The notes under the pieces: model-generated
Database searches by the model: none
What the model was told of the DNA's origin: nothing
Seen by the model: the letters and a program-made list of their open reading frames with translations, nothing else
Virus record (IMG/VR): IMGVR_UViG_3300047471_000162
Span: 48,904-112,903 of that record
DNA: 64,000 nt
Origin: a virus
Direction: 5' to 3' (one strand)
Translations under genes and position numbers: made by a program
Shown here: positions 1 through 64,000 of the stretch, piece by piece
How positions within the stretch are numbered: the stretch's first letter is position 1
Layout of the letters: every line of letters starts with the position of its first letter

Positions 1-285
1 GTGCAGAATGAAATCTTTAAGAAGCAGTTAAGTGTTCCAGAGATGAACTCTGTTACTCTAGCCTATTGTGTTATCTCCTTCATTGACTCCAATGGTAAGG
101 AGAAGATGAGCTCAGGATTAGCAGATGTAAAGAAGTTAGGTCTCGCGGATAGAAAAACTATCCAAGATTTTATATATGAGAACCAACCTGGACCAAGATA
201 TGACCAGGTAACCGCAGGATGTTATTCCTGCGAAGGTGAGGTTCCTGTCCCATTAAGCGTGGGCATCCTGTTTCGAGAACTGTAA
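1..285 (+). CDS. Tail/baseplate-hub assembly chaperone, C-terminal part (5' truncated)
   Basis: Lies just upstream of the tape measure gene; ends in PGP...CxxC...LF, as in gp26-like chaperones of contractile tails. Confidence 0.65.
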   Translation: MQNEIFKKQLSVPEMNSVTLAYCVISFIDSNGKEKMSSGLADVKKLGLADRKTIQDFIYENQPGPRYDQVTAGCYSCEGEVPVPLSVGILFREL

Positions 286-511
286 TTACTATAATCTTTA
301 TAATGAGTATGAACAGCTAGTAGATTCATTCGGTTGGAGTCTTAATGAATGTCGTAAGTTATCCCATAGAGAACGTAAACACTGGATAAAGCGAATTCTA
401 TTTAAGCTCGAACTAGAATATGAAAGAATGCATATAGCTAATAATTCAAATCAAGTCATCAATAGATCTGTCGGTCAGGGTGTTACTTTCAACGGAGTTC
501 CGTATAGGTAA
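272..511 (+). CDS. Frameshift extension of the tail chaperone (+1 frame)
   Basis: Open frame FENCNYYNLYNEYEQLVDSFGWSLNECRKLSHRERKHW... has no start codon of its own before this motif and overlaps TTT CGA at 271-276. Confidence 0.6.
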   Translation, partial: FENCNYYNLYNEYEQLVDSFGWSLNECRKLSHRERKHWIKRILFKLELEYERMHIANNSNQVINRSVGQGVTFNGVPYR

Positions 512-547
512 TATAATGAAGAGTAACGATCTAATCTAGGAGAGCTG

Positions 548-3529
548 ATGGCTGAGGAAAGCAATATCGGAGCCAGCCGCTTGCTAGGGACCAACGGTCT
601 ACAGCAGGCGGTTGATTCTTTAAGTACGCAAGTTACTAAACTCACAGAAACTGTTGGTAAAGCTGCCAACAGTTTTTCAAACATGTCCGGAGCTTCTGGT
701 AGATCTTCCGGTGGAAGCACTACAGGTAATAATTGGAATACTACTTCCAATAGAAATAACTATTCTTCCAACGGTGGTGGGGGTTCTTTCAGCAGTAAGG
801 TTATGAGTCTTGCTAGTACCAACGGCGGAGGAGGTAATGGTGGTGGTGGACGTTTCTCTATGTCAGGTGGTAGTGCTGCTGGGGGATCTAAGTTTGCTGG
901 GGCTGTAGCTGTTGGTGCTGGTGTAGCTGCTGGCTTGACTAATTATGGTAATCAGAATATGTCTACCAATATGCAGATGGATATGTTTAATGCATACTCC
1001 AATGTGGCTGGTGGTGGTAATAGTATGACCGCCAGACATATGGTATTCGATAACAATAATCTAGCCCTTGATGTCAATGATGCGGCACAGGCGGCATATA
1101 CAAATGCCTTCACTTTTGGTAATGCGCAATTCGGTGGACAAGCTAATCCTGCTTTTCAAAGAGGTATGGCACAGACACAAGGATTTGGATACGCTAGTCC
1201 TACCTTAGGTGCCAATGCTGCTGCTCAAGCTGCACAGCAAACTTATTCCCCGCGCTCTCAGGTGATGTCTCAGGTTCTAGGACTTCGTGCACCTATCGGT
1301 CCTGGAGGAGTAAAGAACTCTATGAGCAGTATTGCTCAGTCTATTTATACTCAGACGTTTGGAAATAAGGCAGTAAGTCAAAAGGGCTTTAATGCTTCTA
1401 TTTCTCAGGGTGGCTCCCTAGCTGTAAATCTACAGTATATGGGACAGCAGATGGGATGGAATCAGACAACCATTCAGGAGTATCAAAACTACCTCCAAGG
1501 GATGAACGCTGCTCAGAATAATGGTATGTCAGTTAGTCAGTATGACACTCTTAGTCAGCAGGCTTCTCAAGGAAATAAGAATGCTATCAATAAGCTATCT
1601 CAGACTACTAGTCTTGGATCTTCTATGTTTGAGAATCAAAGAAATCTTAGTGCCTCTCGTGTAACTAGACAGAGCGATATCTTGGATACCTTAGCTCCAG
1701 CATTTGATAATGCTACGCAGAAAGTTAATGACTTCAGTAATGCACTTACCAACTTTCTAAAGACTACACATTTGGATAGCGCCGTAGGATCCGGGGGTGG
1801 TTGGGGTAGTGCCCTCTCTGGGGGCATGGGAGGGCTCTCTAGCGGCTTCGGAATGGGCTCAGGTCTCCTAACTGCTGCGCGCTTATTTAAGGGTGGTGGG
1901 GGTGGCGTTATGGGTCTTCTAGGCCGTGGCGGTGGCGGGGGTGCACTGAGTGCCGCACGCGGTATATCAGGTTTAGGCGCTGCTGGTGGGGGTGGCTTAT
2001 TAGGTGGCAGCGCTATTGGTTTAGGTGCCGTGGGTACAGCCTTAGCTGGATACTTTGGATGGCAAAGCGCTACACAAAGCGGTGGAGTTGCTGATTTTAT
2101 GGCCAAGCATGCTTCTGCCTTTGGAGTTTTTGGGCAAGCAGCTGGTCTAGGTCAAGGTGCACACAGATGGTATGACAAGCTAATAACTGGTAAGGATAAG
2201 GAAAGTTTCTGGGATCTATTTGCTCCTGGCCAAGAAAAAAGAACTACAACCACTGATGGTAGAAATGGTGGAGGATCTAATGCCACCCCTGGTGGCGGAG
2301 GAGTAGGAACTTCTTCAAGTGGTGGTTCAGCTAATACAGGTACCAATGCCGCACAGATTATTAAATTTGCTGAGTCACAATTAGGTGTTCCCTATCTATG
2401 GGGTGGAGAATCCCCCGGCAAGGGAATGGACTGTTCTGGATTAGTGCAGTGGGCTTTCGGTAAGGCTGGAGTAAAGTTACCTAGAACTTCTGAAGAGCAG
2501 CAAAAGGTAGGATCATCTGTAGCGATTAATAATACTCAGCCAGGAGATCTACTATTCGCGGGTAATCCTGCTCACCACGTAGCTATTGCTCTTGGTAATG
2601 GGCAGCTTATTGAGGCTCCGCATTCTGGTGCTAATGTTCGTATTAGATCTTATGGTGCTTCTGAGTTTACTTCTGCATCTCGTGTGGTAAACACTATAGG
2701 TAACACTGGTGATCTACTCAATAACAATAGCTCAGGTAATACAAATACTTTGAATAATCAGCAGAGAACATCTGGCGGTAATATTGGTGCCTATGCTGGA
2801 ACTAGTGAAGCCGCTGCTATTGCTTCTGCTCTTGCGGGATCTATTGCAAGTATGCCTATCTCTTCAGGATCTAAGTCAGCTGGTGGAACTAGTGGAACAA
2901 CTCCAGTAGGCTCTAATCCACAGGGTAATGGTCAGAATGATCAAGCATCATTGCAAGCATATGCCAAGCAGTTACTATCACAGTATGGCTGGGGAGATCA
3001 GTGGAATTCTTTTAATGCTCTTGTTATGTCTGAGTCCAGCTGGGATGTTCATGCAAAGAATTCTTCGTCTGGAGCTTATGGTTTAGCTCAAGCACTTCCT
3101 GCAAGTAAGTATGGTTCTGCTGGCAGTGACTGGCAGTCCAATGGAGATACACAGCTTCAATGGATGATGGGATATATCAAGGAACGTTATACCAATCCTA
3201 ATAACGCCTGGTCATTCCACCAGAAGAATAACTGGTATGACACAGGCGCTTGGAGTATTGATAAGGATCAGAAGGCTGTAGTCCACCAGGGAGAAATGAT
3301 TATTCCGGCGCAGCAGGCAGAGACTATCCGTCAAGTGCTTTTGAATAATTCATTCAACCCAAATAATAATAAGAGTAATTCTGGGCATGGACTTGTTATT
3401 AGTAATATATCTGTACAGATGCCTAATGGATATTCTGGCTCCGCACAAGAAGCGAAGATGACTGGTAAGATGGTCGTTGACGCTATTGTTAGTGATACTC
3501 GAATCAAGAATTTGCAGAAGGGACAGTAA
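548..3529 (+). CDS. Tape measure protein with NlpC/P60 peptidase and lytic transglycosylase domains
   Basis: Long G/A/S/Q-rich protein; GVPYLWGG...DCSGLV...HVAI (NlpC/P60); ESSW...SSGAYGLAQAL (SLT-like). Confidence 0.85.
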   Translation: MAEESNIGASRLLGTNGLQQAVDSLSTQVTKLTETVGKAANSFSNMSGASGRSSGGSTTGNNWNTTSNRNNYSSNGGGGSFSSKVMSLASTNGGGGNGGGGRFSMSGGSAAGGSKFAGAVAVGAGVAAGLTNYGNQNMSTNMQMDMFNAYSNVAGGGNSMTARHMVFDNNNLALDVNDAAQAAYTNAFTFGNAQFGGQANPAFQRGMAQTQGFGYASPTLGANAAAQAAQQTYSPRSQVMSQVLGLRAPIGPGGVKNSMSSIAQSIYTQTFGNKAVSQKGFNASISQGGSLAVNLQYMGQQMGWNQTTIQEYQNYLQGMNAAQNNGMSVSQYDTLSQQASQGNKNAINKLSQTTSLGSSMFENQRNLSASRVTRQSDILDTLAPAFDNATQKVNDFSNALTNFLKTTHLDSAVGSGGGWGSALSGGMGGLSSGFGMGSGLLTAARLFKGGGGGVMGLLGRGGGGGALSAARGISGLGAAGGGGLLGGSAIGLGAVGTALAGYFGWQSATQSGGVADFMAKHASAFGVFGQAAGLGQGAHRWYDKLITGKDKESFWDLFAPGQEKRTTTTDGRNGGGSNATPGGGGVGTSSSGGSANTGTNAAQIIKFAESQLGVPYLWGGESPGKGMDCSGLVQWAFGKAGVKLPRTSEEQQKVGSSVAINNTQPGDLLFAGNPAHHVAIALGNGQLIEAPHSGANVRIRSYGASEFTSASRVVNTIGNTGDLLNNNSSGNTNTLNNQQRTSGGNIGAYAGTSEAAAIASALAGSIASMPISSGSKSAGGTSGTTPVGSNPQGNGQNDQASLQAYAKQLLSQYGWGDQWNSFNALVMSESSWDVHAKNSSSGAYGLAQALPASKYGSAGSDWQSNGDTQLQWMMGYIKERYTNPNNAWSFHQKNNWYDTGAWSIDKDQKAVVHQGEMIIPAQQAETIRQVLLNNSFNPNNNKSNSGHGLVISNISVQMPNGYSGSAQEAKMTGKMVVDAIVSDTRIKNLQKGQ
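1790..1870. other. Periodic GC-phased segment (candidate gyrase-site arm)
   Basis: gccctctctgggggcatgggagggctctctagcggcttcgg has GC blocks about 10 bp apart; could also reflect Gly-rich coding. Confidence 0.25.
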
Positions 3530-4269
3530 TGGGAACTACCGAACCAATCTCTGGTACATACCAGACAATCTCTGGACAGCCAGGATATGGTATTGTGCAG
3601 AACCCCCCGTTCCATCCTAATATTCTTAATATTCCACTACGACAGTTATCTACGAATTCCCCAGGTAGTTATGACTATTCCCTGTACAGAGGCTTAATGT
3701 CCACAAGAGCTATACAGGGACCGGGTCTTCCAGCTAATCAGTACAAGGTTAATTTTCTCTATAATCCTTCTACTATTGCAGAGTCTAGATCTTTAGATCT
3801 TAATAATCAGATCTATCCTTCCTACGCTAGAAATCCAGATGATCCTGGTCAACACAAGACAGGACTAAATGCAACAGTTTCATTTAGTCTACTGTTCGAT
3901 AGAACGTATGAGCTTTGGGATAGTTCTTATGTAGGAACTGATGCAGGAACATATGGAGTCATGGTAGATGTTAATGCTTTCTATAATCTATTAAATATTA
4001 ATCAGGTTAATGTAAATTCTCCAGTCTCTTTGGCAACTAGTGAGTTTGCTGCGCAGAATAAATTCGCCTTAATAGTACAAGGAACTATGTCCGCCATTCC
4101 TATAGATCTTTATTTTGGTTATCAGTCTGCTGGTGCTCTTAAGTACTTTGGCTACGTAACTGAATTCGATATCACATATACTCACTTCACTCAGAAGATG
4201 GTGCCACAGAGATGTGCTATTAACGTAGGCTTCCAGGTAATGTCTGAGACATTTAACAACGTAAGTTAA
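3529..4269 (+). CDS. Tail tube initiator / baseplate protein
   Basis: FLYNPSTI...F.LLFDRT...YFGYVTEFDITYTHF...P.RC.INV pattern; position after tape measure gene. Confidence 0.6.
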   Translation: MGTTEPISGTYQTISGQPGYGIVQNPPFHPNILNIPLRQLSTNSPGSYDYSLYRGLMSTRAIQGPGLPANQYKVNFLYNPSTIAESRSLDLNNQIYPSYARNPDDPGQHKTGLNATVSFSLLFDRTYELWDSSYVGTDAGTYGVMVDVNAFYNLLNINQVNVNSPVSLATSEFAAQNKFALIVQGTMSAIPIDLYFGYQSAGALKYFGYVTEFDITYTHFTQKMVPQRCAINVGFQVMSETFNNVS

Positions 4270-4278
4270 GGAGGAATA

Positions 4279-4557
4279 ATGCCAATAAGTCCATACAGTA
4301 GATATGCTGATAACACTGTGGTCTCTCTTGTAGACCACAACGGAATAACTCGTCCAACTATTATTATCGAAACCCCTAACGAACGTAAGGTAAGTTTTAG
4401 TACCTACACTTGGAAGCTGGGGGATCAGATAGAATACTTGGCCTTCTCCGCTTATGGTGATGAATTAGCCTGGTGGATTATAGCGAATGCTAATCCAGAG
4501 ATTCTATTTTGGGATAGCTTAACTCCCGGAGTTACCGTGAGGGTGCCTAATGCTTAG
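4279..4557 (+). CDS. LysM-like baseplate wedge protein (gp53/tail X-like)
   Basis: GDQIEYLAFSAYGDELAWWIIANANP...PG..VRVP. Confidence 0.75.
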   Translation: MPISPYSRYADNTVVSLVDHNGITRPTIIIETPNERKVSFSTYTWKLGDQIEYLAFSAYGDELAWWIIANANPEILFWDSLTPGVTVRVPNA

Positions 4558-5797
4558 TACTATTCCTGCCTTACCGTATTTTGAGGTGATAGTGGATGGA
4601 ATATATCTAAAGCAATACGCTTCCAAGGTACAGATTATTCAGGAGACTAACTCTCACCCCGTAGCCTTACTAGACGTACAGTATATTGGAAAGAAGTCTG
4701 TACAGGGTGCACCCGGAGTTAGAGGATCTTGGGCATATATAAAGGAACAGACTCCAATAACAATTAACTATGGTTTTAAGCCAGGACGTATTGCTCAGTT
4801 CCTTGGCTATGTGGCATCGTACACGTTGATCAAGTCTGGTTCAGATCTGGCGCAGAATGGACTAATCACTACCACTGTTCAGTACACATTGGTAGGTGCC
4901 TCTCAAATTATGCAGACTACAAAGAATAGAGCATGGAAGCACATCAGTCCTTCTGCTATTGCTGCTTCCATAGCTACTGAGAATGGTTTTAGATCTGTTA
5001 TTCATCCATACCAAGCGGCTGTAGACTATCGCTTACAAAATGTAAGTGACTTCCAGTTTCTAAACCAGTTGGCTAATGAAATAGGTTATCGCTTCTATGT
5101 GGATAATACTGATCTATACTTTATTAATCCTAAGTTAATTCTGGATAGATCTAATATAAGAAATATTCCACAGTTCTGGTTCTACAATAATCCTGGACTC
5201 TACGACACTCTTAGAAATTTTCAACCTATCGTAGGAACTATTACTCCTGATGGTGGTATTGTTGCCAATAGAACTATCACAGGTATTAATCCTCAGACTA
5301 AGAATTTAGTTAATGCTTCGGATCAACTGAAGCTTACTACTTCTGCTACCTCATTAATGTCTCCACCGGCTACGCCAACTATTACTAAATATTACAATGC
5401 ATTTCCTGCTGATTCTTTCTTTGAAGCTCAGCAAAAAATTGTGGCTGATACTAATAGAAATCTTTACTGGATTACAGCAGATTGTGAACTGCGTGGAGAC
5501 TTCAGAGTTAAGCCAAATGTTCTAGTAGAGCTTGTAGGTTCGGCACTTCCATTATCCGAAGCGGGTTTTTGGTTAGTACAGTGTTCAACACATTGTCTAA
5601 CGATGCCAGCACCCACGGGTAATAAGGTAGATGCTACATACAATATCTATTCTCAGTTGGTAAGAGATCAAGTCTATGCGGCTACAACTGTAGTTTCTCC
5701 TTCGGATACTTCTTCAGTTGTACAGAAAGTACCAGCGGCTTTAGTCGGTGGCGTATGGAGATCATCTAATATAGGGGCGCAGATTCATGCAAGCTAG
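4550..5797 (+). CDS. Baseplate hub protein (gpD/gp27-like)
   Basis: Q.VSDFQFLNQLANEIGYRFYVD..LYF motif and synteny. Confidence 0.7.
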   Translation: MLSTIPALPYFEVIVDGIYLKQYASKVQIIQETNSHPVALLDVQYIGKKSVQGAPGVRGSWAYIKEQTPITINYGFKPGRIAQFLGYVASYTLIKSGSDLAQNGLITTTVQYTLVGASQIMQTTKNRAWKHISPSAIAASIATENGFRSVIHPYQAAVDYRLQNVSDFQFLNQLANEIGYRFYVDNTDLYFINPKLILDRSNIRNIPQFWFYNNPGLYDTLRNFQPIVGTITPDGGIVANRTITGINPQTKNLVNASDQLKLTTSATSLMSPPATPTITKYYNAFPADSFFEAQQKIVADTNRNLYWITADCELRGDFRVKPNVLVELVGSALPLSEAGFWLVQCSTHCLTMPAPTGNKVDATYNIYSQLVRDQVYAATTVVSPSDTSSVVQKVPAALVGGVWRSSNIGAQIHAS

Positions 5798-6362
5798 TTT
5801 CTTAGGAACGTATAGAGCTATCGTCACTGCTATCTCTGATCCGCTAGGTACTAGAAGAGTACGTGTTCAGTGCCCACAGATATCTGGTTTGGCTGAACTA
5901 AACTGGGCAGAACCTGCTAGAGTCTATGATCCTATTCCTAATATAGGAGATATCGTATGGATCTACTTCAATGGCGGAGAAACTAATAAGCCTATCTATG
6001 CCATCTCTTCTAATCCATATTTTTGGCACACGCCTTCTCTTTCCTCTGGTTGGGCTTTAGGGCCTGGCGGTGGATCAGCTCAACCCCTGGAGTTTAGAAA
6101 AGATACACAAGATAATATTTTTATTACTGGGGTAATTCATACCACTTCGATTACTCCGTCTAATCCTATCTTTACTTTGCCCCCTGGTTTTACTCCGAAG
6201 ATAGAGCAGAGATTCCCAGCGATATATAATAATGGTGGCTCTATATCTGCGCTGCTGATGTCAGTAACTATTGGCGGGGCTGTAACAGTATCTCCTTTTC
6301 CATCAGCTTCTGGGGCAGATGTACAGACCAGCATATTCTTTCCTCTAGGCAATATAGCCTAA
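5787..6362 (+). CDS. Baseplate spike (gpV/gp5 OB-fold)
   Basis: YRAIV...DPLG..RVRVQCP...WA.P...P.IGD.VWI.F.GG....P. Confidence 0.8.
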   Translation: MQASFLGTYRAIVTAISDPLGTRRVRVQCPQISGLAELNWAEPARVYDPIPNIGDIVWIYFNGGETNKPIYAISSNPYFWHTPSLSSGWALGPGGGSAQPLEFRKDTQDNIFITGVIHTTSITPSNPIFTLPPGFTPKIEQRFPAIYNNGGSISALLMSVTIGGAVTVSPFPSASGADVQTSIFFPLGNIA

Positions 6363-6386
6363 CTACTATTATGGGATAATGACTTT

Positions 6387-6806
6387 ATGGGTATTCAAAT
6401 GACTATCCCATTTACAGTTCTCTCCAATGGAGCTGTATCTGTGGAAACAAATAATGATATACAGGTAGGCCAAAGAGTCCACGCATTAGTCTCTACTGAA
6501 ATAGGTCAGAGACCAATGCGCGCTGCCTTAGGACTGCCGCTATCCAGATTACTATTTGGTGTCGCAGATAATTTAGTAACAGCAGAACTAAGAGATCAAG
6601 TCACACAGCAGTTAAATAGTTATGAACCTGGTATTAATGTACTATCAGTTGTTCCTATTACAAAGCATTCAAAGGATGGTCAAGCAGAAATCAAGGTTAA
6701 CTATCAGCCTGTTCTTCAAGGTTCTTCTGCTAAGGCAATTTCAGACACTGTAGTTATCGAAGTTGGCGGAACAGTAAAGGAAGTAACACTTAATGGCAAC
6801 GGTTAA
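6387..6806 (+). CDS. gp25/gpW-like baseplate wedge (sheath initiator)
   Basis: LVSTEIGQRPMR..LG...LLF...YEP pattern. Confidence 0.8.
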   Translation: MGIQMTIPFTVLSNGAVSVETNNDIQVGQRVHALVSTEIGQRPMRAALGLPLSRLLFGVADNLVTAELRDQVTQQLNSYEPGINVLSVVPITKHSKDGQAEIKVNYQPVLQGSSAKAISDTVVIEVGGTVKEVTLNGNG

Positions 6807-8328
6807 TGCTGGAGTACCAGCGATTGATTATACTTCTAAGGATTATGCGGGATTCATATCCTCCATGTTTGCGTACGCTACTACAGCGTTCCCTGAATGG
6901 ACTAATCAGAATCCGGGCAGTTTGGAAGTTATGCTCTTGGAGTCTTTTGCCAGAGAGCTAGATGTTCTTTCCTACTATGGAGATCGTATTGTTGCTGAGT
7001 CGTATATCGGTACAGCCACGCAACTATCCTCTGTTATTCAATTGGCTGCGCTACTTGGGTATACTCCTGGGCAGTCTGTAGCAGCGGTTGGTAACGTTAC
7101 TTTTCAAACACCACCAAGCGGTGGAGCTGTAGTTATTCCGACAGGAACTCAGGTAACAACTAACTATGTAGCATCTCTTAATGCGCCAATTATCTTTGAG
7201 ACACAAGCTGCTACAACTGTTCCGGCTAATGGTGGAAACTCTACAGTTAATATTGCTCAGGGTCGAACACAAGGCACAGCAGTATTTACTATAGGTAATA
7301 ACACAGTTGCACCTTTTAATGTCACCGTAGAATTACTAGGTACTTCAGATGGTAGTATTCTTCAGCAATTCAACTTGGCTAATAACCCAGTTATCAGTCA
7401 ATCAGTAACTGTATATCTTCAGAACCCGTTGTATAACCCCAGTGCTCCAAGTGGTATAGATCCTATAGTTCCTTGGACTCAGGTAGCTTCTCTACAGCTA
7501 GCCAACTCAGCTAATACTGCTTGGTCAGAAACTGTAGCCGCTAATGGTGTGGTGACCGTTAATTTTGGAGACAATGTTAATGGGGCAGTTCCAGCAGCTG
7601 GTTTGAATATCTATGCCAACTATCGTGTTGGTGGAGGAATAGTTGGTAATCTTTCAGCTAACCAAGTAGTAGATATTGCTGCACCCATTACCGGAGTATC
7701 CATTGTAGGCTCGTCAGCTACCACTGGAGGCATGGACGCAGAGACTATAGACCAGATACGTGTCAACGCTCCTAGAGCCTTTACAACGCAGCAGAGAGCC
7801 GTGACGCTGGCTGACTACGGAAGTTTGGCCATGACGCTACCAGCAGTATCCCAAGCATCAGCAGTAGCTAATAGCTATAACAACGTGACAGTCTATATTG
7901 CCGCTTCTGGTAATACTGTCCCAACACAGGCAGTACTTGATCAGGTTATTACTTATCTTCAGCCATTGGTAATGGCGGGCACAACTGTTAGTGCTTTACC
8001 TGCAAATTTTATTCCAGTCAATATCGGAGCTATTAGCACTCCTGTAATTGTAGGGGTTAGTGCTAGATATAGCCCCACTTCTGTGCAGATAATTGCAATT
8101 CAGACTGTACAGAATCTATTCGCCCCGGCCAATGCAGCGTTGGGACAGAGAGTAACAGTCAGCTCAGTGTATTCTGCTTTAGCTGCTATTCCAGGTGTTA
8201 CCTATGTAAGCATTCCCCTTATGGCTAGAAACGATGCGACACAATCTGGTGCCAATGATATTTTATTGCGCCCATTTGAACTCCCAGTTGCTGGTAACAT
8301 AACTATTATCGCTAACCCATCAAGCTAA
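6793..8328 (+). CDS. Baseplate J-like protein
   Basis: IDYTSKDY...PEWT...; YRVGGG..GN; GG.DAET...R..AP...RAVT..DY. Confidence 0.9.
   Translation: MATVNAGVPAIDYTSKDYAGFISSMFAYATTAFPEWTNQNPGSLEVMLLESFARELDVLSYYGDRIVAESYIGTATQLSSVIQLAALLGYTPGQSVAAVGNVTFQTPPSGGAVVIPTGTQVTTNYVASLNAPIIFETQAATTVPANGGNSTVNIAQGRTQGTAVFTIGNNTVAPFNVTVELLGTSDGSILQQFNLANNPVISQSVTVYLQNPLYNPSAPSGIDPIVPWTQVASLQLANSANTAWSETVAANGVVTVNFGDNVNGAVPAAGLNIYANYRVGGGIVGNLSANQVVDIAAPITGVSIVGSSATTGGMDAETIDQIRVNAPRAFTTQQRAVTLADYGSLAMTLPAVSQASAVANSYNNVTVYIAASGNTVPTQAVLDQVITYLQPLVMAGTTVSALPANFIPVNIGAISTPVIVGVSARYSPTSVQIIAIQTVQNLFAPANAALGQRVTVSSVYSALAAIPGVTYVSIPLMARNDATQSGANDILLRPFELPVAGNITIIANPSS
7750..7860. other. Periodic GC-phased segment (candidate gyrase site)
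   Basis: cgctcctagagcctttacaacgcagcagagagccg within an otherwise AT-rich gene. Confidence 0.3.
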
Positions 8329-8337
8329 GGAGAACAC

Positions 8338-9030
8338 ATGGTTGCGATTTATCCCACTGCATTAAAGTCTTTTGCATACCGTCAAGACTTTACCGAATTA
8401 GTAGAAGCGGCAGATATTAATGTCGCGTATGATGAAATAGGTGCGGTAGAAAGTACACTTGGTGTTCTTCCTAATTCAGATACATTAGATGGTTCAACAG
8501 TTACTTGGCCAACAGTTAAGGCTAATATATCTGCTGCCAGAAACGGTGTTACAAAGCCTATATGTAAGCTACGTACTGTAGACACACTAGTTCCTTATGG
8601 TGGACCTAGTGGAACAGGTATCTATGCAGCTTTTAATAGTGCAATATGGGATACTCATGGTATGTGGCAGGGAGGTTCTACTATTATCTGCCCACGCACA
8701 GGATGGTATAACTTCCAATTCTATGCAGAGTGGCAGTATGCCGCTTTTCCATTTGATAATAGCGTTCCACAGTATGAGCATTCTGGGTACGCTTCAGTAG
8801 GTTTACAGCAACTACCTAATAGCTTGTATATTACTGGCTCTAATCACTTTGTTTCCCAGGGGGCTCAGTTTGCTATTAGAAGCTCAGGATCTATATCTGC
8901 TCCGTGGTTCAAGGGCACTTCCCTATCTGCTCAACTGGCACAAACAGTAAGAAGCAGTAGCTCTCAACCATGCAATCTATATCTATCGATAACTTATGAA
9001 CGTGATGCTCCAACAACGAATAATATGTAA
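8338..9030 (+). CDS. Minor tail protein
   Basis: Synteny; C-terminal beta-sandwich-like FNSAIWDTHGMW...ICPRTGWY. Confidence 0.55.
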   Translation: MVAIYPTALKSFAYRQDFTELVEAADINVAYDEIGAVESTLGVLPNSDTLDGSTVTWPTVKANISAARNGVTKPICKLRTVDTLVPYGGPSGTGIYAAFNSAIWDTHGMWQGGSTIICPRTGWYNFQFYAEWQYAAFPFDNSVPQYEHSGYASVGLQQLPNSLYITGSNHFVSQGAQFAIRSSGSISAPWFKGTSLSAQLAQTVRSSSSQPCNLYLSITYERDAPTTNNM

Positions 9031-9042
9031 GAGAGGCTAAGT

Positions 9043-11433
9043 ATGAGTAACGGCTACGGTGTTGATTTCTTTGGAGTAGCTACCTATGGCTATTCCCAGC
9101 CATCTGATTACAGCGTAGCTCCATTCAATGCATATCAAACAGACTATTTAAAAATTACACTGAAGTGGCTATCTCCTAATAAGACATTATGGAAGTCTCT
9201 TCAATTAGTACGAAGTGTATATGGCTATCCTTCTTCACCTGCTGATGGTGTGCAGCTACTAACAGTAGTACCATCTGCTATGACAAATACATATGATGAT
9301 ACTAATCTAACCGCTGGAAAAATTTACTATTACACCATGTTCTTGAGCCTGGAAGCCCCTACATGGTCCAATGCAAATACCTATGGTGTTGGTCAAGTAG
9401 TTCTTTACAATAATCAGTATTGGTCCAGTCTTACTGTTGGAAATATTAATAACACTCCAGTAGTCGGATCCTCATTTTGGCAGAGCACTGTATACCAGCC
9501 TATTTGGTATCCCGCTGGCTATACTGCTAGCTTAGCCCTGAAGAACTATGGATATACCTCTCTTCTATACAACAGAACTCCTCAGCCCTATAAGGTTTCT
9601 AATTCTGATCTATTTGCTAACACTGTTGTAGATAATCCAGCGCTGTTCCACTACCTATCTTTGTTCGGTTTCCACCTGGATATGACCAAGACGGAATATG
9701 ATCTCTATCTTCAGGGAAATAATCCAGATATTATCTCGGCAGTATCCTTGGATGTATTAGGACAGCAACTTGGTTTTACTACTGACTATATTTCTTCTCC
9801 CCAGTTACGTCGTCAACGAGTTAAGAATACGACTGTCAACTATCGTTTAAAGGGAACTGCTCAGAGTATTCATAACGCTATAGCTGCTATAACTGGTTGG
9901 GATAGCGTTGTTACCGATAGCATTAATATGCTACAAGACGGAGATCAAGCAGCTTTTGCACACCCTAGATACGATTTATGGAATCCGGCTACTACTTATT
10001 TTGTTAATCAACTAGTGCAATTCAACGGGTTTAATTACAAGAATCTACTTCAGTCATATGGCCAAGCTCAGGCTCCTTCAGGTACCAGCTCAGCCAATAC
10101 TTGGTGGCAAGCTCAGATCTCAGGAACTTCTTCTCAGCTGACGGATACAACAGTTCTAAAGAACCCCACCAACTATGTCTCTGGCGGACCAGACGGTACT
10201 GGTGGATTCTCTACATGGTATCCAACTCCTACAGGTGGGTACTCCGGAACTATTCAACAGAATGGTATTGTCACTGGGCTACCACATCCTACAGATAACA
10301 CTATTAATAACTGGAATGCTCTAGCTTATGTAGATACACAGACTGCTTTATCTGTATCTCTTGCCAATTCTAGTGCTGGTATTCCTGTAGCACCTAACTG
10401 GAGTAATTCTACTAACTATGTAATTAATAACTGGGTCACTTCTAACTCGGTTACCTATATAGCTAAAAGACCCTCCGGCCCTGGAACTCCCTATGGTTTC
10501 ATAACACCTGGAACTAACGATACTTTTTGGTACGCTACATTCATTCCTATTTCTCCATCTCCAAATAGAGTGCAGTATCTGACGGATGGTGTTCCCCTAA
10601 TTCAGTACCGTCAGTGGGATTCATCTATTACCTATCAAATAGGGACACAGATTCTATACTTCGGTATTGTGTACCAGGCGATTAATATTAATAAGAATAG
10701 TAAGCCTTCTGGGTACTACTATTCAAATAAGGACTGGATTTATATACAACCTGCCGAGAATATTTATACAGCCTCCGCTTATCAGACTCGATTGACAACG
10801 AATACAACTGCTAAGCCATCTTTTATGGATGTAGAAATTTATGACAGTCTAAATAATTCTCAAGACTTCTTTAATAATGCTACTAACTCTTTCTTAGCCA
10901 GATTCGACGGAGACTATTCAGATCTCAATGGAATTAATGACAATACTTTGGCTAGTCTAGGTCGTCCATGGACAGCCACACCGTCTACAGCCAAGCTATG
11001 GAGATCCAATTATGGAATGGCTACTGTAGACCAGTCACTATTCGGGACTACTACATATGTATATCTAACAATCGCTTCAGGTATCTCTGATATTCTTTCT
11101 GGAATAACCTTTGTTACCGACTATACTGACGCTGCTCATATTGGTCATGGAATAATCTTTAGATTCCAAGATGCCAATAATTTCTGGTACACAACTAGAA
11201 AGACTTTGTATAAGGTTGTTGGTGGAGTAGAAACATCTATGGCTACATGGACTCGTCTATTGGATGGGGATAGAATGCTAGTGGTGACCAACGGATCAGC
11301 TATTTTGGTATACAAATATGTTCGCGATGGTACTAATACCAATGTATCGCTAGCAAATATCACTGATGCAGCGCTACAGACTGCCACCGTTCACGGATTA
11401 ATACAGAAATACTCACCATCAGGAGCTGTGTAA
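9043..11433 (+). CDS. Baseplate/tail protein with four CBM5/12-like repeats
   Basis: Four W.....Y..G..V.Y.G..Y...W repeats; gpI-like segment LDVLGQQLG...RLKGT..SI. Confidence 0.7.
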   Translation: MSNGYGVDFFGVATYGYSQPSDYSVAPFNAYQTDYLKITLKWLSPNKTLWKSLQLVRSVYGYPSSPADGVQLLTVVPSAMTNTYDDTNLTAGKIYYYTMFLSLEAPTWSNANTYGVGQVVLYNNQYWSSLTVGNINNTPVVGSSFWQSTVYQPIWYPAGYTASLALKNYGYTSLLYNRTPQPYKVSNSDLFANTVVDNPALFHYLSLFGFHLDMTKTEYDLYLQGNNPDIISAVSLDVLGQQLGFTTDYISSPQLRRQRVKNTTVNYRLKGTAQSIHNAIAAITGWDSVVTDSINMLQDGDQAAFAHPRYDLWNPATTYFVNQLVQFNGFNYKNLLQSYGQAQAPSGTSSANTWWQAQISGTSSQLTDTTVLKNPTNYVSGGPDGTGGFSTWYPTPTGGYSGTIQQNGIVTGLPHPTDNTINNWNALAYVDTQTALSVSLANSSAGIPVAPNWSNSTNYVINNWVTSNSVTYIAKRPSGPGTPYGFITPGTNDTFWYATFIPISPSPNRVQYLTDGVPLIQYRQWDSSITYQIGTQILYFGIVYQAININKNSKPSGYYYSNKDWIYIQPAENIYTASAYQTRLTTNTTAKPSFMDVEIYDSLNNSQDFFNNATNSFLARFDGDYSDLNGINDNTLASLGRPWTATPSTAKLWRSNYGMATVDQSLFGTTTYVYLTIASGISDILSGITFVTDYTDAAHIGHGIIFRFQDANNFWYTTRKTLYKVVGGVETSMATWTRLLDGDRMLVVTNGSAILVYKYVRDGTNTNVSLANITDAALQTATVHGLIQKYSPSGAV

Positions 11434-13853
11434 TGCCATTGCCAAAAATAAGCACACTTAATAATGTCTACATCAATGGTGTACTTAATAAACAATGGAA
11501 CGCCAATGGTGGAACTTTTGGGTTAGTAAATCCTGTCGACTTTATCACCTCAACATATGGTGCTAATGGCTATGGGCAGAATTACTATGGTGGAGTTATT
11601 CCTAACTCTGCTACACCGTATGTTCAAGCTACATCTGTACCTAGCTTTTTCGGTGCGTCACTATATGACGCATCTAATAGTAGTTTCTCAGCACAGATCA
11701 CAGCAGCGCCTAATGGTAGTGGCTCGGTACAAACTTCTATTGTAATGAAGCAGGATGAGCATAACTATGTAGAAATGTATGTAGGTCCTGATGGTAAGTT
11801 TGGTGGGTATTCTTCTAATGGGGGAATACCTGCTATCCCTACTCAGCTATTTCCTGCGTATAACCCTATAGCTCACGCTTACTGGAGAATAAGAAATGAT
11901 ACTTTCTTATTCTTCTTCGAAGCTTCTCCTGATGGAGCCACTTGGACTACTCTAGCTAGTATTAATTACAGTTGGGATATTACTTCTGTAACTCTCATGT
12001 TCTTTGCCGGATATTCTGGTAAAGAGGATCAAGGTTTACGCGCGTTTATAAACCATGTAAATCAAAACACTGTTTCTACAGTCCTATCTGCTAAAGTACA
12101 GAATTCTTCGTTTATTCATGGTGCTGTAGTAGTAACAAATCCCAACGCACTATCCGGAACGGCTTCGGGCTTCAGTGGAAGAAATTCCACCTTCCATGCG
12201 GTCAGTGGAATAGGTCAGGGTGGTCTTACCGACTTTGGTGTTGTACAAATTGGTCATGATGATCCGGCTACCGCCAGAATAATCTCTTATATACCAGTAA
12301 ATATCAGTGGTGGAGCCTCTGTTGCTTGGGCTCGCAGCTATAACACTATGGTTCCTGCGGCACCTTATCGTGATGGAAGTTATTGGCAACCAGGAAAGAC
12401 AGCTATTCTTAACGTTGGTGCACAGTCAGTAAACGATACATTCCAGCAAGCTATGACTAGCGTTCAATTCGAGAAGACTCCAGGATCATTCAATAGACTG
12501 AATCCTAATGTAGCTTTTTACACCGACACCTGCGAATTCGCGGCTCAAAAGTCTCTATCAGGTAATGGTGTAGGTTCTCAGAATGTCACCCGCAGCAAAG
12601 ACATAGCCTATGCTGGAAACTTCTCCGGGAAGATGGTGTTTGGTGGCTCTCCAGCTACTGATGGATCCGGACATACAGCTTACTGGCCTTATCCAACGCG
12701 CAAAGCGTTAACACCAATCATTAACAATACTTTAGGGCAGGAAACAGTAAGAGGATCAGTAGCCTTAAATACAACAAGAGCTGGAACCCAATGGTATCCA
12801 GCCCTGGCTATCTATGATGCTAACTTCAACCTGCTTTCGCAAAGCACATTCCTTTCTGCATCAGTACCCACGTTAGTTACACACCCTGGTGGAGGAAACT
12901 GGCAAGTGGCTTCTGTTCTTCTACCAACAGGTATAACTGCGGCTCGATGGATAAGTGTAGTACCTGTAGTTATCGTCCCTGGAACTACACCAGAGACTGT
13001 CTATATGAGTGATCATACGATTGTGGGTATTACTCCTACAATCTCGTCATATCCGTCTACTTATGTAGATCCTCAGCAATATACTATTTCACTGAAACCA
13101 GATCGTCTGAACTATGCAGCTAATTCTGGATTCCCCGCCAATATAGACGGATGGAACATAGCATCTGATGGAACCTCTGGTAGCCCCGATTCTTTGTCTC
13201 TGAGTTGGGACAGCACTATTGGATTTAATTCATTAGGATCTTTGAAAGCGCACTTAGCAGCACCTTCTGGTACCTACACAGGTACTGCTAATGCAAGAAC
13301 TGGACCAGCTAGTTATCTAGTAAGTACTACATCTTCTATGTTCCCAATAATCCAAGGTTTGAAGGTAGGTCACACATATACCTTCTCTGCTTGGATCAAG
13401 CAAGGTGTTGGTTGTCCAGATATCCAGATGCATATTCTTGATCCTAACTACACTGGTCTTTATAACACTAGTTTGAGTCATATTCAGAATACTGATCCCA
13501 GTGCTAGCCAAGGAGGATGGCATAGAATGTATGCCACCTTTACTATTCCACCCGACGGGGGTTCTGATTACCGACTATGGTTTACCGTGCAGTATACCGA
13601 CATAGTAGCTTTGGCTCCCTTCGATTTCTGGATTGATTCTATTCTGGTAGAAGAGACTTCACTGGTAGGTACTTATTTTGATGGTGGTTTTGCTTCTCCT
13701 GAATACCAGTATGAAATGCAAGGTGGACCTGACAATAGATCTTATTACTACAAGGACTACACCAATAAGCTGGCTAGAATTAATGCAATAATTCCTCAGT
13801 ATGCTCCTATAGCCTCTTCATATAAGTTATTAACTGCACAACCTCCTACATAA
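11433..13853 (+). CDS. Tail fibre / receptor-binding protein with carbohydrate-binding-like domains
   Basis: Beta-rich; GHTYTFSAWIK and FWIDSILVEE...YFDG motifs. Confidence 0.65.
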   Translation: MPLPKISTLNNVYINGVLNKQWNANGGTFGLVNPVDFITSTYGANGYGQNYYGGVIPNSATPYVQATSVPSFFGASLYDASNSSFSAQITAAPNGSGSVQTSIVMKQDEHNYVEMYVGPDGKFGGYSSNGGIPAIPTQLFPAYNPIAHAYWRIRNDTFLFFFEASPDGATWTTLASINYSWDITSVTLMFFAGYSGKEDQGLRAFINHVNQNTVSTVLSAKVQNSSFIHGAVVVTNPNALSGTASGFSGRNSTFHAVSGIGQGGLTDFGVVQIGHDDPATARIISYIPVNISGGASVAWARSYNTMVPAAPYRDGSYWQPGKTAILNVGAQSVNDTFQQAMTSVQFEKTPGSFNRLNPNVAFYTDTCEFAAQKSLSGNGVGSQNVTRSKDIAYAGNFSGKMVFGGSPATDGSGHTAYWPYPTRKALTPIINNTLGQETVRGSVALNTTRAGTQWYPALAIYDANFNLLSQSTFLSASVPTLVTHPGGGNWQVASVLLPTGITAARWISVVPVVIVPGTTPETVYMSDHTIVGITPTISSYPSTYVDPQQYTISLKPDRLNYAANSGFPANIDGWNIASDGTSGSPDSLSLSWDSTIGFNSLGSLKAHLAAPSGTYTGTANARTGPASYLVSTTSSMFPIIQGLKVGHTYTFSAWIKQGVGCPDIQMHILDPNYTGLYNTSLSHIQNTDPSASQGGWHRMYATFTIPPDGGSDYRLWFTVQYTDIVALAPFDFWIDSILVEETSLVGTYFDGGFASPEYQYEMQGGPDNRSYYYKDYTNKLARINAIIPQYAPIASSYKLLTAQPPT

Positions 13854-13873
13854 TTAAATAGTAAATACATATT

Positions 13874-13920
13874 TAAAGGGTATATCTAGTAGTAATTATT
13901 ACTATTAGATATACCCTTTA
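13874..13920. terminator. 22-bp inverted repeat at the end of the tail operon
   Basis: taaagggtatatctagtagtaa-tta-ttactattagatatacccttta. Confidence 0.7.
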
Positions 13921-13936
13921 GTTGTGTATAAAGACA

Positions 13937-13965
13937 AGTGTAGTACCGTCTGGGGTGTCTGTCAA
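13937..13965 (-). promoter_or_regulatory. Leftward sigma70/HrdB-type promoter
   Basis: TTGACA-17-TACACT on the minus strand. Confidence 0.5.
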
Positions 13966-14010
13966 GGTGTGCTAGGCTGTAGCCATCACACACTTCAAGA
14001 GGAGATATAC

Positions 14011-14277
14011 ATGATCATCGCAGCAGTAGCTCTAGCAACCTTCTGGGCATGGCAATTTATCTTTGCCTATGTCCCTTGGTTACCTGATTATGTTGCGCAT
14101 TTCTTAGTACCTCTTATGGCATTCGGATTCTTCTTTTTACCTCAGATATTCTTATTACCCTTAGCAGTAGCTGCCATTGTTGGGTTGCTTCATAGACTAG
14201 CTAACTCTATGCTGAGAACAAATACTCAGGTGACTCTGCCTAAGCGTAGATCAAATATTCCGCCTCCACCACGTTGA
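14011..14277 (+). CDS. Small multi-pass membrane protein
   Basis: GAGGAG SD; hydrophobic segments and basic tail. Confidence 0.65.
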   Translation: MIIAAVALATFWAWQFIFAYVPWLPDYVAHFLVPLMAFGFFFLPQIFLLPLAVAAIVGLLHRLANSMLRTNTQVTLPKRRSNIPPPPR

Positions 14278-14321
14278 CATCCCCGCCCTTCTGGACTAGA
14301 GTTCTTCTCATCAGCCCAGCA
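14274..14321 (+). promoter_or_regulatory. HrdB-type promoter with conserved leader
   Basis: TTGACA-17-TAGAGT; 26/28 nt identical to 52862-52889. Confidence 0.75.
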
Positions 14322-14344
14322 GGGCAAACTTTTTGAGAGGAGCT

Positions 14345-15337
14345 ATGATGCAGGACTACACCAAGGATCTGACTATTCTTGTGGCGGGTACTGGCAGGAC
14401 CAGTGTCAAGAATCTTGAAGCGAACATGCTTGATTTTATCTTTGGTCCTGCACCCTCTGAGGGTGAGGAGGAGCTTGAGCGTGATGTTGTAATTATTGTG
14501 CCTGAGTCATCTGATATTCCTGCTGGTATTTCTACACTCCTTCAGTGGGGTGAGGAGCATGGTATGGAGTTCTCCCTTATTCAGGGAGAGGACGATCGAG
14601 AAGCTATGGAAAAGGCATTCGAAGAGATTGCCATTGCTCATGGTTCTGGTCGTGAGACTGCTATGGTTATGCTCTATGATCCCAGTAGCAAGTATGAGAA
14701 GGGTAGCAATGATCTTTCTGACCGAGAGATCATTGGGGATGCTAAAAACCATGCTTGGCTCAAGACGTATAATCTCTGCGAAGGACTCATTGATTCCTTT
14801 GATGGTTTCGAGACCACTGATGAGCGGCTGAAGCGTGAGCGCCTTCAGAAAGAGTACGATGCTGAGTTGAAGCGCAAGGAAGCAGAGGACAAGCCTGTCA
14901 AGAAGGCAGTAGCTAAGAAGGCTACAGTGCCCCGTAAGCAGGCTGCCAGCAAGGCAGTGGCAGCAGTAGACAAGCCTCTCACGGAAGAGGCTCAGAAGCC
15001 CCTTGTAGCCCCTCTAGAGACTGCTTGTGTTCATTACTTCTTGCGGGGAGATGAGCAGAAGGATACTGATCCGCTAATCTGTAAGAACTGTGGAGAACTT
15101 GATCCGGAGAAGCCTCTAGAGCTGTCTGGTACTATCGCTATCAAGCCCACTCTACCTACTGATCTTTCTCCTGTACCTGACGAGGTTTGGAAGGATGTTG
15201 CTAAGGCAGTACCCTCTACCAGCACTGTCACTGTTAAGAAGGAAGACCTGGCCTTGCTGGGTAACTCCATCAAGGATATGGCAGTAGCATTCAGCGACGC
15301 CATGAAGGTATTTACGCAGATTCTGGAGGATAACTAA
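14345..15337 (+). CDS. Hypothetical protein
   Basis: GAGGAG SD; long ORF. Confidence 0.8.
   Translation: MMQDYTKDLTILVAGTGRTSVKNLEANMLDFIFGPAPSEGEEELERDVVIIVPESSDIPAGISTLLQWGEEHGMEFSLIQGEDDREAMEKAFEEIAIAHGSGRETAMVMLYDPSSKYEKGSNDLSDREIIGDAKNHAWLKTYNLCEGLIDSFDGFETTDERLKRERLQKEYDAELKRKEAEDKPVKKAVAKKATVPRKQAASKAVAAVDKPLTEEAQKPLVAPLETACVHYFLRGDEQKDTDPLICKNCGELDPEKPLELSGTIAIKPTLPTDLSPVPDEVWKDVAKAVPSTSTVTVKKEDLALLGNSIKDMAVAFSDAMKVFTQILEDN
14920..15025. other. Two-armed periodic segment (candidate gyrase site)
   Basis: ggctacagtgccccgtaagcaggc...gaggctcagaagccccttgtagcccctctagagac. Confidence 0.45.
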
Positions 15338-15348
15338 TAGCCTATCCA

Positions 15349-15477
15349 GTGATAAACACTGTGCACATTGTCCCTATTGACCCGATCAGTATTCTAATTC
15401 TTGCTTTGATAGAGTTGTTCATTATACTCCTAGCATTAGGAGTACTTCTGTATACCTATACCACTAAGGACGCATGA
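15349..15477 (+). CDS. Small membrane peptide
   Basis: 42-aa ORF with one long hydrophobic stretch. Confidence 0.35.
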   Translation: MINTVHIVPIDPISILILALIELFIILLALGVLLYTYTTKDA

Positions 15478-15572
15478 GTATATGACAAGCCAGGATTTCC
15501 TGGACGACCTATAATAGGACTTCCCTTTTGATGTTACACTAGAAGAAATTCTATCAAAAGGGAAGTCTTATT

Positions 15573-16163
15573 ATGTTTACTAGAAAATGCGGTACTTGCG
15601 CCCAGGATAAGCCACTAATATCCTTCGGCTTAAAATCTAAAGACCCCGTGAAATATCACTACACATGTCTAGAATGTGTAGCTGTATATTTAAAAAATCG
15701 CAAGTCCGAATTAAAAGCCTCATCAGGGGGTTGTATAGTTTCTCGTTGCAGATTCTCAGCAGAAGATACTATGTGTGCTCGCCACACTTTACGTTGGTCA
15801 TATATATCTACCTTTACCAAGGTAGTACAAACAGGTGACGAATGGTATCACCTATTAGGTAGCGCGGGCACTAAGGGTCCTGATGGGTATATAAAGATCA
15901 AGTTTTCTAGCCATCCAAATAGTAAATTACATGGGGCTTTGCCAGAACACACCTTAGTTATGACATACATGGTGGGTAGAGCCCTATTCCCTGGGGAAAA
16001 TGTTCATCATAAAAATGGTGTACGAGATGATAATCGTCCAGAAAATCTGGAACTTTGGTCAAAATCGCAACCTGCTGGTCAACGAATAGACGATAAAGTA
16101 AACTGGGCAATTGAATTACTTAGTGTATATAAGCCGGAGGTATTAATTAATGGTGTCCGATGA
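15573..16163 (+). CDS. HNH homing endonuclease
   Basis: ENVHHKNGVRDDNRPENLELW. Confidence 0.9.
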   Translation: MFTRKCGTCAQDKPLISFGLKSKDPVKYHYTCLECVAVYLKNRKSELKASSGGCIVSRCRFSAEDTMCARHTLRWSYISTFTKVVQTGDEWYHLLGSAGTKGPDGYIKIKFSSHPNSKLHGALPEHTLVMTYMVGRALFPGENVHHKNGVRDDNRPENLELWSKSQPAGQRIDDKVNWAIELLSVYKPEVLINGVR

Positions 16164-16572
16164 ATTTTTAATAGATCTATGGGGATCTCCAGAACCGGAG
16201 GTTCCCATTAAGTCGTCTGTATTTAATTCAATTACACTTACCAAATACTTTCAGGATAGGCTATTGTCTTCATCCTGGTATAAAGGTTTTGGTATTGTCA
16301 ATCAGCGCGCTATGGCTGGTCAGTTGTCACAGTGGAAGCGCCTAGGAGTACCAGCTGATACAGTCTATGCCATGATAGATCTCTACATGGAGGACTACAC
16401 TATGAGAGGTAAGTCCCCTAGTTGGCAGGACTTCATCTATCAACGTGATAAGCTTGCGTCTTCTCTTCCGAACACAGGAGATAAGTCGCAGCTTGACACA
16501 GACCCCCTGCTTGAGGCAGACTACAACCCAGAAGAAGCCATGCGCCAGTATCTTGCAGAGAGGAATAACTAG
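16150..16572 (+). CDS. Hypothetical protein (replication initiator position)
   Basis: GGAGG SD; directly precedes the DnaC-like loader. Confidence 0.6.
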   Translation: MVSDEFLIDLWGSPEPEVPIKSSVFNSITLTKYFQDRLLSSSWYKGFGIVNQRAMAGQLSQWKRLGVPADTVYAMIDLYMEDYTMRGKSPSWQDFIYQRDKLASSLPNTGDKSQLDTDPLLEADYNPEEAMRQYLAERNN

Positions 16573-17246
16573 TGGCATTCTCTAAGGAGTTCTATGATGG
16601 TCGATGGGAGCAGGCCAATATTCCCATCAAGATGCGAGGATTTCGTATAAAAGACTATAAGCCGGTGAGTAACAGTGGTGGAGTAGCTGCCCTTAAGGCT
16701 CAAGATTTTATTGATGACTTCTCCAATCGTTTTATCTCAGACAATCGAGCCGCTGCCGGTGATCTTCCTGAGGATAGGTCCCGAATCGGACAGGGTATGA
16801 TGCTGCTCGGCCCCAATGGCACGCGTAAGACTACTCTTGGGATTGCTGTACTGACTGAGCTACAGTATATTTCTCTTAGCTACCGTGGTTTCTATATTCG
16901 TTTCTCCGAGTGGCAGCGCTGCCTTACTGATACTTATAGTAAAGATAACAGTGCACGTATTACAACTGCCAAGAAGATGCTAGCCCTGGCAGAATTTATG
17001 CCAATCGTACTTCTTGATGACCTTGGGCAGGAGTACCGCACAGCTTCTGGTTTTACTCGTGATAAGTTTAATGAGTTTCTACGTGTACGCTATGATGCGG
17101 CACGTCCTACTATCGTAACTACTAATGAAGATCCTGACAGCATTCGAGAGATCTATGGTAAGAGCCTTGACAGCTTCCGCCATGATGCTTTTGGTGAGCC
17201 TATCCAGCTGCTTGGTCGGGATTCTCGTAAGCCTGGAAGGAATTAA
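16572..17246 (+). CDS. DnaC/IstB-like helicase loader ATPase
   Basis: LLGPNGTRKTT, VLLDDLGQE, R.RY....PTIVTTN, G.D.R. Confidence 0.85.
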   Translation: MAFSKEFYDGRWEQANIPIKMRGFRIKDYKPVSNSGGVAALKAQDFIDDFSNRFISDNRAAAGDLPEDRSRIGQGMMLLGPNGTRKTTLGIAVLTELQYISLSYRGFYIRFSEWQRCLTDTYSKDNSARITTAKKMLALAEFMPIVLLDDLGQEYRTASGFTRDKFNEFLRVRYDAARPTIVTTNEDPDSIREIYGKSLDSFRHDAFGEPIQLLGRDSRKPGRN

Positions 17247-17248
17247 CT

Positions 17249-17494
17249 ATGGAAGAATCCCGAAATATCTATGATATCCTCTCGAAAATTGAGTGGGAGG
17301 GTGGTATAGATGCAGTTTTGGATTATGGAATGCGTAATATTGATGAGTATGATGTCCCTGGTGAGTTGAAGGAGCAATGGGCAGAGATGTGCGATGCCTA
17401 TGCGGAGTTCGAGACTTTGCGCGATGAAATGGACAGAGCTCTATCACGTTTTGAGATTGAGTATGGAGAGAAGAATCCTACAGAGGAGTACTAA
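17249..17494 (+). CDS. Small acidic hypothetical protein
   Basis: Coupled ORF. Confidence 0.7.
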   Translation: MEESRNIYDILSKIEWEGGIDAVLDYGMRNIDEYDVPGELKEQWAEMCDAYAEFETLRDEMDRALSRFEIEYGEKNPTEEY

Positions 17495-17679
17495 TGTCAT
17501 ATGAGTACGAGATTGATAAGATTATCACTGTGTTTGACGCGCAGAATATGGAGGAGAGTGAGCTTCAGAGATTCCGCGAGTATCTTCGAGATATCCTTGA
17601 TGACTTTGAGGACGCAGCTTATTATCGCGGCATGGATTCTGTTCATGCGTGTTGTGATGATGGGTGTGGTTACTACTAA
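17494..17679 (+). CDS. Small acidic hypothetical protein
   Basis: TAATG coupling. Confidence 0.65.
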   Translation: MSYEYEIDKIITVFDAQNMEESELQRFREYLRDILDDFEDAAYYRGMDSVHACCDDGCGYY

Positions 17680-17837
17680 TGATGGATACTTTCGCTGAGA
17701 TTTATCAGGCTAAGTTCTACTGTGTGGAGTGTGACTCAGTAGTTATTCTTGTCTCTTGGAAGGATATCCTCAATAGTGGTGGAGTTCAGCGCTGTGATTG
17801 TTCCGACTTCGAAGATGAAGAGGAGGATGACGAGTGA
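17679..17837 (+). CDS. Small Cys-containing hypothetical protein
   Basis: TAATG coupling; 52 aa with CxxC and CxC. Confidence 0.55.
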   Translation: MMDTFAEIYQAKFYCVECDSVVILVSWKDILNSGGVQRCDCSDFEDEEEDDE

Positions 17838-18526
17838 ATATCGTACTTGAGGGCATCGTAGGCAGTACTGCCTACGGCCTTGCAACGCCTCTCTCAGACG
17901 TTGACAAGCTAGGTATCATGCAACTCCCCACTACTCACTTCCTAGGGCTTTCTAGCCCCTCTGAGAGCTCTCTGAGCTATGTTTCTACAGAGCCTGACGT
18001 GACCTATCATGACATCGGCAAGTTCAGCCGCTTGGCACTGAGTTGCAACCCAACGGTGACTGAGCTACTGTGGCTCCCTGATGACCTGTACACCGTGCGC
18101 ACAGAGCTAGGTGATCTTCTTATCCAGTTCCGTATGGCGTTCCTTTCCGCACAGCGTGTGCAGGATGCCTACATGGGGTATGCTGTCTCTCAGTTCAAGC
18201 GATTGAGTGAGCGAGGAGACTTTGGATCGGATACACGTAACCGTATCCAGAAGCATGCACGTCACCTCTTGCGCCTGATGCATCAGGGGTATACTCTCTA
18301 CTCAACAGGAGAGCTCCCGATCCGTCTGGAAGATCCCGAGCAGTACCACGCTTTCGGTAGACTGGTGGCTAAGAAGGCTAAATATGCTGAAGAGGCGGTT
18401 AGTAACTATCGTTTTATGTTCTCTAAGGCTGATACCGTACTTCCTGAGAAGCCAAATACTGAACTGATAGAAACAATTATTCTCAATACTCGTATAAATT
18501 CTTTGAGGAGTAGCAGTGGAGATTGA
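17834..18526 (+). CDS. Pol-beta-superfamily nucleotidyltransferase (YcgL/RlaP-like)
   Basis: GSTAYGLATPLSDVD...NPTVTELLW...KHARHLLRL. Confidence 0.85.
   Translation: MNIVLEGIVGSTAYGLATPLSDVDKLGIMQLPTTHFLGLSSPSESSLSYVSTEPDVTYHDIGKFSRLALSCNPTVTELLWLPDDLYTVRTELGDLLIQFRMAFLSAQRVQDAYMGYAVSQFKRLSERGDFGSDTRNRIQKHARHLLRLMHQGYTLYSTGELPIRLEDPEQYHAFGRLVAKKAKYAEEAVSNYRFMFSKADTVLPEKPNTELIETIILNTRINSLRSSSGD
17860..17995. other. Two-armed periodic segment (candidate gyrase site)
   Basis: gcctacggccttgcaacgcctctctcagacg...cctagggctttctagcccctctgagagctctctgagc. Confidence 0.45.
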
Positions 18527-18692
18527 CTGGGACGACTATGTGATTGGTAACGACTGGGTAGATACGGGTAAGCGATTCGTTTACCATGATGTAAAGGGAT
18601 GCCCCGATACTTCCGAGGAAGGTCTTTTCTCTCTTCAAGAGTTCATTGACTGGGCTCTAGAGCATCACGAGATTTGCAAGAAGGAGAATTAA
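18516..18692 (+). CDS. Hypothetical protein
   Basis: GAGGAG SD with GTG start; 58 aa. Confidence 0.55.
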   Translation: MEIDWDDYVIGNDWVDTGKRFVYHDVKGCPDTSEEGLFSLQEFIDWALEHHEICKKEN

Positions 18693-18693
18693 A

Positions 18694-19614
18694 TTGACCA
18701 TCATCACACTTTGTTACGGATTGCCCAGTTCAGGAAAGAGTACTTGGGCTAAGGAAGAGGTTGCCAATAGCAATGGACAGATTGTTCGTGTGAATATGGA
18801 TGATATCCGTGCCATGCTAGGCTATGGTCCTACCACTACCAGGGAAGAAGCGGCTGTAGTTCATAAGGTTCAGGATCAGGCTATTCTTGCAGCTGTAAAG
18901 CTTGGAAAGAATGTCATTGTAGATAATACTCACCTGAACAAGTCTGGACCCAATCGAATTAAGAAGCTATTCGATGGTGAGATTGAGTTTAAGGTTCAAG
19001 ATTTTACCCACATCTCTGTAGATGACTGTATCGCTGGGGATGATTTTCGCCGACAGTATGGTGAGCGTTATGTAGGCGAAAAGGTTATTCGTGATATGGC
19101 TAAGCAGCTGAATAAGCCTTGGAGGCTTACAGCTGAAGCAATGAATCTTGTAGAGTATCCTCTTGACCCCTATATCCCAGATCTTGATTCACCGCTCGCT
19201 GTGGTACTTGACATTGACGGAACTCTTGCTAGGCATCACCGTAGTCCTTACGATTATGCTAGGCTTCACACTGATTCAGTTTTCGAAGAGATCAAGTTTC
19301 TTGCACAGCTCTATTTCGACGCCAATTACAATGTCTTTATTGTGTCTGGTCGTCCTGAAATGGATAATAAGGGAAATGATTATCGTGCAGAGACTCTAGC
19401 TTGGCTCTATAAGAATAAGATTCCTTTTGATGATCTATTCATGCGCCGTGCAACTGACAAGCGCGATGATCGTGACGTTAAACATGAGATCTTCAACAAT
19501 GAGTTCCGTGATAAGTACAATGTGGAGCTGTGGATTGACGATCGCAATCGTGTAGTTCAGCGTATGCGTAAGCTTGGTATCAAGGTTGCCCAAATTGCGG
19601 ATGGAGATTTCTGA
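18694..19614 (+). CDS. pseT: Polynucleotide kinase/3'-phosphatase (T4 PseT-like)
   Basis: GLPSSGKST kinase; DIDGTLA, SGR and IDDR HAD phosphatase motifs. Confidence 0.92.
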   Translation: MTIITLCYGLPSSGKSTWAKEEVANSNGQIVRVNMDDIRAMLGYGPTTTREEAAVVHKVQDQAILAAVKLGKNVIVDNTHLNKSGPNRIKKLFDGEIEFKVQDFTHISVDDCIAGDDFRRQYGERYVGEKVIRDMAKQLNKPWRLTAEAMNLVEYPLDPYIPDLDSPLAVVLDIDGTLARHHRSPYDYARLHTDSVFEEIKFLAQLYFDANYNVFIVSGRPEMDNKGNDYRAETLAWLYKNKIPFDDLFMRRATDKRDDRDVKHEIFNNEFRDKYNVELWIDDRNRVVQRMRKLGIKVAQIADGDF

Positions 19615-19617
19615 CCC

Positions 19618-19998
19618 ATGACTGATGATGAGATTGCCGAGCTTTTTAATTTCGTTAGTCCTTTTGATAGAAAGCCTAAGCGTCCAAAGCCAAAGGCTGA
19701 AGAGGCAACTCACGATAGCTGGACTGACTGTTCTGGTGTGAAGTACTGGGTGCACCGCTGGCGTATGAGCTGTCGCAACGGTTGTGCTATCCATGCGCCT
19801 AGTTTTCACAGCATGCGAGACTGGCCGCAGTTTATGCGAGAGACATGGTTGGTAGAGCGCATGTGCCCACATGGTATTGGACACCCGGACCCAGATAGTG
19901 TAGCCTTCTTCGAGAAGAATGGCGATACAGGCTTTGGTGTCCATGGTTGTGACGGATGTTGTTCTAAGGGAACCGGTAAGCACCGTAAGGAGAAGTAA
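19618..19998 (+). CDS. Cys/His-rich hypothetical protein
   Basis: CAIHAPS.H.M...ERMCPHGIGHPDPD...HGCDGCC. Confidence 0.75.
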   Translation: MTDDEIAELFNFVSPFDRKPKRPKPKAEEATHDSWTDCSGVKYWVHRWRMSCRNGCAIHAPSFHSMRDWPQFMRETWLVERMCPHGIGHPDPDSVAFFEKNGDTGFGVHGCDGCCSKGTGKHRKEK

Positions 19999-20168
19999 TG
20001 ACTACTGCATTTGGCGCAGAGGATTGGTACCCTGAGTTAGCTGCGGAGATTGATGAGGCTATGACTCTGGATGATCTAATGTCCATGGATGAGATTGACG
20101 CCATGGTAGAGAAGTTTTCAGAGCTGCTTGCTGGTCTAACAGCAGCACCAGAGGTAGAGTATCCATAA
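19998..20168 (+). CDS. Small acidic hypothetical protein
   Basis: AAGGAG SD; TAATG coupling at both ends. Confidence 0.6.
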   Translation: MTTAFGAEDWYPELAAEIDEAMTLDDLMSMDEIDAMVEKFSELLAGLTAAPEVEYP

Positions 20169-20623
20169 TGCAAAAGGGAGAACTCAGCAATGAGATTCTT
20201 CCCCGAGTTTATATAGTTTTTGAGGGACTTATAGGCATCCTCCCGGATGCCAAAACTAAAGCCCTCGAAGCACTGGCGCGTAAAAGAAAGAAATGGGAAC
20301 AAGCTACTTCCTATTACCAACTGAATGTGTCAACTTCGGGTGGAATGCGGGATCTGTATTGGCGGCATCGCTTTCGAGTGGATGTCATTACCTTTATGGA
20401 TCCCGCATTTGTCTCTCCTATACGCGATAGGCTCGATGGTAGGAATCTATTATTTGGTGACGTGCATTACTACACATCCGCCACGGAGTTGAGTAGAGAT
20501 ATGGTTTACGACCAATCAATTCTAGGCGTGCTTGATCCAGACCCGTCCCATACGCTAGTGTACGGATCACGTGGAAGACACTGTCCTCCCGAACGACTCA
20601 ATCTACTACAGCTTTTGGTTTAA
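20168..20623 (+). CDS. Hypothetical protein (possible degenerate HAD fold)
   Basis: YIVFEGLIG N-terminal strand; precedes DnaB. Confidence 0.6.
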   Translation: MQKGELSNEILPRVYIVFEGLIGILPDAKTKALEALARKRKKWEQATSYYQLNVSTSGGMRDLYWRHRFRVDVITFMDPAFVSPIRDRLDGRNLLFGDVHYYTSATELSRDMVYDQSILGVLDPDPSHTLVYGSRGRHCPPERLNLLQLLV

Positions 20624-20641
20624 CAATATGAAAGGAGACGA

Positions 20642-21910
20642 ATGGCTGCCACTCTTGATGTAGATAAGCTCTTTGTATCTAAGATTGTGCAGGAGAAGGA
20701 CATCACGCCTGTGGCAGATGTGCCCCCGTACTTTATCTTTGATCCTGAATACCGTGAGGCTTTCGAGTATATTCGAAAGTATTATGCTGAGCATGGAGAG
20801 GTTCCTACTCTCCGAGTGATGCTAGCGGATTGTCCGCAGGTAAAGCTTGTCCAAGTAGACGAGCCATGGAAGGATATTATTGACCGAGTACAAACCAAGT
20901 ACATTGCGGGCATTCTGGAACAAGGGCTATCCAATGTAGTGGACAAGTATGAGGAAGGTGATATTGAATCTGCTGTCAATTTTCTAGGTGTTATCGTATC
21001 CAAAGTGCACACGGCGGTACCCAATAGCCGAGACACCGACATCACACAAACAGGTAGTGACCGCCTTGCACGGTACCAGGAACGGCGTGACAACCCTGGA
21101 ACCATGGTGGGTGTCCCAACAGGCTTTCCAACGCTGGACAGGGCCACTCAGGGGCTTCAGAAGGGTCAGCTGGTAACAGTCACTGGTCTGACTAAGGCCA
21201 GTAAGTCTACCTTGGCGCTACTGGTGGGTATGACTGTACAAAAGTCGGGAAAGCGTGTAGCGTACTTCACGTACGAGCAAACCTGTGAAGAGCAGGAGCG
21301 TAGATACGATGCATACAACGCGGGTATCAATGATAACCTGCTGAACAGTGGTAATGTATCCTCTGAGGATTGGAAGAAGGTAGTTGATGGTATTAAGGAT
21401 ACCGAGGAGCTACCGCCACTGATCTTCTGTGAAGATGCTATGACGGTTACAGCTGTGGGTGCCAAGTGTGATATCTATGATCCCGATGTAGTTATCATCG
21501 ATGGTACTTATATGCTTGAAGATGAGAACGGCGAGAACAAGGGATCTCCTCAGGCTCTGGCTAATATCGTGGCAGGCTTTAAGTTCATGGCCATGCGGCG
21601 TAAGATCTGTGTCATCCTTGTCACTCAGTCCACTCCCGCGCGAACCAAGGGTGAGACGTTGAACAACGACTCCATCATGGGCAGCCGTGCCTTCGTGCAG
21701 TACTCCAATGTGGTTATTGGTATTGAGCGTACTGAAGATACTAAGATGCGCAAGCTTAAGATCATCATGTCAAGGTCTTGTGCACCCTGCGACGTGATGC
21801 TAGAGTGGGACTACGATACAGGAACCTTCGAAGAGATAGAAGGTTACGACATGGACGATGCACTGGAGAAGATGCTGGAGGATGACAACAAGTTCGAAGA
21901 AATTTACTAG
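20642..21910 (+). CDS. dnaB: DnaB-like replicative helicase
   Basis: GVPTGFPTLD..T.GLQ.GQLV; VIIDG; VTQ; GS..F.Q. Confidence 0.88.
   Translation: MAATLDVDKLFVSKIVQEKDITPVADVPPYFIFDPEYREAFEYIRKYYAEHGEVPTLRVMLADCPQVKLVQVDEPWKDIIDRVQTKYIAGILEQGLSNVVDKYEEGDIESAVNFLGVIVSKVHTAVPNSRDTDITQTGSDRLARYQERRDNPGTMVGVPTGFPTLDRATQGLQKGQLVTVTGLTKASKSTLALLVGMTVQKSGKRVAYFTYEQTCEEQERRYDAYNAGINDNLLNSGNVSSEDWKKVVDGIKDTEELPPLIFCEDAMTVTAVGAKCDIYDPDVVIIDGTYMLEDENGENKGSPQALANIVAGFKFMAMRRKICVILVTQSTPARTKGETLNNDSIMGSRAFVQYSNVVIGIERTEDTKMRKLKIIMSRSCAPCDVMLEWDYDTGTFEEIEGYDMDDALEKMLEDDNKFEEIY
21060..21170. other. Periodic segment (candidate gyrase site)
   Basis: gctggacagggccactcaggggcttcagaagggtc arm. Confidence 0.35.
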
Positions 21911-22862
21911 CGGTTGGGGTACTCCAGTACCTGGGGATGTGCTAAGATGCTTAGAAGAACTGAGCATCACAGTATATAAACTCTCATACAATGAGGCTTG
22001 GTCCTTTTGTCCAGGGCATGAAAGAATCCTGGGCAAAAGAAACAATAAACCAGATAAGTGGTCCGTAAATATTGAAACCGGAATCCATAGTTGTTTCTCT
22101 TGTGGATTCTCCGGCTCCTTTGTCACTCTAGTTCAGGAGGTTAAGGGATATGGTCGAGCTGATGCAGAATCGTGGGTCCGTAGTCGTGGTGGAATCCAGC
22201 GAGTGCGACGAATACTGGCAGCTGCCTCTGGTAGTTTCGAGCCAGACACGAGGGTACGTACGTGGAATGAGTCGCGATTGGCGCTCTTCCAAGATCCTCC
22301 AGCTTCCGCACGCGATGGAAGAGGAGTTTCTGCGGGAAGTGTAGATCACTACGGTATACGTTGGTCGGATGGGGAGGATCCTTTCTGGGTTCTCCCCATA
22401 CGGGATCCTGAAGATGGGTCATTCTGGGGATACCAAGAGAAATCCGAAACTGGTTGGGTATCCAATAAGCCCTATGGTATTCAGAAGTCTCTGACTCTGT
22501 TTGGTATAGAGTGTTTTAATAGTCCGTTTGTCCTAGTACTTGAATCTCCATTGGATTGTGCCGTAGCATATACCAATGGAATTTTCGGAGCTGTATCTAC
22601 TTTCGGTGCCAAGGTCAGCGATGCGCAGTTAACGCTGTTGCTTGATTTTGGCGTACCGATTATCTTTGGCCTGGATAATGACGGCGCTGGTATAGAATCC
22701 TCTAGAAAGATTCGACAGAAGTTTATGGGGAGTGGCCATAGGATTAAGTTTCTCAACTACTCACACATTCCTACCAAGAAAGATATTGGTAGTGACTTAA
22801 CTAAAAAGGAAATACAAAGGGCTGTACTTGAAGCCGTGCCTATGATAATGTATAGGCCATGA
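21882..22862 (+). CDS. DNA primase (Zn finger plus TOPRIM)
   Basis: CPGH...CFSCG; ESPLD; LDNDGAG. Confidence 0.88.
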   Translation: MTTSSKKFTSGWGTPVPGDVLRCLEELSITVYKLSYNEAWSFCPGHERILGKRNNKPDKWSVNIETGIHSCFSCGFSGSFVTLVQEVKGYGRADAESWVRSRGGIQRVRRILAAASGSFEPDTRVRTWNESRLALFQDPPASARDGRGVSAGSVDHYGIRWSDGEDPFWVLPIRDPEDGSFWGYQEKSETGWVSNKPYGIQKSLTLFGIECFNSPFVLVLESPLDCAVAYTNGIFGAVSTFGAKVSDAQLTLLLDFGVPIIFGLDNDGAGIESSRKIRQKFMGSGHRIKFLNYSHIPTKKDIGSDLTKKEIQRAVLEAVPMIMYRP

Positions 22863-24442
22863 CTTTCATTAAAACATTACGCCCCTACCAAGAAGCAGCT
22901 AGCGCTCTCATTGTCAATAGACAGAGGGCGCTACTTGCATTGGACCTGGGAACAGGTAAGACTATTGTTTCTATTCATGCTATTGAAGAGCTTAGAGACG
23001 GAGGAATTTTAGATTGTGCGTTATTAATAATGTCTTCTTCACTGACATATCAATGGGCTGATCGTATAAAAGAATTTACTGATATTCCCCATGAGAAGAT
23101 CGTTGTCATAGATGGGTCGTTAACACCAACCAAACGCAAGAAGGCGTATGAGGAAGCCTTGCGGGATCGCCCTGCCTATGTCATCATGGGCATCAGACAG
23201 GTGGTCACAGACATTGACTTTGTAAAAAAGCTCAAGCCTGATCTGGCCCTGGTTGATGAAGTGACATCCATAAAAAACTTTAAGCCGCAGCAATCAAAGG
23301 TGATTAAGAAATATGTAACTGCGCCTTATCGTGTTGGTCTTACTGCTGAGCCTATTGAAAACGGCAAGGCAGAGGAACTGTATTCCATAATGCAATGGAT
23401 TGATCCTAGCCTTTATGGTAGTTGGCAGGACTTCGAAGACACCTACATCATTCGTAATTCCTACAACATCATTACAGGGTATAGAAATGTAGACGAGATG
23501 AATAAGATTCTCATGACCGCTTGTGTGAACAAGAGACGTGATGACAAAGATGTTGCTACGTTTATGCCAACTGTAGAAGAATACGATATCTATGTGGAGA
23601 TGGATAATGCTACCAGGGACATCTATGAACAAATCGCGCAAGACCTCTTGCGAGAACTCAGAAATAGCGGACAGCGGGCTGTTCTCGATCTCGCCGGATA
23701 CTACTCTGGTGGAGGAGAAGCAGGAGAAGACCCTTCAGCAGGACGGGCGGCATCGCGGCTTACGGTACTCCATCTTCTCACGGACTCACCGTGCCTCTTA
23801 GAAGCCTCTGCACGGGCCTACAACGACCCAACAGACCCTAGAGGTAGCGCGTATGCTGCACAGCTCTTAGAGGCTGGGAGACTGCCCTCTGAGCCCCTCC
23901 TGGGTGCCAAGATAGAAGCGTGTGTGGAACTGGTGGATGAGTACCTGTCTTCCAATCCAGCTCACAAGGTGATAGTCTTCGCTCGGTTCAAGGGGGTACT
24001 TCCCATCCTGGCCAAGCAACTTGACAAGTATGGCTCAGTACTATTTACTGGAGATCTTAATGGAAAGCAGCGAGCTGAAGCCATACAGTCGTTTGGATCA
24101 GATCCTTCTACCAGAATTTTTCTTTCGTCTGATGCTGGAGGATACGGCGTCGACTTATACATGGCTTCTCACCTTATTAACTTCGATTTACCCCTATCCT
24201 CAGGTGCCTTCAAGCAGCGTAATGGTAGGCACGTTCGGGCAAGTTCTACATTCAGAAACGTCTTCATTGACAACCTGATCGTAGCTGGTAGTGTTGAGGA
24301 ATATCAGAAGCAACGACTTGCCTACAAAGCTCGTGTTGCAAATGCTGCGCTGACTGGACGGATGTCAGAGCAGGGTGGTAGAGTAACTAATGATGTACAG
24401 AGCTTGACTAAGTTCCTAGAAAAGCAGTTGGAGAATAGATGA
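22859..24442 (+). CDS. SNF2-like helicase
   Basis: LRPYQ, DLGTGKT, DEVT, GLTAEP, GVDL...QRNGRHVR. Confidence 0.88.
   Translation: MTFIKTLRPYQEAASALIVNRQRALLALDLGTGKTIVSIHAIEELRDGGILDCALLIMSSSLTYQWADRIKEFTDIPHEKIVVIDGSLTPTKRKKAYEEALRDRPAYVIMGIRQVVTDIDFVKKLKPDLALVDEVTSIKNFKPQQSKVIKKYVTAPYRVGLTAEPIENGKAEELYSIMQWIDPSLYGSWQDFEDTYIIRNSYNIITGYRNVDEMNKILMTACVNKRRDDKDVATFMPTVEEYDIYVEMDNATRDIYEQIAQDLLRELRNSGQRAVLDLAGYYSGGGEAGEDPSAGRAASRLTVLHLLTDSPCLLEASARAYNDPTDPRGSAYAAQLLEAGRLPSEPLLGAKIEACVELVDEYLSSNPAHKVIVFARFKGVLPILAKQLDKYGSVLFTGDLNGKQRAEAIQSFGSDPSTRIFLSSDAGGYGVDLYMASHLINFDLPLSSGAFKQRNGRHVRASSTFRNVFIDNLIVAGSVEEYQKQRLAYKARVANAALTGRMSEQGGRVTNDVQSLTKFLEKQLENR
23790..23910. other. Two-armed periodic segment (candidate gyrase site)
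   Basis: gcctcttagaagcctctgcacgggcctacaacgacc...gctcttagaggctgggagactgccctctgagcccc. Confidence 0.5.
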
Positions 24443-24855
24443 GTGAATTAGTAATAAAGAATAAGGTGGCTCAGTATTTATTAATAAATACTGAGATCAA
24501 GGAGTTACAGTCGTTACAGAAGCAGTTGAAAGAGCACTTAGAACCTGCTTTACTAGAGGCTGAGACGAACGCCAGGGGATCACGGGTGATAACCTTCACA
24601 GACCCTCTGGAGATCGATGGGATCCGGTACAAGAGCTTGCAGAAGGTGCGCAAGGAGAGTAAGGTACTCAATGAGGAACGAGCACTGAAGTTCCTCAAGT
24701 CCGATCAAGCGTTCGAGTCTGCTGTCATTACAGTAGATCATGTTGATCAGGATGCCTTGTGGGATCTCTTCGTTCAGGATATGATCTCCCAAGAAGAACT
24801 AGACAGTTTCTTCGATGTAACTGAATCATTCGCCTTCATGCCGACTAAGGAGTAG
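24439..24855 (+). CDS. Hypothetical coiled-coil protein
   Basis: ATGA coupling; seven TTA codons in the first 38 codons. Confidence 0.75.
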   Translation: MSELVIKNKVAQYLLINTEIKELQSLQKQLKEHLEPALLEAETNARGSRVITFTDPLEIDGIRYKSLQKVRKESKVLNEERALKFLKSDQAFESAVITVDHVDQDALWDLFVQDMISQEELDSFFDVTESFAFMPTKE

Positions 24856-24862
24856 TTAACTA

Positions 24863-25165
24863 ATGAAGCGTTCTCTCAGGGTTATGGCCGCTGGTATTAT
24901 CACTGCGGGTATTATTCTTGGTGGTACTGCGTGCGCTGCTAGTGATGGTTCTGATGTCCTTCAGTACGGAGATTACGACTCTATGCACGTCTATCACACG
25001 TATCCGCAGCCGATTATCGTACATGTTACTCGAAAGGTTTATATGTCCAACACTACGATGTACAGTAACCCTACTGTTGAGCGTACTTATGTGAGTCACC
25101 ACACTTGCCGCACTACTACGACCCGTACCAACGGGCGTACTACCTCTGTTAGGCAGTGTTCCTAA
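24863..25165 (+). CDS. Putative lipoprotein
   Basis: Basic N-terminus, hydrophobic core, GTAC lipobox-like site. Confidence 0.55.
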   Translation: MKRSLRVMAAGIITAGIILGGTACAASDGSDVLQYGDYDSMHVYHTYPQPIIVHVTRKVYMSNTTMYSNPTVERTYVSHHTCRTTTTRTNGRTTSVRQCS

Positions 25166-25452
25166 TGGGTCGACATTCCGCAAATGGTACTGAGTATTTT
25201 CGAGCAATAGTAATTACTTCTGAGGGATCTGAGTATTCTATTCATGGTCCTTATTCCACCAGGGCCGCAGCCAAGACGGAGGGAAAGAGAAACATTACTT
25301 CTCATTCTTGGGGCGATCGATCTACTTGGACAATAAAGATTCAGGAACTTAAGCCCATTATAAAATGGGTAGATATTCCAGGCGTTCTATCTACTGACCC
25401 TTGGAACTTGGAGCCTACAGCTCATCTTGAATGGATTGATGTAGATGGCTGA
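25165..25452 (+). CDS. Hypothetical protein (MGRH N-terminus)
   Basis: TAATG coupling. Confidence 0.7.
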   Translation: MGRHSANGTEYFRAIVITSEGSEYSIHGPYSTRAAAKTEGKRNITSHSWGDRSTWTIKIQELKPIIKWVDIPGVLSTDPWNLEPTAHLEWIDVDG

Positions 25453-25744
25453 AACACTTACTCTCTCAGCAGAGGAAATTGAGGAAGAGGATCTTATTGA
25501 GGTTCTACTTTGGGAGAATCTAATTTGGGAGAAGTTTCCCACTGATCAGCACCGGTGGGAAGAGTGGCACACAGGTGTCACCAAATACAAGGATAAGTAC
25601 TGGTGGGTTAACTGGGTCACTGGTCTCACGGAGACCCAAGACAATCAGTACTTTGAGTATGAATTGGCTGGAGATGGATCATTGACTCTTCATGAGGCAG
25701 AATCCTATGAGATTATCGAAACTAAGTGGAGGCGAAAGAAGTAA
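25445..25744 (+). CDS. Hypothetical protein
   Basis: Coupled ORF. Confidence 0.7.
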   Translation: MAETLTLSAEEIEEEDLIEVLLWENLIWEKFPTDQHRWEEWHTGVTKYKDKYWWVNWVTGLTETQDNQYFEYELAGDGSLTLHEAESYEIIETKWRRKK

Positions 25745-25965
25745 TGAGTGATGTAACTATTTCGGTGATGTCGGAGCTTGAGCTTGATGAGCTTATCTCT
25801 TCTCTAACAGAGAACCTGTGTCAGGAGCATCTGATTGATTTCATTGCACGTATCGATCAGTATGTCTGCGACTGGGATTTTACTGAGGCGCTGTACAAGC
25901 ACTTCAAGGCAGAGCATAAGGTATACAAGTCAGAGGTAAAGCTAGACCCCTTTGTCGGTATCTAG
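25744..25965 (+). CDS. Hypothetical protein
   Basis: GGAGG SD; TAATG coupling. Confidence 0.65.
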   Translation: MSDVTISVMSELELDELISSLTENLCQEHLIDFIARIDQYVCDWDFTEALYKHFKAEHKVYKSEVKLDPFVGI

Positions 25966-26123
25966 TACCCCGTGGCCCTATTACATCAAAGATAGGGCCA
26001 CGGCTATTCACTTTGTATTAGATCCTGATTGTGGTTGTAGAAACTTGATGAATTGTTTATCAGTCAATCATAGAACTCTTCTTATAATTTTAGAAGCCTT
26101 GGATAAATGGGAGGAATACCACA

Positions 26124-26315
26124 ATGAAGGTACACGTTGAGTACAGTGTCCCGAACAGTCTCGTTCTAGAGCTAAATGAGAATGAGGTAGCAGCTTTTAA
26201 TGCGGGCATGTCTACCGATGATTTCAACTGGTTTGCGGATGAGATCAGTGATAAGGTAGCTCAGCATGCTATGGCGTGGTTTGTTATCGATGAGGTTCGG
26301 GAGATTCTAGAGTGA
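26124..26315 (+). CDS. Hypothetical protein
   Basis: GGAGG SD. Confidence 0.65.
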   Translation: MKVHVEYSVPNSLVLELNENEVAAFNAGMSTDDFNWFADEISDKVAQHAMAWFVIDEVREILE

Positions 26316-26677
26316 ACAGTTGGCAGCATGCTGTATCTTCTGCCCATGAATGGGGTGGAAAACCTGAGGACTATCATCCTATTCATAAGAAGGTAGACAG
26401 CTCTAAAGCGGGTATGGGAGACATTCGCCACCGTGCTCTATTTCATCACACTGAAGGTACCTTTCTCATGGAGGATATCTTTGGTCCATATCTACAGGTA
26501 GGCAAGCGCCAAGTTCCTGTCCGAGATATCGTTGAGCGTCATATCGTAGAGGACTTGGGATTTCTTCCTACCTTTCAATGGTGGGCAGAGCGAATGAATA
26601 TCGATCCTGCAATGAGTGGTACTAAGCGTAGGAAAATCAGAAACACACGAGATATTTTTGGGAGTAAGAGTGAGTGA
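26312..26677 (+). CDS. DUF6915-like protein
   Basis: HA.SSA..WGG..EDY..IH...DSSK...RHRAL.HH..G...VPVR...E.HI.EDLG. Confidence 0.7.
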   Translation: MNSWQHAVSSAHEWGGKPEDYHPIHKKVDSSKAGMGDIRHRALFHHTEGTFLMEDIFGPYLQVGKRQVPVRDIVERHIVEDLGFLPTFQWWAERMNIDPAMSGTKRRKIRNTRDIFGSKSE

Positions 26678-27161
26678 CGAGAGTGTTGACTTCCGTGGTA
26701 AGCTCCTGGTTGACAAGAGCTATAGTTATAGGTCACAGTTTGTAGAGCAACTGCCTATTACTGACTTGGCGCCCTATCTTGAGGCATCTTTTGCTAAGGG
26801 CGTGAAGGCAATCAAGTGGCAGCAGTATGTTCCTGGCTTTAATGATGGCGATCCTTGTGAGTTTACTATTAATGAGGTTTACTTCACAGGTAACGATGAG
26901 GTGGCAAAGCTCTGGGCTGGAGGTCAGAGTGTTGATTATCTTGAGGACGAGAATACTTATCATGATCTAGATTATCTAGAGGATTATGTCTTTGCATTGT
27001 TCAGTTACAGTGATCATCCTGATGGTCTTACTATTGATGCAGATGTTCCAATTGGTTCTGCTGCATTCGAATATGCTGTTCGTGCTGAGTTCGGGGATAA
27101 TACGGAGATTGTTATCACTCCAGAAGCCACGTACACTTTCGACTATGAGTGTGGCCACTAA
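26670..27161 (+). CDS. Hypothetical protein
   Basis: GGAG SD with GTG start; WQQYVPGFNDGDPCEF motif. Confidence 0.7.
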   Translation: MSDESVDFRGKLLVDKSYSYRSQFVEQLPITDLAPYLEASFAKGVKAIKWQQYVPGFNDGDPCEFTINEVYFTGNDEVAKLWAGGQSVDYLEDENTYHDLDYLEDYVFALFSYSDHPDGLTIDADVPIGSAAFEYAVRAEFGDNTEIVITPEATYTFDYECGH

Positions 27162-27169
27162 GGAGAACA

Positions 27170-27616
27170 TTGCAATCTAATTGGATGAATCAATTGGATC
27201 AGTTCTTTCCGGGTTCTACAACTCCTCTGAACTTTGAAGAGATTATTGTAGACAAGGTTAAGGAACTTGACAGCTGGGATTATAAGCCTTATACATTTCT
27301 GGTCGGTGGAGTTGAGACTGAGTTCTTCTCCATCGGCCAACTCGGAAAGGCCCTAGGAGGACGTAGCCCTAACACCTTGCGTGCTTGGGAAAGAGAAGGT
27401 ATAATAGGAAAATCACCATATGTTAAACCCTCCAGTACACCTAACGGACGAAGAAGAATGTACACCCGAGAAATGGTAGAAGGCTTAGTAGCAATTGCCA
27501 GAGAGGAGGGCATTCTCTGGCCGCATAAGGGCAGTCGTATTAGTAACACTAAATTTTCTGAGAGGGCTATCGAACTATTCAGGAGGTTAAGGCTTGAACA
27601 AAAACAAATGCGATGA
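27170..27616 (+). CDS. MerR-type HTH DNA-binding protein
   Basis: [24 protein letters not shown]...GRRRMYT. Confidence 0.8.
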
Positions 27617-28163
27617 TACCTCATGTGATAGAGAGTCGCTGACTAAAGGTTTTTGTGATAAACATTACCGTCGTTGGAAGAAACACGGCGACTCTAGTAT
27701 TGTGTTGACACCAACACGAAGTATCTGCACTATTGGCGAGTGCGCCAGATTAACTGATGCCCTTGGCTACTGCAAACTGCACTACACTAGATTTATAAAA
27801 CATGGTGACCCATTAAAAACATTGCGTGTTACCTCACCCGCAGGGCAAGCCCGAACCATCACAAATAAATACGGCTATGTGTGGGTACCCTACAACCACC
27901 AACATCCAAATTCTCGACCAGATGGCTACATAGCCGAACATACATTTGTGATGTCAGAGCACCTAGGAAGACCCCTTCTTCCACATGAAAATGTGCATCA
28001 TATCAATGGGCAACGCGATGATAACCGAATCGAAAATCTAGAACTATGGTCCAAGTCTCAACCTGCTGGACAACGTGTCCTGGATAAGGTAGCTTGGGCA
28101 CGTGAGCTTCTAGGAATATACGGAACTAGCGAAGAGAAGGAAGTATATGGCAACCCGCAGTAA
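27594..28163 (+). CDS. HNH homing endonuclease
   Basis: [21 protein letters not shown]; two C..HY.R...HGD repeats. Confidence 0.9.
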
Positions 28164-28473
28164 TGTCAACGAACTTCACACAGAGAGCGAAGGAACTATT
28201 CTTAAGCCTGAGACGACAGTGACAGTAGCTCCTGATAGTATGAACGCTATGAAGGTATCTATTTCTCGTACTTTCAAGATTAATATGGGCAATTACGAGT
28301 CAATGGATTCTTTTGTATCCGTGACTTTGGATGTAACTGAGGGTAGTGATCTAGAGGAGCTGGCTACTAAGTTCGGCGAGACTCTTGACACCCTACAGGC
28401 TCCTGATCTAGAATTGGCCCATCACTTGACCAAGGAACGTAACTCCCTTGTCAAGATTCTAATTGAGAAGTAA
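28147..28473 (+). CDS. Hypothetical protein
   Basis: KINMGNYES motif common in phage proteins. Confidence 0.7.
28385..28414 (+). promoter_or_regulatory. Internal promoter upstream of ssb
   Basis: TTGACA-18-TAGAAT. Confidence 0.55.
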
Positions 28474-28519
28474 TCAACTCCACTTACGCTCTATAGCGAC
28501 CATATAAGGAGAATAATTT

Positions 28520-29290
28520 ATGGCAAAGATGACTCGTACTCGTGTTGCTCCGGCTGAGGACTATGACGAGACCAGTCCTGCGGGATCCGATTCGGAAACT
28601 CAGGATGAGAGTGACTCCAATCCTCATGCTGCTCCAGAGATGAAGCGAAGCGGTATTCGTCGCCCCTCTGGTCCTGTATCCTCTGGCTGGGGAGCACCAC
28701 AGCAGAAGCGAGAGACAGTAAAGGCACCTTATCTCAAGGTTGATCGCACTAAGAAGATCATCAAGCTTCTGGATGCTGAGCCTTCTGTTCGTTTTAAGCA
28801 GCATTATCTGAAGACTCTTAATAAGTTCTATACCTGCATTGAGGTTTATGAGGGTAAGGACCATCCGGATAATGTTGACTGCCCTCTGTGTGACGCCGGG
28901 CACAAGGCATCCGTGAAGTTCATCATGAATGTTATCGAGATGGATCCGGATGCTACTGCTTACGAGGTAAAGACTTGGACTTTTGGTCCTGAGGTTGCTG
29001 GTCATCTTCAGGATATTGGGGAGGATCTCCAGGACAATGACCGTATTCCTGATAACGCCAAGACTATTGACGCAGAGCGTTGGTACTTCAAGGTTTATCA
29101 GGTAAAGGCAGACAACAACCGAATCTCCAATAAGGTTGAGAAGATTTCTGCTTCTCTGCTTCCTGATGAGTTTGGTATGGAACCTCTGAATACCGATGAG
29201 ATTCTTGAACTGGGTAAGGTTCGCTATGGTGATGAGACTGTTTGGATCACCTCTGAGGACAAGCTCCGTGAGGCTGCCAAGTCCCTCTAG
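28520..29290 (+). CDS. Single-stranded DNA-binding protein (gp32-like, Zn)
   Basis: QHY...YTC...DCPLCDAG...F.MNV; located before the polymerase. Confidence 0.7.
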   Translation: MAKMTRTRVAPAEDYDETSPAGSDSETQDESDSNPHAAPEMKRSGIRRPSGPVSSGWGAPQQKRETVKAPYLKVDRTKKIIKLLDAEPSVRFKQHYLKTLNKFYTCIEVYEGKDHPDNVDCPLCDAGHKASVKFIMNVIEMDPDATAYEVKTWTFGPEVAGHLQDIGEDLQDNDRIPDNAKTIDAERWYFKVYQVKADNNRISNKVEKISASLLPDEFGMEPLNTDEILELGKVRYGDETVWITSEDKLREAAKSL

Positions 29291-29302
29291 GCACTAGACA
29301 CC

Positions 29303-29354
29303 GAAGCTCCGTACCTGATAAGCTAGCGCTTGTTAGGTACGGAGCTTCTTACTT
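29303..29354 (+). terminator. 21-bp hairpin (terminator or processing site)
   Basis: gaagctccgtacctgataagc-tagc-gcttgttaggtacggagcttc-ttactt. Confidence 0.65.
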
Positions 29355-29366
29355 TGGAGGATTAAA

Positions 29367-29612
29367 ATGCTTGAAGCAGACGGTAAGTTCTACATGGTCT
29401 ACCGCTATTCCTACGATGGACAGAACAGATACACGGATGCCATCTATCCCGCGAGTGAGTATATTTTTGCTATGGATTATCTTCGTAAGCTTGCTGCCGA
29501 GGATGCTGCGTACAAGTGGAACACTGATGAAGAGCTAAAGAAGATTAATCCGGGTCAATATTGTTATGAGGTTGTGTACTTTGAAGAATTGACTATGAAT
29601 GAGGAGCTGTAA
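29367..29612 (+). CDS. Hypothetical protein
   Basis: GGAGG SD. Confidence 0.7.
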   Translation: MLEADGKFYMVYRYSYDGQNRYTDAIYPASEYIFAMDYLRKLAAEDAAYKWNTDEELKKINPGQYCYEVVYFEELTMNEEL

Positions 29613-29854
29613 TGGCTTACTGCTATGTGATTATGTATAGCATGTACCAGGAAGATTATAGTCATGATCAGGTGGCGCTTGTGCATTCCACTCTCGATCA
29701 AGCAATTGAATGGTTACATAACGGAATGGCCGGAGAAAAGTGGGCCCGACTGGCTCATATAGACGGGACAGGAATTCGAACTCGTCTCATTACAAATTTT
29801 GGCCAACATAATTGGACTGAATACCGTATCGAGAAACATATACTGGGGGATTAA
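29612..29854 (+). CDS. Hypothetical protein
   Basis: TAATG coupling. Confidence 0.65.
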   Translation: MAYCYVIMYSMYQEDYSHDQVALVHSTLDQAIEWLHNGMAGEKWARLAHIDGTGIRTRLITNFGQHNWTEYRIEKHILGD

Positions 29855-31893
29855 TGGATGGTGTGATCTTTACTGCTGAGGAATTGCGGAAGGAGGTAGC
29901 TTACTTCCTGAAGCAGGATGCATTTGCATGGGACACAGAGACAATGGATGGTCCTATTCCAGGTACTCGTGGTATTCCCACGCAGAATAGAGTAGTGTGG
30001 ATTTCCCTTGCCACGTATGGCAGAACTATTGTTGTTCCAATGGGACACCCAAACGGGGATGTTCTTCTTCACCGAGCTCATCGTAAGAAGAATCAGGAAA
30101 CCAAGAAGTTTGAAAGTTTTTCGGCTGTATATGATCCACCGCCAAAGCAGCTTAAGCCTAGTGAAGTATTTGAAATTCTACGTCCGCTATTCTTTGATCC
30201 CTCTATTATCAAGGTAGCGCATAATGCCACCTTCGACTGTATTTCTGTATATAAATATTACGATGCTTTTCCTGTCGGTCCTATTCATTGCTCTCTTACT
30301 CAACAGTGGGTTGGCGATGAGAATATCGGTCAGTTTGCTGGTGGACCACGTCGTGCGAAGAGTAAGGGTCTCAAGGATCTGGTTGATTGGATCTTTGGGG
30401 TGGACTACGATAAGGAAGATGTTGGTAAGTGTGTCGAAGCTCATCCTTTCCACAAGGTAGCTCGCTATGGTCTACTAGACGCACGCTATGACTTCCTTCT
30501 CTGGTTGGAGGGCAACAAGAAGCTCCAGAGAGAGGCTGTAGAGGCCATCTGGGCGCTTGAAAACCAGGTGACTGAGGTTTGCTGCCAGATGGGTCTGATC
30601 GGCGCTCCTGTGGACGTTGTAGCCCTTCAAGCACTGGAGAAGGATCTAGTAGCGAGACTGGAAATTCTGGAGGCCAATGTATATAAGGCTGCTGGTAGGA
30701 TTTTCAATATTGCATCACCAGATCAGAAGCAACTAATTCTTTATGGTCCTATTTCCAGTGGTGGTCAAGGTCTAGAGCCGAAACGTTTCTCAAAGAAAAC
30801 AAAGAAACCTTCTACAGATAAGGATGCTCTTGCTCTTTATGAAGGAAATCCTGTTGTAGATGCTCTGGCTGCTTACTCAGAAGTTTCTAAGCTTCTTAGT
30901 ACTTATGTGCATGGCTATCTTGGGGATCCTGATAATCCTGACAAGCCTTGTTTGATCTTCAATGGGCGTATCCATACTGATCTAGTGCAGTATGGTACAG
31001 TTACTGGTCGTTTCTCTTCTCGTGCTCCGAACCTACAGAATATTCCTGCTCCGAGAACTGAGTTGGGTAAGGCTGTTCGTGGCTTGTTCAAGGCACCAGA
31101 AGGATATAAGCTACTCGTAGCTGACTACGGACAGATGGAACTTCGAATCCTTGCAAGCATGATTGGATTCGGTGGTCTCTTTGATGGTTTCCACGCAGGA
31201 ATTGATGCTCATACACAGACTGCTGCGCTAGTTTATGGCGTAGATACTGACAAGGTGGAGAAATGGCAGCGAGATGCTGCTAAGACTCTTAACTTTGCTA
31301 TTGTCTATGGTGCTCAAAATAAGAAGGTTGCCGCTACTCTCGGTATTTCTGTTGAAGAAGCAGATCAGCTCCTGGATAACCATCGAAAGGCATTCCCTGA
31401 GATTTATGTATTCAGGGATAAGATCATGGCACTCGCTCGCAGCCGTGATAAGTCTCCGTATATTCGTACGCTTATGGGACGTAAGCGTAGGGTTTGGGAA
31501 GTTCTTAAGAGTGTGGCCAATGTGGAGGCTAAGAAGCTTAACTGGTGGACCCCACGTAACCACGCCAAGTGTGTGAGCTATGTCCTAGCAGCGGGAGAGC
31601 GTCAGGTTTTCAATAGCTTGGTTCAGGGTTCCCTGGGGGATATCATCAAGCTTGCAATGGTACGGATGCATAAGCTACTATCAGAAGATGCACTGAAGAA
31701 TCCGGGTCGAGAGATTCAGATGATTCTGTCAGTTCACGATGAGCTTGTAATCCTGTGCCCCGAAGACCGCGTGGAAGAGGGAAGTGCTATGCTTCTCGAT
31801 GCCATGATTGGTACTGAGGTTCAGGAATTGATTCATGTACCTCTTGACATAGGTACGATCAAGGTAGTTGATAGATGGAGTGAGGCCAAGTGA
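29854..31893 (+). CDS. polA: Family A DNA polymerase with 3'-5' exonuclease
   Basis: DTET, HNATFD, TGRFSS..PNLQNIP, ADYGQMELR, KTLNFAIVYG, VHDEL. Confidence 0.95.
   Translation: MDGVIFTAEELRKEVAYFLKQDAFAWDTETMDGPIPGTRGIPTQNRVVWISLATYGRTIVVPMGHPNGDVLLHRAHRKKNQETKKFESFSAVYDPPPKQLKPSEVFEILRPLFFDPSIIKVAHNATFDCISVYKYYDAFPVGPIHCSLTQQWVGDENIGQFAGGPRRAKSKGLKDLVDWIFGVDYDKEDVGKCVEAHPFHKVARYGLLDARYDFLLWLEGNKKLQREAVEAIWALENQVTEVCCQMGLIGAPVDVVALQALEKDLVARLEILEANVYKAAGRIFNIASPDQKQLILYGPISSGGQGLEPKRFSKKTKKPSTDKDALALYEGNPVVDALAAYSEVSKLLSTYVHGYLGDPDNPDKPCLIFNGRIHTDLVQYGTVTGRFSSRAPNLQNIPAPRTELGKAVRGLFKAPEGYKLLVADYGQMELRILASMIGFGGLFDGFHAGIDAHTQTAALVYGVDTDKVEKWQRDAAKTLNFAIVYGAQNKKVAATLGISVEEADQLLDNHRKAFPEIYVFRDKIMALARSRDKSPYIRTLMGRKRRVWEVLKSVANVEAKKLNWWTPRNHAKCVSYVLAAGERQVFNSLVQGSLGDIIKLAMVRMHKLLSEDALKNPGREIQMILSVHDELVILCPEDRVEEGSAMLLDAMIGTEVQELIHVPLDIGTIKVVDRWSEAK
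30505..30640. other. Two-armed periodic segment (candidate gyrase site)
   Basis: gctccagagagaggctgtagaggccatctgggcg...ggcgctcctgtggacgttgtagcccttc. Confidence 0.45.
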
Positions 31894-32010
31894 CTAATGA
31901 GTATGCGGAAGACCAGAAGTTCAAGTACCATGTCCTTAACCATAGGGAAGCTAAATGGCCCGGCACTTGTACATGGTGCCGCAAAGAAGTAGATAAGAGA
32001 AAGTAAACAT

Positions 32011-32433
32011 GTGATTCGTGATCCTTTCGAAGAGGTGGAACCTCTGGAGCCCTTGGGTATCCATGAGGTTCTTACCTCCCGTGCCAAGCGTTCAATTATG
32101 TGGGATCTTATCGGTCCCCATAAAATGTGGAATTATTCAGAGAAATATGGTCAGAATCCTGCCAGTCCCGATGTGCTACACCGGGAGTATCTTGATATGG
32201 TTGAGAGAAAGAATCTTCTCTTGCCGTTGAGTAATGCTCTCCCTTTGTTATGTTATATCGCTGCTGAATCTGCTACGGAAGCGATCATTGCCTCTGATGA
32301 GTCCTTCGCAGGAATATCGGATGAGGATCGAATGAAGTTCAGGATGCAGAATGTACAATTAGGTTCTGTTATCACTGAGTCTGTTGTTAGCCACCTAATT
32401 CAGAATGGCTTAATTAAATATGGAGGATATTAA
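32011..32433 (+). CDS. Hypothetical protein
   Basis: 140-aa ORF in operon. Confidence 0.7.
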   Translation: MIRDPFEEVEPLEPLGIHEVLTSRAKRSIMWDLIGPHKMWNYSEKYGQNPASPDVLHREYLDMVERKNLLLPLSNALPLLCYIAAESATEAIIASDESFAGISDEDRMKFRMQNVQLGSVITESVVSHLIQNGLIKYGGY

Positions 32434-32822
32434 TGAGCTTTTGGGCTGAGAAGTTAAATGGTATTACTAATACAACACCGACTCCTCTACCTGTTTCCCG
32501 AGAACTATACGGGATATATACCAACCCTGTCGCACAGCCACAGACAGTATCCACACAGCAGGAATATATCCCAACTGTTAGAATGACTCAGGGCAGTACC
32601 TGCCCGGGTTGTGGAAGTGATAAGTATCTTGGGCGTATAGGTGAGAGAGCAGTATCTTGCGCAGAATGCGGGTATCATCCCCGCTTTGAACAGACAGGTT
32701 ATGGCACTCCCAGTCTCCGTGCGGAATCAGGAGCAGTAACACCAGCACGTCAGTACCATGGTGGCCAAACTATGCAGAAGTCTATCGCTATCCTCAATCT
32801 GGGTGGCGGAGAACATATCTAG
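32433..32822 (+). CDS. Zn-ribbon protein
   Basis: CPGCGS...CAECGY. Confidence 0.7.
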   Translation: MSFWAEKLNGITNTTPTPLPVSRELYGIYTNPVAQPQTVSTQQEYIPTVRMTQGSTCPGCGSDKYLGRIGERAVSCAECGYHPRFEQTGYGTPSLRAESGAVTPARQYHGGQTMQKSIAILNLGGGEHI

Positions 32823-32871
32823 TAATAATTGAATAGTAAAATTTCCAACTACTATCTCCTGGAGTAAAGTC

Positions 32872-34482
32872 TTGCCTACAGTTATGTCTACATTTGCCTC
32901 AACGGTTTATAAGAATAAGTACGCACATCCCGGAGAGGAGTGGGAGGATACTGCAAGACGCGTAGTGGAAACTGTGGTTAGTCCTCATTTCCCTGAGGAT
33001 GTCGCGGAGTTAACCCAAATTGTTATTGATCGTAAGTTTATTCCAGGAGGAAGATACTTATACGCTACTGGAAAGTCTTTCCATCAGACTCAGAACTGTC
33101 TTCTTCTTACAGTGGAAGATAGTAGAGAGTCTATTTCGCACCTATTCGAACGAGTAAGTTCTGGTCTTATGACTGGAGCAGGTGTGGGTATTGTATGGTC
33201 CAAGTTGCGTGAAAATGGCGCAGCAGTTAATGGAATGGGTGGAAAGTCTACAGGACCCGTAGCCTTTATGAAGGCTGTCAATGAGATTGGCCGCAATATT
33301 ATGCAGGGTGGTTCTCGCCGCTCTGCAATTTGGGCCGGTCTCCATTGGAATCATCCGGATGTCTTTGAGTTTATGTCTGTAAAGGATTGGCCAGAAGAGA
33401 TTGTAGCTATGAAGGCAAAGGACTTCAATGCTATAGCTCCCATGGATATGACCAATATATCTATTATTCTTGATGACTTATTCTTTGCAGCATTTAATGA
33501 TCCTACATATGATTCCCATGATTGGGCGCAGAAGGTATATTGGACAGCTGTGGAGAAGATGCTTTCTACGGGTGAGCCAGGGTTTTCTGTGGATGTTGGT
33601 AAGCATGCTGGTGAACACTTACGTAACGCCTGTACAGAGATCACGTCTGCTGATGACAACGACATCTGTAATCTTGGGTCCATTAATATGGCTCGCGTTG
33701 AATCTCTCGAAGATATGCAGAGGATTGTAGAGTTAGCTACTCGTTTCCTTCTCTGTGGAACTCTGTATTCCAAGGTTCCTTATGCAGAGGTAGCTATTAC
33801 GCGTACTAAGAATCGTCGCTTGGGCTTGGGTCTTATGGGTGTACACGAGTGGCTAGCCGTACGTGGGAAGTCCTACGCGCCCGATACAGAGCTTCAAAAG
33901 TACCTGGAGGTATACCAGCAGTCCCTGTTCATCGCAGAGCGAGCAGCAGACCTTCTAGGCGTTTCTAGACCCATCGCAGCGACTGGCGTAGCTCCCGCTG
34001 GGACGATTGCTATCGTGGCGGAGACCACCAGTGGTGGAGAGCCCGCATATGCACTAGCATTCAAGCGTCGTTATCTTAAGGGCAAGATCTGGAAGTTCCA
34101 GTATGTCATTGAGAATTTTGCCAAGAGACTGGCAGAGCTGGGTGTTGATCCTGACACTATCGATACCGCCTTTTCTCTTGCCAAGGACCCCTCTCGTAGG
34201 CTAGAATTTCAGGCATGGCTACAGCAGTTTGTTGATCAGGGTATCTCTTCTACTGTCAATCTCCCCGCGAAAGACAAGCAGGAGTTTACAACCGAGGAAT
34301 TTGGCACTACACTGATGCAGTACTTGCCCAAGCTACGTGGAGTTACTGTCTATCCTGATGGTGCGCGCGGCGGTCAACCACTTACTGTGGTACCTTACAG
34401 TGAAGCAATCGACTGGGAAGGTTATGAGTATGAAGAGTGGAGTAACGAGAATGCCTGTGCAGGTGGCTCCTGCGGTGTGTAA
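32872..34482 (+). CDS. nrdJ: Class II (B12-dependent) ribonucleotide reductase
   Basis: PGGR, QNC, NACTE, CNLGSIN, APAGT, C-terminal CAGGSC; no small subunit in the window. Confidence 0.88.
   Translation: MPTVMSTFASTVYKNKYAHPGEEWEDTARRVVETVVSPHFPEDVAELTQIVIDRKFIPGGRYLYATGKSFHQTQNCLLLTVEDSRESISHLFERVSSGLMTGAGVGIVWSKLRENGAAVNGMGGKSTGPVAFMKAVNEIGRNIMQGGSRRSAIWAGLHWNHPDVFEFMSVKDWPEEIVAMKAKDFNAIAPMDMTNISIILDDLFFAAFNDPTYDSHDWAQKVYWTAVEKMLSTGEPGFSVDVGKHAGEHLRNACTEITSADDNDICNLGSINMARVESLEDMQRIVELATRFLLCGTLYSKVPYAEVAITRTKNRRLGLGLMGVHEWLAVRGKSYAPDTELQKYLEVYQQSLFIAERAADLLGVSRPIAATGVAPAGTIAIVAETTSGGEPAYALAFKRRYLKGKIWKFQYVIENFAKRLAELGVDPDTIDTAFSLAKDPSRRLEFQAWLQQFVDQGISSTVNLPAKDKQEFTTEEFGTTLMQYLPKLRGVTVYPDGARGGQPLTVVPYSEAIDWEGYEYEEWSNENACAGGSCGV
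33860..33990. other. Two-armed periodic segment (candidate gyrase site)
   Basis: gtcctacgcgcccgatacagagc...gaccttctaggcgtttctagacccatcgcagcg. Confidence 0.45.
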
Positions 34483-34708
34483 TGTTTGAGCTATTCTGGG
34501 ATATCTTTTGGATAATTATGGGTTTTGTAGCCCTAGCGCTGCACTGGCCAGTTCTATTGGCTGTATTCTTCTTTATCCTTGCTGGAGTAGTCTGGTTAGA
34601 TATTGATGATCTTTTTTAAAAGTGCTAGTTATCACTAGGCAAATGTCAGCAGTCCCTGCTAAGGTTGAGGTCTTAGCAGGGACTATGTCTTTAAGAGGAG
34701 ATAAAAGT

Positions 34709-35758
34709 ATGGCGTTAAATGATGGCGTGTCTACCCTTATTGCTCGACTAAATAAGCAGTTGGAGAAGGATGGCAACCCACTTCTCACAACTGCTTCCGA
34801 TATGTTTGTCCCCAAGAAGTTTACATCTGGTCTATTGTCGTTAGATGTAGCGCTTGGTGGTGGGTGGCCGGGAAATCAGTGGGTTGAAGTATACGGTAAG
34901 GAATCCAACGGTAAGACATCTATTATTCTTCGTACGATTGCAGCTAATCAGGCTATTGATCCACATTTCATGACTTTTTGGGTAGCTTCTGAATACTATG
35001 ACAAAGAGTGGGCTATCCAGAACGGTGTAGACACTGATAGGGTCGTAGTTATGCCTACCTCTAATATGGAATTGGGCTACGAAATGTTAATGGAGGCTGC
35101 AAAGTCCCATGAGTTTGACTGCTTAGTTCTAGATAGTTATCCTGCTCTTTCAGCTTCCGAGGAGGAGAAGAAGGGCATGGATGAAAACACCATGACTCTG
35201 GGAGCTAGACGAACTGGTCAATTCTTCCGTAAGGTAGGGGGTACGTTCACTAGTGATCGTCCATATATTGGGTTTTTTGTTAACCAGTTACGTGACGCCG
35301 TGGGTTCTTTTTCCCCTTATGGTACTCCTACCACTACTCCTGGTGGAAAGGCGAAGAACTATGCTTTTTATCAGAGAGTTTTGGTCTCTCGTGACGATTG
35401 GATTAAGGAAAAGGTAGACAATAAGGGAACCATTGAAGTAGGCCAGACCAATAAGTACAAGATGGAAAAGAATAAGGCTGCCGCTCCTAGAGCTGTGGCT
35501 GAGGCTGATTATTACTTCTTGCCTTCTGCTGATAAGGGCTTTGGTCCAGGCCAATTTGACACAGTCAAGGACATCATTACAATGGCTGTACTCTTCAAGG
35601 TAGTTCGCAGAGGTGGTGCATGGTTCTACTACACCCCAGCAGACAGTGAAGCTGAGTTGAAGTGGAACGGCCGCGATGCTATGGTGGAGGCAATTCGTAG
35701 TAACCTTGAGTTGCAAGCAGAGATTACTAAGTTAACTCTGGAAATCGCTACTCAATGA
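34709..35758 (+). CDS. recA: RecA/UvsX-like recombinase
   Basis: SG.LSLDVALGGG.P, GKESNGKT, LDS, NQLR, TTPGG.A, KNK, GAWF. Confidence 0.92.
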   Translation: MALNDGVSTLIARLNKQLEKDGNPLLTTASDMFVPKKFTSGLLSLDVALGGGWPGNQWVEVYGKESNGKTSIILRTIAANQAIDPHFMTFWVASEYYDKEWAIQNGVDTDRVVVMPTSNMELGYEMLMEAAKSHEFDCLVLDSYPALSASEEEKKGMDENTMTLGARRTGQFFRKVGGTFTSDRPYIGFFVNQLRDAVGSFSPYGTPTTTPGGKAKNYAFYQRVLVSRDDWIKEKVDNKGTIEVGQTNKYKMEKNKAAAPRAVAEADYYFLPSADKGFGPGQFDTVKDIITMAVLFKVVRRGGAWFYYTPADSEAELKWNGRDAMVEAIRSNLELQAEITKLTLEIATQ

Positions 35759-35765
35759 GGCTATT

Positions 35766-36158
35766 ATGGCTCCTATCGCAACACCTGGTCTTAAGACCAT
35801 AATTGTTACTGGTACTTACCAGAATGCTGTATCCGGGGCGGGTGAGACAGGGTTTGTTAACTTTATCCCATCCGTCCCTTCCCTCACGGATATAACTGAT
35901 CATGTTGAGCTAACAATTCAGCCATTCAGTGCCCCATTACCAGGGACTATTGGTGGAGGAAATAATCAGGGTGGTAATGGACACTTTGCTATTACTATTC
36001 CTACAACAGACAATACGTCTATGTATCCACAGCAATTCACGTACACAATTGAAGAGCTAGTGTCCAACATGGCTAGTAGAACTACTAGAAATGTACAGAT
36101 TTCATCTACTCTTGGTTCTACTGTGGATATCACCACAATTTTGCAACCTTATTTGTAA
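35766..36158 (+). CDS. Standalone tail-fibre N-terminal (adapter)-like domain
   Basis: VTGTY...G.V.F.P...G.F.ITIPTTD...P..FTYTIEE...VDI pattern recalled from actinophage fibre N-termini. Confidence 0.5.
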   Translation: MAPIATPGLKTIIVTGTYQNAVSGAGETGFVNFIPSVPSLTDITDHVELTIQPFSAPLPGTIGGGNNQGGNGHFAITIPTTDNTSMYPQQFTYTIEELVSNMASRTTRNVQISSTLGSTVDITTILQPYL

Positions 36159-36176
36159 CACTAATTGGAGGCACTA

Positions 36177-36800
36177 ATGCAGTTCGCGAAGTGGAAGTCC
36201 ATTCCCCGCCTTTCCAAGGAGGCTATGGTGATCACAGAGAAGATTGATGGTAGTAATGGCTGCATCATCATTGAGCCCTGGCGTGAGGATGCTAATTACG
36301 ATAGTAACTATGTACTTACTATCACCCTCAATGGTGAGAAGTATTTCTTTGCTGTTCAGTCCCGTAATCGCTTTATCACTCCCGTGGATGACAACGCTGG
36401 CTTTGCTCGCTGGGCAGTGAAGAATGCTGAGGGTCTTATCGAGACGCTTGGCTATGGTAAGCACTATGGCGAGTGGTGGGGCAGTGGTATCCAGAGGAAC
36501 TATGGTCTCTCTGAGAAGCGCTTTAGTCTCTTCAACGCTCCCCGCTGGCATGAGGCTATCAGTTACCTGTTTGCTACCACCCCAGTGGCTGAGCTTCGTA
36601 CCGTTCCGCTGCTCTATACTGGTCGCTTCGACCTTGACAAGTTGACTGCGGCAAGGGAGACTGTATCTAAGGGTTCAGTCGCTTCTCCCACCTTCAAGGG
36701 TAGTGCCGAGGGTGTGGTAGTGTACCTGCGTGAGGCTGATGTCAGCTATAAGATCCTGCTTGAGAACGATGACATCCACAAGTGGCAGGTTACAGAGTGA
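36177..36800 (+). CDS. RNA ligase (Rnl2-like)
   Basis: TEKIDGSN, QSRNR, YGEWWG.GIQ, F.LFN, VP.LY.G, EGVV. Confidence 0.88.
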   Translation: MQFAKWKSIPRLSKEAMVITEKIDGSNGCIIIEPWREDANYDSNYVLTITLNGEKYFFAVQSRNRFITPVDDNAGFARWAVKNAEGLIETLGYGKHYGEWWGSGIQRNYGLSEKRFSLFNAPRWHEAISYLFATTPVAELRTVPLLYTGRFDLDKLTAARETVSKGSVASPTFKGSAEGVVVYLREADVSYKILLENDDIHKWQVTE

Positions 36801-37051
36801 TCAACGAGCCCGACTATGGCTGGACACCGCACAAAAACACTGATAAGGTAGACCTTGCTGCGGCGCTAGAGTATGTACGACGTACAATCTGCTGCTACTC
36901 CCTAGACATTGAGCGAGATGTTCGCTGCGATTGTAAGTACGGTCTGTCTATTGAAGATGGAGAGCGACGGGGTGTAGGATCTGAGCAGACAGGTTGTCCT
37001 GAACTTCGAGAAGTTATCTATTTACTACTGCATGGAAATACTGATAATTAA
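36797..37051 (+). CDS. Hypothetical protein
   Basis: GTGA coupling; CDCKYG...EQTGCPE. Confidence 0.65.
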   Translation: MINEPDYGWTPHKNTDKVDLAAALEYVRRTICCYSLDIERDVRCDCKYGLSIEDGERRGVGSEQTGCPELREVIYLLLHGNTDN

Positions 37052-37069
37052 TAACCAGGAGGTTCAATA

Positions 37070-37246
37070 ATGAGTGTTCCAACTCCCTTGTCTTGTCCGG
37101 GATCGTCAATGGCAGACCCTCACAAGTACAATCTCGTTCCAGGCAAGGGTGATGAGTTTGTATGTGACCGTTGTAAGCGTACTGTTAAATACGATAGCGT
37201 GTCACGAAGCTTTAAGGTTATCTATTCTGGAATGACGCCAAAGTAG
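37070..37246 (+). CDS. Small hypothetical protein
   Basis: AGGAGG SD; 58 aa. Confidence 0.55.
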   Translation: MSVPTPLSCPGSSMADPHKYNLVPGKGDEFVCDRCKRTVKYDSVSRSFKVIYSGMTPK

Positions 37247-37310
37247 TTGCTTGTATCACCATCCTCTAGTAGGATGCTGGTACTGGTCACTACTACCAAG
37301 GAGGCTATAA
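37244..37310 (+). repeat. Intergenic hairpin element (GC-UU-stem-UG family)
   Basis: gc TT gtatcaccatcct-ctagt-aggatgctggtac TG gt, then SD. Confidence 0.5.
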
Positions 37311-37478
37311 ATGTACGAAACGATGTACAACACTCTAGTTCTTGTTGATACTGGCATCATGTCTTATCTAACTGGTAAGGTGTTTCTTGACCAGCTGTGG
37401 GAGAACTTCGGAGAGATGTTCCTTCGTTTTAATGCTTATGCCCTGGAGCTGGACGAGAGTCGTAAGGAGAACAAGTAA
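37311..37478 (+). CDS. Small hypothetical protein
   Basis: AAGGAGG SD. Confidence 0.55.
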   Translation: MYETMYNTLVLVDTGIMSYLTGKVFLDQLWENFGEMFLRFNAYALELDESRKENK

Positions 37479-37666
37479 TGTTGGCACACGAGTTGATGAC
37501 TCTCCTTGAGAATGAAGACCCGAACAAGGAGGTCCGTATCAAGCTAGAGCGTTTCTGTGGTGCGGGTGGTTGTGACTGTACTTCGGGTACATATGACTAT
37601 GAAACCATTGATGTGGATACTGAAGGTCACGATTTTATTGTGATCTCCTAATTAAAGGAAAATTAA

Positions 37667-38017
37667 ATGGCTACATTAAAAGATAGCCAAAAGCAGGAAA
37701 AAGCCCTCGCCCGAAAGGTCGGGGGCTCTGTCAATTCTGGCTCAGGAAATGGTTGGATTAGAAAGGGAGATGTACGTTCTGAAGATGAACTATGGGAACT
37801 AAAGATTACTTCAGCTAAATCTTATAGTCTAAAAGATGCTGAGCTTATAAAATTGAATGAGCAAGCACTAAGGGATAGACGAATCCCGATCTTTCTGGTA
37901 GAGTTCATGTCTACGAACAACTCATACGTTATTCTCACAAAGGATGACTACATGACTCTGAGGGAAAGAGCAGATATTGGTAATGAAATTACGAAGCGGG
38001 GCTCCCCGTTGGTTTAA
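37667..38017 (+). CDS. Holliday junction resolvase-like PD-(D/E)xK nuclease
   Basis: QEK.LA...GG...SGSG...KGDV...ELK.T..KSYSL. Confidence 0.75.
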   Translation: MATLKDSQKQEKALARKVGGSVNSGSGNGWIRKGDVRSEDELWELKITSAKSYSLKDAELIKLNEQALRDRRIPIFLVEFMSTNNSYVILTKDDYMTLRERADIGNEITKRGSPLV

Positions 38018-38312
38018 TGAGGATAATCCAGATAGGGAAGCAAAGTGTGTACGGTTTCCAGCCACCCGAGATTATGACCCATGGTATGGAGATTCTGATG
38101 ATCCCGATGTAGTGGACGAGACAAATGAGGCTAAGCATATCTGCTTAGGTACATATGATTCCCGCCCGTGCCCTTTGCTTTCTTTATGTTTAGAATTCGC
38201 CATGAATAATAATGAGCGCTATGGAGTTTGGGGTGGATTATCTCCAGATGAAAGAGCACAGTTACGAAAGGACCGAAGAAATCGCAACGTTCAAGACAGG
38301 CTGGGGACCTAG
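37983..38312 (+). CDS. whiB: WhiB-family transcription factor
   Basis: Four Cys and YGVWGGL...ER. Confidence 0.88.
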   Translation: MKLRSGAPRWFNEDNPDREAKCVRFPATRDYDPWYGDSDDPDVVDETNEAKHICLGTYDSRPCPLLSLCLEFAMNNNERYGVWGGLSPDERAQLRKDRRNRNVQDRLGT

Positions 38313-39303
38313 GCTCAGCGGACGACTAGCAGATTATGCTAATGCTTCTAAGGGAACTCTACTTCTAGGAGATATCCAAGCACATATGATCAAGGAAGCT
38401 TCTAGACCTAGCACACGTAGACAAGACGTTATACACCCCTCTGAGATGGCCAAGACCGGTTGGTGTCCCAGAAGTACCTACGAGCGGATTAAGGCGTGTA
38501 GAGACGCCTCTGACGCCTTCCTGAAGCCTACTGAGCGTGTAGGCGTGCAGCTCCTGAACATCTTCGATGAGGGGCACTACATCCATGACAAGTGGCAGAA
38601 GCGTCTTCGAGACATGGGAGACCTTTGGGGCGACTGGCTCTGTGAGTCCTGTGGAGTAAAGACAAGGAGAGCACTATACCCCCAGAAGTGTTGGGATTGT
38701 GACAGTACCCTAATGAGCTATGCAGAAGTTCCTATGCGTTATCCGAAATTGACTATTAGTGGTCATGCTGATGGTGCTATTCCACGTTTGAATGCCCTGA
38801 TTGAGATAAAGTCTGTAGGCGTTGGCACAGCTAGAATAGAAGCACCTGATATTTATAAGGCAAACTCTGAGGGACAGAAGATTGATCTTCAGGGCTTGTG
38901 GAAGAGTATCAAGGAACCTTTTCCTGCTCACGTTAAGCAGGGCCAATTGTATTTGGCCATTTGTAAGCAGATGGAACTTGATTTCACTAAGATTATCTTT
39001 CTTTATGAGTCCAAGTTCAATCAGGGTGCCAAGGAATTCGTGGTTGACTACGATCCCTCTTTGTCGTATCCTCTACTCCAAGCCGCTGAGTCCATCGTCT
39101 CAGCTCTGGAGGGCTTGACAGACCCACCTAAGTGTCCCTACGATATCTGTAAAGAGTGTGAAATTTATGGCACAAAGAAGTCAGACGTTACAACAGGGTT
39201 GGGGAACTCCTCAGAACAAAGTGAAGTTGAAGGGGCTCAGAGCTCCGGAACGACCATCAGACGAAGCGCCAGACCTACCAGCAGGGTTATCCGACCTTCC
39301 TGA
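38281..39303 (+). CDS. Cas4-like exonuclease (start uncertain)
   Basis: HPSE...WCPR; G..IH; SGHADG...IEIKS; Q.QLY; C....C..C. Confidence 0.85.
   Translation: MATFKTGWGPRLSGRLADYANASKGTLLLGDIQAHMIKEASRPSTRRQDVIHPSEMAKTGWCPRSTYERIKACRDASDAFLKPTERVGVQLLNIFDEGHYIHDKWQKRLRDMGDLWGDWLCESCGVKTRRALYPQKCWDCDSTLMSYAEVPMRYPKLTISGHADGAIPRLNALIEIKSVGVGTARIEAPDIYKANSEGQKIDLQGLWKSIKEPFPAHVKQGQLYLAICKQMELDFTKIIFLYESKFNQGAKEFVVDYDPSLSYPLLQAAESIVSALEGLTDPPKCPYDICKECEIYGTKKSDVTTGLGNSSEQSEVEGAQSSGTTIRRSARPTSRVIRPS
38430..38550. other. Periodic segment (candidate gyrase site)
   Basis: ggcgtgtagagacgcctctgacgccttcctgaagcctactgagcg. Confidence 0.4.
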
Positions 39304-39661
39304 TACCGATTTGATGGAACTTTACACTGAGTTTATTAATTGGACTGGCTATGCCGGATATTTGGCAGCCGAAGCAGATATTGCAGAACGTAAGACTCAA
39401 AGAGTCTTACAACGTGTATCTGATCGATATACCATCGTTCATAAGTCTCAGAAGACAGTAGCCGCAATTAAAGCTTTGGTTCAGCAAGAAGAAGAATATC
39501 AAGAAGCTGAAGATCTTGTTGATGAAGCTTATGCTTATGGAAAACTGATTGGATCGCTATATATCCACTATGAAAAGTGCGGAAATACAGTATCCAGAGA
39601 ACTTTCTCGCAGACTTTCCAGAAATGACTCAGAACGACGTAATAGCAAGTACACCACCTAA
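39167..39661 (+). CDS. Helical hypothetical protein (possible recombination mediator)
   Basis: Coiled-coil ending SRELSRR; overlaps the 3' end of the Cas4-like gene. Confidence 0.65.
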   Translation: MAQRSQTLQQGWGTPQNKVKLKGLRAPERPSDEAPDLPAGLSDLPDTDLMELYTEFINWTGYAGYLAAEADIAERKTQRVLQRVSDRYTIVHKSQKTVAAIKALVQQEEEYQEAEDLVDEAYAYGKLIGSLYIHYEKCGNTVSRELSRRLSRNDSERRNSKYTT

Positions 39662-39669
39662 GGAGATTC

Positions 39670-39846
39670 GTGGGTAAGCACAGTAATAAGCGTTATGCGG
39701 TCCGAATTACTCGTGATGATGATAACGTAGTTTACGAGATTGTTGGTTGGGGAGTCAGTGTAGTGCTCTTTGACGGAAAGACTAAGCGAGAAATTGTAGT
39801 ATCCAATGACGACTTCGCAAGGAACTACAAGGAGGTAGTTCGATGA
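39670..39846 (+). CDS. Small hypothetical protein (MGKH N-terminus)
   Basis: AAGGAG SD with GTG start. Confidence 0.6.
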   Translation: MGKHSNKRYAVRITRDDDNVVYEIVGWGVSVVLFDGKTKREIVVSNDDFARNYKEVVR

Positions 39847-40559
39847 TTGTCACGTTGGTAGCCGCTACAGAATTGGTTGATCTACCTCGCTCTGTAGCGG
39901 GTACGCCGTTTGTAGATGATATTTCACCCAAGTGGCATAATGCTGGTTTTAATGAGAATGCCGATCGACTTGCACATTTTGCAGGTCGCTCCTGTTATCA
40001 GGCTTGGAATATGCCAAATCCAGCTACTGCTGACGATATGGGCTATCTGGCCAATATTCTCAAGCAAGGACACTTCTCTGTGCTTGAACATGGTTCTGCT
40101 ACCTTCTATATTGAGGGTGTAAGTCGTAATCTGACTCATGAGTTGATTCGACACAGGCACTTGAGTTATAGTGAGCTCTCACAACGTTATGTCAATATGG
40201 AAGATGCAGAATTTGTGCTTCCTCCGGCTATGCGAGATACTGAGTATCCTGATATGTTCGGACATGAACGCTTGACGAATGTGTCCAAGGATGAATACGC
40301 TGATGCTGTGCACGATTTGGAGCAACTGGGAATCAAGGGTAAGAAGGCGCGTGAAGCTGCTAGATACTTGCTTCCTAGCGGCATGGAAACGAAGATCGTA
40401 GTCTCGGGTAATCACCGGGCTTGGCGTGATATGCTCCAGAAGCGTTATAGTGTTCATGCAGATGCTGAGATCCGAGAGCTTGCCACAGAGCTACTGAAGC
40501 AGCTGCGATTGCTTGCACCGGGCACTTACCAAGACTTTCCAGAGGAGCCTTTCGCATGA
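39843..40559 (+). CDS. thyX: Flavin-dependent thymidylate synthase
   Basis: GH.SVLEH, RHRHLSYSELSQRY, AREAAR.LLP, R...HA..EIR. Confidence 0.95.
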   Translation: MIVTLVAATELVDLPRSVAGTPFVDDISPKWHNAGFNENADRLAHFAGRSCYQAWNMPNPATADDMGYLANILKQGHFSVLEHGSATFYIEGVSRNLTHELIRHRHLSYSELSQRYVNMEDAEFVLPPAMRDTEYPDMFGHERLTNVSKDEYADAVHDLEQLGIKGKKAREAARYLLPSGMETKIVVSGNHRAWRDMLQKRYSVHADAEIRELATELLKQLRLLAPGTYQDFPEEPFA

Positions 40560-40768
40560 TGGTTGATACCGCTAAGTATGAGTCTCGTTACTATGTTCAC
40601 GAGGCTGATGATGATCCGTTTGGATATGATTACTGCGATACTCTTGAGGGTGCAACTTCCGAAGCTGTAGATAAGGCAGAGGATTATAGTAAGCAGTACG
40701 CTGTAACTGAGGTACTGTTTAGGGAAGTTGGTACCACTCAGGCAAGCGTTACTTTCGAAATGAACTAG
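40556..40768 (+). CDS. Hypothetical protein
   Basis: Coupled ORF. Confidence 0.65.
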   Translation: MMVDTAKYESRYYVHEADDDPFGYDYCDTLEGATSEAVDKAEDYSKQYAVTEVLFREVGTTQASVTFEMN

Positions 40769-40831
40769 TAAAAACTTTTGGGGCTGTGGAGATAATATCA
40801 AAGCAGCCCCTTCTACTATTTGGAGTATAAA

Positions 40832-41182
40832 ATGGATCTTCCTGACGGATTTAAGCGCAAGGAATATATTGAGGTATGGTATGCCGATCTGGGAAAGATT
40901 GCCAGTAAGCATTTTGGTTGCTCTATTGAGATGCACGACGTACTAGACCATCCGAGTCAGGATAGCTATCATAAGCTAGAAGTTCCTTCAGATCGTGACT
41001 GGGAATATATCTGGGATGAAGAGACGCTGGAATATGTAGCAGACCCTAATCGAGGCACGAATTTCCGTGCAGAGCTTGCAGATGGTGTTACGTCATCTTT
41101 GACGCTTGATCTCATGCTGGATTTGCTGTATGATGACGGAATTATCCCGGCTGGAGACTACTTGATTACGATTTGGTGGTAA
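40832..41182 (+). CDS. Hypothetical protein
   Basis: GGAG SD; ends G.IPAGDYLITIWW. Confidence 0.7.
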   Translation: MDLPDGFKRKEYIEVWYADLGKIASKHFGCSIEMHDVLDHPSQDSYHKLEVPSDRDWEYIWDEETLEYVADPNRGTNFRAELADGVTSSLTLDLMLDLLYDDGIIPAGDYLITIWW

Positions 41183-41390
41183 TAATGTTTCCTAGCAAGT
41201 GTACGAAGTGCGGAAAGCTTACTCAGAATAAGAGTAAGATCTGCGCCTTCTGTAAGTTGGTGGCTGATGAGTGATTATGCGGCTTGCGATAGATGTGGAG
41301 AGCGAGCAACTCGTTGGCTAAGTAGTAGTGACAACCCTGAGGGTTCATGGTATTGTAATCCTCACGCCAACGAAGAGACGGAGAAGAAGA

Positions 41391-41555
41391 ATGGCTAAGC
41401 ATACAGAGGATGTATGTACTGAGTGCGGCCGTAGAGAAAAAGATATGACTTGGGTCACCTGGTACAGGAACAAGGATAATACCAAGGGCGCATTACTCTG
41501 TAGGAAGCACGAACTTATCGCAGTTAACAACAAAGTTAGGGAATCACATGGGTAA
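41391..41555 (+). CDS. Small Zn-finger-like protein
   Basis: MAKH...CTECG...LCRKH. Confidence 0.55.
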   Translation: MAKHTEDVCTECGRREKDMTWVTWYRNKDNTKGALLCRKHELIAVNNKVRESHG

Positions 41556-41709
41556 GCATGATAAGAAGGACGAGAATTTTACGTATATCACACCCATTCC
41601 TGATCTATATGTATCAAATGCTAATCGTCATCCTGCAAAGGAAAACGTCGATATTATCGATGCCTCTATTCGCAAGTATCCTATTCCAACACCGGAGGTT
41701 ACCGAGTAA
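41548..41709 (+). CDS. Small hypothetical protein (MGKH N-terminus)
   Basis: 53-aa coupled ORF. Confidence 0.5.
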   Translation: MGKHDKKDENFTYITPIPDLYVSNANRHPAKENVDIIDASIRKYPIPTPEVTE

Positions 41710-41881
41710 TGGATTACAAGGAAATTGAGCGACGTATAGAAGTTATTAATGCTAAGTTAAATACATACACAGATGTACCGTCTACTTCAATAGAAGAAAC
41801 GAGAAATCGGCTACAAAAGATTAAATTTATGCGAGAAGAGCTTAGTTTTCTAAGAGAACAACTTAAAATAGGGAGTAATTA

Positions 41882-42076
41882 ATGTTTGTCGTGTATGAGC
41901 AGCAATGGCAAAATGATGATAGAACTTCTTATCATCGTTCCCCTAGCGATATTCTAGAGTTTGCTGCTAATCAAGACCCCAAGCTAGTACGCTGGGGATC
42001 ACATAAGGAATCCAGAGTGGCAGATAATAGACGTATTAAGAACTTGGATGGTAAGTTAGGTGTTTGGAGAGAGTGA
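41882..42076 (+). CDS. Hypothetical protein
   Basis: GGAG SD. Confidence 0.55.
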   Translation: MFVVYEQQWQNDDRTSYHRSPSDILEFAANQDPKLVRWGSHKESRVADNRRIKNLDGKLGVWRE

Positions 42077-42560
42077 GCTACTAAAGCCCAAGGCTTGGAT
42101 AGGAATAGATCAATCCTATTCAGGCTTTGGGCTTATTAGGATTACAGAAGACGATGTAGTCTGCAATATCTGGGACTTTACCAAGAAGAAGCCCGGGGAT
42201 AGTGAGCGGCTAAGAATAATTATGGATATGGTTTCCCATGAATTATGGTGCTATGAACATAAATATGATTGCTCTTTAGCCATCGAAGGTTATGCTCATG
42301 GTGCTAAGTTCAACAGGGAGAAACTGGGAGAACTTGGCGGCATTGTAAAGTTAGCTATTTATGATGTATTTAAGTTGGAGCCGATCATAGTTCCACCTAC
42401 AGTATTAAAGAAGTACGTCACTGGTAAGGGTAATGCTTCCAAAGCTCAAATGATGGAAGGGGTAGCTAAAAAGTGGGGACCACAATTTGATAATGATAAC
42501 CTTGCAGATGCGTACGCGCTTGCTCAATACTGTAAAGAAAGTATGATAAACTCATCTTAA
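42060..42560 (+). CDS. ruvC: RuvC-like resolvase
   Basis: IGIDQS..GFG, IEGY, ELGG, P..LKK.VTGKGNA.K, N.ADA..LA. Confidence 0.88.
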   Translation: MFGESELLKPKAWIGIDQSYSGFGLIRITEDDVVCNIWDFTKKKPGDSERLRIIMDMVSHELWCYEHKYDCSLAIEGYAHGAKFNREKLGELGGIVKLAIYDVFKLEPIIVPPTVLKKYVTGKGNASKAQMMEGVAKKWGPQFDNDNLADAYALAQYCKESMINSS

Positions 42561-42595
42561 CAACATGCCGCGCCTCCTCGGACGCCTCCTCTCCG

Positions 42596-42640
42596 GAAAA
42601 CCTCTATTCGCCTATGCGGTGAGTAGGGGTTTTCTGTTTT
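42596..42640 (+). terminator. Intrinsic terminator
   Basis: gaaaacctctattcgcc-tatgc-ggtgagtaggggttttc-tgtttt. Confidence 0.75.
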
Positions 42641-42680
42641 AACGGTACAATCAAATGTAGAATACTTTGGTAATATCAAC

Positions 42681-42977
42681 ATGGAGAAATCAATGGTAAA
42701 TAACATGAATCATAATGAGGTACTTCTAAAAGTGAAGTCCTCATCCGCCGCTGCAAACTTAGCAGCAGCAATTGCCAACAATATCTATGCTGGACACGTA
42801 GTAACTCTTAGAGCTATCGGTGCCGCAGCTGTTAATCAATCCATGAAGGCTATAGCTATTGCTCAGTCTTATGTGGGTCCACGTGGTATGGTACTTTCCT
42901 GCCGACCTGGATTTACTACTGTTACTATGGGCGATGGAGATATTTCGGCAATGATATTTCTTATCCTCGTTAGCTAA
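42681..42977 (+). CDS. spoVS: SpoVS-family protein
   Basis: LKVKSSS....LAAAIA...LRAIGAAAVNQSMKAIAIA..YV.P.G..L.C.PGF. Confidence 0.85.
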   Translation: MEKSMVNNMNHNEVLLKVKSSSAAANLAAAIANNIYAGHVVTLRAIGAAAVNQSMKAIAIAQSYVGPRGMVLSCRPGFTTVTMGDGDISAMIFLILVS

Positions 42978-42992
42978 TATTGGAGATGCCAC

Positions 42993-43238
42993 ATGGCTGG
43001 ACAATATAATAGTGGGATGTCTGTAGGTGTAAAGCCTTTCCAGCAGTCCAGCACAAGAACCGGGGAATTTTTCTCTGGTTCTATGCCGACTAGTAACGGA
43101 ACTGCTACTTCTCTACAACAAACTAATCCGGGCGGTTATCGACCTGCATCTGTAATAGGTCAATTTACTTCCAGCCCGAATGGTATGAGCCCCACAACAT
43201 ATGAAGCAAACCGTACTCTTAGTTACTATCGCCAGTAG
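42993..43238 (+). CDS. Low-complexity hypothetical protein
   Basis: GGAG SD; G/S/T/Q-rich. Confidence 0.65.
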   Translation: MAGQYNSGMSVGVKPFQQSSTRTGEFFSGSMPTSNGTATSLQQTNPGGYRPASVIGQFTSSPNGMSPTTYEANRTLSYYRQ

Positions 43239-43248
43239 GAGAAAACAC

Positions 43249-43584
43249 ATGGCAAATATGAATGAACCAGGAACAGGATCTTTCCCTACAATGGGTACCT
43301 CTGCCGCTCAACTATCCCACGTTGCCAAGCCTGAGAAGGGGCGTAGCCGTACACGCGGCACAGGGGGCAAGGGAGGATCCGATGCGGGTATGGGAACCAA
43401 GGCCAACCGTCGCCAGGCATACGGGCACATGGGGGCTTCCCTGCACCCTACAACGACCCTGTATGAGGCCAACGCTGCCTGTGCCTCAGACACTGGTCGC
43501 AACGTTGTACAGATGCCCTCCAGAGCTTCCTGGACAGACAATTGGAGAGGCGCAGCAAAGAAGCTACAGAATGGAGCTTACTAA
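43249..43584 (+). CDS. Low-complexity hypothetical protein
   Basis: AGGAG SD. Confidence 0.65.
   Translation: MANMNEPGTGSFPTMGTSAAQLSHVAKPEKGRSRTRGTGGKGGSDAGMGTKANRRQAYGHMGASLHPTTTLYEANAACASDTGRNVVQMPSRASWTDNWRGAAKKLQNGAY
43325..43490. other. Periodic segment (candidate gyrase site)
   Basis: gcctgagaaggggcgtagccg...gcaccctacaacgaccctgtatgaggcc. Confidence 0.35.
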
Positions 43585-43586
43585 TA

Positions 43587-43928
43587 ATGGATATAGAAGA
43601 GTCTAAAGTAGTTTCTTACTTTGACAAATTCGCCGCAATTTTTGGCTCCATAAAATTCATCGTAGGAATGACGATATTTATCATCGCGTGGTTTTTATGG
43701 AATATATTCGCACCAGCAGGTCTGGGCTTCGACACATATCCATTTATCTTTCTTACTTTACTATTATCTTTACAGGCTTCTTATGCAGCTCCTATTATTC
43801 TTTTCTCTCAGAATAGACAAGCAGAAAAGGATCGAGAGAAATTTGAGATGGATCTTGAATCTGATCTGAAGTCCGAGAAAATGCTTGAGAAGATTATGAA
43901 TAAGTTGGAAATCCCAATAGAGGAGTAG
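43587..43928 (+). CDS. DUF1003 membrane protein
   Basis: FGS..F...WN...FD.YPFI.L.L.LSLQASYAAPIIL.SQNRQ...DR. Confidence 0.85.
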   Translation: MDIEESKVVSYFDKFAAIFGSIKFIVGMTIFIIAWFLWNIFAPAGLGFDTYPFIFLTLLLSLQASYAAPIILFSQNRQAEKDREKFEMDLESDLKSEKMLEKIMNKLEIPIEE

Positions 43929-43930
43929 TT

Positions 43931-44443
43931 ATGAGTAATTGGTCGTACAATTCTCCTGTAGGACAACCAGGATCCACTACTGTAGGCGGTGGCGGTGGAT
44001 TACCTCTCTCAGGGTTCCGCAGCATTCTTGATGCACGTATTGCTATGGGTACGGCCAAGACTCCAGAGGCTCAATATCCTGATGGATATCTTGGATCTGT
44101 TATTGACAGAAGACAGGACAAGCTTCTTCAGACTGTCCGTAATAACGCCAGAAGCTATACAAGAGGAGTACACAAGGGCTCCAAGATTGCACCAGTGGAT
44201 TATTTTTGGCCTGATGATTTTAATCCGATGATTACCCTAAATAATAGGATAGCAGGAAATAACGAAAGATTTTCCGCACCGGGTAATCCTATTGAACGTT
44301 TAGCCCACGGCGGCAAATTTATGAGTCAAGCCGAAGCTAACCAAATCAGACAAGAAATGAACCTACCCCCCGACCCTCAAATGCGATCGGTAGATCCCGT
44401 TATTCGTAGAGAACAATTTAAAAATTTACCTGGTTGGCGCTAG
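43931..44443 (+). CDS. Hypothetical protein
   Basis: GAGGAG SD; YPDGYLG...RRQDKLL...RGVHKG. Confidence 0.75.
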
Positions 44444-44469
44444 GACTTACTATCTGCTATACTGGCCAC

Positions 44470-44988
44470 ATGAAACTATGTATTTTAGAAGATTGTGAGA
44501 AGGCTAGATGGGCTAAGGGATACTGTAATGGTCACTATAAAAAGTGGAGAAAATACGGAGATCCCTTAGTTCAGAAAAAGATTAGTATTCCCGTTTCTCA
44601 ATGTTTGGAAGAAGCTTGTGAGGAGCCTTCTAGATATAATCCGGGATATTGCGCAAAACATGGCCAGCGACAGAATAAAAACGGTATAACTGACGATCCC
44701 AAAAAAGGCTGGCATACAAACGCTCAAGGCTATATTCAGATGAATAATAGCTCCAGTCCTTACGCTAACAAGAGCGGAATAGTTTTACAGCACCGTCAAG
44801 TTATGGCGGAAAAGTTAGGAAGAACCCTACTCAAGGGAGAAAATATTCATCATAAGAACGGCAAGCGCGATGACAATAGAGTTGAAAACCTTGAGCTTTG
44901 GGTAACTATACAACCCACAGGACAACGGGCAGAAGATTTAGTAGCCTACGCCCTGGAAATCCTAGAAAGATATGGAACCTATGGGTGA
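44470..44988 (+). CDS. HNH homing endonuclease
   Basis: [21 protein letters not shown]; TATACT 6 nt before the ATG (leaderless). Confidence 0.9.
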
Positions 44989-45280
44989 GATTCAGAATGC
45001 TAACTCAGTGTATGACTACACAAAACCCACTCAAACCTTTGCAGAAGAACTAGTATCTGCTAAGTTACTAGCGAATTCTCAGGCAGAGGCTCAAAATAGA
45101 CGACCACCCGTTCCTAATATAGGAAGAATTACTCCTAGATATGGTTATCGAGTGGATCCGGCTACTATTGAAGATATCCTCAATGTAGATGAGAACTTCC
45201 CAGCTAAGTTCGGTGACTGGTCTGGTACTGTATCTGGATACGAGGGTACCTCTTATCCGAATGTCACATCACAACTGTAG
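44981..45280 (+). CDS. Hypothetical protein
   Basis: ORF in operon. Confidence 0.65.
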
Positions 45281-45288
45281 AGGTAACG

Positions 45289-45468
45289 ATGCCAAAGAGA
45301 GCAGTAAGCAAGACAGTGAGATCCGATGACAAGAGAGCTACTGGTACCGCCAAGAACAAGCGTGTGGTAAAGTCCCCAGAAGCTAAGAAGACTAGCGTAC
45401 CTAAGGTAGCTGCATTCAAGAAGCAGACACCTGGTGGTGGCGCAGGAAGACCAAAGAAGGTAAAGTAA
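45289..45468 (+). CDS. Very basic small protein
   Basis: MPKRAVSKTVRSDDKRATGTAKNKRVVK...GRPKKVK, 59 aa; GAGG SD. Confidence 0.65.
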   Translation: MPKRAVSKTVRSDDKRATGTAKNKRVVKSPEAKKTSVPKVAAFKKQTPGGGAGRPKKVK

Positions 45469-45716
45469 TGGCTTATCCAAGGTTAAGAAGCATGAATGCA
45501 GACCTAGACAAGGGTGCAACTGACGGTACTTACAAGCAGGTTGCGCCTGACCGTGGTGGTGTAGTAGAGTCAAGCTTCATGGAGATGCGCAGACACCTAG
45601 ATGACGTCTGGCATGGACAGCGTGAAGCGCCTGACAAGTACATCATGGGTCGCTGTAAGGTAGCCAATACGCCTGGCTACTTCCCTACACCTGCACCAGA
45701 TATGGATCGTTGGTAA
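45468..45716 (+). CDS. Hypothetical protein
   Basis: TAATG coupling; RSMN.DL..GATDG.YK. Confidence 0.65.
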   Translation: MAYPRLRSMNADLDKGATDGTYKQVAPDRGGVVESSFMEMRRHLDDVWHGQREAPDKYIMGRCKVANTPGYFPTPAPDMDRW

Positions 45717-45751
45717 GGTTGTAATTGAGCACTCCCCAAGCTACACTGTAC

Positions 45752-46497
<746 letters not shown>

Positions 46498-46502
46498 GCA
46501 CT

Positions 46503-46535
46503 AAGGGGTCAGTCCTTTCCAGGCTGACCCCTTTC
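46503..46535 (+). terminator. Intrinsic terminator
   Basis: aaggggtcag...ctgacccctttc. Confidence 0.75.
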
Positions 46536-46580
46536 TGTTATGATGTACTAGAAACTAAACGTAACTGATAAGGATTATTA

Positions 46581-47117
46581 ATGGCGAACAAGAACTTGAC
46601 AGGCATTTTTATCTGCTTTATCTGTAAGACATTGGAAGATCTTACAAATTATGATCCGGATGAAGCTGATAGGGATACTCGCATCGGTCTATTAGTAGAG
46701 AATCACATGCGTAGACATCCTTCTGTTGAGGATAAGAATGTAACGGATTGGGCTTCTCTAGGATCTGTTCCCACAGAGCATTGGGATAGCAAAGAAACAC
46801 GTAAGGAAATTACCAAGAAGATTCTTGAGGGTAATGGGCTTACTGGTTTTGACGCGGAGTTCTATGCGACATTGGATACGTTCAAGGCAGATGCTCTAGC
46901 TTGTTTCCAAGCGCATGGCAGACCAGCATATAAGGCTCCAGGATGTCAGGATTACCTTTCCAATTCTAAGGAATTGAAGCCTAATACTGCTATTGAGCGC
47001 AAGGCAGCTGGATTGCCTTCCTATGACGATGTCAAGGTAAAGCGATCCTTTTTATGCCAACATTGTCCATACCATTCTGATGCCATTTCCAAGATCCGCA
47101 TGGAGCAGGCCAGATGA
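46581..47117 (+). CDS. Cys/His-rich hypothetical protein
   Basis: CFICK, H...H, CQDY, LCQHCP. Confidence 0.75.
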   Translation: MANKNLTGIFICFICKTLEDLTNYDPDEADRDTRIGLLVENHMRRHPSVEDKNVTDWASLGSVPTEHWDSKETRKEITKKILEGNGLTGFDAEFYATLDTFKADALACFQAHGRPAYKAPGCQDYLSNSKELKPNTAIERKAAGLPSYDDVKVKRSFLCQHCPYHSDAISKIRMEQAR

Positions 47118-47302
47118 AGTTAAATAAAACAACTAAGTGGGGAATTATTCTATCTTCCCTATATTTAGTATTAGCCTTATATATCTCCGTATTCAGATGG
47201 TCGGATGTACAAGGAAATTTAGAAGCATCTTATCTATGCTCGGCACCATTCGTAGCAAGTCATGTATTATTGCACCGTAAGATTAACAAGGCAAATAATT
47301 AG
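47114..47302 (+). CDS. Small membrane protein
   Basis: ATGA coupling; hydrophobic. Confidence 0.6.
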   Translation: MKLNKTTKWGIILSSLYLVLALYISVFRWSDVQGNLEASYLCSAPFVASHVLLHRKINKANN

Positions 47303-47312
47303 GAGAATATAA

Positions 47313-47657
47313 ATGACCAATGAGCAAGAGTTAAACCTGGCGGAGCTTATGGAGAAGATTGGGGAAGATGTAGCCACAGCATTCCTGGTTTATCAAACAC
47401 TTGATGGTAGTTGGACTGCTACCGCTGATTTCCAGGATAAGAATCTCAATCTTGAGCGTAAGGCTACTTTTGACGATATCGTTGGGGGAGCTTCTGCTGT
47501 CCAGGCAGGTTGTATTGCTCAACAGAGTGCTATGCATACAGTTATGCTTATGGAACAGAGAGCAGCAGCTATGCAGCAATACGCCAGAGAGCAGGCTGAA
47601 TCTCAGAAGGTATCCCAATTGATTGATCCAAGTAAGCTGAGAAATCCTAGAGCCTAA
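47313..47657 (+). CDS. Hypothetical protein
   Basis: AGGAG SD. Confidence 0.7.
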   Translation: MTNEQELNLAELMEKIGEDVATAFLVYQTLDGSWTATADFQDKNLNLERKATFDDIVGGASAVQAGCIAQQSAMHTVMLMEQRAAAMQQYAREQAESQKVSQLIDPSKLRNPRA

Positions 47658-47671
47658 TTAGCCTTATTATT

Positions 47672-47703
47672 AAAGGGAGTCCCTAATAAAGGGCTCCCTT
47701 TTC
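47672..47703 (+). terminator. Intrinsic terminator
   Basis: aaagggag.ccct...agggctccctttt. Confidence 0.7.
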
Positions 47704-47729
47704 TTATTAACAGAGGGTAAACTATAACT

Positions 47730-48590
47730 ATGACACTTTTACACGGCGCTAGTGGTTACTTTTCGAGACCACAATTAATACTTGACCCTAATCTATTCAA
47801 TGGAACTGAGTTAATTCCCCATGTTAGACAAACACTCCTGGATATATTCTTTGACCATATGGCTACTATGTATAACGATCCCCATAGCTGGATTATGTTA
47901 TGGCTTGCGGGAAGTGGAGTCAGCTATCAATGGAGCGCTAACCGTGGGAATGGTGATCTCGACATCTTATTGGGGCTCGACTACACAAAGTTCGCCTCCC
48001 TTAATCCCGGGCAAGAGTACTACACCAGAGACGAAATAGCCCAACAAATGGATGATATGTTGAAGAGACATCTGTGGCCAAGGACTGCGCATACGGAATT
48101 TGGCTCTTCAGTATATGAAGTTACATATTATTTGAACCCATTTACTGAAAACTATGATGAGTCCATTAATAATATCCATCCCTATGCTGCTTATAATCTC
48201 ACTGAGAATCATTGGACTATAAATCCTATGGAACCCAATGAATATTCTCAGCAGTATCCTATGGAATTTGAGGTACAAGCGGCAGCTAATAGAGATACTG
48301 CTGAGAAGTTAGCCAATAGATATCAGCATCTGACGCAGCAGCTAAGTAGTATACATCCTAATAGTCCTCTCGGTCATAATCTGACGGCATCCAAGACGCT
48401 ACTTATTCAGCACATAAAGAGTATGTTTGACACCATTCACCTGGGAAGAAAGCAAGCATTTTCTGACATGGGATCAGGATACGGAGATTTCTATAACTAT
48501 CAGTGGCAAGCTGCCAAGAGAGATGGTATAGTGGCGACATTCAATGAGATCCTAAGTAAGGAAGAAAATAGTGGTCGAATCCTGGAGTAA
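47730..48590 (+). CDS. Pol-beta-fold nucleotidyltransferase
   Basis: LAGSGVSYQW...GDLDILL...YEVTYY...AAYNL....W. Confidence 0.75.
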   Translation: MTLLHGASGYFSRPQLILDPNLFNGTELIPHVRQTLLDIFFDHMATMYNDPHSWIMLWLAGSGVSYQWSANRGNGDLDILLGLDYTKFASLNPGQEYYTRDEIAQQMDDMLKRHLWPRTAHTEFGSSVYEVTYYLNPFTENYDESINNIHPYAAYNLTENHWTINPMEPNEYSQQYPMEFEVQAAANRDTAEKLANRYQHLTQQLSSIHPNSPLGHNLTASKTLLIQHIKSMFDTIHLGRKQAFSDMGSGYGDFYNYQWQAAKRDGIVATFNEILSKEENSGRILE

Positions 48591-49068
48591 CCATATAGCT
48601 ATTGTCGTAGAGGGTATTCTCCGTATGCCTAATGATTCTGCCTCTATAATCCCAGGGCTATTACTATATAGATCCCTAGTAAAGGACCATAGAGTATCCC
48701 TCATTATCGATAGTGCCAATAAAGAACGAGTCCAATATTGGCTACTGATGAACGGAATGACTGACCATACTAAGGAGATCTATTGGGATGAGACAGATCC
48801 GGAGGATACTATAGCGCGTAGAATAGCTCAGATTGGTAGACTTAGACAAGATGGTCCGCTATCCTTAGTATTCGAATCAGATACTTCTGTCGCTGCTGCA
48901 CTACTAGAAAGAGGAATACCTTCTTTTCTATTCTTGCATCCTCAGTACACACATCCTGAGTTTAGGCCAGATGCCAAGGCACCTATTACTCCTTGGGCAG
49001 AATTACTAGCAGAGCAGACTCGTCAGATAGAAGCGAGAGCAACAGATACTCGAATAAATGATTTCTAG
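48571..49068 (+). CDS. HAD-like hypothetical protein
   Basis: IVVEGILR (canonical Asp absent); FESD...G.PS.LF.HP.Y..PEFRPD. Confidence 0.55.
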   Translation: MVESWSNHIAIVVEGILRMPNDSASIIPGLLLYRSLVKDHRVSLIIDSANKERVQYWLLMNGMTDHTKEIYWDETDPEDTIARRIAQIGRLRQDGPLSLVFESDTSVAAALLERGIPSFLFLHPQYTHPEFRPDAKAPITPWAELLAEQTRQIEARATDTRINDF

Positions 49069-49076
49069 GAGAATAG

Positions 49077-49985
49077 ATGAGTACACCAGTTAATACAGCT
49101 GCTGTTAATGCTATGGGTGGGCAGTTCAATACGAATGTCTTCAAGGATGTACAGCACTTTGCAGTAAAGCAGGGACGTAAATCACAAGTACGTGCTAATA
49201 AGGCTGCGGCAGCTAATAAGCCAGCAACTCCTGTAGCGAATATACCGCAGCAATTACCCAACGCGCCAATTGGCGGGCTACCAGCGAATGCTGTTGCTGC
49301 GGGTAGAGCAAGTAGACAAGCAAAAGCGCAAGGCGGAGGATTTACACCAACAGTAAAAACTGCTCCAACACCCTTCGGTCCCCCAGCACCAGCTGCACCA
49401 GTCTCTGGGGCAACAGTCACAGCAGGCCGTCAGGCACGCCAACAGAGAGCACAGCAGGCAAATACACCACCGCTGTCTCCACAGTTCTCTAGTGCGCCTT
49501 CTCAGGCTCCGCATCACGCTATTCCAGCTCCTGCTGCAACCCGAGCAGCACCAGGTTTCTCAGCTCCACAGGCTTCTGCTCCCGCAATAAATCAGGCAGC
49601 ACCAAAGCCTTCTACTAATCCCTTCCAAGTTAATACTATGCAAACTAGAAATCCTCCCACTCCTGCTTACTCTAATTCTGGTCCAAGTACCCCAGCACCT
49701 TCAGCTATGCCTACTAGTGGAAAGACTTCTCCAGTGAATCCTCAGTTTTCTAATGTGAGCACTAAGGATAATTCCCCATTTCCCACTCATGTACATCCTG
49801 AAGGTTCTTCTAACCAGATTCTTCCTAGATTAACGGCAGCCCAGTCTTCTCCTGGTAAGCCTAATGAATTTACTGTAGGTTCCAGAAGTATAAAGGGTGG
49901 AGGAATAGCTTCCATGGGATCTCAGTTGGAAGCAGGATTATCTGCAAGACCACTTACTTTGCCACAACCTAGAAAGCGAGTATAG
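49077..49985 (+). CDS. Pro/Ala/Gln-rich disordered protein
   Basis: AGGAG SD; low complexity. Confidence 0.7.
   Translation: MSTPVNTAAVNAMGGQFNTNVFKDVQHFAVKQGRKSQVRANKAAAANKPATPVANIPQQLPNAPIGGLPANAVAAGRASRQAKAQGGGFTPTVKTAPTPFGPPAPAAPVSGATVTAGRQARQQRAQQANTPPLSPQFSSAPSQAPHHAIPAPAATRAAPGFSAPQASAPAINQAAPKPSTNPFQVNTMQTRNPPTPAYSNSGPSTPAPSAMPTSGKTSPVNPQFSNVSTKDNSPFPTHVHPEGSSNQILPRLTAAQSSPGKPNEFTVGSRSIKGGGIASMGSQLEAGLSARPLTLPQPRKRV
49400..49520. other. Periodic segment (candidate gyrase site)
   Basis: gcaggccgtcaggcacgccaacagagagc...tctctagtgcgccttctcaggctccgc. Confidence 0.35.
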
Positions 49986-49987
49986 TC

Positions 49988-51502
49988 ATAAAGCTCTACT
50001 ATCAAGGTGGGGAGTTACCTACATATAAAAATATCATGACAGATTGCGGCATATTAGATATCTCCCTATCTTATTTCGGACTAAGAAGACGTACTAAGTT
50101 CACCAAGCCTTGGCTTATACAGGATAAATTTAAAAGCAATCAGAATATCTTTATCGATTCTGGTTGCCATACCATTAATTCGGCTAAAGAACAGGTGTAT
50201 ACAAATGAAGAACTCAAAGGAATCGCTGAGCATTACTATTCATGGATCACTGACAATATCAGTGAAATTGAGATCTACTCTGAATTCGACTCAACGCAAC
50301 TTGGTGATAAATTCATTGAAGGGTATAGGGGTTCAGTTCAGAGCATTTCCCCAGATAAGTTCTTACCTATTTGGCACTCAGATTACGGGACAGATAATCT
50401 CCGCAGACTTGGAGAAACTTACGGACGCGTTGGAATTCTGCAAACGGCAATCGGCGGAAGAGACCTTGTCCCTGTGCTCAATAGTGTGGCAGCCAGAGGG
50501 ATAAAGCTTCATGGATTAGCTATGACTAAACCAGATATTATGCAGGCTGTTCCATGGGAATCTGTATCTTCTACTTCATGGATTTCTCCCATGCAGTATG
50601 GAGATACTATTATCTGGTCGCATAATCAGTTAAAAAGATATCCTAAGAAAATGAAGGATCAAGCTAGAAAGAAAGAAAGAGCCGCCTTTATGGCTGGTGG
50701 GTTCGATCTGGAGAAAATCTATGACGATGATGCACATGAATTATTACGTGTATCTCTGTGGTCATGGACCAAGCAGGTTGAAGCAATTAATCGTAAGACT
50801 AATAGAGGAGTAACTACACCCGTGAATTATAGTGATGATGAGTTCTCGGACTTTGACTCTGCTGATGTTGGTACTGTAGTGGATAGAGTGCAGAAGAGAG
50901 TACCAACTGCCCTACCTAGAAATCCTTCTGATAGACAGGTTATTCCTTTCCTTGATTTCGATATAGATATCGAGAAGAGAAAGAATAAGCTGACTGGGGA
51001 GATGGAGGATATTGAAGTTCCCAAGGTCAGAGTACGCAGCGAATCCATGCGTATTTGTGATACTTGTTTCCTCGCGGCTAAGTGCCCTATGTTCGAAGAG
51101 AATACAACGTGCGCCTATGATATTCCCATTGTTGTAGAAACCAAAGAACAGATGACTTCACTCATGAATTCTGTGGTTTCTATGCAAGCGCAGCGCGTTT
51201 TGTTCATGAAAATGGCTGAGGATACTTCAGGAGGATACGCTGATCCTGTACTTTCGGGAGAAATTGACCGCCTGGGTAAGCTTATGAAGACCAAGCATGA
51301 GATGGAACAAGAAGGTTTCAGTCTTACTGTTACAGCTAAGCAACAGGGTCAAATGTCTATGGTTGACCGTATCTTCGGCGATATAGGTAATACAAAGACG
51401 CTCCATGAGCTGGAAGCTCCAAGACAGGTATCGGATGCTATGTCTGATCTAGGTATTATGGACGCAGAACTTATTGAACTTCCACTTAGAGATGAGCTAT
51501 GA
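49988..51502 (+). CDS. tRNA-guanine-transglycosylase/DpdA-like protein with C-terminal Cys4 and helical domain
   Basis: FIDSG, EFD, PIWH, LHGLAMT, PWESVSSTSW; CDTC.....CP.......C; first ATG at 50036, frame open from 49973. Confidence 0.65.
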   Translation: MKLYYQGGELPTYKNIMTDCGILDISLSYFGLRRRTKFTKPWLIQDKFKSNQNIFIDSGCHTINSAKEQVYTNEELKGIAEHYYSWITDNISEIEIYSEFDSTQLGDKFIEGYRGSVQSISPDKFLPIWHSDYGTDNLRRLGETYGRVGILQTAIGGRDLVPVLNSVAARGIKLHGLAMTKPDIMQAVPWESVSSTSWISPMQYGDTIIWSHNQLKRYPKKMKDQARKKERAAFMAGGFDLEKIYDDDAHELLRVSLWSWTKQVEAINRKTNRGVTTPVNYSDDEFSDFDSADVGTVVDRVQKRVPTALPRNPSDRQVIPFLDFDIDIEKRKNKLTGEMEDIEVPKVRVRSESMRICDTCFLAAKCPMFEENTTCAYDIPIVVETKEQMTSLMNSVVSMQAQRVLFMKMAEDTSGGYADPVLSGEIDRLGKLMKTKHEMEQEGFSLTVTAKQQGQMSMVDRIFGDIGNTKTLHELEAPRQVSDAMSDLGIMDAELIELPLRDEL

Positions 51503-51705
51503 CAGAGAACAGTAGTAACTTCAACCTAGCTGAACCCGTAGATAACGAGGAAGAATACTATTCATTGCCTTTTGACCCTGAAGAAGATTATTTTGAAGAG
51601 CTAAAAGAAGCTCAAGGAACCCGATGTCAAGCATGTTTTGGGACAGGACTGGATAGATATGAAGAAGTTGATTGTATGTCCTGCTGGGGAGACGGATACC
51701 TATAA
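51499..51705 (+). CDS. Small acidic Zn-finger protein
   Basis: CQACFGTG...CMSCWGDG. Confidence 0.65.
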   Translation: MTENSSNFNLAEPVDNEEEYYSLPFDPEEDYFEELKEAQGTRCQACFGTGLDRYEEVDCMSCWGDGYL

Positions 51706-51947
51706 TGGAAGTATTTGATTCTATGGTGGATGATTTACGTAGTGGCGATACGCTTATAGCCAATTACGATTCATCTTTATCTATTCAGCTTAACTATGAG
51801 TCTATGACTATCTCAGACGATGAGAATTGCATCACTATTGCTGATGATAATATTCTTCAACTACTAAGAGCTTTTATGGAAGTATATGTGACTGCTAGAG
51901 AAGCGCCTCTAGACATTAATTACGACCTTTTATTAAACGGATTTTAA
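51705..51947 (+). CDS. Hypothetical protein
   Basis: TAATG coupling. Confidence 0.6.
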   Translation: MEVFDSMVDDLRSGDTLIANYDSSLSIQLNYESMTISDDENCITIADDNILQLLRAFMEVYVTAREAPLDINYDLLLNGF

Positions 51948-51962
51948 AACCTTAATTAATAC

Positions 51963-52019
51963 AAAAAGCCCATCAGACTTTTCACTTAAATTAAAGTGAT
52001 TAATCTGACGGGCTTTTTT
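51963..52019. terminator. Bidirectional terminator between convergent genes
   Basis: aaaaagcccatcaga...tctgacgggcttttt. Confidence 0.8.
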
Positions 52020-52026
52020 CATTGTA

Positions 52027-52239
52027 TTATGTCCACCTATAACATTGTTTATCCCAGGTAACCTGCACGGAGCGTGTCTCATCTGGCACAATCATTCGCA
52101 GAAGTTGAAGTAGGAATATTATCTTTACTTTATCTTTGGGATAGTGACCCAATAGACAATCAACTGATAGATCTGCATCCTTGAAAGCTTTGGCCATTGT
52201 GAGGATTGCGGCATCTTTCTCAACTTTGAACTTATCCAC
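52027..52239 (-). CDS. Hypothetical protein
   Basis: GGGAG SD with GTG start. Confidence 0.6.
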   Translation of the reverse strand: MDKFKVEKDAAILTMAKAFKDADLSVDCLLGHYPKDKVKIIFLLQLLRMIVPDETRSVQVTWDKQCYRWT

Positions 52240-52407
52240 TATATCTCCCTATTTCGTAGGATATCGCGTTAAATCCGGACATATCCCGTTTTGTTCCAAA
52301 AAGGCATAGATGTTCCCAATGTCCGTTTTGGGTAAAAGGGCAGGGTTGGTACGATGCCAGGTTGCTTCCGTAGTGACGCCCCGGAGCGGGCTGAAGTGTT
52401 CGACGTC

Positions 52408-52435
52408 AGTCTATCGTCTGTGCTGCTGTTGTCAA
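52408..52435 (-). promoter_or_regulatory. Leftward promoter
   Basis: TTGACA-16-TAGACT. Confidence 0.45.
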
Positions 52436-52547
52436 GTCACGGATTGATTACCCCATTAGGCAAACTAAACGATATCAGGGGTCCTCTGGTACGTCTTCCT
52501 TGGCTCAGTGATGATCCGGCTGGCCCCGGTGACTTGGTGCTGAGACA

Positions 52548-52621
52548 GACTCTATGCCTGGTTGGCTGCGGAGTCAATACCCCTGACTGGCTTGACTCTA
52601 CGTCGTACAGAGGCATAGCGT
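52548..52621. promoter_or_regulatory. Divergent promoter pair
   Basis: Minus strand TTGACT-17-TAGAGT; plus strand TTGACT-18-TAGCGT, 7 nt before ATG 52629 (leaderless). Confidence 0.65.
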
Positions 52622-52628
52622 TCTCCGC

Positions 52629-52859
52629 ATGCCAAAACACGAACGAACGGCTTTGGTCCTCATCGGAGCGGTTGTGCAACCCATTGTGGACCAGCCACGG
52701 GGAGAGTACACATGGATGCTCTGCGCAGCCTGTAACGCCTTGCTAGAGCCCTACGCGGCACGGGCGGGGGTAATCCCCCGACACTACCCCCCGCGTGGTC
52801 CTAGGACCCGTTGTGAGGCTTCCCTGACTGAGTATGCGGGGTTGACACTCACAATCTGA
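52629..52859 (+). CDS. Small Zn-binding hypothetical protein
   Basis: Leaderless start; CAAC...RH...RC..S. Confidence 0.6.
   Translation: MPKHERTALVLIGAVVQPIVDQPRGEYTWMLCAACNALLEPYAARAGVIPRHYPPRGPRTRCEASLTEYAGLTLTI
52720..52830. other. Two-armed periodic segment (candidate gyrase site)
   Basis: gcagcctgtaacgccttgctagagccctacgcggc...ggtcctaggacccgttgtgaggcttccc. Confidence 0.5.
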
Positions 52860-52889
52860 GAGACTAGCGTTCTCCTCATCAGCCCAGCA
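52842..52889 (+). promoter_or_regulatory. HrdB-type promoter with conserved leader
   Basis: TTGACA-17-TAGCGT-tctcctcatcagcccagca. Confidence 0.75.
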
Positions 52890-52903
52890 ACGAAGGGAAG
52901 CAC

Positions 52904-53146
52904 ATGCCGACAGTTACGATTAGTGAGTTGCATGATGATGGTTCCGACTCATACTCGGACATCTTCGAGGCAGATTCATGGGCTGGCGCTACTATGATCG
53001 TCTGTGACGATCTCAGCCGTACGGGTAGTGGAGTTTTCAATCTCGCGGTTATGGAGAAGTGGTTGACTCTCCATGACGGTGATGGTAGCTTCGAGTTCAC
53101 GCATGCTGACGGCGAAATCGTGTGGAAGTGGCGTTACGAGATCTAG
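52904..53146 (+). CDS. Hypothetical protein
   Basis: GAAGGG SD. Confidence 0.7.
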   Translation: MPTVTISELHDDGSDSYSDIFEADSWAGATMIVCDDLSRTGSGVFNLAVMEKWLTLHDGDGSFEFTHADGEIVWKWRYEI

Positions 53147-53220
53147 CGGGTAGTGTGGTCTAGGGGGTTGACGCTCCCTAGTCCGCATGGTTCGTTAGAA
53201 CTACAACGAAAGGGGCTGAA

Positions 53221-53610
53221 ATGCCTGCCTACGGTGAATGTGGCATTTACAACGAGAAGTGCCGCAATAAGACGTGCGATCACGTTACCAATCCGAACCG
53301 CAAGGTTCCGACTCTGGATTACGTGATGGATATCAAAGCGGCGAATGGTGTGCCGTTCCGAGTGGTGTACGGTGTGCGTAACGGACTGAGTGGGAAGCCG
53401 CTCACGACCTATCCTGTCGTGGCGTTCTACGACCGACGGTCTCAGCACACGGCATATGGCCAATTCGTCTCAGACTACCGGGTTGATGACTTGATGTGGC
53501 ACCCGTACTATGGTCTTAACCTTGATGGTGGGGTGGGTGCTTGGACGGTTGACATCAATAACATGGTGGTCATTATGGATTGGCTGGGAAAGCTGATCAA
53601 TCCTTTCTAG
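53221..53610 (+). CDS. Hypothetical protein
   Basis: V.FYD.R.....YGQFVS.Y....L......GL.LDGGV.AW motif. Confidence 0.75.
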   Translation: MPAYGECGIYNEKCRNKTCDHVTNPNRKVPTLDYVMDIKAANGVPFRVVYGVRNGLSGKPLTTYPVVAFYDRRSQHTAYGQFVSDYRVDDLMWHPYYGLNLDGGVGAWTVDINNMVVIMDWLGKLINPF

Positions 53611-53686
53611 TGAGTTTGCGCCATTCTAGTCATGTACTAGGGTGGTGCAAGTTTCCTAAGGTAGGAAGCCTGTCAGGAGGTACTAA
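53608..53686 (+). repeat. Intergenic double-hairpin element
   Basis: tgcgccattctagt-catgt-actagggtggtgca, then tttcct-aaggt-aggaag, then AGGAGG. Confidence 0.55.
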
Positions 53687-54223
53687 ATGTCCGAGACGTT
53701 CGAATACATGAATGTGTTTCTCACTGCCGAGAAGAACGGTAAGATCGTTACCCGGGAATTCGTAATTGGCGACAGCCATTCCCCCGATATTTTCCGCCGT
53801 GCTTTTCTCGGCTCATTGGATAATGGGTGGGAATTGGGTGCTGTTCACGTAACCACGAATGTCACGCAGGATATCATCATCAAGCCCCAAGAGGATTCGG
53901 CTATTCCAGAGCTGTTCGATGCTCTGGTGTCGAATAAGGGTGATACTTCTCTTATCATCGCAGTGTGCCATGCCCACGACATCACGGAAGAGGAATTCGG
54001 TAGTTACGTGGGCGGGCGGCGATACCAGGACCATTGCTATTACTCTGGTGATACTCGCGATGAGGCTGTAGAGTCTGCTGTAACATACGATGGTGATATC
54101 GAGCACCCCGAATCCGCTTACCCGGATATCGTGATTGATTGGGAGGAGACTGCGGAGCATATGCTCCGCGACGGCTATCAGATCATTGACGAAGGCTATC
54201 AGTGGTTTGTCTTCTCTGACTGA
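53687..54223 (+). CDS. Acidic hypothetical protein (C-terminus reminiscent of ArdA-type DNA mimics)
   Basis: Very acidic; IDWEETA..ML.D...I......FVF ending. Confidence 0.55.
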   Translation: MSETFEYMNVFLTAEKNGKIVTREFVIGDSHSPDIFRRAFLGSLDNGWELGAVHVTTNVTQDIIIKPQEDSAIPELFDALVSNKGDTSLIIAVCHAHDITEEEFGSYVGGRRYQDHCYYSGDTRDEAVESAVTYDGDIEHPESAYPDIVIDWEETAEHMLRDGYQIIDEGYQWFVFSD

Positions 54224-54308
54224 TTAGAGCGCTTGTATCATTCCCCTACGCAAGGGGAATGGTGCTGGTTAGCTAATCGGCTAATCTCTTGACTGAAAAG
54301 GAATACCC
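54221..54308 (+). repeat. Intergenic double-hairpin element
   Basis: gc TT gtatcattcccct-acgca-aggggaatggtgc TG gttagct-aatc-ggctaat. Confidence 0.6.
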
Positions 54309-54521
54309 TTGCTTTCTACCTATTATGATGAGCCTGTCAAGTCCATTCGGGCGGGTGACATTGTCGAGATTTCCGGTACGGATACCTTCACAGCGTATTC
54401 TGATGCGTCGGACAATCCCGTAGAGGGAACCGTCGATGTCATGACCACTGCTCTCAAGTGGCGTTCATTCTCCCCGGATGCTCTGGTTACCCTCACGTTC
54501 GAAGAGATCGGCGACTATTGA
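54309..54521 (+). CDS. Hypothetical protein
   Basis: AAGGA SD with TTG start. Confidence 0.65.
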   Translation: MLSTYYDEPVKSIRAGDIVEISGTDTFTAYSDASDNPVEGTVDVMTTALKWRSFSPDALVTLTFEEIGDY

Positions 54522-54621
54522 TGCGTGACACTCCTGACACCATTGGATCCTACCTCGCTGTGGTGTTTCTGCTAGGTGTGGCAGTGACTGTGTTCGTTCT
54601 CCCTCTCGTCATGGCATAAAC

Positions 54622-54672
54622 GAAACCCCCATCTCTTGGCCTACTCGGCTAGGTGGTGGGGGTTTCTGTTTG
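54622..54672. terminator. Bidirectional terminator between convergent early operons
   Basis: gaaacccccatc...ggtgggggtttc. Confidence 0.75.
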
Positions 54673-54694
54673 TCGGCGAGTGTACATGACAGCC

Positions 54695-54850
54695 TTTTCA
54701 GCTGGAAGCTCTGCAAGCCTCTCTAACAGCTCTGTAGGGTGCTGATGGACCAACCGGCTAGGGACCGTCTGTGCGGCTCTCAGAGACCCCGTTCTGACCC
54801 GTCTAGGGGTACTCTTAGCGGCTAGCCTGTCTACGGATCCCCGAGGGGTG
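54695..54850. other. Two-armed periodic segment (candidate gyrase site), mostly intergenic
   Basis: gctctgcaagcctctctaacagctctgtaggg...gcggctctcagagaccccgttctgacccgtctagggg. Confidence 0.55.
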
Positions 54851-55009
54851 CCCGTCATTCTGATTGGGGTTGCCATACCCACCTGCATGGGCATAGAGTG
54901 CCCTCATCTGTGAACGCGCCTTACCCAGGCTCTGGGGTTTCTTACTGAACGTCTTGCCCGCATGGGAGACCTTGAAGCCACCTGATACCTTGACTACTTT
55001 GTAGGGCAT
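54815..55009 (-). CDS. Small basic phage protein
   Basis: MPYKV.K...G.KV...G..FSKKP.....A..Q..ALYA. Confidence 0.65.
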   Translation of the reverse strand: MPYKVVKVSGGFKVSHAGKTFSKKPQSLGKARSQMRALYAHAGGYGNPNQNDGHPSGIRRQASR

Positions 55010-55014
55010 GTGAT

Positions 55015-55212
55015 CTACTTCTGTCGTTGTATGAAGTTCACAGCGGCCCCTCTAGGGGCCGTCACAGAGCTGACTATGGTTGGTGGTCGAGCAGGATCAC
55101 CCTGTGTCTTGGGACTCGCTAGAGCCCCATGCATAGACACGCCTAAAACTGATGTGCAGACTATTGTGGTAAAAACCATTACCCATAGACGCATGTCTTT
55201 TAATCGGGACAT
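55015..55212 (-). CDS. Small secreted or membrane protein
   Basis: AGGAG SD; signal-like N-terminus. Confidence 0.55.
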   Translation of the reverse strand: MSRLKDMRLWVMVFTTIVCTSVLGVSMHGALASPKTQGDPARPPTIVSSVTAPRGAAVNFIQRQK

Positions 55213-55229
55213 ATTTAATTTCTCCTATA

Positions 55230-55292
55230 TAAATGCCTAATACCCTGTCTCTCCTGATTGTATCCCAGGAAAAACAGGGTATTAGGCATTTA
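55230..55292 (-). terminator. Long intergenic hairpin (terminator or processing site)
   Basis: aaatgcctaataccctg...cagggtattaggcattt. Confidence 0.6.
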
Positions 55293-55508
55293 TAGCGGAA
55301 TAGCTCTCGCGGTGGATATATCCAGTATATCTCCGTAAAATGTCAGGGAGCACAGTTCTGGAGTGAGTAGCTTTGAGATATTACATCTCGCCCAACTCTT
55401 TGCCTTACCTATGATTCTCTCATCTGTAAGCCCCTGGTATCCATTGGCAAGAATATGAGTGTCTGGGTATGCGCCCATACTCATATAGGTAATAACTACA
55501 CCACGCAT
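55290..55508 (-). CDS. Hypothetical protein
   Basis: ORF in the leftward operon. Confidence 0.55.
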   Translation of the reverse strand: MRGVVITYMSMGAYPDTHILANGYQGLTDERIIGKAKSWARCNISKLLTPELCSLTFYGDILDISTARAIPL

Positions 55509-55580
55509 GATAATCCCTACCTAGTAAGCCATAGAGACAGCCACCCGGTTAGAGTGGCTATCCCTAAAGCTCACCAGGGG

Positions 55581-56306
55581 CTAGAAACCAGTCTCAACAG
55601 CAGTTGCGGGAGCAACCGCATAGACAGGCACACTCGGGATCTCCACCATCGCGGGCGGGGCGTTCTCAGCCACCTTGCGCGCCACGTACTTAGTCCACCA
55701 ATCACGGGCAGTCTGCGTGAGGGACGCGTGAGCCATGTACCAGGCATTCTCAGAGACACCAGAATTCAGAGCCGCATCCGTCATGGCCGGGACGAAATCG
55801 GGCTCACTCAGAGCAAGCCCATTCTTCTCAATGTCCGACTCATACTCGGTTACTGCCATCACAGCGGGGGCACGCAGGGACTGAATCAGTGCGTTCATGT
55901 CATACTCTCCGATCACTCGCTCACCCTCATTGGCGTCGATCTCTCGGCGCTCCGTGGAATCCTCCGAGACAGACACGGTCACGTTTGCCCCGTCAGAGCC
56001 CACAACCGGGGTCGCAGCGGTCTGTACGGTGATGGCAGGCTTGGGGGTGCGGGAAGCCTTTACGCGGGGCTTGGGAGCCTCCATGGGCTCACCCGTCAGC
56101 CAAAGCTCTCCCCGATCCCCGTCGACAACGCGGGCATCCTGGTCATGGGTGTTCAGAAGCGTCATGACCACGGCAGCGGTAGAGTCCATCCGATCGGCCA
56201 CCTTATCCACCTTGACCGAATCGGCCCCACTCTCAGTCAGCATCTCGTCAATGGTCTCGACAACCATCTCAAAGGTGATAGCGGTAGCAGCAGTACGAGT
56301 AGCCAT
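55581..56306 (-). CDS. Acidic hypothetical protein
   Basis: GAAGG SD; upstream promoter TTGACA-18-TAGATA at about 56356-56385. Confidence 0.75.
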   Translation of the reverse strand: MATRTAATAITFEMVVETIDEMLTESGADSVKVDKVADRMDSTAAVVMTLLNTHDQDARVVDGDRGELWLTGEPMEAPKPRVKASRTPKPAITVQTAATPVVGSDGANVTVSVSEDSTERREIDANEGERVIGEYDMNALIQSLRAPAVMAVTEYESDIEKNGLALSEPDFVPAMTDAALNSGVSENAWYMAHASLTQTARDWWTKYVARKVAENAPPAMVEIPSVPVYAVAPATAVETGF

Positions 56307-56389
56307 TTTCTTGCCTTCCGTCTGGATTCCTTAGGACTAGGAACCTCACACCACCTATCTAAGCGTGTCAGATAGATGATGTCAAGCCA

Positions 56390-56593
56390 CTAGTTCTTCG
56401 TGATCTTGCCATCCTTGATGAACGAGCCAACAACCCACAGAATCGGCCAAAAGGCACCGACCAGAGAGCTTGTGATGAACGCGACACCCTTACTGCGTCC
56501 GTTCTTACGCTCCGAGCGATAGAACTTACCCGCCGCCCCCAGAGCGTCAGAAGCGTACATACCGAAGAGAGTGCCATAAAGGAACAGGTTCAT
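56390..56593 (-). CDS. Small membrane protein
   Basis: GAAAGG SD; FWP motif; promoter TTGACA-18-TAGATC upstream. Confidence 0.6.
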   Translation of the reverse strand: MNLFLYGTLFGMYASDALGAAGKFYRSERKNGRSKGVAFITSSLVGAFWPILWVVGSFIKDGKITKN

Positions 56594-56669
56594 GTCCATG
56601 CCTTTCGGTTGCGGCCCCATCTAGGAACCTGAGAGGATCTAAGCACGAGTCTCAGACCCTGTCAAGCCA

Positions 56670-56864
56670 CTAGCTAAGCCACCAGATCAACAATCCGATT
56701 CCCGCGAGAAAGATCAACGGGAACAGGGCGAAGATCAGGCAACAACCACGGGCGAGGAAGGTGGCCAGAGGACCCTCGTGTCCGAAACCATTTTCGAATG
56801 CACTTCCCATCCTGTACAGGAGGTTCGCATCCATGGTGCTTTTTTTGCGCATCCATTTCGGCAT
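56670..56864 (-). CDS. Small membrane protein
   Basis: GAAAGG SD; C-terminal TM; promoter TTGACT-18-TAGGTT upstream. Confidence 0.6.
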   Translation of the reverse strand: MPKWMRKKSTMDANLLYRMGSAFENGFGHEGPLATFLARGCCLIFALFPLIFLAGIGLLIWWLS

Positions 56865-57068
56865 TTCAAAGCCTTTCCTAGTGGACCACTCCCTCACACA
56901 GAGCAACCTATACCCTGTGTGGGGTGGAAGTCAACTAGTCGGTCGCTTCACGGTTGTAGCGGTAGTACGGATGGCACACGCTACACACAAAGTGTTTGAC
57001 TCCGCGCCAGTAGCTATGAAATCGCAACCATGAGACATCATGGCCACACTCTTCAAGCCTGGCCATGA

Positions 57069-57248
57069 TCAACGCTCCGTGAGCCACGGGGAACCGGCGG
57101 CCACGGGGAACTCATAGCCATACGGGTAGGTCTTGTTCGTCTTGCTGGTCACCTTGACCACTACGAAGTCTCCGAGCATGTCTCGACCCTCGCGGACAAC
57201 CTTACCGAGCACGACACCGGACACCATGGACGAGTAAGCAACCTTCAT
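57069..57248 (-). CDS. Small hypothetical protein
   Basis: MKVAYSSMVSGVVLGKVV..., 59 aa. Confidence 0.55.
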   Translation of the reverse strand: MKVAYSSMVSGVVLGKVVREGRDMLGDFVVVKVTSKTNKTYPYGYEFPVAAGSPWLTER

Positions 57249-57292
57249 GGGAATATCTCTTCTCTGTGTTTGTGATGGAGAGCTAGGGGAGA

Positions 57293-57559
57293 TCAGGCAG
57301 AAACGAGGGACTGGCGGATACGCTCACGGGTCATGGTGTAGCCGCGCATGAGGGAATCATACCGGTCGCGGTCGAGTTGAGTCCAGCGGTTGATACCCAC
57401 ACCGGAATGGTCTTCGAACCCGCCTTCATGCAAAGGCATGGGCTCTGCGAAGTCGTAGCCGTAGCTTGCGATCATCCGACCGTGCATGATCTGTACAGCA
57501 GCGCGGAACTTGCGCACGTGCGGGTGATTGGCGATCGCGGTAGCAAGCTTAAGATTCAA
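57293..57559 (-). CDS. Hypothetical protein
   Basis: GGGAG SD with TTG start; promoter TTGACT-17-CAGGCT upstream. Confidence 0.65.
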   Translation of the reverse strand: MNLKLATAIANHPHVRKFRAAVQIMHGRMIASYGYDFAEPMPLHEGGFEDHSGVGINRWTQLDRDRYDSLMRGYTMTRERIRQSLVSA

Positions 57560-57638
57560 TGTGCTCCCTCTCTGTTCGGTGTGGCTCTAGCCTGCCATCC
57601 CAGCCTAAGGAAGTCAAGCCTTAGACCAGAAAAGCTCT

Positions 57639-57914
57639 CTAGCGACAGAACATACAGAGAAAGATCAACCCTAGTTCACACGGTCCATCGAATGCATTCG
57701 AGTGATCTTCAACCAGGCGCGTCAAACCTTCCATGTAATTACCACAGGAGTCACACCTACCCGGACCCTTTGTCCCGTGCATCTCACGAATATTGATACG
57801 CCCCTTGAGCCAGCGTGCGTCTTCTTCCATGATCACACCGGTGTCACAGTCACCAGTGATACACATGAGATCGAATTCGATGCTCTCAAGTTCTGCAATC
57901 GACCACTTACGCAT
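57639..57914 (-). CDS. Cys-rich hypothetical protein
   Basis: GAGG SD; CDSCG and CMFC. Confidence 0.55.
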   Translation of the reverse strand: MRKWSIAELESIEFDLMCITGDCDTGVIMEEDARWLKGRINIREMHGTKGPGRCDSCGNYMEGLTRLVEDHSNAFDGPCELGLIFLCMFCR

Positions 57915-58107
57915 GTCAAGCCTCTCAGTGGTTGTTGTAGCAGTACGGGGACACGGCAGCGGCACGAACCGTGATGACACGTCGCAGGATATCGTATGCA
58001 AGCGTGTGCACAGTGCAGCTCTGGTGATGCTTCAACCGGCTTTTACCAGCCTTGATAGTCTGTCGGACGTTCATAGTCTGCCCCTCTCGTTCGGTATGTT
58101 GTGCAGC

Positions 58108-58476
58108 CTAGCCGATGAGGCCTGTTGCGTCAAGCCCCTTGGCACGGCGCTTACGTCGATACAGCCGCTCATAATTGGTGAGGATACACCAATCTCCCCC
58201 GGATTCGTCACTCAGGATCTGAATGTCGTAATCATTGGCGAGAAGAAATGACCTTACGATCATGACATTAGTCCAGTTCTCGAAGAACAGACCATATGTG
58301 TACTCGAAATTGATTCCGCTCTTGTAGAACTCATCAATTTCACTGATGTAAAGCTGAAATCGGGGATATTCTCCCTTTTGCTGCTCTAGCCATTGGTGGC
58401 GATATCCTCGCCAAAGCACATCATCAATGATCAGACGTTCAACATCACCGTCTGTTATGGTCAACTTAATTTCCAT
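58108..58476 (-). CDS. Hypothetical protein
   Basis: GGAGG SD. Confidence 0.7.
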   Translation of the reverse strand: MEIKLTITDGDVERLIIDDVLWRGYRHQWLEQQKGEYPRFQLYISEIDEFYKSGINFEYTYGLFFENWTNVMIVRSFLLANDYDIQILSDESGGDWCILTNYERLYRRKRRAKGLDATGLIG

Positions 58477-58563
58477 ATAATACCTCCCTGATTGATTCAG
58501 TAAGTCACAGGGACTATAACCCGTTAGAGCTACGTGATTCCCTGTAACAAGCTCAACCTATCA
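58477..58563 (-). repeat. Intergenic hairpin element
   Basis: gagc TT gttacaggga...tccctgtgac TT actgaatc, then GGAGG. Confidence 0.6.
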
Positions 58564-58953
58564 GCTCTGAGCGTCGCTGTCCATCATCTGGCGGGCGAAC
58601 GTGGAAAGCCCGTTGATAGCCTGTGCAAGTTCCTGCCGTGCCTCACGACGGATCCGACCGCTTGCCTTAGTGGCAGCCTTACGCGAGCTTGCAGCGCTCA
58701 CACGCTCACCGTTGGGCGCCAGGATAGCGAACGACTCAGGCACCCCAATGCACTGAAGAAAGTAGAGGTCATTGGAGCGGATTCCCTGTGCCTTCAGAGC
58801 CCGAATCAGGCCGAGACGGGATTCCGTCTCCATCACAATCGGCATGCCGTGCAGACGCGTCTCACGGAGCGTGTGAGAGCAACCGGCAGCGTGGATACGG
58901 ATACTCTCATCGGACTTGACGAAAGCGGCCAGTGAAACACGCGAGTTCGACAT
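58561..58953 (-). CDS. Hypothetical protein
   Basis: GAAAGG SD; IHAAGC motif. Confidence 0.7.
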   Translation of the reverse strand: MSNSRVSLAAFVKSDESIRIHAAGCSHTLRETRLHGMPIVMETESRLGLIRALKAQGIRSNDLYFLQCIGVPESFAILAPNGERVSAASSRKAATKASGRIRREARQELAQAINGLSTFARQMMDSDAQS

Positions 58954-59041
58954 TTGAAATGCCTTTCATAGTCTGAATTACCCTTTGTAATTCAGCCATA
59001 ACCACTCATACATTTCTGTATGAATGATTAAAGCTTAATTA
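58954..59041 (-). repeat. Intergenic double-hairpin element
   Basis: TAAttaagc TT taatcattcatac-loop-gtatgagtggtta TG gctgaatt-N-aattcag, then SD. Confidence 0.75.
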
Positions 59042-59401
59042 CAGATCATCCGCGAAATAGTCGATAATATCCGCGATCTGGTCGAAAGTCAGGTGAAAGA
59101 GGTCATTATCCGTACTGAGAGCGGACTCATAGTTTTCGTCAATGCCATAATCTCCGTGACTGCTGCTCATTCCCGCCCACAGACGAATAGTGGAAGGAAG
59201 CGAGCCGTAATTGCCGTCGAAAAGCGTGTCATTATCCTCGTCCTGAACGATATCGATCTGAAGTCCTTCACGCTTGGCTACCATCCCGAGCACTCCAAGA
59301 CAGCAATACTGACCACTACAATCCTGCAATGCGCCACGCCCCTGGTAAAACTCACCACTACGGAGAGCAGTGGTCCAGAGCTTAGCCTTTGCACGGTCCA
59401 T
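59039..59401 (-). CDS. CCLGVL-family phage protein, paralog 3
   Basis: W..ALRSGEF.QG...CCLGVL...WAGM...ND...TFDQIAD.I. Confidence 0.8.
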   Translation of the reverse strand: MDRAKAKLWTTALRSGEFYQGRGALQDCSGQYCCLGVLGMVAKREGLQIDIVQDEDNDTLFDGNYGSLPSTIRLWAGMSSSHGDYGIDENYESALSTDNDLFHLTFDQIADIIDYFADDL

Positions 59402-59505
59402 GGTGAAGCCTTTCGTTAGCCGAATTCCTATAATTCGGTCAGTAAGCTATTCATCCTATATTCCGTGAGAAATACGTGGTGATGAATAGCAAGCTGATCT
59501 AATTA
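59402..59505 (-). repeat. Intergenic double-hairpin element
   Basis: tcagc TT gctattcatc...gatgaatagc TT actga ccgaatt-atagg-aattcgg, then SD. Confidence 0.75.
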
Positions 59506-59865
59506 CAGCTCAGAAACCCGCGCGTCGATCACGTCAGCAATCTGCTCGAAGGTATAGCTGTCGACGTCGTTGTGCCCTACGAGCGAGCACTCCTCTTCGC
59601 GCTTCTGATTGAAGTAGTAGCCGTCACCCGAATGCATTCCCGCCCAGATAACTACCTCATCGGGCAGAATACCGCGCTTGTTCCCATAGAAGACCGTGCC
59701 ACCGGAGTTCACTGTACGGATGGTGACTCCTGACTCGGCAGCAAGCGCGCAGAGAACCCCGAGACAGCAATTCCTGCCATCGGCAGTCTCAAGCATTCGC
59801 ACGCCCTGCTCGAATTCGCCACTCCGAAGCGCAGCGGTCCAGAGGTCAGCCTTATCCTTGTGCAT
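59503..59865 (-). CDS. CCLGVL-family phage protein, paralog 2
   Basis: W.AALRSGEFEQG...CCLGVL...WAGM...ND...TFEQIAD.I. Confidence 0.8.
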   Translation of the reverse strand: MHKDKADLWTAALRSGEFEQGVRMLETADGRNCCLGVLCALAAESGVTIRTVNSGGTVFYGNKRGILPDEVVIWAGMHSGDGYYFNQKREEECSLVGHNDVDSYTFEQIADVIDARVSEL

Positions 59866-59947
59866 GCTACTCCCTCATTTACGCTGAATTCCGTTAATTC
59901 AGCCATAACCATTCCCGTACGAGACGGGAATGGTTAAAGCTCAATTA
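59866..59947 (-). repeat. Intergenic double-hairpin element
   Basis: TAAttgagc TT taaccattcccgt-ctcgt-acgggaatggtta TG gctgaatt-aacgg-aattcagc, then SD. Confidence 0.75.
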
Positions 59948-60340
59948 CAGGGTTTCGTAGTTCTCACGGATATATGCAGCGATTTGGGGGAAAGAAACAC
60001 CACCATCATTAGCCGTGGTCAGCCCGTCCCAACCGCCAAACTTGGCGCTCTCTGCGAATTCACCCGTAAGGGTTCGCATGCCCGCCCAAGCCATGGTGTT
60101 GATGGTCAGAACACCCGAGCTCTCAGAGGGGTAATCATTCTCACCACTCTGCACGTCCACACACTTAACGGCATCTGCATAGCTAAGCGGAATCCAGACA
60201 GCAATTCCTGCTTCTACTGCCATCTCACTGAGAACACCCAGGCAACAGAACTTACCCTCTGCGAGCAGGTTACCCCTACCCTGCTCGTACTTGCCCGACT
60301 CCAGCCGATCGGCCAAATCCATAGCGATGTGCTTATGCAT
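59945..60340 (-). CDS. CCLGVL-family phage protein, paralog 1
   Basis: L.SGKYEQG...CCLGVL...WAGM...ND...FPQIA..I. Confidence 0.8.
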   Translation of the reverse strand: MHKHIAMDLADRLESGKYEQGRGNLLAEGKFCCLGVLSEMAVEAGIAVWIPLSYADAVKCVDVQSGENDYPSESSGVLTINTMAWAGMRTLTGEFAESAKFGGWDGLTTANDGGVSFPQIAAYIRENYETL

Positions 60341-60452
60341 TTCGTCTCCCTCATGCTGTGCTGAATTCCTATTAATTCAGCCAAACCGACTACCAGAATT
60401 ATGCTGCTAATCAATAGCGTATTTGCTGGTAATCAGTCAAGCGGAATTACTA
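60341..60452 (-). repeat. Intergenic double-hairpin element
   Basis: aattccgc TT gactgattaccag...ctggtagtcggtt TG gctgaatt-aatagg-aattcagc, then SD. Confidence 0.75.
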
Positions 60453-60575
60453 GAACATCTTCTTAATGAAGCACAGCCCAACAATAACAAAGATAATGTA
60501 AAGAACGAACCCCACGATACTGATTCCGGCACCGATTCCCAGAATCCACAGAAGGACAGTGAGCGCGGTCATCAT
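60450..60575 (-). CDS. Small membrane peptide
   Basis: AAAGGA SD; 41 aa, hydrophobic. Confidence 0.6.
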   Translation of the reverse strand: MMTALTVLLWILGIGAGISIVGFVLYIIFVIVGLCFIKKMF

Positions 60576-60597
60576 TTCAGAAATCCTTTGTTAGGAA

Positions 60598-60894
60598 TTA
60601 CATGTACTTGTCTGACAGAGTTTCCAGGAGCTCTGCCAGACTCTCCCACTTTTCGCGTTCCTCTGGCAAGAGGTTCTTACGAACTGCAATGTACACGTCT
60701 CCGAGAGATCGTGCCAGCGTGGTGACCTTGATTTCCGGCGCACGCTCTAGAGCATTCTTTGCCAGCTCAATACGATCCTTTACAGCCCAGTAATGGGTGT
60801 CAGAATCGTCATCACTCACAGCGTAGTGATTGAAGAGTTTAATCTGATCCGAGAATCGCGATTCCAACATGGCAAGTGCCTTGTCGTTGCGCAT
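60598..60894 (-). CDS. Hypothetical protein
   Basis: GAGG SD; promoter TTGACA-17-TAGTGT at about 61027-61055. Confidence 0.65.
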   Translation of the reverse strand: MRNDKALAMLESRFSDQIKLFNHYAVSDDDSDTHYWAVKDRIELAKNALERAPEIKVTTLARSLGDVYIAVRKNLLPEEREKWESLAELLETLSDKYM

Positions 60895-61057
60895 CCTGCT
60901 GCCTCTCGTTGTCTTGCTGGTGTAGATCCTTGCGTATTCGGTGGTGCTTGTCAACCCTGTGCATCCTGGCTTTCGTTGACCCTCATTCGGGTGTCTGACC
61001 AGTGCTGCGTTGTGCTGACAGGTAGGACACTAGTTGAGTCCATCGACCCTGTCAAGC

Positions 61058-61170
61058 CCTGCCCCGAAGCTCTGTAGAGCCCCTAGGAGGCTCTGTGAGA
61101 CGCACCCTAGGCAGTTGGTCTAGGAGGTATGGCAGAGGCCCCTAGAGATGGTTCTAGGGGCCTCTGTGAC
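61058..61170. other. Two-armed periodic intergenic segment (candidate gyrase site) including a hairpin
   Basis: gctctgtagagcccctaggaggctctgtgagacgc...gaggcccctagagatggttctaggggcctctg. Confidence 0.55.
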
Positions 61171-61443
61171 CTACGCGTCCGGGTGTCTGTTGGCTAGTTG
61201 CGACTTGGCCCTCCGGTAGACCCCATCCCATGGCTGGTACATGTCACGGTCAGGAAACCAGGGGTTGGCCGTTACGCACATAGCCATGATCAGTCGCAGG
61301 TCATCCGCACGGAATTCCGGCGCATCGAATGCGGGACAATCAGGCACGTCCTTACAAGGCACCACAACGACTTTCGGAATTCCTCCCGTATGTTGGGGTG
61401 TCAAAATAAAACCATGCGTGCATTGCTCTGCGGCGTGAAGCAT
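61171..61443 (-). CDS. Hypothetical protein
   Basis: ORF in operon. Confidence 0.6.
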   Translation of the reverse strand: MLHAAEQCTHGFILTPQHTGGIPKVVVVPCKDVPDCPAFDAPEFRADDLRLIMAMCVTANPWFPDRDMYQPWDGVYRRAKSQLANRHPDA

Positions 61444-61445
61444 AA

Positions 61446-61700
61446 TTACTCCCTGTGCCCCTTATACAGTTGCAACAAAAGCTCTGCCGCAATCAGTTGA
61501 TCAGGCTTATAAGTGGAAAGGTCGTTCATGCGACATAGTCCAGACTCAATGACAGACAACTGATCCTCTGTGAGCCCTGACAGGGTATAGGTGGGCACAG
61601 TCGTCTTAGTGAGCCGTGCGCCTGTCTGTATGCCGTTAGGACGGCATGCACAGGGATACGTATCGATCACTACGTCGCACTTGTCACAGAGCTGACTCAT
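61446..61700 (-). CDS. Hypothetical protein
   Basis: TGATG coupling. Confidence 0.65.
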   Translation of the reverse strand: MSQLCDKCDVVIDTYPCACRPNGIQTGARLTKTTVPTYTLSGLTEDQLSVIESGLCRMNDLSTYKPDQLIAAELLLQLYKGHRE

Positions 61701-62017
61701 CAGTCCTCCCTCACGTAGTGAAGGGTGTCCTCACTGCTGTCTCGCAATTCGCGACCAGTGGGATTCTCCTCCTGCCAATCCAGTGACACACTATCATTGG
61801 CCAGCAGCACCTTACGGAAATGGTCCGTGATAGCCCAGAGGAATACCTGTTCCCATTCCCCATTAGTGCGCTGATACGGCAGAGAACGGGACTCTCGACC
61901 GTGATAGTAGAGAATATCCTCCCCGAACATGCGAAGAACTGTCACGGGGACACCCTTGTAATTCTCGGTGTCCACCACCTGAATCATTTCGTTCGGTAGG
62001 TCAATGGAAATACGCAT
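61700..62017 (-). CDS. Hypothetical protein
   Basis: TAATG coupling. Confidence 0.65.
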   Translation of the reverse strand: MRISIDLPNEMIQVVDTENYKGVPVTVLRMFGEDILYYHGRESRSLPYQRTNGEWEQVFLWAITDHFRKVLLANDSVSLDWQEENPTGRELRDSSEDTLHYVRED

Positions 62018-62208
62018 TAGCCGATTACCTCGATTCGCTTAAGGGATGCCGGGGCAAGGATCAAATCCAGAATGAATACCTTGTACGCCGCGATTCCGCG
62101 ACCGTGCATTTTGTCGTACTGGGCATCATCATAATCCGACTGGCTACACTCTCCAATCTTGTATTTCTCCTCCCCATTCTTATCGGAATAGGTTACTTTC
62201 ACCTTCAT
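62017..62208 (-). CDS. Hypothetical protein
   Basis: GGAGG SD before MKVKVTY. Confidence 0.6.
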   Translation of the reverse strand: MKVKVTYSDKNGEEKYKIGECSQSDYDDAQYDKMHGRGIAAYKVFILDLILAPASLKRIEVIG

Positions 62209-62280
62209 AGTATTTCCTCCATAATTGGCTGAGAATACCGAATTCAGATTTTGGCTGAATTCGATACACAAAGTCAATTA
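62209..62280 (-). repeat. Intergenic hairpin element (variant)
   Basis: TAAttgact...tatcgaattcag-ccaaaat-ctgaattcggta...agccaatt, then GGAGG. Confidence 0.55.
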
Positions 62281-62674
62281 CTTCTTACGCTTTCGGGGTT
62301 TCTTGGAATTCGCAGGTCTGATTACCACAAATACCATGAGAATAAGTGCTCCCACGATGAGAATGTCACCAGCCATTATGCATCACCCTTTCCCGTCAGG
62401 AATCCCAGGAAGAATACTCCCAGGCCTACAATTATGACGAACCAAAACATTTCTACTCCTAGATGAGGTTACAAGTGTGCTGCTGAGTGTATCAGCTCGC
62501 CCCATCGAACATGCCACGGGCACGGCAAACAGAGATCAGGCGACAGACAGAACCACTACGGCACGCTCCACACGTCTCCCGGTGCTTACTCATCCATCGC
62601 GCAGAGGGAGAGCGGTGAGCCGAGTAGTCGGCGCGAGCCAGATCCTGGCGAGTCTTGCGCTTGCTCATGTTGTA

Positions 62675-62775
62675 CTCCTTAGAGGCTCTGGGCGCCTGTC
62701 TGACGCCCGTTGGTACTGCGGTTGGACTGAGAGACCAGGGAGGGACCTAGAGGCTGTCTACGCCCCTCCCTAGCC
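62675..62775. other. Two-armed periodic intergenic segment (candidate gyrase site)
   Basis: tagaggctctgggcgcctgtctgacgcccg...gggacctagaggctgtctacgcccctccctagcc. Confidence 0.55.
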
Positions 62776-62782
62776 ATTTTTG

Positions 62783-63835
62783 CTAACCCCAGGGCAAGCC
62801 GCGCTTGTCCGCGCACGTGGGACCGTAGCCCACACCCTCACTGCGCGGGTCCGTGAGAGACAGGGTGCAGAACACGCAACGGTGGAACGTGTGGCCAAAC
62901 GTGGCCGCCTGCTCTGCTGTTGCGAGCATTTCAGGAGTGAGCCGCTTGATGACACCCTTGGGGGTGGCATCCCAATTCCAGCACTCGTCAGCCCAGACAA
63001 TCGCGTAAAGGTGTCCAGCCCGGGCACGGTGAATCTTGTAATACTCACCACCCATCACGCAAATGTCATCCTCCTTAAGGCCAAGCTTTTCGACCTTAGC
63101 GGATTCCGCCTTAACAACCTTGGCGCTTTCGGACCGCTTAGCAGCGAAAAGTGAATCAATGGCGGGCGAAATCTTTGCCCATGCCACTGTGTTGTGCCAT
63201 TCCTCCGTGTAAATGGTGAGAAGAATATCGGCGGCCTGCTGATTCAATTCCCCAATTTCGGAAATCAGTCGGTTAATCAAATCAGCTTGTGCCGGACTTG
63301 TTCCACACTTGGACTTACGGGCAGGCTTTCCCTTGCCCGCGATGGAGTGATCCCCCTTGCCACCCTTCATGATGGTAATGGAGGCCTTAGCATCGTCAGC
63401 TCGCAAATTCGGCTTATCCAGGATCAGCATGAGCGTACCAATCCAGCACGCGTCATTCTCGGTACCATCGGCGTAGTCCGAGAGCACATCACGGAACATT
63501 GACAGCTGAAATGCCTGATATTTCTGGGCAATCAGTTTCTGGGTGTCAACGTGCTTATGGTTGCTGATACAGCCCTGAATGAGGCTCCATGCGTCACCCT
63601 TGGGCATCTCCAACGACGTCACGCCAGAGATACGGCTACACGTCTTGCAGAGGGGAGCGTCACTGTCACCAGCACGCATTACGGACCGACCGCACAGAGT
63701 CGCGTCTCCACCCCGAGACAGGTGATTCACCTTCCCGCCGTAAAGCATCCCGCTGGTGAGTCCGTTGCTGGTGATCATGTTCCCGCTCCCTCTCGCCTGA
63801 CTGACAGGGACGACTCTAGAGGATTGAGCCGCCAC
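62783..63835 (-). CDS. DUF6011-domain protein
   Basis: C-terminal CVFC...LTDPRS..VGYGPTCA. Confidence 0.75.
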   Translation of the reverse strand: MAAQSSRVVPVSQARGSGNMITSNGLTSGMLYGGKVNHLSRGGDATLCGRSVMRAGDSDAPLCKTCSRISGVTSLEMPKGDAWSLIQGCISNHKHVDTQKLIAQKYQAFQLSMFRDVLSDYADGTENDACWIGTLMLILDKPNLRADDAKASITIMKGGKGDHSIAGKGKPARKSKCGTSPAQADLINRLISEIGELNQQAADILLTIYTEEWHNTVAWAKISPAIDSLFAAKRSESAKVVKAESAKVEKLGLKEDDICVMGGEYYKIHRARAGHLYAIVWADECWNWDATPKGVIKRLTPEMLATAEQAATFGHTFHRCVFCTLSLTDPRSEGVGYGPTCADKRGLPWG

Positions 63836-63892
63836 TGTCTATGCCCTTTGACCAGCGGTTTTTACCTAATCGCAAGATCGATCTGTCGTGAG

Positions 63893-63930
63893 GTGACACG
63901 GCTGTTACAGCATGCCTTGTCACATGTCAA
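63893..63930 (-). promoter_or_regulatory. Leftward promoter overlapped by a GTNAC-N6-GTNAC box
   Basis: TTGACA at 63925-63930; GTGAC-acggct-GTTAC at 63893-63908. Confidence 0.4.
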
Positions 63931-64000
63931 GGGGCAAGGGAGCTAGCCCAGTGTGTTAGGCCGTTCTAGCCCCTTTGCAGAGCTTCCTAGAACTCGCCGC

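Follow-up and report, generated by a model that had tools for sequence, protein, structure and literature searches.

Two codon-usage classes in an AT-rich phage related to Streptomyces myoviruses are consistent with separate host and phage tRNA supplies

The genes of the phage IMGVR_UViG_3300047471_000162 are divided into two codon-usage classes which, with a probability of roughly 0.55, match two tRNA supplies, namely the host pool and the tRNA array of the phage, with timing as the most likely reason. Since the phage carries its own tRNA for TTA, the most likely basis of the split is dependence on phage tRNAs and not on the host bldA tRNA. Class L comprises the replisome core (PolA, DnaB, helicase loader, SSB-like gene), RNA repair (Ro/TROVE, RlaP, PNKP, RNA ligase), self-contained units (the 14333 gene and Rpf) and the right arm. 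Class H comprises virion genes, HNH genes and recombination or accessory genes (SNF2, RecA, RuvC, WhiB). The class structure is conserved among relatives and independent of base composition and gene origin, and TTA and ATA co-occur with their cognate tRNAs.

The phage is uncultured and originates from a rhizosphere metagenome. Its genome measures 112.9 kb (45.7% GC), and the window covers the rightmost 64 kb. For comparison, ten relatives were used: five cultured Streptomyces phages of 52-53.5% GC and five uncultured AT-rich genomes (AT-clade), which together with this phage have 44.6-48.7% GC. The closest cultured relatives, whose host is Streptomyces, are the BRock-like virulent myoviruses (Borockvirus) BRock (PMC7453282), LuckySocke, Alone3, GiJojo and pSt2308. 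They resemble this phage in genome size (111-116 kb), gene order, a syntenic array of 28-30 tRNAs, a PolA 59-62% identical to that of this phage and a class split visible via AGA, CTA and AAA. They differ in their GC content, in the near absence of TTA and ATA, and in carrying Thr(CGU) and Thr(GGU) tRNAs in place of tRNA-Leu(UAA) and tRNA-Ile(UAU), neither of which was found in the arrays of the five cultured phages.

Upstream of the window, 30 tRNA genes were predicted using ARAGORN, including tRNA-Leu(UAA), tRNA-Ile(UAU) and tRNA-Arg(UCU). Among the options in the sequence-only reading was a tRNA-Leu(UAA) encoded by the phage beyond the window, and this gene was located by ARAGORN and Rfam in agreement at genome positions 12629-12712, some 36 kb before the window begins (Rfam scores: Leu(UAA) 51.6 bits, Ile(UAU) 59.7 bits). 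Both tRNAs are present in 5/5 uncultured AT-rich relatives. The UUA reader of this phage is a type II tRNA of 84 nt, that of G001-G005 a type I tRNA of 74 nt resembling type I Leu(CAA); judged from these genes, the UUA reader at one array position appears to have arisen or been replaced twice. In four AT-clade relatives, tRNA-Arg(UCU) was not found by ARAGORN, yet AGA use there is still 26-35%, thus a cognate phage tRNA is not needed for every class H codon.

Counts are given as TTA/Leu, ATA/Ile and AGA/Arg. Gene names were confirmed by Pfam or PHROGs for all genes except SSB. The following features of the window are free, or nearly free, of TTA:

14333-15337, + strand: unknown 334-aa gene which avoids phage-tRNA codons; TTA 0/30, ATA 0/17
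16572-17246, + strand: IstB/DnaC-like helicase loader (Pfam IstB_IS21, AAA); TTA 0/18
17834-18526, + strand: RlaP-family RNA-repair nucleotidyltransferase (Pfam RlaP, E = 8.5e-22); TTA 0/30
18694-19614, + strand: polynucleotide kinase-phosphatase (PNKP, pseT-like; Pfam HAD_PNKP, AAA_33); TTA 0/23, ATA 0/20, AGA 0/23
20642-21910, + strand: DnaB-like helicase (Pfam DnaB_C); TTA 0/28
28520-29290, + strand: SSB-like gene, named by orthology alone; TTA 0/15, ATA 0/13, AGA 0/13
29854-31893, + strand: DNA polymerase I (PolA); TTA 0/66, ATA 1/39, GC3 0.41
36165-36800, + strand: RNA ligase (Pfam RNA_ligase); TTA 0/17, ATA 0/13, AGA 0/12
38212-39303, + strand: Cas4-like exonuclease (PHROG 2506 and 1706); TTA 0/29
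39843-40559, + strand: ThyX thymidylate synthase (Pfam Thy1); TTA 0/24
45889-46497, + strand: secreted Rpf-LysM protein (Pfam Transglycosylas, LysM); TTA-free from ATG 45889
52000-64000, mixed strands: right arm, 51-55% GC, nearly devoid of TTA and ATA; its gene 62783-63835 (- strand) has TTA 0/28, ATA 0/21

All ten genes named TTA-free by the sequence-only reading hold no TTA, Rpf on condition that it starts at ATG 45889; TTA codons 6 and 22 are found in its longest ORF (start 45799). As had been stated, CTA and CTT do occur in the TTA-free genes (PolA: 14 CTA, 24 CTT). PolA is the strongest case, with P = 2e-4 for zero TTA under a binomial GLM that takes the GC3 of the other codons as predictor (GC3 model); its counts in the five AT-clade relatives are 0/61, 0/65, 0/61, 0/67 and 0/62, giving 0/382 Leu for the six genomes. 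All five likewise have zero TTA in DnaB (0/33, 0/32, 0/31, 0/37, 0/34), the loader, the SSB-like gene and RNA ligase; their ThyX counts are 2/18, 2/18, 1/17, 3/17 and 0/19. For the 14333 gene, TTA is 0/115 pooled over four AT-clade relatives and AGA 0/55 in the cultured phages; Pfam and PHROG searches gave no match. A promoter-like site (14274-14302, 10/12 positions matched) lies just upstream of it, and Rpf is flanked by a promoter-like site (45783-45812) and a hairpin (46503-46533). The SSB-like gene had no match in Pfam and PHROG searches either, and its name is taken only from a 31%-identical LuckySocke gene annotated as SSB. It is flanked by a promoter-like site (28385-28414, 11/12 positions) and a 20-bp hairpin (29303-29348) and apparently forms its own transcription unit.

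TTA is present in the following genes:

548-13853, + strand: tail and baseplate genes, which use phage-tRNA codons; TTA 12-38% of Leu per gene
21858-22862, + strand: Toprim primase (Pfam Toprim_2); TTA 3/23, ATA 7/20
22859-24442, + strand: SNF2-family helicase (Pfam SNF2-rel_dom, Helicase_C); TTA 9/54, including codon 7
24439-24855, + strand: small TTA-rich gene, LuckySocke orthologue annotated 'host nuclease inhibitor'; TTA 7/17
32872-34482, + strand: ribonucleotide reductase (RNR; Pfam Ribonuc_red_lgC); moderate, TTA 5/40
34622-35758, + strand: RecA-like recombinase (Pfam RecA); TTA 8/29
37667-38017, + strand: Holliday junction resolvase (PHROG 2002); TTA at codon 4
37977-38312, + strand: WhiB-family regulator (Pfam Whib); six TTA
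47730-48590, + strand: product unassigned; TTA 6/29, one at codon 4
50036-51502, + strand: queuine tRNA-ribosyltransferase-like gene (PHROG 887, E = 7e-109); TTA 6/36, one at codon 7

The per-gene counts agree with the earlier claim that primase, RNR, structural genes and HNH genes contain TTA. Three HNH_3 genes have 9/17, 2/15 and 5/15, TTA reaches 15-40% in tail/baseplate genes, and the set of other tail and baseplate genes, which also includes three genes upstream of the window, has TTA 88/414, ATA 90/333 and AGA 94/163. Major capsid (2/28) and tail tube (1/11) are intermediate. Among relatives, SNF2 is consistently TTA-rich (6-9 per 56-64 Leu) and RecA has 3-5 TTA per 24-26 Leu; primase has none in 4/5 AT-clade relatives versus 3/23 here. 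The 24439 gene is among the few which keep TTA in the cultured relatives lacking the tRNA (1/19, 1/16, 1/19). Genes of both classes are interleaved and translationally coupled: the longest primase ORF overlaps the end of dnaB, SNF2 overlaps primase by 4 nt and the 24439 gene overlaps SNF2 by 4 nt. Differences in transcription time therefore cannot explain the stretch from dnaB to the 24439 gene.

TTA accounts for 13.5-14% of Leu codons on genome-wide average in this phage. The five cultured relatives encode 0.1-0.3% of Leu by TTA and 0.6-2.2% of Ile by ATA, with CTA at 12% and AGA at 17-20%; in this phage and the five uncultured relatives, TTA use is 4-14% and ATA 7-21%. The earlier idea of two gene classes, one readable by host tRNAs and one needing an additional tRNA, is backed by a class structure conserved across all ten relatives. 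Replication and RNA-repair genes shun AGA, CTA and AAA in every relative, whereas major virion genes use AGA and CTA freely (CTA up to 23% in the cultured phages). An index of AGA, CTA, AAA, TCA, CCA and CAA is 3.8% in replisome/RNA-repair genes versus 17.5% in major capsid, sheath, tube, portal and scaffold genes of the cultured relatives, and 10.6% versus 28.2% in this phage. Here, TTA is 0.7% in class L versus 19.8% in class H, and ATA 3.8% versus 26.7%. When the classes were defined with relatives alone, TTA in this phage was still 4.7% versus 16.9%. Per-gene TTA+ATA of this phage is correlated with AGA in the cultured relatives (rho = 0.70, P = 5e-10) and with TTA+ATA in the AT-clade (rho = 0.71, P = 1e-11).

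That the TTA-free genes are merely GC-richer, or recent imports from TTA-free phages, is the least probable explanation and is largely refuted. GC3 is higher in class L (0.47 versus 0.36) and does explain some variance (log-likelihood -980 to -941), but strong overdispersion was left after the fit (Pearson chi2 304, 133 df; conserved genes only, 222, 119 df). The nine large TTA-free genes hold 0 TTA against 24.6 expected from GC3 only. Thirteen of 51 genes with ≥ 15 Leu have zero TTA (4.0 expected), and none of 20,000 simulations gave more than 11, so AT content alone fails to account for the counts. Amino acid identity to LuckySocke is the same for both classes (L 52.1%, H 52.4%, P = 0.88), and both have shifted in GC3 to the same extent from the cultured phages (-0.185 and -0.184). 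PolA shares 68-71% identity with the AT-clade but less, 59-62%, with the cultured clade, its GC3 has dropped to 0.41 already, and the pattern recurs in five more genomes whose amino-acid identity is no higher than about 70%. The split had been called near-binary; its spike at zero stands, while the rest forms a broad mode near 20% with intermediate genes (log-likelihood -182.7 for a binomial plus beta-binomial mixture, a better fit than -190.2 for a single beta-binomial). This continuum above zero would suit an explanation by expression level only, in which TTA and ATA are the slowest codons, avoided where quantity or accuracy matters, with no temporal component. Capsid, sheath and tail tube, intermediate in this phage, have 0.9-1.5% TTA+ATA in the AT-clade, and the same genes are also very low in TTA in the less AT-rich relatives, so expression level contributes for TTA and ATA. 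As the sole cause it is unlikely: PolA, DnaB, PNKP and RNA ligase are stricter than capsid, though not expected to be more abundant; TTA is 0/277 in replisome and RNA-repair genes versus 23/158 in major virion proteins; and AGA and CTA in the major virion genes of the cultured relatives are at or above the genome average, against a roughly five-fold avoidance in replisome/RNA-repair genes. Timing fits better than expression level, because the index is low in replisome/RNA-repair genes and high in major virion genes.

The sequence-only reading had further suggested that TTA genes await the developmentally regulated host tRNA-Leu(UAA), bldA, in which case virion production would depend on host state. 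A UUA sensor of host state has been proposed for phage Hau3 (PMC10732093) and Streptomyces is the host of the closest cultured relatives, although it is only a candidate host for this rhizosphere phage. Such gating is nevertheless very improbable: the decoder is encoded by the phage itself and sister phages without it are nearly free of TTA and hence have no TTA switch, which leaves the bldA timer unsupported. Moreover, the 308 TTA codons in conserved genes are bulk usage and not a few regulatory codons, and ATA, AGA and AAA, on which bldA has no bearing, partition alike. Alternatively, TTA/ATA density could be tuned within operons to stagger the translation of co-transcribed genes, the replisome first and SNF2, RecA, RuvC, WhiB and virion genes at a tRNA threshold, with phage tRNA-Leu(UAA) and tRNA-Ile(UAU) as a clock beyond mere supply. 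The alternation along the coupled string (DnaB 0/28, primase 3/23, SNF2 9/54, next gene 7/17, with overlapping junctions) speaks for this, as does the finding that, over six genomes, no genes are TTA-rich more consistently than SNF2, RecA and RuvC. The early TTA codons reported before were recovered with longest-ORF starts in the resolvase (codon 4), the 47730 gene (codon 4) and SNF2 (codon 7), and at codon 3 of RecA and WhiB from the ATG starts 34685 and 37983; the former is the likely RecA start, directly after a 15-bp hairpin (34651-34684). TTA is enriched in codons 2-10, 2.3-fold in this phage and 3.6-fold in the relatives. However, AAA, CAA, GAA and CCA are likewise enriched and ATA is not; the 5' enrichment is therefore part of a general A-rich codon preference and not a dedicated TTA gate. 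Per-gene TTA also drifts among relatives (ThyX 0/24 versus 1-3 in 4/5; primase 3/23 versus 0 in four), which fits relaxed constraint better than tuned gates. We consider a tuned operon timer doubtful.

According to the preferred reading of two codon classes and two tRNA supplies, class L avoids the A-ending codons with phage-encoded cognates (TTA, ATA, AGA, AAA, CTA, CCA, CAA, TCA), so that a high-GC actinomycete host could read it with its own tRNAs alone, whereas class H uses these codons freely and would thus depend on the 30-tRNA array. TTA and ATA, presumably decoded poorly by the host, are essentially forbidden in the sister phages and would have been opened in the AT-rich lineage, in class H only, on gaining tRNA-Leu(UAA) and tRNA-Ile(UAU). 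Class L proteins would be needed at the start of infection, ahead of accumulation and maturation of the phage tRNAs, and class H proteins afterwards; class L is probably early, where early and late were assigned by gene function only. The association of tRNAs and codons may go back to merely one or two evolutionary events.

UUA is usually wholly absent from Streptomyces phage genomes (PMC10732093). Compared with bldA/TTA control in Streptomyces (PMC2000904) and the Hau3 terminase UUA sensor (PMC10732093), the codon and the broad host group are the same, and a TTA gene would be poorly translated unless a UUA-reading tRNA is available. Here, however, the phage encodes the decoder itself; TTA, at 14% of Leu, is used in bulk and not at one or two regulatory positions; ATA, AGA and AAA behave like TTA; and the split needs no tie to host development. 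Phage tRNAs have been linked with late-gene codon usage (PMC12482277), and the closer parallel is with arrays matching late or structural codon usage, as in Shigella phage Sf14 (PMC12482277), in early versus late genes of phages (PMC5683454) and in T4-like cyanophages (PMC3152331). Shared features are a large lytic phage with GC below that of the likely host, a tRNA set that is nearly complete and has many U34 anticodons, and cognate A-ending codons that abound in virion genes and are scarce in replication genes. In contrast to those phages, TTA and ATA are near-absent in sister phages and used only in the lineage with the cognate tRNAs, which provides a within-family comparison; exclusion from the replisome is near absolute, as the PolA genes illustrate; and the classes are interleaved in coupled gene strings instead of forming separate modules. 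The phage represents a new and sharp version of an already known type of system.

TTA makes up 13.5% of the Leu codons of the whole genome and 14.3% of those of the 121 conserved genes (308 TTA). Genes were called as the longest ORFs filtered by conservation, and start codons are approximate. In the relatives with 53% GC, greedy longest-ORF calling produced many spurious antisense ORFs bearing the few TTA, and ORFs conserved between genomes were used instead. The sequence-only reading had named ten genes free of TTA, and all ten lack it; PolA has 0 TTA among 66 Leu codons while using 14 CTA and 24 CTT, and Rpf is TTA-free if counted from the ATG at 45889. TTA is present, as had been stated, in primase, RNR, SNF2, RecA, WhiB, three HNH genes and tail genes, and the TTA positions quoted for the first codons of several genes are correct, given plausible start codons. 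Pfam and PHROGs confirmed the gene names, apart from SSB, which was assigned by orthology alone. The description of the partition as near-binary is somewhat overstated, since the spike at zero is accompanied by a broad mode near 20%. The three HNH_3 paralogues are dispersed in the replication block and their presence varies among relatives:

15573-16163, HNH_3 endonuclease, TTA 9/17
27594-28163, HNH_3 endonuclease, TTA 2/15
44434-44988, HNH_3 endonuclease, TTA 5/15

Another gene of the TTA-using class, 50036-51502 (488 aa), matches PHROG 887 and is queuine tRNA-ribosyltransferase-like (E = 7e-109); its product may modify tRNA or introduce 7-deazaguanine into DNA.

The TTA counts were compared with a GC3-based expectation, and AT content alone fails to explain them. 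When TTA/Leu was regressed in a binomial model on the GC3 of the other codons, an approximately two-fold overdispersion remained (Pearson chi2 = 304 on 133 df; second fit, 222 on 119 df). Among the 51 genes with ≥ 15 Leu, 13 had no TTA against 4.0 expected under this model, and none of 20,000 simulations gave more than 11 such genes. Nine of the genes named as TTA-free contain 0 TTA in sum, compared to 24.6 expected. The TTA partition is confirmed and statistically strong.

The IMG/VR virus record comprises 112,903 bp (window, 48904-112903) with a GC content of 45.7%. In a protein search with PolA, the nearest cultured phages were LuckySocke, Alone3, GiJojo, pSt2308 and BRock (genomes of 112-116 kb), BRock among them being a virulent myovirus that carries 29 tRNAs (PMC7453282). 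Comparison of a 4.6-kb segment with the phage collection by megablast gave no match, and the relatives surfaced at the protein level only. With the five cultured phages 99 ORFs are conserved in identical order, and gene content, synteny and tRNA array are common to this phage and the BRock-like Streptomyces myoviruses (Borockvirus and allies). The low PolA identity (59-62%) points to a different genus. Five full-length uncultured relatives (G001-G005, referred to as the AT clade; 44.6-48.7% GC) have PolA sequences 68-71% identical to that of this phage. Gene order agrees with the annotation of LuckySocke:

1-13853, tail and baseplate genes
about 16000-41000, replication, recombination and nucleotide-metabolism block
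to about 52000, small genes, Rpf and others
52000-64000, both strands, right arm

In the right arm (51-55% GC against about 45% elsewhere) TTA and ATA are almost absent and few genes have orthologues in relatives. Its history may differ from that of the remaining genome, or it may serve as an immediate-early block that the host machinery reads.

Left of the window 30 tRNA genes were found and confirmed using Rfam, two of which are of particular relevance for TTA and ATA:

genome 12629-12712, tRNA-Leu(UAA), type II, discriminator A, Rfam tRNA 51.6 bits
genome 21192-21268, tRNA-Ile(UAU)

The array also holds Arg(UCU), along with numerous further U34 tRNAs for A-ending codons. A phage tRNA-Leu(UAA) encoded outside the window, which the sequence-only reading had offered as the alternative to BldA, is thus present. 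The cultured relatives (52-53.5% GC) carry the same array in the same order, but without Leu(UAA) and Ile(UAU), whereas both are found in 5/5 genomes of the AT clade at the same array positions. In the conserved genes of the cultured relatives, TTA amounts to 2-6 of about 1,700 Leu codons, in agreement with the usual absence of UUA from Streptomyces phage genomes (PMC10732093), and ATA to 0.6-2.2% of Ile, while CTA still reaches 12% and AGA 17-20%. The AT clade uses TTA for 4-10% of Leu and ATA for 7-18% of Ile. Both codons are in use in 6/6 genomes with the two tRNAs and in 0/5 without, the reference being the cultured relatives and the genomes being kin, so that these counts are not counts of independent events. 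For tRNA-Arg(UCU), no ARAGORN call was obtained in G001, G002, G003 and G005 (loci L114-L131 and L138-L143). Its loss was considered as a second natural comparison and rejected, because AGA is not lower in these genomes (26-35% of Arg); in contrast to TTA and ATA, AGA use is not limited by the phage tRNA.

The UUA reader occurs in two forms, a type II tRNA of 84 nt in this phage and a type I tRNA of 74 nt in the AT clade, so that the function seems to have been acquired or exchanged on at least two occasions. The type I Leu(UAA) resembles the type I (short-variable-arm) Leu(CAA) of the family, which was found in every member but BRock (region genome 12542-12837). Type I tRNA-Leu is otherwise peculiar to Streptomyces; the tRNA-Leu(CAA) of S. 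coelicolor is of this type and, with the anticodon changed to UAA, can replace bldA (PMC6614811). A blastn search of the phage collection with the tRNA-Leu(UAA) gave no actinophage but generic type II tRNA-Leu of Pseudomonas, Vibrio and Aeromonas phages (75-79% identity), which is uninformative on origin. Between tRNA-Val and tRNA-Ser, an 82-nt element (genome 20288-20369; 12289-12370 of L033, the locus left of the window) matches the Rfam tmRNA model RF00023 with 59.2 bits (gathering score 47), covering both model ends with the middle missing. ARAGORN made no call for this element, which looks like a tRNA-like 'mini-tmRNA' without mRNA domain.

Conserved genes were split by their TTA+ATA content into 15 low and 46 high genes, and under this definition TTA is 0.7% in the low against 19.8% in the high class and ATA 3.8% against 26.7%. 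The log2 enrichment of the high over the low class is 4.4 for TTA, 2.7 for ATA, 2.2 for AGA, 2.0 for AAA, 1.0 for CCA, 0.9 for CAA and 0.8 for CTA. The other separating codons (AGA, AAA, CCA, CAA, CTA and TCA) all end in A and have a cognate phage tRNA, and identical codons split the same orthologues in the cultured relatives. The classes are not due to gene origin: identity to LuckySocke is 52.1% for the low and 52.4% for the high class, and the GC3 change toward AT is -0.185 and -0.184, respectively. Per-gene TTA+ATA in this phage correlates with AGA in the cultured relatives (rho = 0.70, P = 5e-10) and with TTA+ATA in the AT clade (rho = 0.71, P = 1e-11), and classes defined from relatives only predict TTA in this phage (4.7% vs 16.9%). 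In G001-G005, PolA has 0/61, 0/65, 0/61, 0/67 and 0/62 TTA; DnaB, the loader, the SSB-like gene, RNA ligase and the gene at 14333 have none in 5/5 genomes, and SNF2 (6-9 TTA) and RecA (3-5 TTA) are always TTA-rich. A table by functional category agrees, with codons cognate to phage tRNAs enriched in structural compared to replication genes.

The RNA-repair set is complete, and its four genes contain zero TTA and ≤ 2 ATA or AGA:

genome 15227-16876 (L033, 7228-8877), Ro/TROVE
17834-18526, RlaP nucleotidyltransferase
18694-19614, PNKP
36165-36800, RNA ligase

Since the 3' CCA end is not encoded in most phage tRNA genes, these enzymes may be needed first, for maturation or repair of the phage tRNAs.

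Expression level could also separate the classes, and it contributes to some extent for the two newly opened codons TTA and ATA, because in the less AT-rich relatives major capsid, sheath and tube are nearly without TTA. It cannot be the main axis, since codons read by phage tRNAs are used in the most abundant proteins and avoided in those of replication and RNA repair. For six such codons taken together as an index, the cultured relatives show 3.8% in replisome and RNA-repair genes against 17.5% in major virion genes (CTA up to 23% in the latter); the corresponding TTA counts of this phage are 0/277 and 23/158. Such avoidance is expected if replication and RNA-repair proteins are made before the phage tRNAs become available, a timing that we infer. 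The public runs listed for this phage are DNA runs from rhizosphere and soil, with no RNA run among them, and no transcriptome of any relative was found in the literature searched.

The sequence-only reading had proposed two gene classes, the second requiring BldA or a phage tRNA, and a timer linking virion production to the state of the host. The classes and the phage tRNA stand, but the dependence on BldA and host state is unsupported: a bldA system has no other UUA-decoding tRNA at hand and keeps TTA rare, in few regulatory or late genes, and this phage has its own tRNA-Leu(UAA) and TTA in bulk (308 in 121 conserved genes, 14.3% of Leu). One TTA in the cultured phages could be a truly bldA-sensitive codon; it is kept (1/19, 1/16 and 1/19) in orthologues of 24439-24855, annotated 'host nuclease inhibitor' in LuckySocke, which are among very few such genes in phages lacking the tRNA. 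Two points speak for a Streptomyces host, the host range of the cultured relatives (5/5) and the type I tRNA-Leu(CAA), and two call for caution. The genome itself was obtained from rhizosphere metagenomes, and the nearest cellular homologues of Rpf-LysM (45889-46497; about 50% identity) are from Amycolatopsis, Actinocrispum, Kibdelosporangium, Actinophytocola and Micromonospora, with Pseudonocardiaceae and Micromonospora on top and no Streptomyces in the best 80. Rpf is also present in the Streptomyces-infecting relatives, and host inference from it is ambiguous. Any high-GC actinomycete host would lead to the same codon logic.

The genes for DnaB (0 TTA), primase and SNF2 (9 TTA) and the one that follows (7 TTA) mutually overlap and are probably on one mRNA. 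This string does not fit simple early and late transcription, since overlapping genes differ in TTA; either separate internal promoters are used or codon content makes the neighbours be translated at different times. In the latter case, Leu(UAA) and Ile(UAU) could serve as a clock for translation within polycistronic mRNAs. The replisome of origin type (DnaB, loader, SSB-like protein, PolA) and the RNA-repair enzymes, possibly maturing or protecting tRNAs, would be translated at once on host tRNAs, and the co-transcribed SNF2 helicase, RecA, RuvC, resolvase, WhiB and virion genes would be held back until phage tRNAs have built up. Codon choice, and not promoters, would in that case decide when early replication gives way to recombination, packaging and assembly. 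The occurrence of UUA reading on both a type I and a type II scaffold, in one and the same place of the array, would indicate strong selection for this function. However, TTA counts drift between relatives in thyX and primase, and the 5' enrichment of TTA (odds ratio 2.3 here, 3.6 in relatives) is common to AAA, CAA, GAA and CCA and absent for ATA; for these reasons such a clock is considered unlikely (probability roughly one in seven). The latter pattern also led to rejection of a dedicated 5' TTA gate and resembles the common bias toward A-rich codons close to starts.

Matches to σ70-like promoters numbered 25 against 33.9 in shuffled sequences for 14000-33999 and 54 against 34.2 for 34000-53000. 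Only the best-scoring sites upstream of TTA-free genes were noted, and the following is anecdotal to that extent: the SSB-like gene, the gene at 14333 and Rpf look like self-contained TTA-free units with near-consensus σ70-type promoters and strong hairpins, which fits host-only expression. Two hairpins are very strong:

29303-29348, 20-bp stem, directly after the SSB-like gene
34651-34684, 15-bp stem, ending one base before the likely recA start (ATG TCT TTA)

The reason why phages carry tRNAs is debated. A link of phage tRNAs to late-gene codon usage is known (PMC12482277, PMC5683454, PMC3152331), and the phenomenon described here belongs to it: the tRNAs are cognate to over-used codons, and these codons are richer in structural genes. 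This phage is an unusually sharp and well-controlled case, involving the famous TTA codon. An unusually clean natural comparison is provided by sister phages that share gene order and tRNA array but differ in Leu(UAA) and Ile(UAU): TTA and ATA pass from practically forbidden to 14-21% usage, a rise confined to one conserved gene class. For each gene of these phages, the tRNA pool at its disposal determines the choice of codons, and with AGA and CTA as marker codons the predictions are testable in LuckySocke and BRock. With respect to Streptomyces, a phage can escape scarce UUA decoding by its own decoder and not by mere codon avoidance, which is of relevance for phage host range and for the use of such tRNAs as tools for expressing TTA-containing genes.

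Follow-up and report, generated by a model that had tools for sequence, protein, structure and literature searches.

A conserved family of RNA stem-loops between the early genes of BRock-like Streptomyces phages

Genomic context of the intergenic spaces

The DNA analysed here, a stretch of 64 kb referred to as the window, forms the right-hand end of the 113-kb genome of a BRock-like Streptomyces phage. Five consecutive intergenic spaces on its minus strand look alike, which raises the question of what they are for and whether they act as RNA or as DNA. We designated them E1 (60452-60341), E2 (59947-59866), E3 (59505-59402), E4 (59041-58954) and E5 (58563-58477). The initial annotation had read each as a stop codon, a short arm ending in GC, UU, an inner stem, an SD and AUG; both these coordinates and this layout hold on the minus strand, the inner stem being 10-14 bp long. 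The surrounding features are as follows.

61027..61055, minus strand: host-type promoter-like site, recognised as the sequence motif TTGACA-N17-TAGTGT
59039..60340, minus strand: three phrog_18067 paralogs in tandem (59945-60340, 59503-59865 and 59039-59401), with E2 and E3 between them

Judged by its motif, the promoter-like site is likely to be the start of the transcript that carries E1-E5. Amino-acid identity among the three paralogs was 35-46% and nucleotide identity 57-62%; paralogs are also found in unrelated phages, where the element context is absent. Apart from these three and one DUF6011 protein, all of the module genes tested against PHROGs were orphans. Megablast against phage records gave no match for either the region or the 12-kb module, and a search of IMG/VR with the neighbouring genes as probes did not find close relatives. 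A search of the phage genome for an RNase III gene showed that none is encoded, and no enrichment of CTAG was found.

Folding of E1-E5

Each of the five spaces folded as a single long hairpin of three tiers that starts at or beside the stop codon. Fold energies were -31.3 to -36.3 kcal/mol (z -4.1 to -6.3), and none of 200 dinucleotide shuffles folded as well.

60373..60452, minus strand: E1 hairpin 1; UAG stop, with the stem UAAUUC/GAAUUA starting 3 nt after it
59895..59947, minus strand: E2 hairpin 1; UAAUU/AAUUA with the UAA stop inside, AGCU/GGCU, U.U mismatch, 13-bp stem; 60.7 bits with the covariance model R1 described below
59430..59505, minus strand: E3 hairpin 1; stop-codon stem, CAG/CUG, 3x3 loop CUU/UUA, 10-bp stem
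58988..59041, minus strand: E4 hairpin 1; 14-bp stem unlike that of E2, two U.G pairs; R1 58.7 bits
58493..58563, minus strand: E5; one long hairpin from the UGA stop, with a 3x3 loop CUU/UUA

Above its basal stem, E1 hairpin 1 continues with a GCU/GGC helix and a U.U mismatch, then with a 13-bp stem and, at the apex, a large insert; R1 matched it at 60370-60448 with 39.2 bits, from outside the training set. The internal interruption was a U.U mismatch in E1, E2 and E4 and the 3x3 loop CUU/UUA in E3 and E5, and the apical extension of E3 hairpin 1 is common to E5. The bases of E4 and E2 were identical at 37 of 40 positions, whereas their genes were only 57% identical in nucleotides.

A second palindrome, or a variant of it, had been described as usual downstream of the inner stem. 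It is present in four of the five spaces, E5 having no second hairpin.

60360..60381, minus strand: E1 hairpin 2; GCUGAAUU-N6-AAUUCAGC, its 5' arm being the 3' strand of hairpin 1
59883..59903, minus strand: E2 hairpin 2; GCUGAAUU-N5-AAUUCAGC
59420..59438, minus strand: E3 hairpin 2; CCGAAUU-N5-AAUUCGG, the E1/E2 hairpin with compensating changes
58973..58995, minus strand: E4 hairpin 2; the variant CUGAAUUAC-N5-GUAAUUCAG

The exact palindrome with a spacer of 5 or 6 nucleotides occurred twice in the 113-kb genome (E1 and E2 only; 0 expected). In E1-E4 the 3' strand of hairpin 1 can instead pair with the downstream arm and so form hairpin 2. With the stop-codon stem termed fold A and hairpin 2 termed fold B, the energies of A and B were -36.3 and -33.4 kcal/mol in E1, -36.6 and -33.2 in E2, -32.5 and -32.9 in E3, and -31.3 and -30.4 in E4. 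The two mutually exclusive folds that had been proposed were thus reproduced by computation for E1-E4, but the switch was near-isoenergetic, and truly bistable, only in E3 and E4; base-pair probabilities indicated bistability in just 5 of 62 related spaces. The SD was free in both folds of E1-E4. In relatives, hairpin 2 covaries, GGCUG/CAGCC being replaced by GGAUG/CAUCC as read from the sequences.

Other members in the window

Related elements had been placed at 37244, 53608, 54221 and 62209, and all four exist. Further members were found at 57641, 56672, 56392, 55583 and 55292, bringing the window to at least 14 elements of the E1-E5 type.

62222..62280, minus strand: member with apparent homologues in LuckySocke (L113:4522), GiJojo (L114:4545) and pSt2308 (L115:4551)
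57584..57641, minus strand: member beginning at a UAG stop, with CUUGACUU in the loop; R1 51.3 bits
56621..56672, minus strand: member with embedded TTGACA-N18-TAGATC; its UAG stop pairs with CUA
56337..56392, minus strand: member with TTGACA-N18-TAGATA inside it and a second hairpin after it
55514..55583, minus strand: member with the core GAGCUUUA...UAUGGCU and a 15-bp stem; R1 55.7 bits
55230..55292, minus strand: member forming a near-perfect 28-30 bp hairpin from a UAA stop
54221..54279, plus strand: member after a plus-strand gene; R1 42.4 bits, outside the training set
53608..53657, plus strand: hairpin at a UAG stop, with a short second one after it
37244..37292, plus strand: member of looser fit in the replication region, GCUUGUAUC...GGUACUGG, placed at a UAG stop

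Compensatory changes were seen among the element at 62222..62280 and its LuckySocke, GiJojo and pSt2308 counterparts. R1 did not detect the looser member at 37244..37292. In the 14 window elements, 18-33 pairs make up the main helix domain; the R1 model has 21.

A conserved, strand-specific RNA family

E1-E5 belong to a family of RNA stem-loops that is strand-specific and conserved among BRock-like Streptomyces phages. The family is previously undescribed and clade-wide, a scope that the initial annotation missed. Its anatomy is an imperfect helix of 22-30 bp in three tiers, which begins at the upstream stop codon or a few bases from it. The first tier is a basal stem that often contains the stop codon (UAG...CUA or UAA...UUA), the second a GCU/GGC helix of 3-4 bp with a near-invariant U.G pair, and the third a U.U mismatch or 3x3 loop with a variable top stem (10-16 bp) above it.

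R1, the covariance model built here, found 23 sense-strand members in five phages (the present phage, LuckySocke, GiJojo, pSt2308 and BRock). Scores were ~70 bits on the sense strand against ~20 bits on the antisense strand, 92% of the pairing was retained among the members, and compensatory changes were found at 18 of the 21 pairs. The covariation first noticed between inner stems was borne out by a 10-sequence alignment from four phages, in which 92.2% of cells were paired compared with 71.4% in shuffles and at most 49% in slid controls. Both sides had changed in 14 of its 22 pairs, and no shuffle out of 500 reached the observed score. Near-invariant U.G wobbles occupied two positions (21 of 23 members at each) and the U.U mismatch was fixed; conserved U.G pairs and a fixed U.U mismatch are meaningful only in RNA.

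Strand dependence was also evident in the 62 intergenic spaces of four phages, 51 of which folded better in the sense than in the antisense orientation. Mean fold energy was -34.8 kcal/mol for sense and -27.2 kcal/mol for antisense (Wilcoxon p = 4e-9), and z was below -3 in 50 of the 62. The elements are more conserved than the adjoining genes: those of LuckySocke were 70-83% identical to those of GiJojo or pSt2308, while the flanking genes were 45-65% identical. A UAG start combined with a CUAG end was found in 18 of the 23 R1 members, and this UAG is the annotated stop for most of the annotated members; window members with UAA stops end in UUA.

The view that the motif belongs to no named RNA family was confirmed for the 64-kb window, where no Rfam family reached its gathering score; relaxing the cut-off to E <= 1 brought up just generic sub-threshold miRNA-precursor matches on the 30-bp hairpin at 55224-55298. 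Stem arms acting as antisense or miRNA-like guides were also considered, and their 10-mer matches elsewhere in the genome were at chance level.

The elements fall into two types, E1, E2 and E4 on the one hand and E3 and E5 on the other, and wholly different stems stand beside near-identical bases. Since these types do not track gene paralogy and the stems differ in this way, simple tandem duplication was rejected as the source of the similarity between elements.

Comparison with known systems

One close likeness is to the T7 sites R0.3-R1.3 and the SP82/SPO1 Bs-RNase III sites, which are also transcribed-strand hairpins between early genes, with a helix of about two turns, internal mismatches or loops, and several related copies per genome. 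The present elements differ from these sites in having no sequence relation to them, an actinobacterial host, a stop-codon anchor and cleavage that is predicted, and also in their conserved GCU/GGC-U.G-U.U core, hypervariable top stem and competing second hairpin.

In the host genus, S. coelicolor RNase III cuts the rpsO-pnp hairpin on either side of a [4/4] internal loop (PMC10126417). In five Streptomyces genomes this hairpin was ~22 bp long, with tiers split by 1x1 mismatches and the internal loop. One tier, a GGC/GCU helix of 3 bp that includes a G.U pair, lay between a pyrimidine.U mismatch and the internal loop; the base of the hairpin was invariant and its apical stem variable. The phage elements resemble this RNase III (AbsB) substrate in being tiered, with a short G.U helix next to a mismatch, a constant base and a variable top. 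The likeness is architectural: the GCU/GGC helix is strand-swapped, R1 did not match the host hairpin (<8 bits), and the rpsO-pnp hairpin, unlike the phage elements, is a single-copy autoregulatory site that is not repeated at stop codons.

The elements also share features with the I-shaped or 'HS-U-lack' hairpins of Streptomyces, which are stable, lack a U-tract and lie directly 3' of a gene. Those host sites have no conserved core, whereas the phage elements form a sequence and structure family inside apparent operons. In S. clavuligerus Term-seq, 353 of 535 structured 3' ends had no U-tract, with intermediate read-through (PMC8269248). Hairpins of this kind mark Streptomyces 3' ends without any known cleavage (PMC8269248).

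Proposed processing of a polycistronic early mRNA

The best reading, to which we assign a rough probability of 45%, is that the elements may serve as RNase III-type cut-and-protect punctuation of a polycistronic early mRNA, as in phage T7. A double-strand-specific endonuclease, most plausibly host RNase III, would cut at the mismatch or internal-loop tier. The upstream message would retain a 3' hairpin that stalls 3'-5' exonucleases, and in E1-E4 the freed 3' strand would refold with the downstream arm, so that hairpin 2 becomes the 5' end of the next message. We infer cleavage, the identity of the cutting enzyme and the effect on mRNA stability and dosage.

Several points count against this reading: the phage has no RNase III gene of its own, R1 does not recognise the host rpsO-pnp hairpin, U-tract-less hairpins can mark Streptomyces 3' ends without known cleavage, and ~40% of the related spaces contain a -35-like motif. 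We know of no defined sequence consensus for Streptomyces RNase III. The architecture of E1-E5 fits that of an RNase III hairpin: they are intercistronic and on the transcribed strand, between a stop codon and the next SD; the helix reaches about two turns (~20 bp or more); and each has an internal loop or mismatch, in a column kept across the family. The reactivity epitopes described for RNase III are a helix of about two turns with internal mismatches, and its cleavage leaves protective 3' hairpins (PMC1540722). E2-E5 contained no UUGAC and no usable -35/-10 pair, so the genes there depend on read-through. The elements are not plain terminators, as in none of the 62 spaces did the 8 nt that follow the main hairpin contain as many as four U; U-tract hairpins do occur elsewhere in the present phage genome. 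A promoter and terminator scan found no enrichment and nothing at the elements, with the consensus being that of E. coli and the host being Streptomyces. The processing switch proposed in the initial annotation is supported in part: the elements are RNA-level, specific to the transcribed strand and covarying, and they lack a U-tract; cleavage and an action of the terminating ribosome are predicted, and the switch is near-isoenergetic in E3 and E4 only.

Alternative explanations

The main rival, which we consider rather unlikely, is that the spaces are cassettes resembling T4-type PeSLs. Hairpin 1 would be a U-tract-less terminator or attenuator that contains or adjoins a host-type promoter, a new monocistronic mRNA would begin with hairpin 2 as its 5' leader, and the units of ~80 bp would also be recombination points through which small genes of unknown function are shuffled. 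In T4-type phages, a PeSL unites an early promoter with a stem-loop and an SD, lies between small orphan genes and mediates shuffling (PMC2839356, PMC4122927). The present spaces are likewise composite units of ~80-100 bp that fill stop-to-start gaps between small orphan genes in a plastic region; each has a stem-loop right after the stop and closes with an SD at its 3' end, and some family members also carry a host-type promoter motif. The orphan status of the tested module genes, bar the three paralogs and the DUF6011 protein, and the near-identity of the E2 and E4 bases beside diverged genes fit such cassettes. The 62 spaces contained 29 sense-strand copies of UUGAC, a host-type -35 motif, compared with 8 on the antisense strand and 4.8 +/- 2.1 in shuffles. 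The motif was present in 25 of the 62 spaces (~40%), in register with the next gene, and 20 of the 29 copies sit 58-79 nt upstream of the next ATG; because a -35-like motif is found in this share of spaces, part of the conserved sequence may be read as DNA. The pattern TTG[AC][AC][AT]-N17-18-TAG[AG][TG]N was found in 14 of the 62 spaces, including those at 56392 and 56672 of the window, against 0.12 in shuffles, and its predicted +1 is the start of hairpin 2.

The promoter of T4-type PeSLs is constant and has been tested, whereas a host sigma-70-type early promoter is absent from E2-E5 and uncertain elsewhere in the family; in E1 a TTGACT lies 100 nt from the ATG. Strict TTGACA-like/TANNNT pairs were not enriched (4 of 62 spaces against 2.4 in shuffles), and most of the -10-like hexamers lack T at position 6. 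An efficient terminator in E2-E5 would shut off the downstream paralogs, and recombinant mycobacterial RNA polymerase did not terminate without a U-tract (PMC3993855). The phage stems, unlike PeSLs, have conserved wobbles and compensatory changes and are followed by no AT- or U-rich tract; the conservation of the U.G wobbles and the strand asymmetry indicate RNA function.

A passive structure is quite unlikely in our estimate. The elements would then be 3' exonuclease barriers or I-shaped 3'-end elements that set the stability or dosage of the upstream cistron, with no site-specific endonuclease involved and with the core kept for folding or for a binding protein. The helices are very stable (-20 to -45 kcal/mol), PNPase is hindered by stem-loops (PMC5872136), and most structured 3' ends in the S. 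clavuligerus data lack a U-tract and allow intermediate read-through (PMC8269248). A pure barrier leaves unexplained the U.G/U.U core across five phages, the fixed three-tier layout and the anchoring to stop codons.

This anchoring is the starting point of a further reading, a ribosome-actuated device, which appears very unlikely. The basal stem includes the stop codon and reaches almost to the next SD, and a terminating ribosome would therefore melt the basal tiers, either giving shunt-like coupling to the next SD or switching the 3' strand over to hairpin 2; whether the next gene is processed or translated would be set by translation of the previous one. In a fuller form, to which we give an equally small probability, the family would be a translation-sensing RNA device whose helix ties the stop codon to sequence just ahead of the following ribosome-binding site, so that cutting, stability and re-initiation would be decided for each gene by upstream translation. 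A terminating ribosome that opened the basal tiers would leave a helix below RNase III length, the shared strand would flip into hairpin 2, and the ribosome would be placed by the following SD, like ribosome shunting transposed to bacteria. Such a device is in keeping with the UAG...CUAG and UAA...UUA boundaries, with the covariation of hairpin 2 in relatives and with the gap of 0.4-3.4 kcal/mol between folds A and B in E1-E4. Native stop codons were also paired more than substituted stops (mean 0.40 against 0.26, Wilcoxon p = 2e-4), and in the best folds of the window the whole stop codon was paired in 11 of 17 spaces. As a general rule, stop-codon pairing is modest: the stop was fully paired in 19 of the 62 spaces, and in only 8 of the 45 from three relatives. 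The scarcity of bistable spaces and the unsequestered SD also count against a ribosome-actuated device, and a search for a downstream partner of the released arm found none.

A DNA-level element (palindromic operators of a phage regulator, recombination sites of the attC type or mobile palindromic repeats, with incidental RNA folding) is highly improbable: the arms CTGAATT/AATTCAG do recur in E1, E2, E4, window 62235-62267 and LuckySocke L113:6321, and the E2 and E4 bases look homogenised, but half-site spacing varies from 4 to 9 bp with E3 a compensated variant, stems differ wholly from copy to copy, G.U pairs lie on the transcribed strand only, IMG/VR scans with the 16-base palindrome and with a 15-mer of the E2/E4 base gave single, chance-level matches only, and, for integron attC-like sites with their single-stranded DNA folding and dedicated tyrosine recombinase, PF00589 had no match across the 113-kb genome.

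Significance

The elements would constitute a well-defined RNA family absent from Rfam, with at least 23 members; the Streptomyces phages that have them number at least five, of which three are cultured on laboratory strains. They would provide natural, sequence-diverse substrates for defining recognition by Streptomyces RNase III (AbsB), and the combination of a fixed core with a freely variable top stem is a design for insulating cistrons in Streptomyces synthetic operons. The family bears on whether actinobacterial hairpins without a U-tract are terminators or processing and stability sites, and it would account for the regular gaps of 65-100 nt seen in early modules of the BRock-like phages.

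Genomic setting

The IMG/VR record is 112,903 bp long and the window is its final 64 kb. The large proteins of the window showed ~46-51% identity to those of the Streptomyces phages BRock, pSt2308, LuckySocke, Alone3 and GiJojo. GC content was ~45% up to 52 kb of the window and then jumped to 51-55% (52-64 kb), where the genes are small and mainly on the minus strand. The end-module genes tested (window 52000-64000) were orphans in Pfam and PHROGs, apart from the following:

59039-60340, minus strand, triplicated phrog_18067 gene
62783-63835, gene for a DUF6011 protein

Relatives of phrog_18067 with 33-38% amino acid identity were found in cyanophages and in Alteromonas, Ralstonia and Tunturiibacter phages, and none in the closest Streptomyces phages.

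Layout and folding of the intergenic elements

Five intergenic spaces were analysed:

E1, 60452-60341, minus strand
E2, 59947-59866, minus strand
E3, 59505-59402, minus strand
E4, 59041-58954, minus strand
E5, 58563-58477, minus strand

The shared layout that the initial annotation had described for these spaces matched exactly. Each contained one long three-tier hairpin (hairpin 1), the basal stem of which starts with the stop codon's first base in E2 and E5 and includes or adjoins the stop codon in E1, E3 and E4. The middle tier is a GCU/GGC-type helix of 3-4 bp, above which a U.U mismatch (E1, E2 and E4) or a 3x3 loop CUU/UUA (E3 and E5) leads to an inner stem of 10-14 bp. Folding z-scores were -4.1 to -6.3, and none of 200 shuffles folded as well.

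The 5′ arm of a short downstream hairpin (hairpin 2) is the 3′ strand of hairpin 1, so that the two folds exclude each other, as had been proposed; the long hairpin was favoured in E1, E2 and E4, and in E3 the folds were level in energy (gap of 0.4-3.4 kcal/mol across E1-E4). A scan of the whole genome found the exact hairpin 2 palindrome, GCUGAAUU...AAUUCAGC, in E1 and E2 only; a variant was present in E4 and a compensated one in E3, and E5 lacked it.

A hairpin census, with folding of every minus-strand space, revealed further elements in the window and bore out the related ones previously placed at 37244, 53608, 54221 and 62209:

57641, 56672, 56392, 55583, 55292 and 62280, minus strand, further elements
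53608, 54221 and 37244, plus strand, further elements

Every window element was on the same strand as the gene preceding it, and for 9 of the 14 listed the stop codon's first base was where the best fold began. Pairs of elements combined near-identical bases with wholly different, fully complementary inner stems: E2 and E4 matched at 37 of 40 basal positions, and 56672 and 56392 agreed over the first 13 bases and the last 9. Simple tandem duplication was ruled out as the source of this similarity because the three phrog_18067 paralogs shared only 57-62% nucleotide identity (35-46% amino acid identity) and element types were not in step with their paralogy.

The longest hairpin in the genome (55228-55294, minus strand) is a near-perfect 28-30 bp helix that begins at a UAA stop and ends 6 nt short of the following SD; against Rfam it gave generic, sub-threshold miRNA-precursor model matches only. 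Additionally, two tiny ORFs (62278-62450, minus strand), encoding hydrophobic peptides of 24 and 32 amino acids and overlapping at UAAUG, lie directly upstream of element 62280.

Covariation

Ten members that share the core GCUUUA...UAUGG could be aligned well; they represent four phages and two operons. With the three-tier structure, 92.2% of cells were paired compared to 71.4% in shuffles, and sliding the partner by 1-3 columns reduced pairing to 34-49%. The covariation first noticed in the inner stems was evident here, with 14 of 22 pairs changed on both sides and a covariation score of 0.521 (0.160 in shuffles) that none of 500 shuffles reached.

A covariance-model search of relatives, as the initial annotation had suggested, was carried out with a model built here (R1) and yielded 23 sense-strand members in five genomes, five of them in BRock. 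Matches outside the training set included E1, window 54225-54279 and a LuckySocke site at the gene 126 stop codon. Antisense copies of the best matches scored ~20 bits, compared to ~70 for the sense strand. Across the 23 members 92% of cells were paired, with compensatory changes at 18 of 21 pairs, U.G at two positions in 21 members and a fixed mismatch column where the short helix meets the top stem. UAG at the start was accompanied by CUAG at the end in 18/23; the UAA-stop members of the window ended in UUA. It follows from the conserved wobble pairs and the strand specificity that the element is read at the RNA level.

Conservation in related phages

The same architecture was present in LuckySocke, GiJojo and pSt2308, both in the homologous right-end module and in a divergent operon that includes an ArdA-like antirestriction gene. 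In nearly all of their 65-100 nt spaces a long hairpin came right behind the stop codon, and many had a short second hairpin between the long one and the SD. In a comparison set of 62 spaces (17 from the window phage, 45 from these three), 51 folded more stably on the sense strand than on the antisense (mean -34.8 vs -27.2 kcal/mol; Wilcoxon p = 4e-9) and z was < -3 in 50. The U-tract expected of plain terminators, which the initial annotation had set against its proposal, was absent: 0/62 spaces had at least 4 U among the 8 nt that follow the hairpin. Elsewhere in the window phage genome, hairpins flanked by A-tracts and U-tracts were present. Between LuckySocke and GiJojo/pSt2308 the elements were 70-83% identical, compared to 45-65% for the flanking genes (third codon positions 47-61%), a difference that points to purifying selection acting on the non-coding element sequence.

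LuckySocke (L113) 11950-12009, minus strand, member directly after the ArdA-like gene, top-scoring R1 match
GiJojo (L114) 11013-11076, minus strand, the same
pSt2308 (L115) 11548-11611, minus strand, the same
LuckySocke 69704-69770 (replication-module segment L235:1505-1571), plus strand, member starting at the gene 126 stop codon

The last of these extends the family beyond the end module. It adjoins a 'host nuclease inhibitor' gene, and matching R1 sites were found in GiJojo and pSt2308. At the post-ArdA member of the three cultured relatives, the following SD lies inside a downstream stem that covaries from GGCUG/CAGCC to GGAUG/CAUCC.

Transcription and possible function

No recognisable promoter was found in E2-E5, and the nearest good host-type motif for E1-E5 was TTGACA-N17-TAGTGT (61055-61027, minus strand); the genes are therefore probably co-transcribed, in which case the hairpins cannot terminate transcription efficiently. 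Upstream of E1-E5, the region 61027-61170 (minus strand) has the appearance of an operon boundary. Two GC-rich palindromes, one of 16 bp folding on both strands (61132-61167) and a second at 61073-61097, precede the promoter-like motif on the minus strand.

The helices are about two turns long with internal mismatches. Both features are given as reactivity epitopes for the bacterial RNase III, and sites of this kind, once cut, leave the RNA with a 3′ hairpin that shields it from exonucleases (PMC1540722). The rpsO-pnp hairpin, a published substrate that S. coelicolor RNase III cuts to either side of a [4/4] internal loop (PMC10126417), was retrieved from five Streptomyces genomes (L362-L366). 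Its 22 pairs fall into five tiers (7, 5, 1, 3 and 6), between which lie 1x1 mismatches and an internal loop; the 3-bp tier is a GGC/GCU helix that contains a G.U pair and adjoins a C.U mismatch. Its base (~19 nt each side) was identical in the five species whereas the apical stem and loop varied. The building plan is that of the phage family, although the short helix is strand-swapped and R1 did not match the host hairpin. On these grounds we rank first, at a probability of a little under one half, a reading in which an RNase III-type cut at each element would provide cut-and-protect punctuation of the message. Hairpin 2 would then arise by refolding at the 5′ end of the fragment downstream; beyond RNA folding itself, we infer every step.

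The main rival is that the family consists of cassettes recalling T4-type PeSLs, in which a stem-loop, early promoter and SD lie between orphan genes and serve as recombination points (PMC2839356, PMC4122927). UUGAC was strongly enriched in the 62 spaces, with 29 sense-strand occurrences compared to 8 antisense ones and 4.8 +/- 2.1 in shuffles. Of the 29, 20 were located 58-79 nt ahead of the next ATG, irrespective of whether the motif was in the hairpin base or loop. In 14 spaces, including window 56392 and 56672, TTGACA/TTGCAT was followed after N17-18 by TAGGTT/TAGATG or a similar hexamer, placing the predicted start at the first base of hairpin 2. However, the UUGAC motif was absent from E2-E5, most -10-like hexamers lacked the conserved final T, strict -35/-10 pairs were not enriched in the 62 spaces, and recombinant mycobacterial RNA polymerase requires a U-tract for termination (PMC3993855). 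The family may well be composite, with an RNA hairpin in all members and an overlapping promoter in some only.

In many members the hairpin loop contained YUUGAC(A/U), and TTGACT/TTGGCT/TTAGCT, preceded by TGR, occurred as a second motif ~24 nt downstream, a spacing unlike that of a normal -35/-10 pair:

LuckySocke (L113) 7748-7845, doubled motif
LuckySocke (L113) 8296-8395, doubled motif
GiJojo (L114) 7057-7146, doubled motif
pSt2308 (L115) 7200-7288, doubled motif
BRock (L239), doubled motif
Window 57600-57625, doubled motif

In S. clavuligerus, 353 of the 535 structured 3′ ends were reported to be marked by hairpins lacking a U-tract (PMC8269248), so that a passive role in 3′-end formation or stability is possible. 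The stop-codon anchoring, and a helix ending right before the SD, suggest a ribosome-actuated switch or shunt-like coupling, but the stop codon was fully paired in just 19/62 best folds (11/17 in the window phage), only 5/62 spaces were bistable, and the SD was exposed in both folds. The alternative pairing of the processing switch originally proposed was present in E1-E4. DNA-level readings (operators, attC-like sites or mobile palindromes) are disfavoured by variable half-site spacing, stems unrelated between elements, strand-specific wobble pairs and the failure to find a recombinase.

Novelty

No such family was found in Rfam, in agreement with the initial impression that the motif is not a named RNA family, and no description of it in Streptomyces phages was found in the literature. 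Intercistronic processing hairpins in phage early operons have been known since T7 and SP82. What is new here is the hairpin family itself and its stop-codon anchoring, together with a fixed non-Watson-Crick core beneath a hypervariable top and the overlap with promoter-like motifs.
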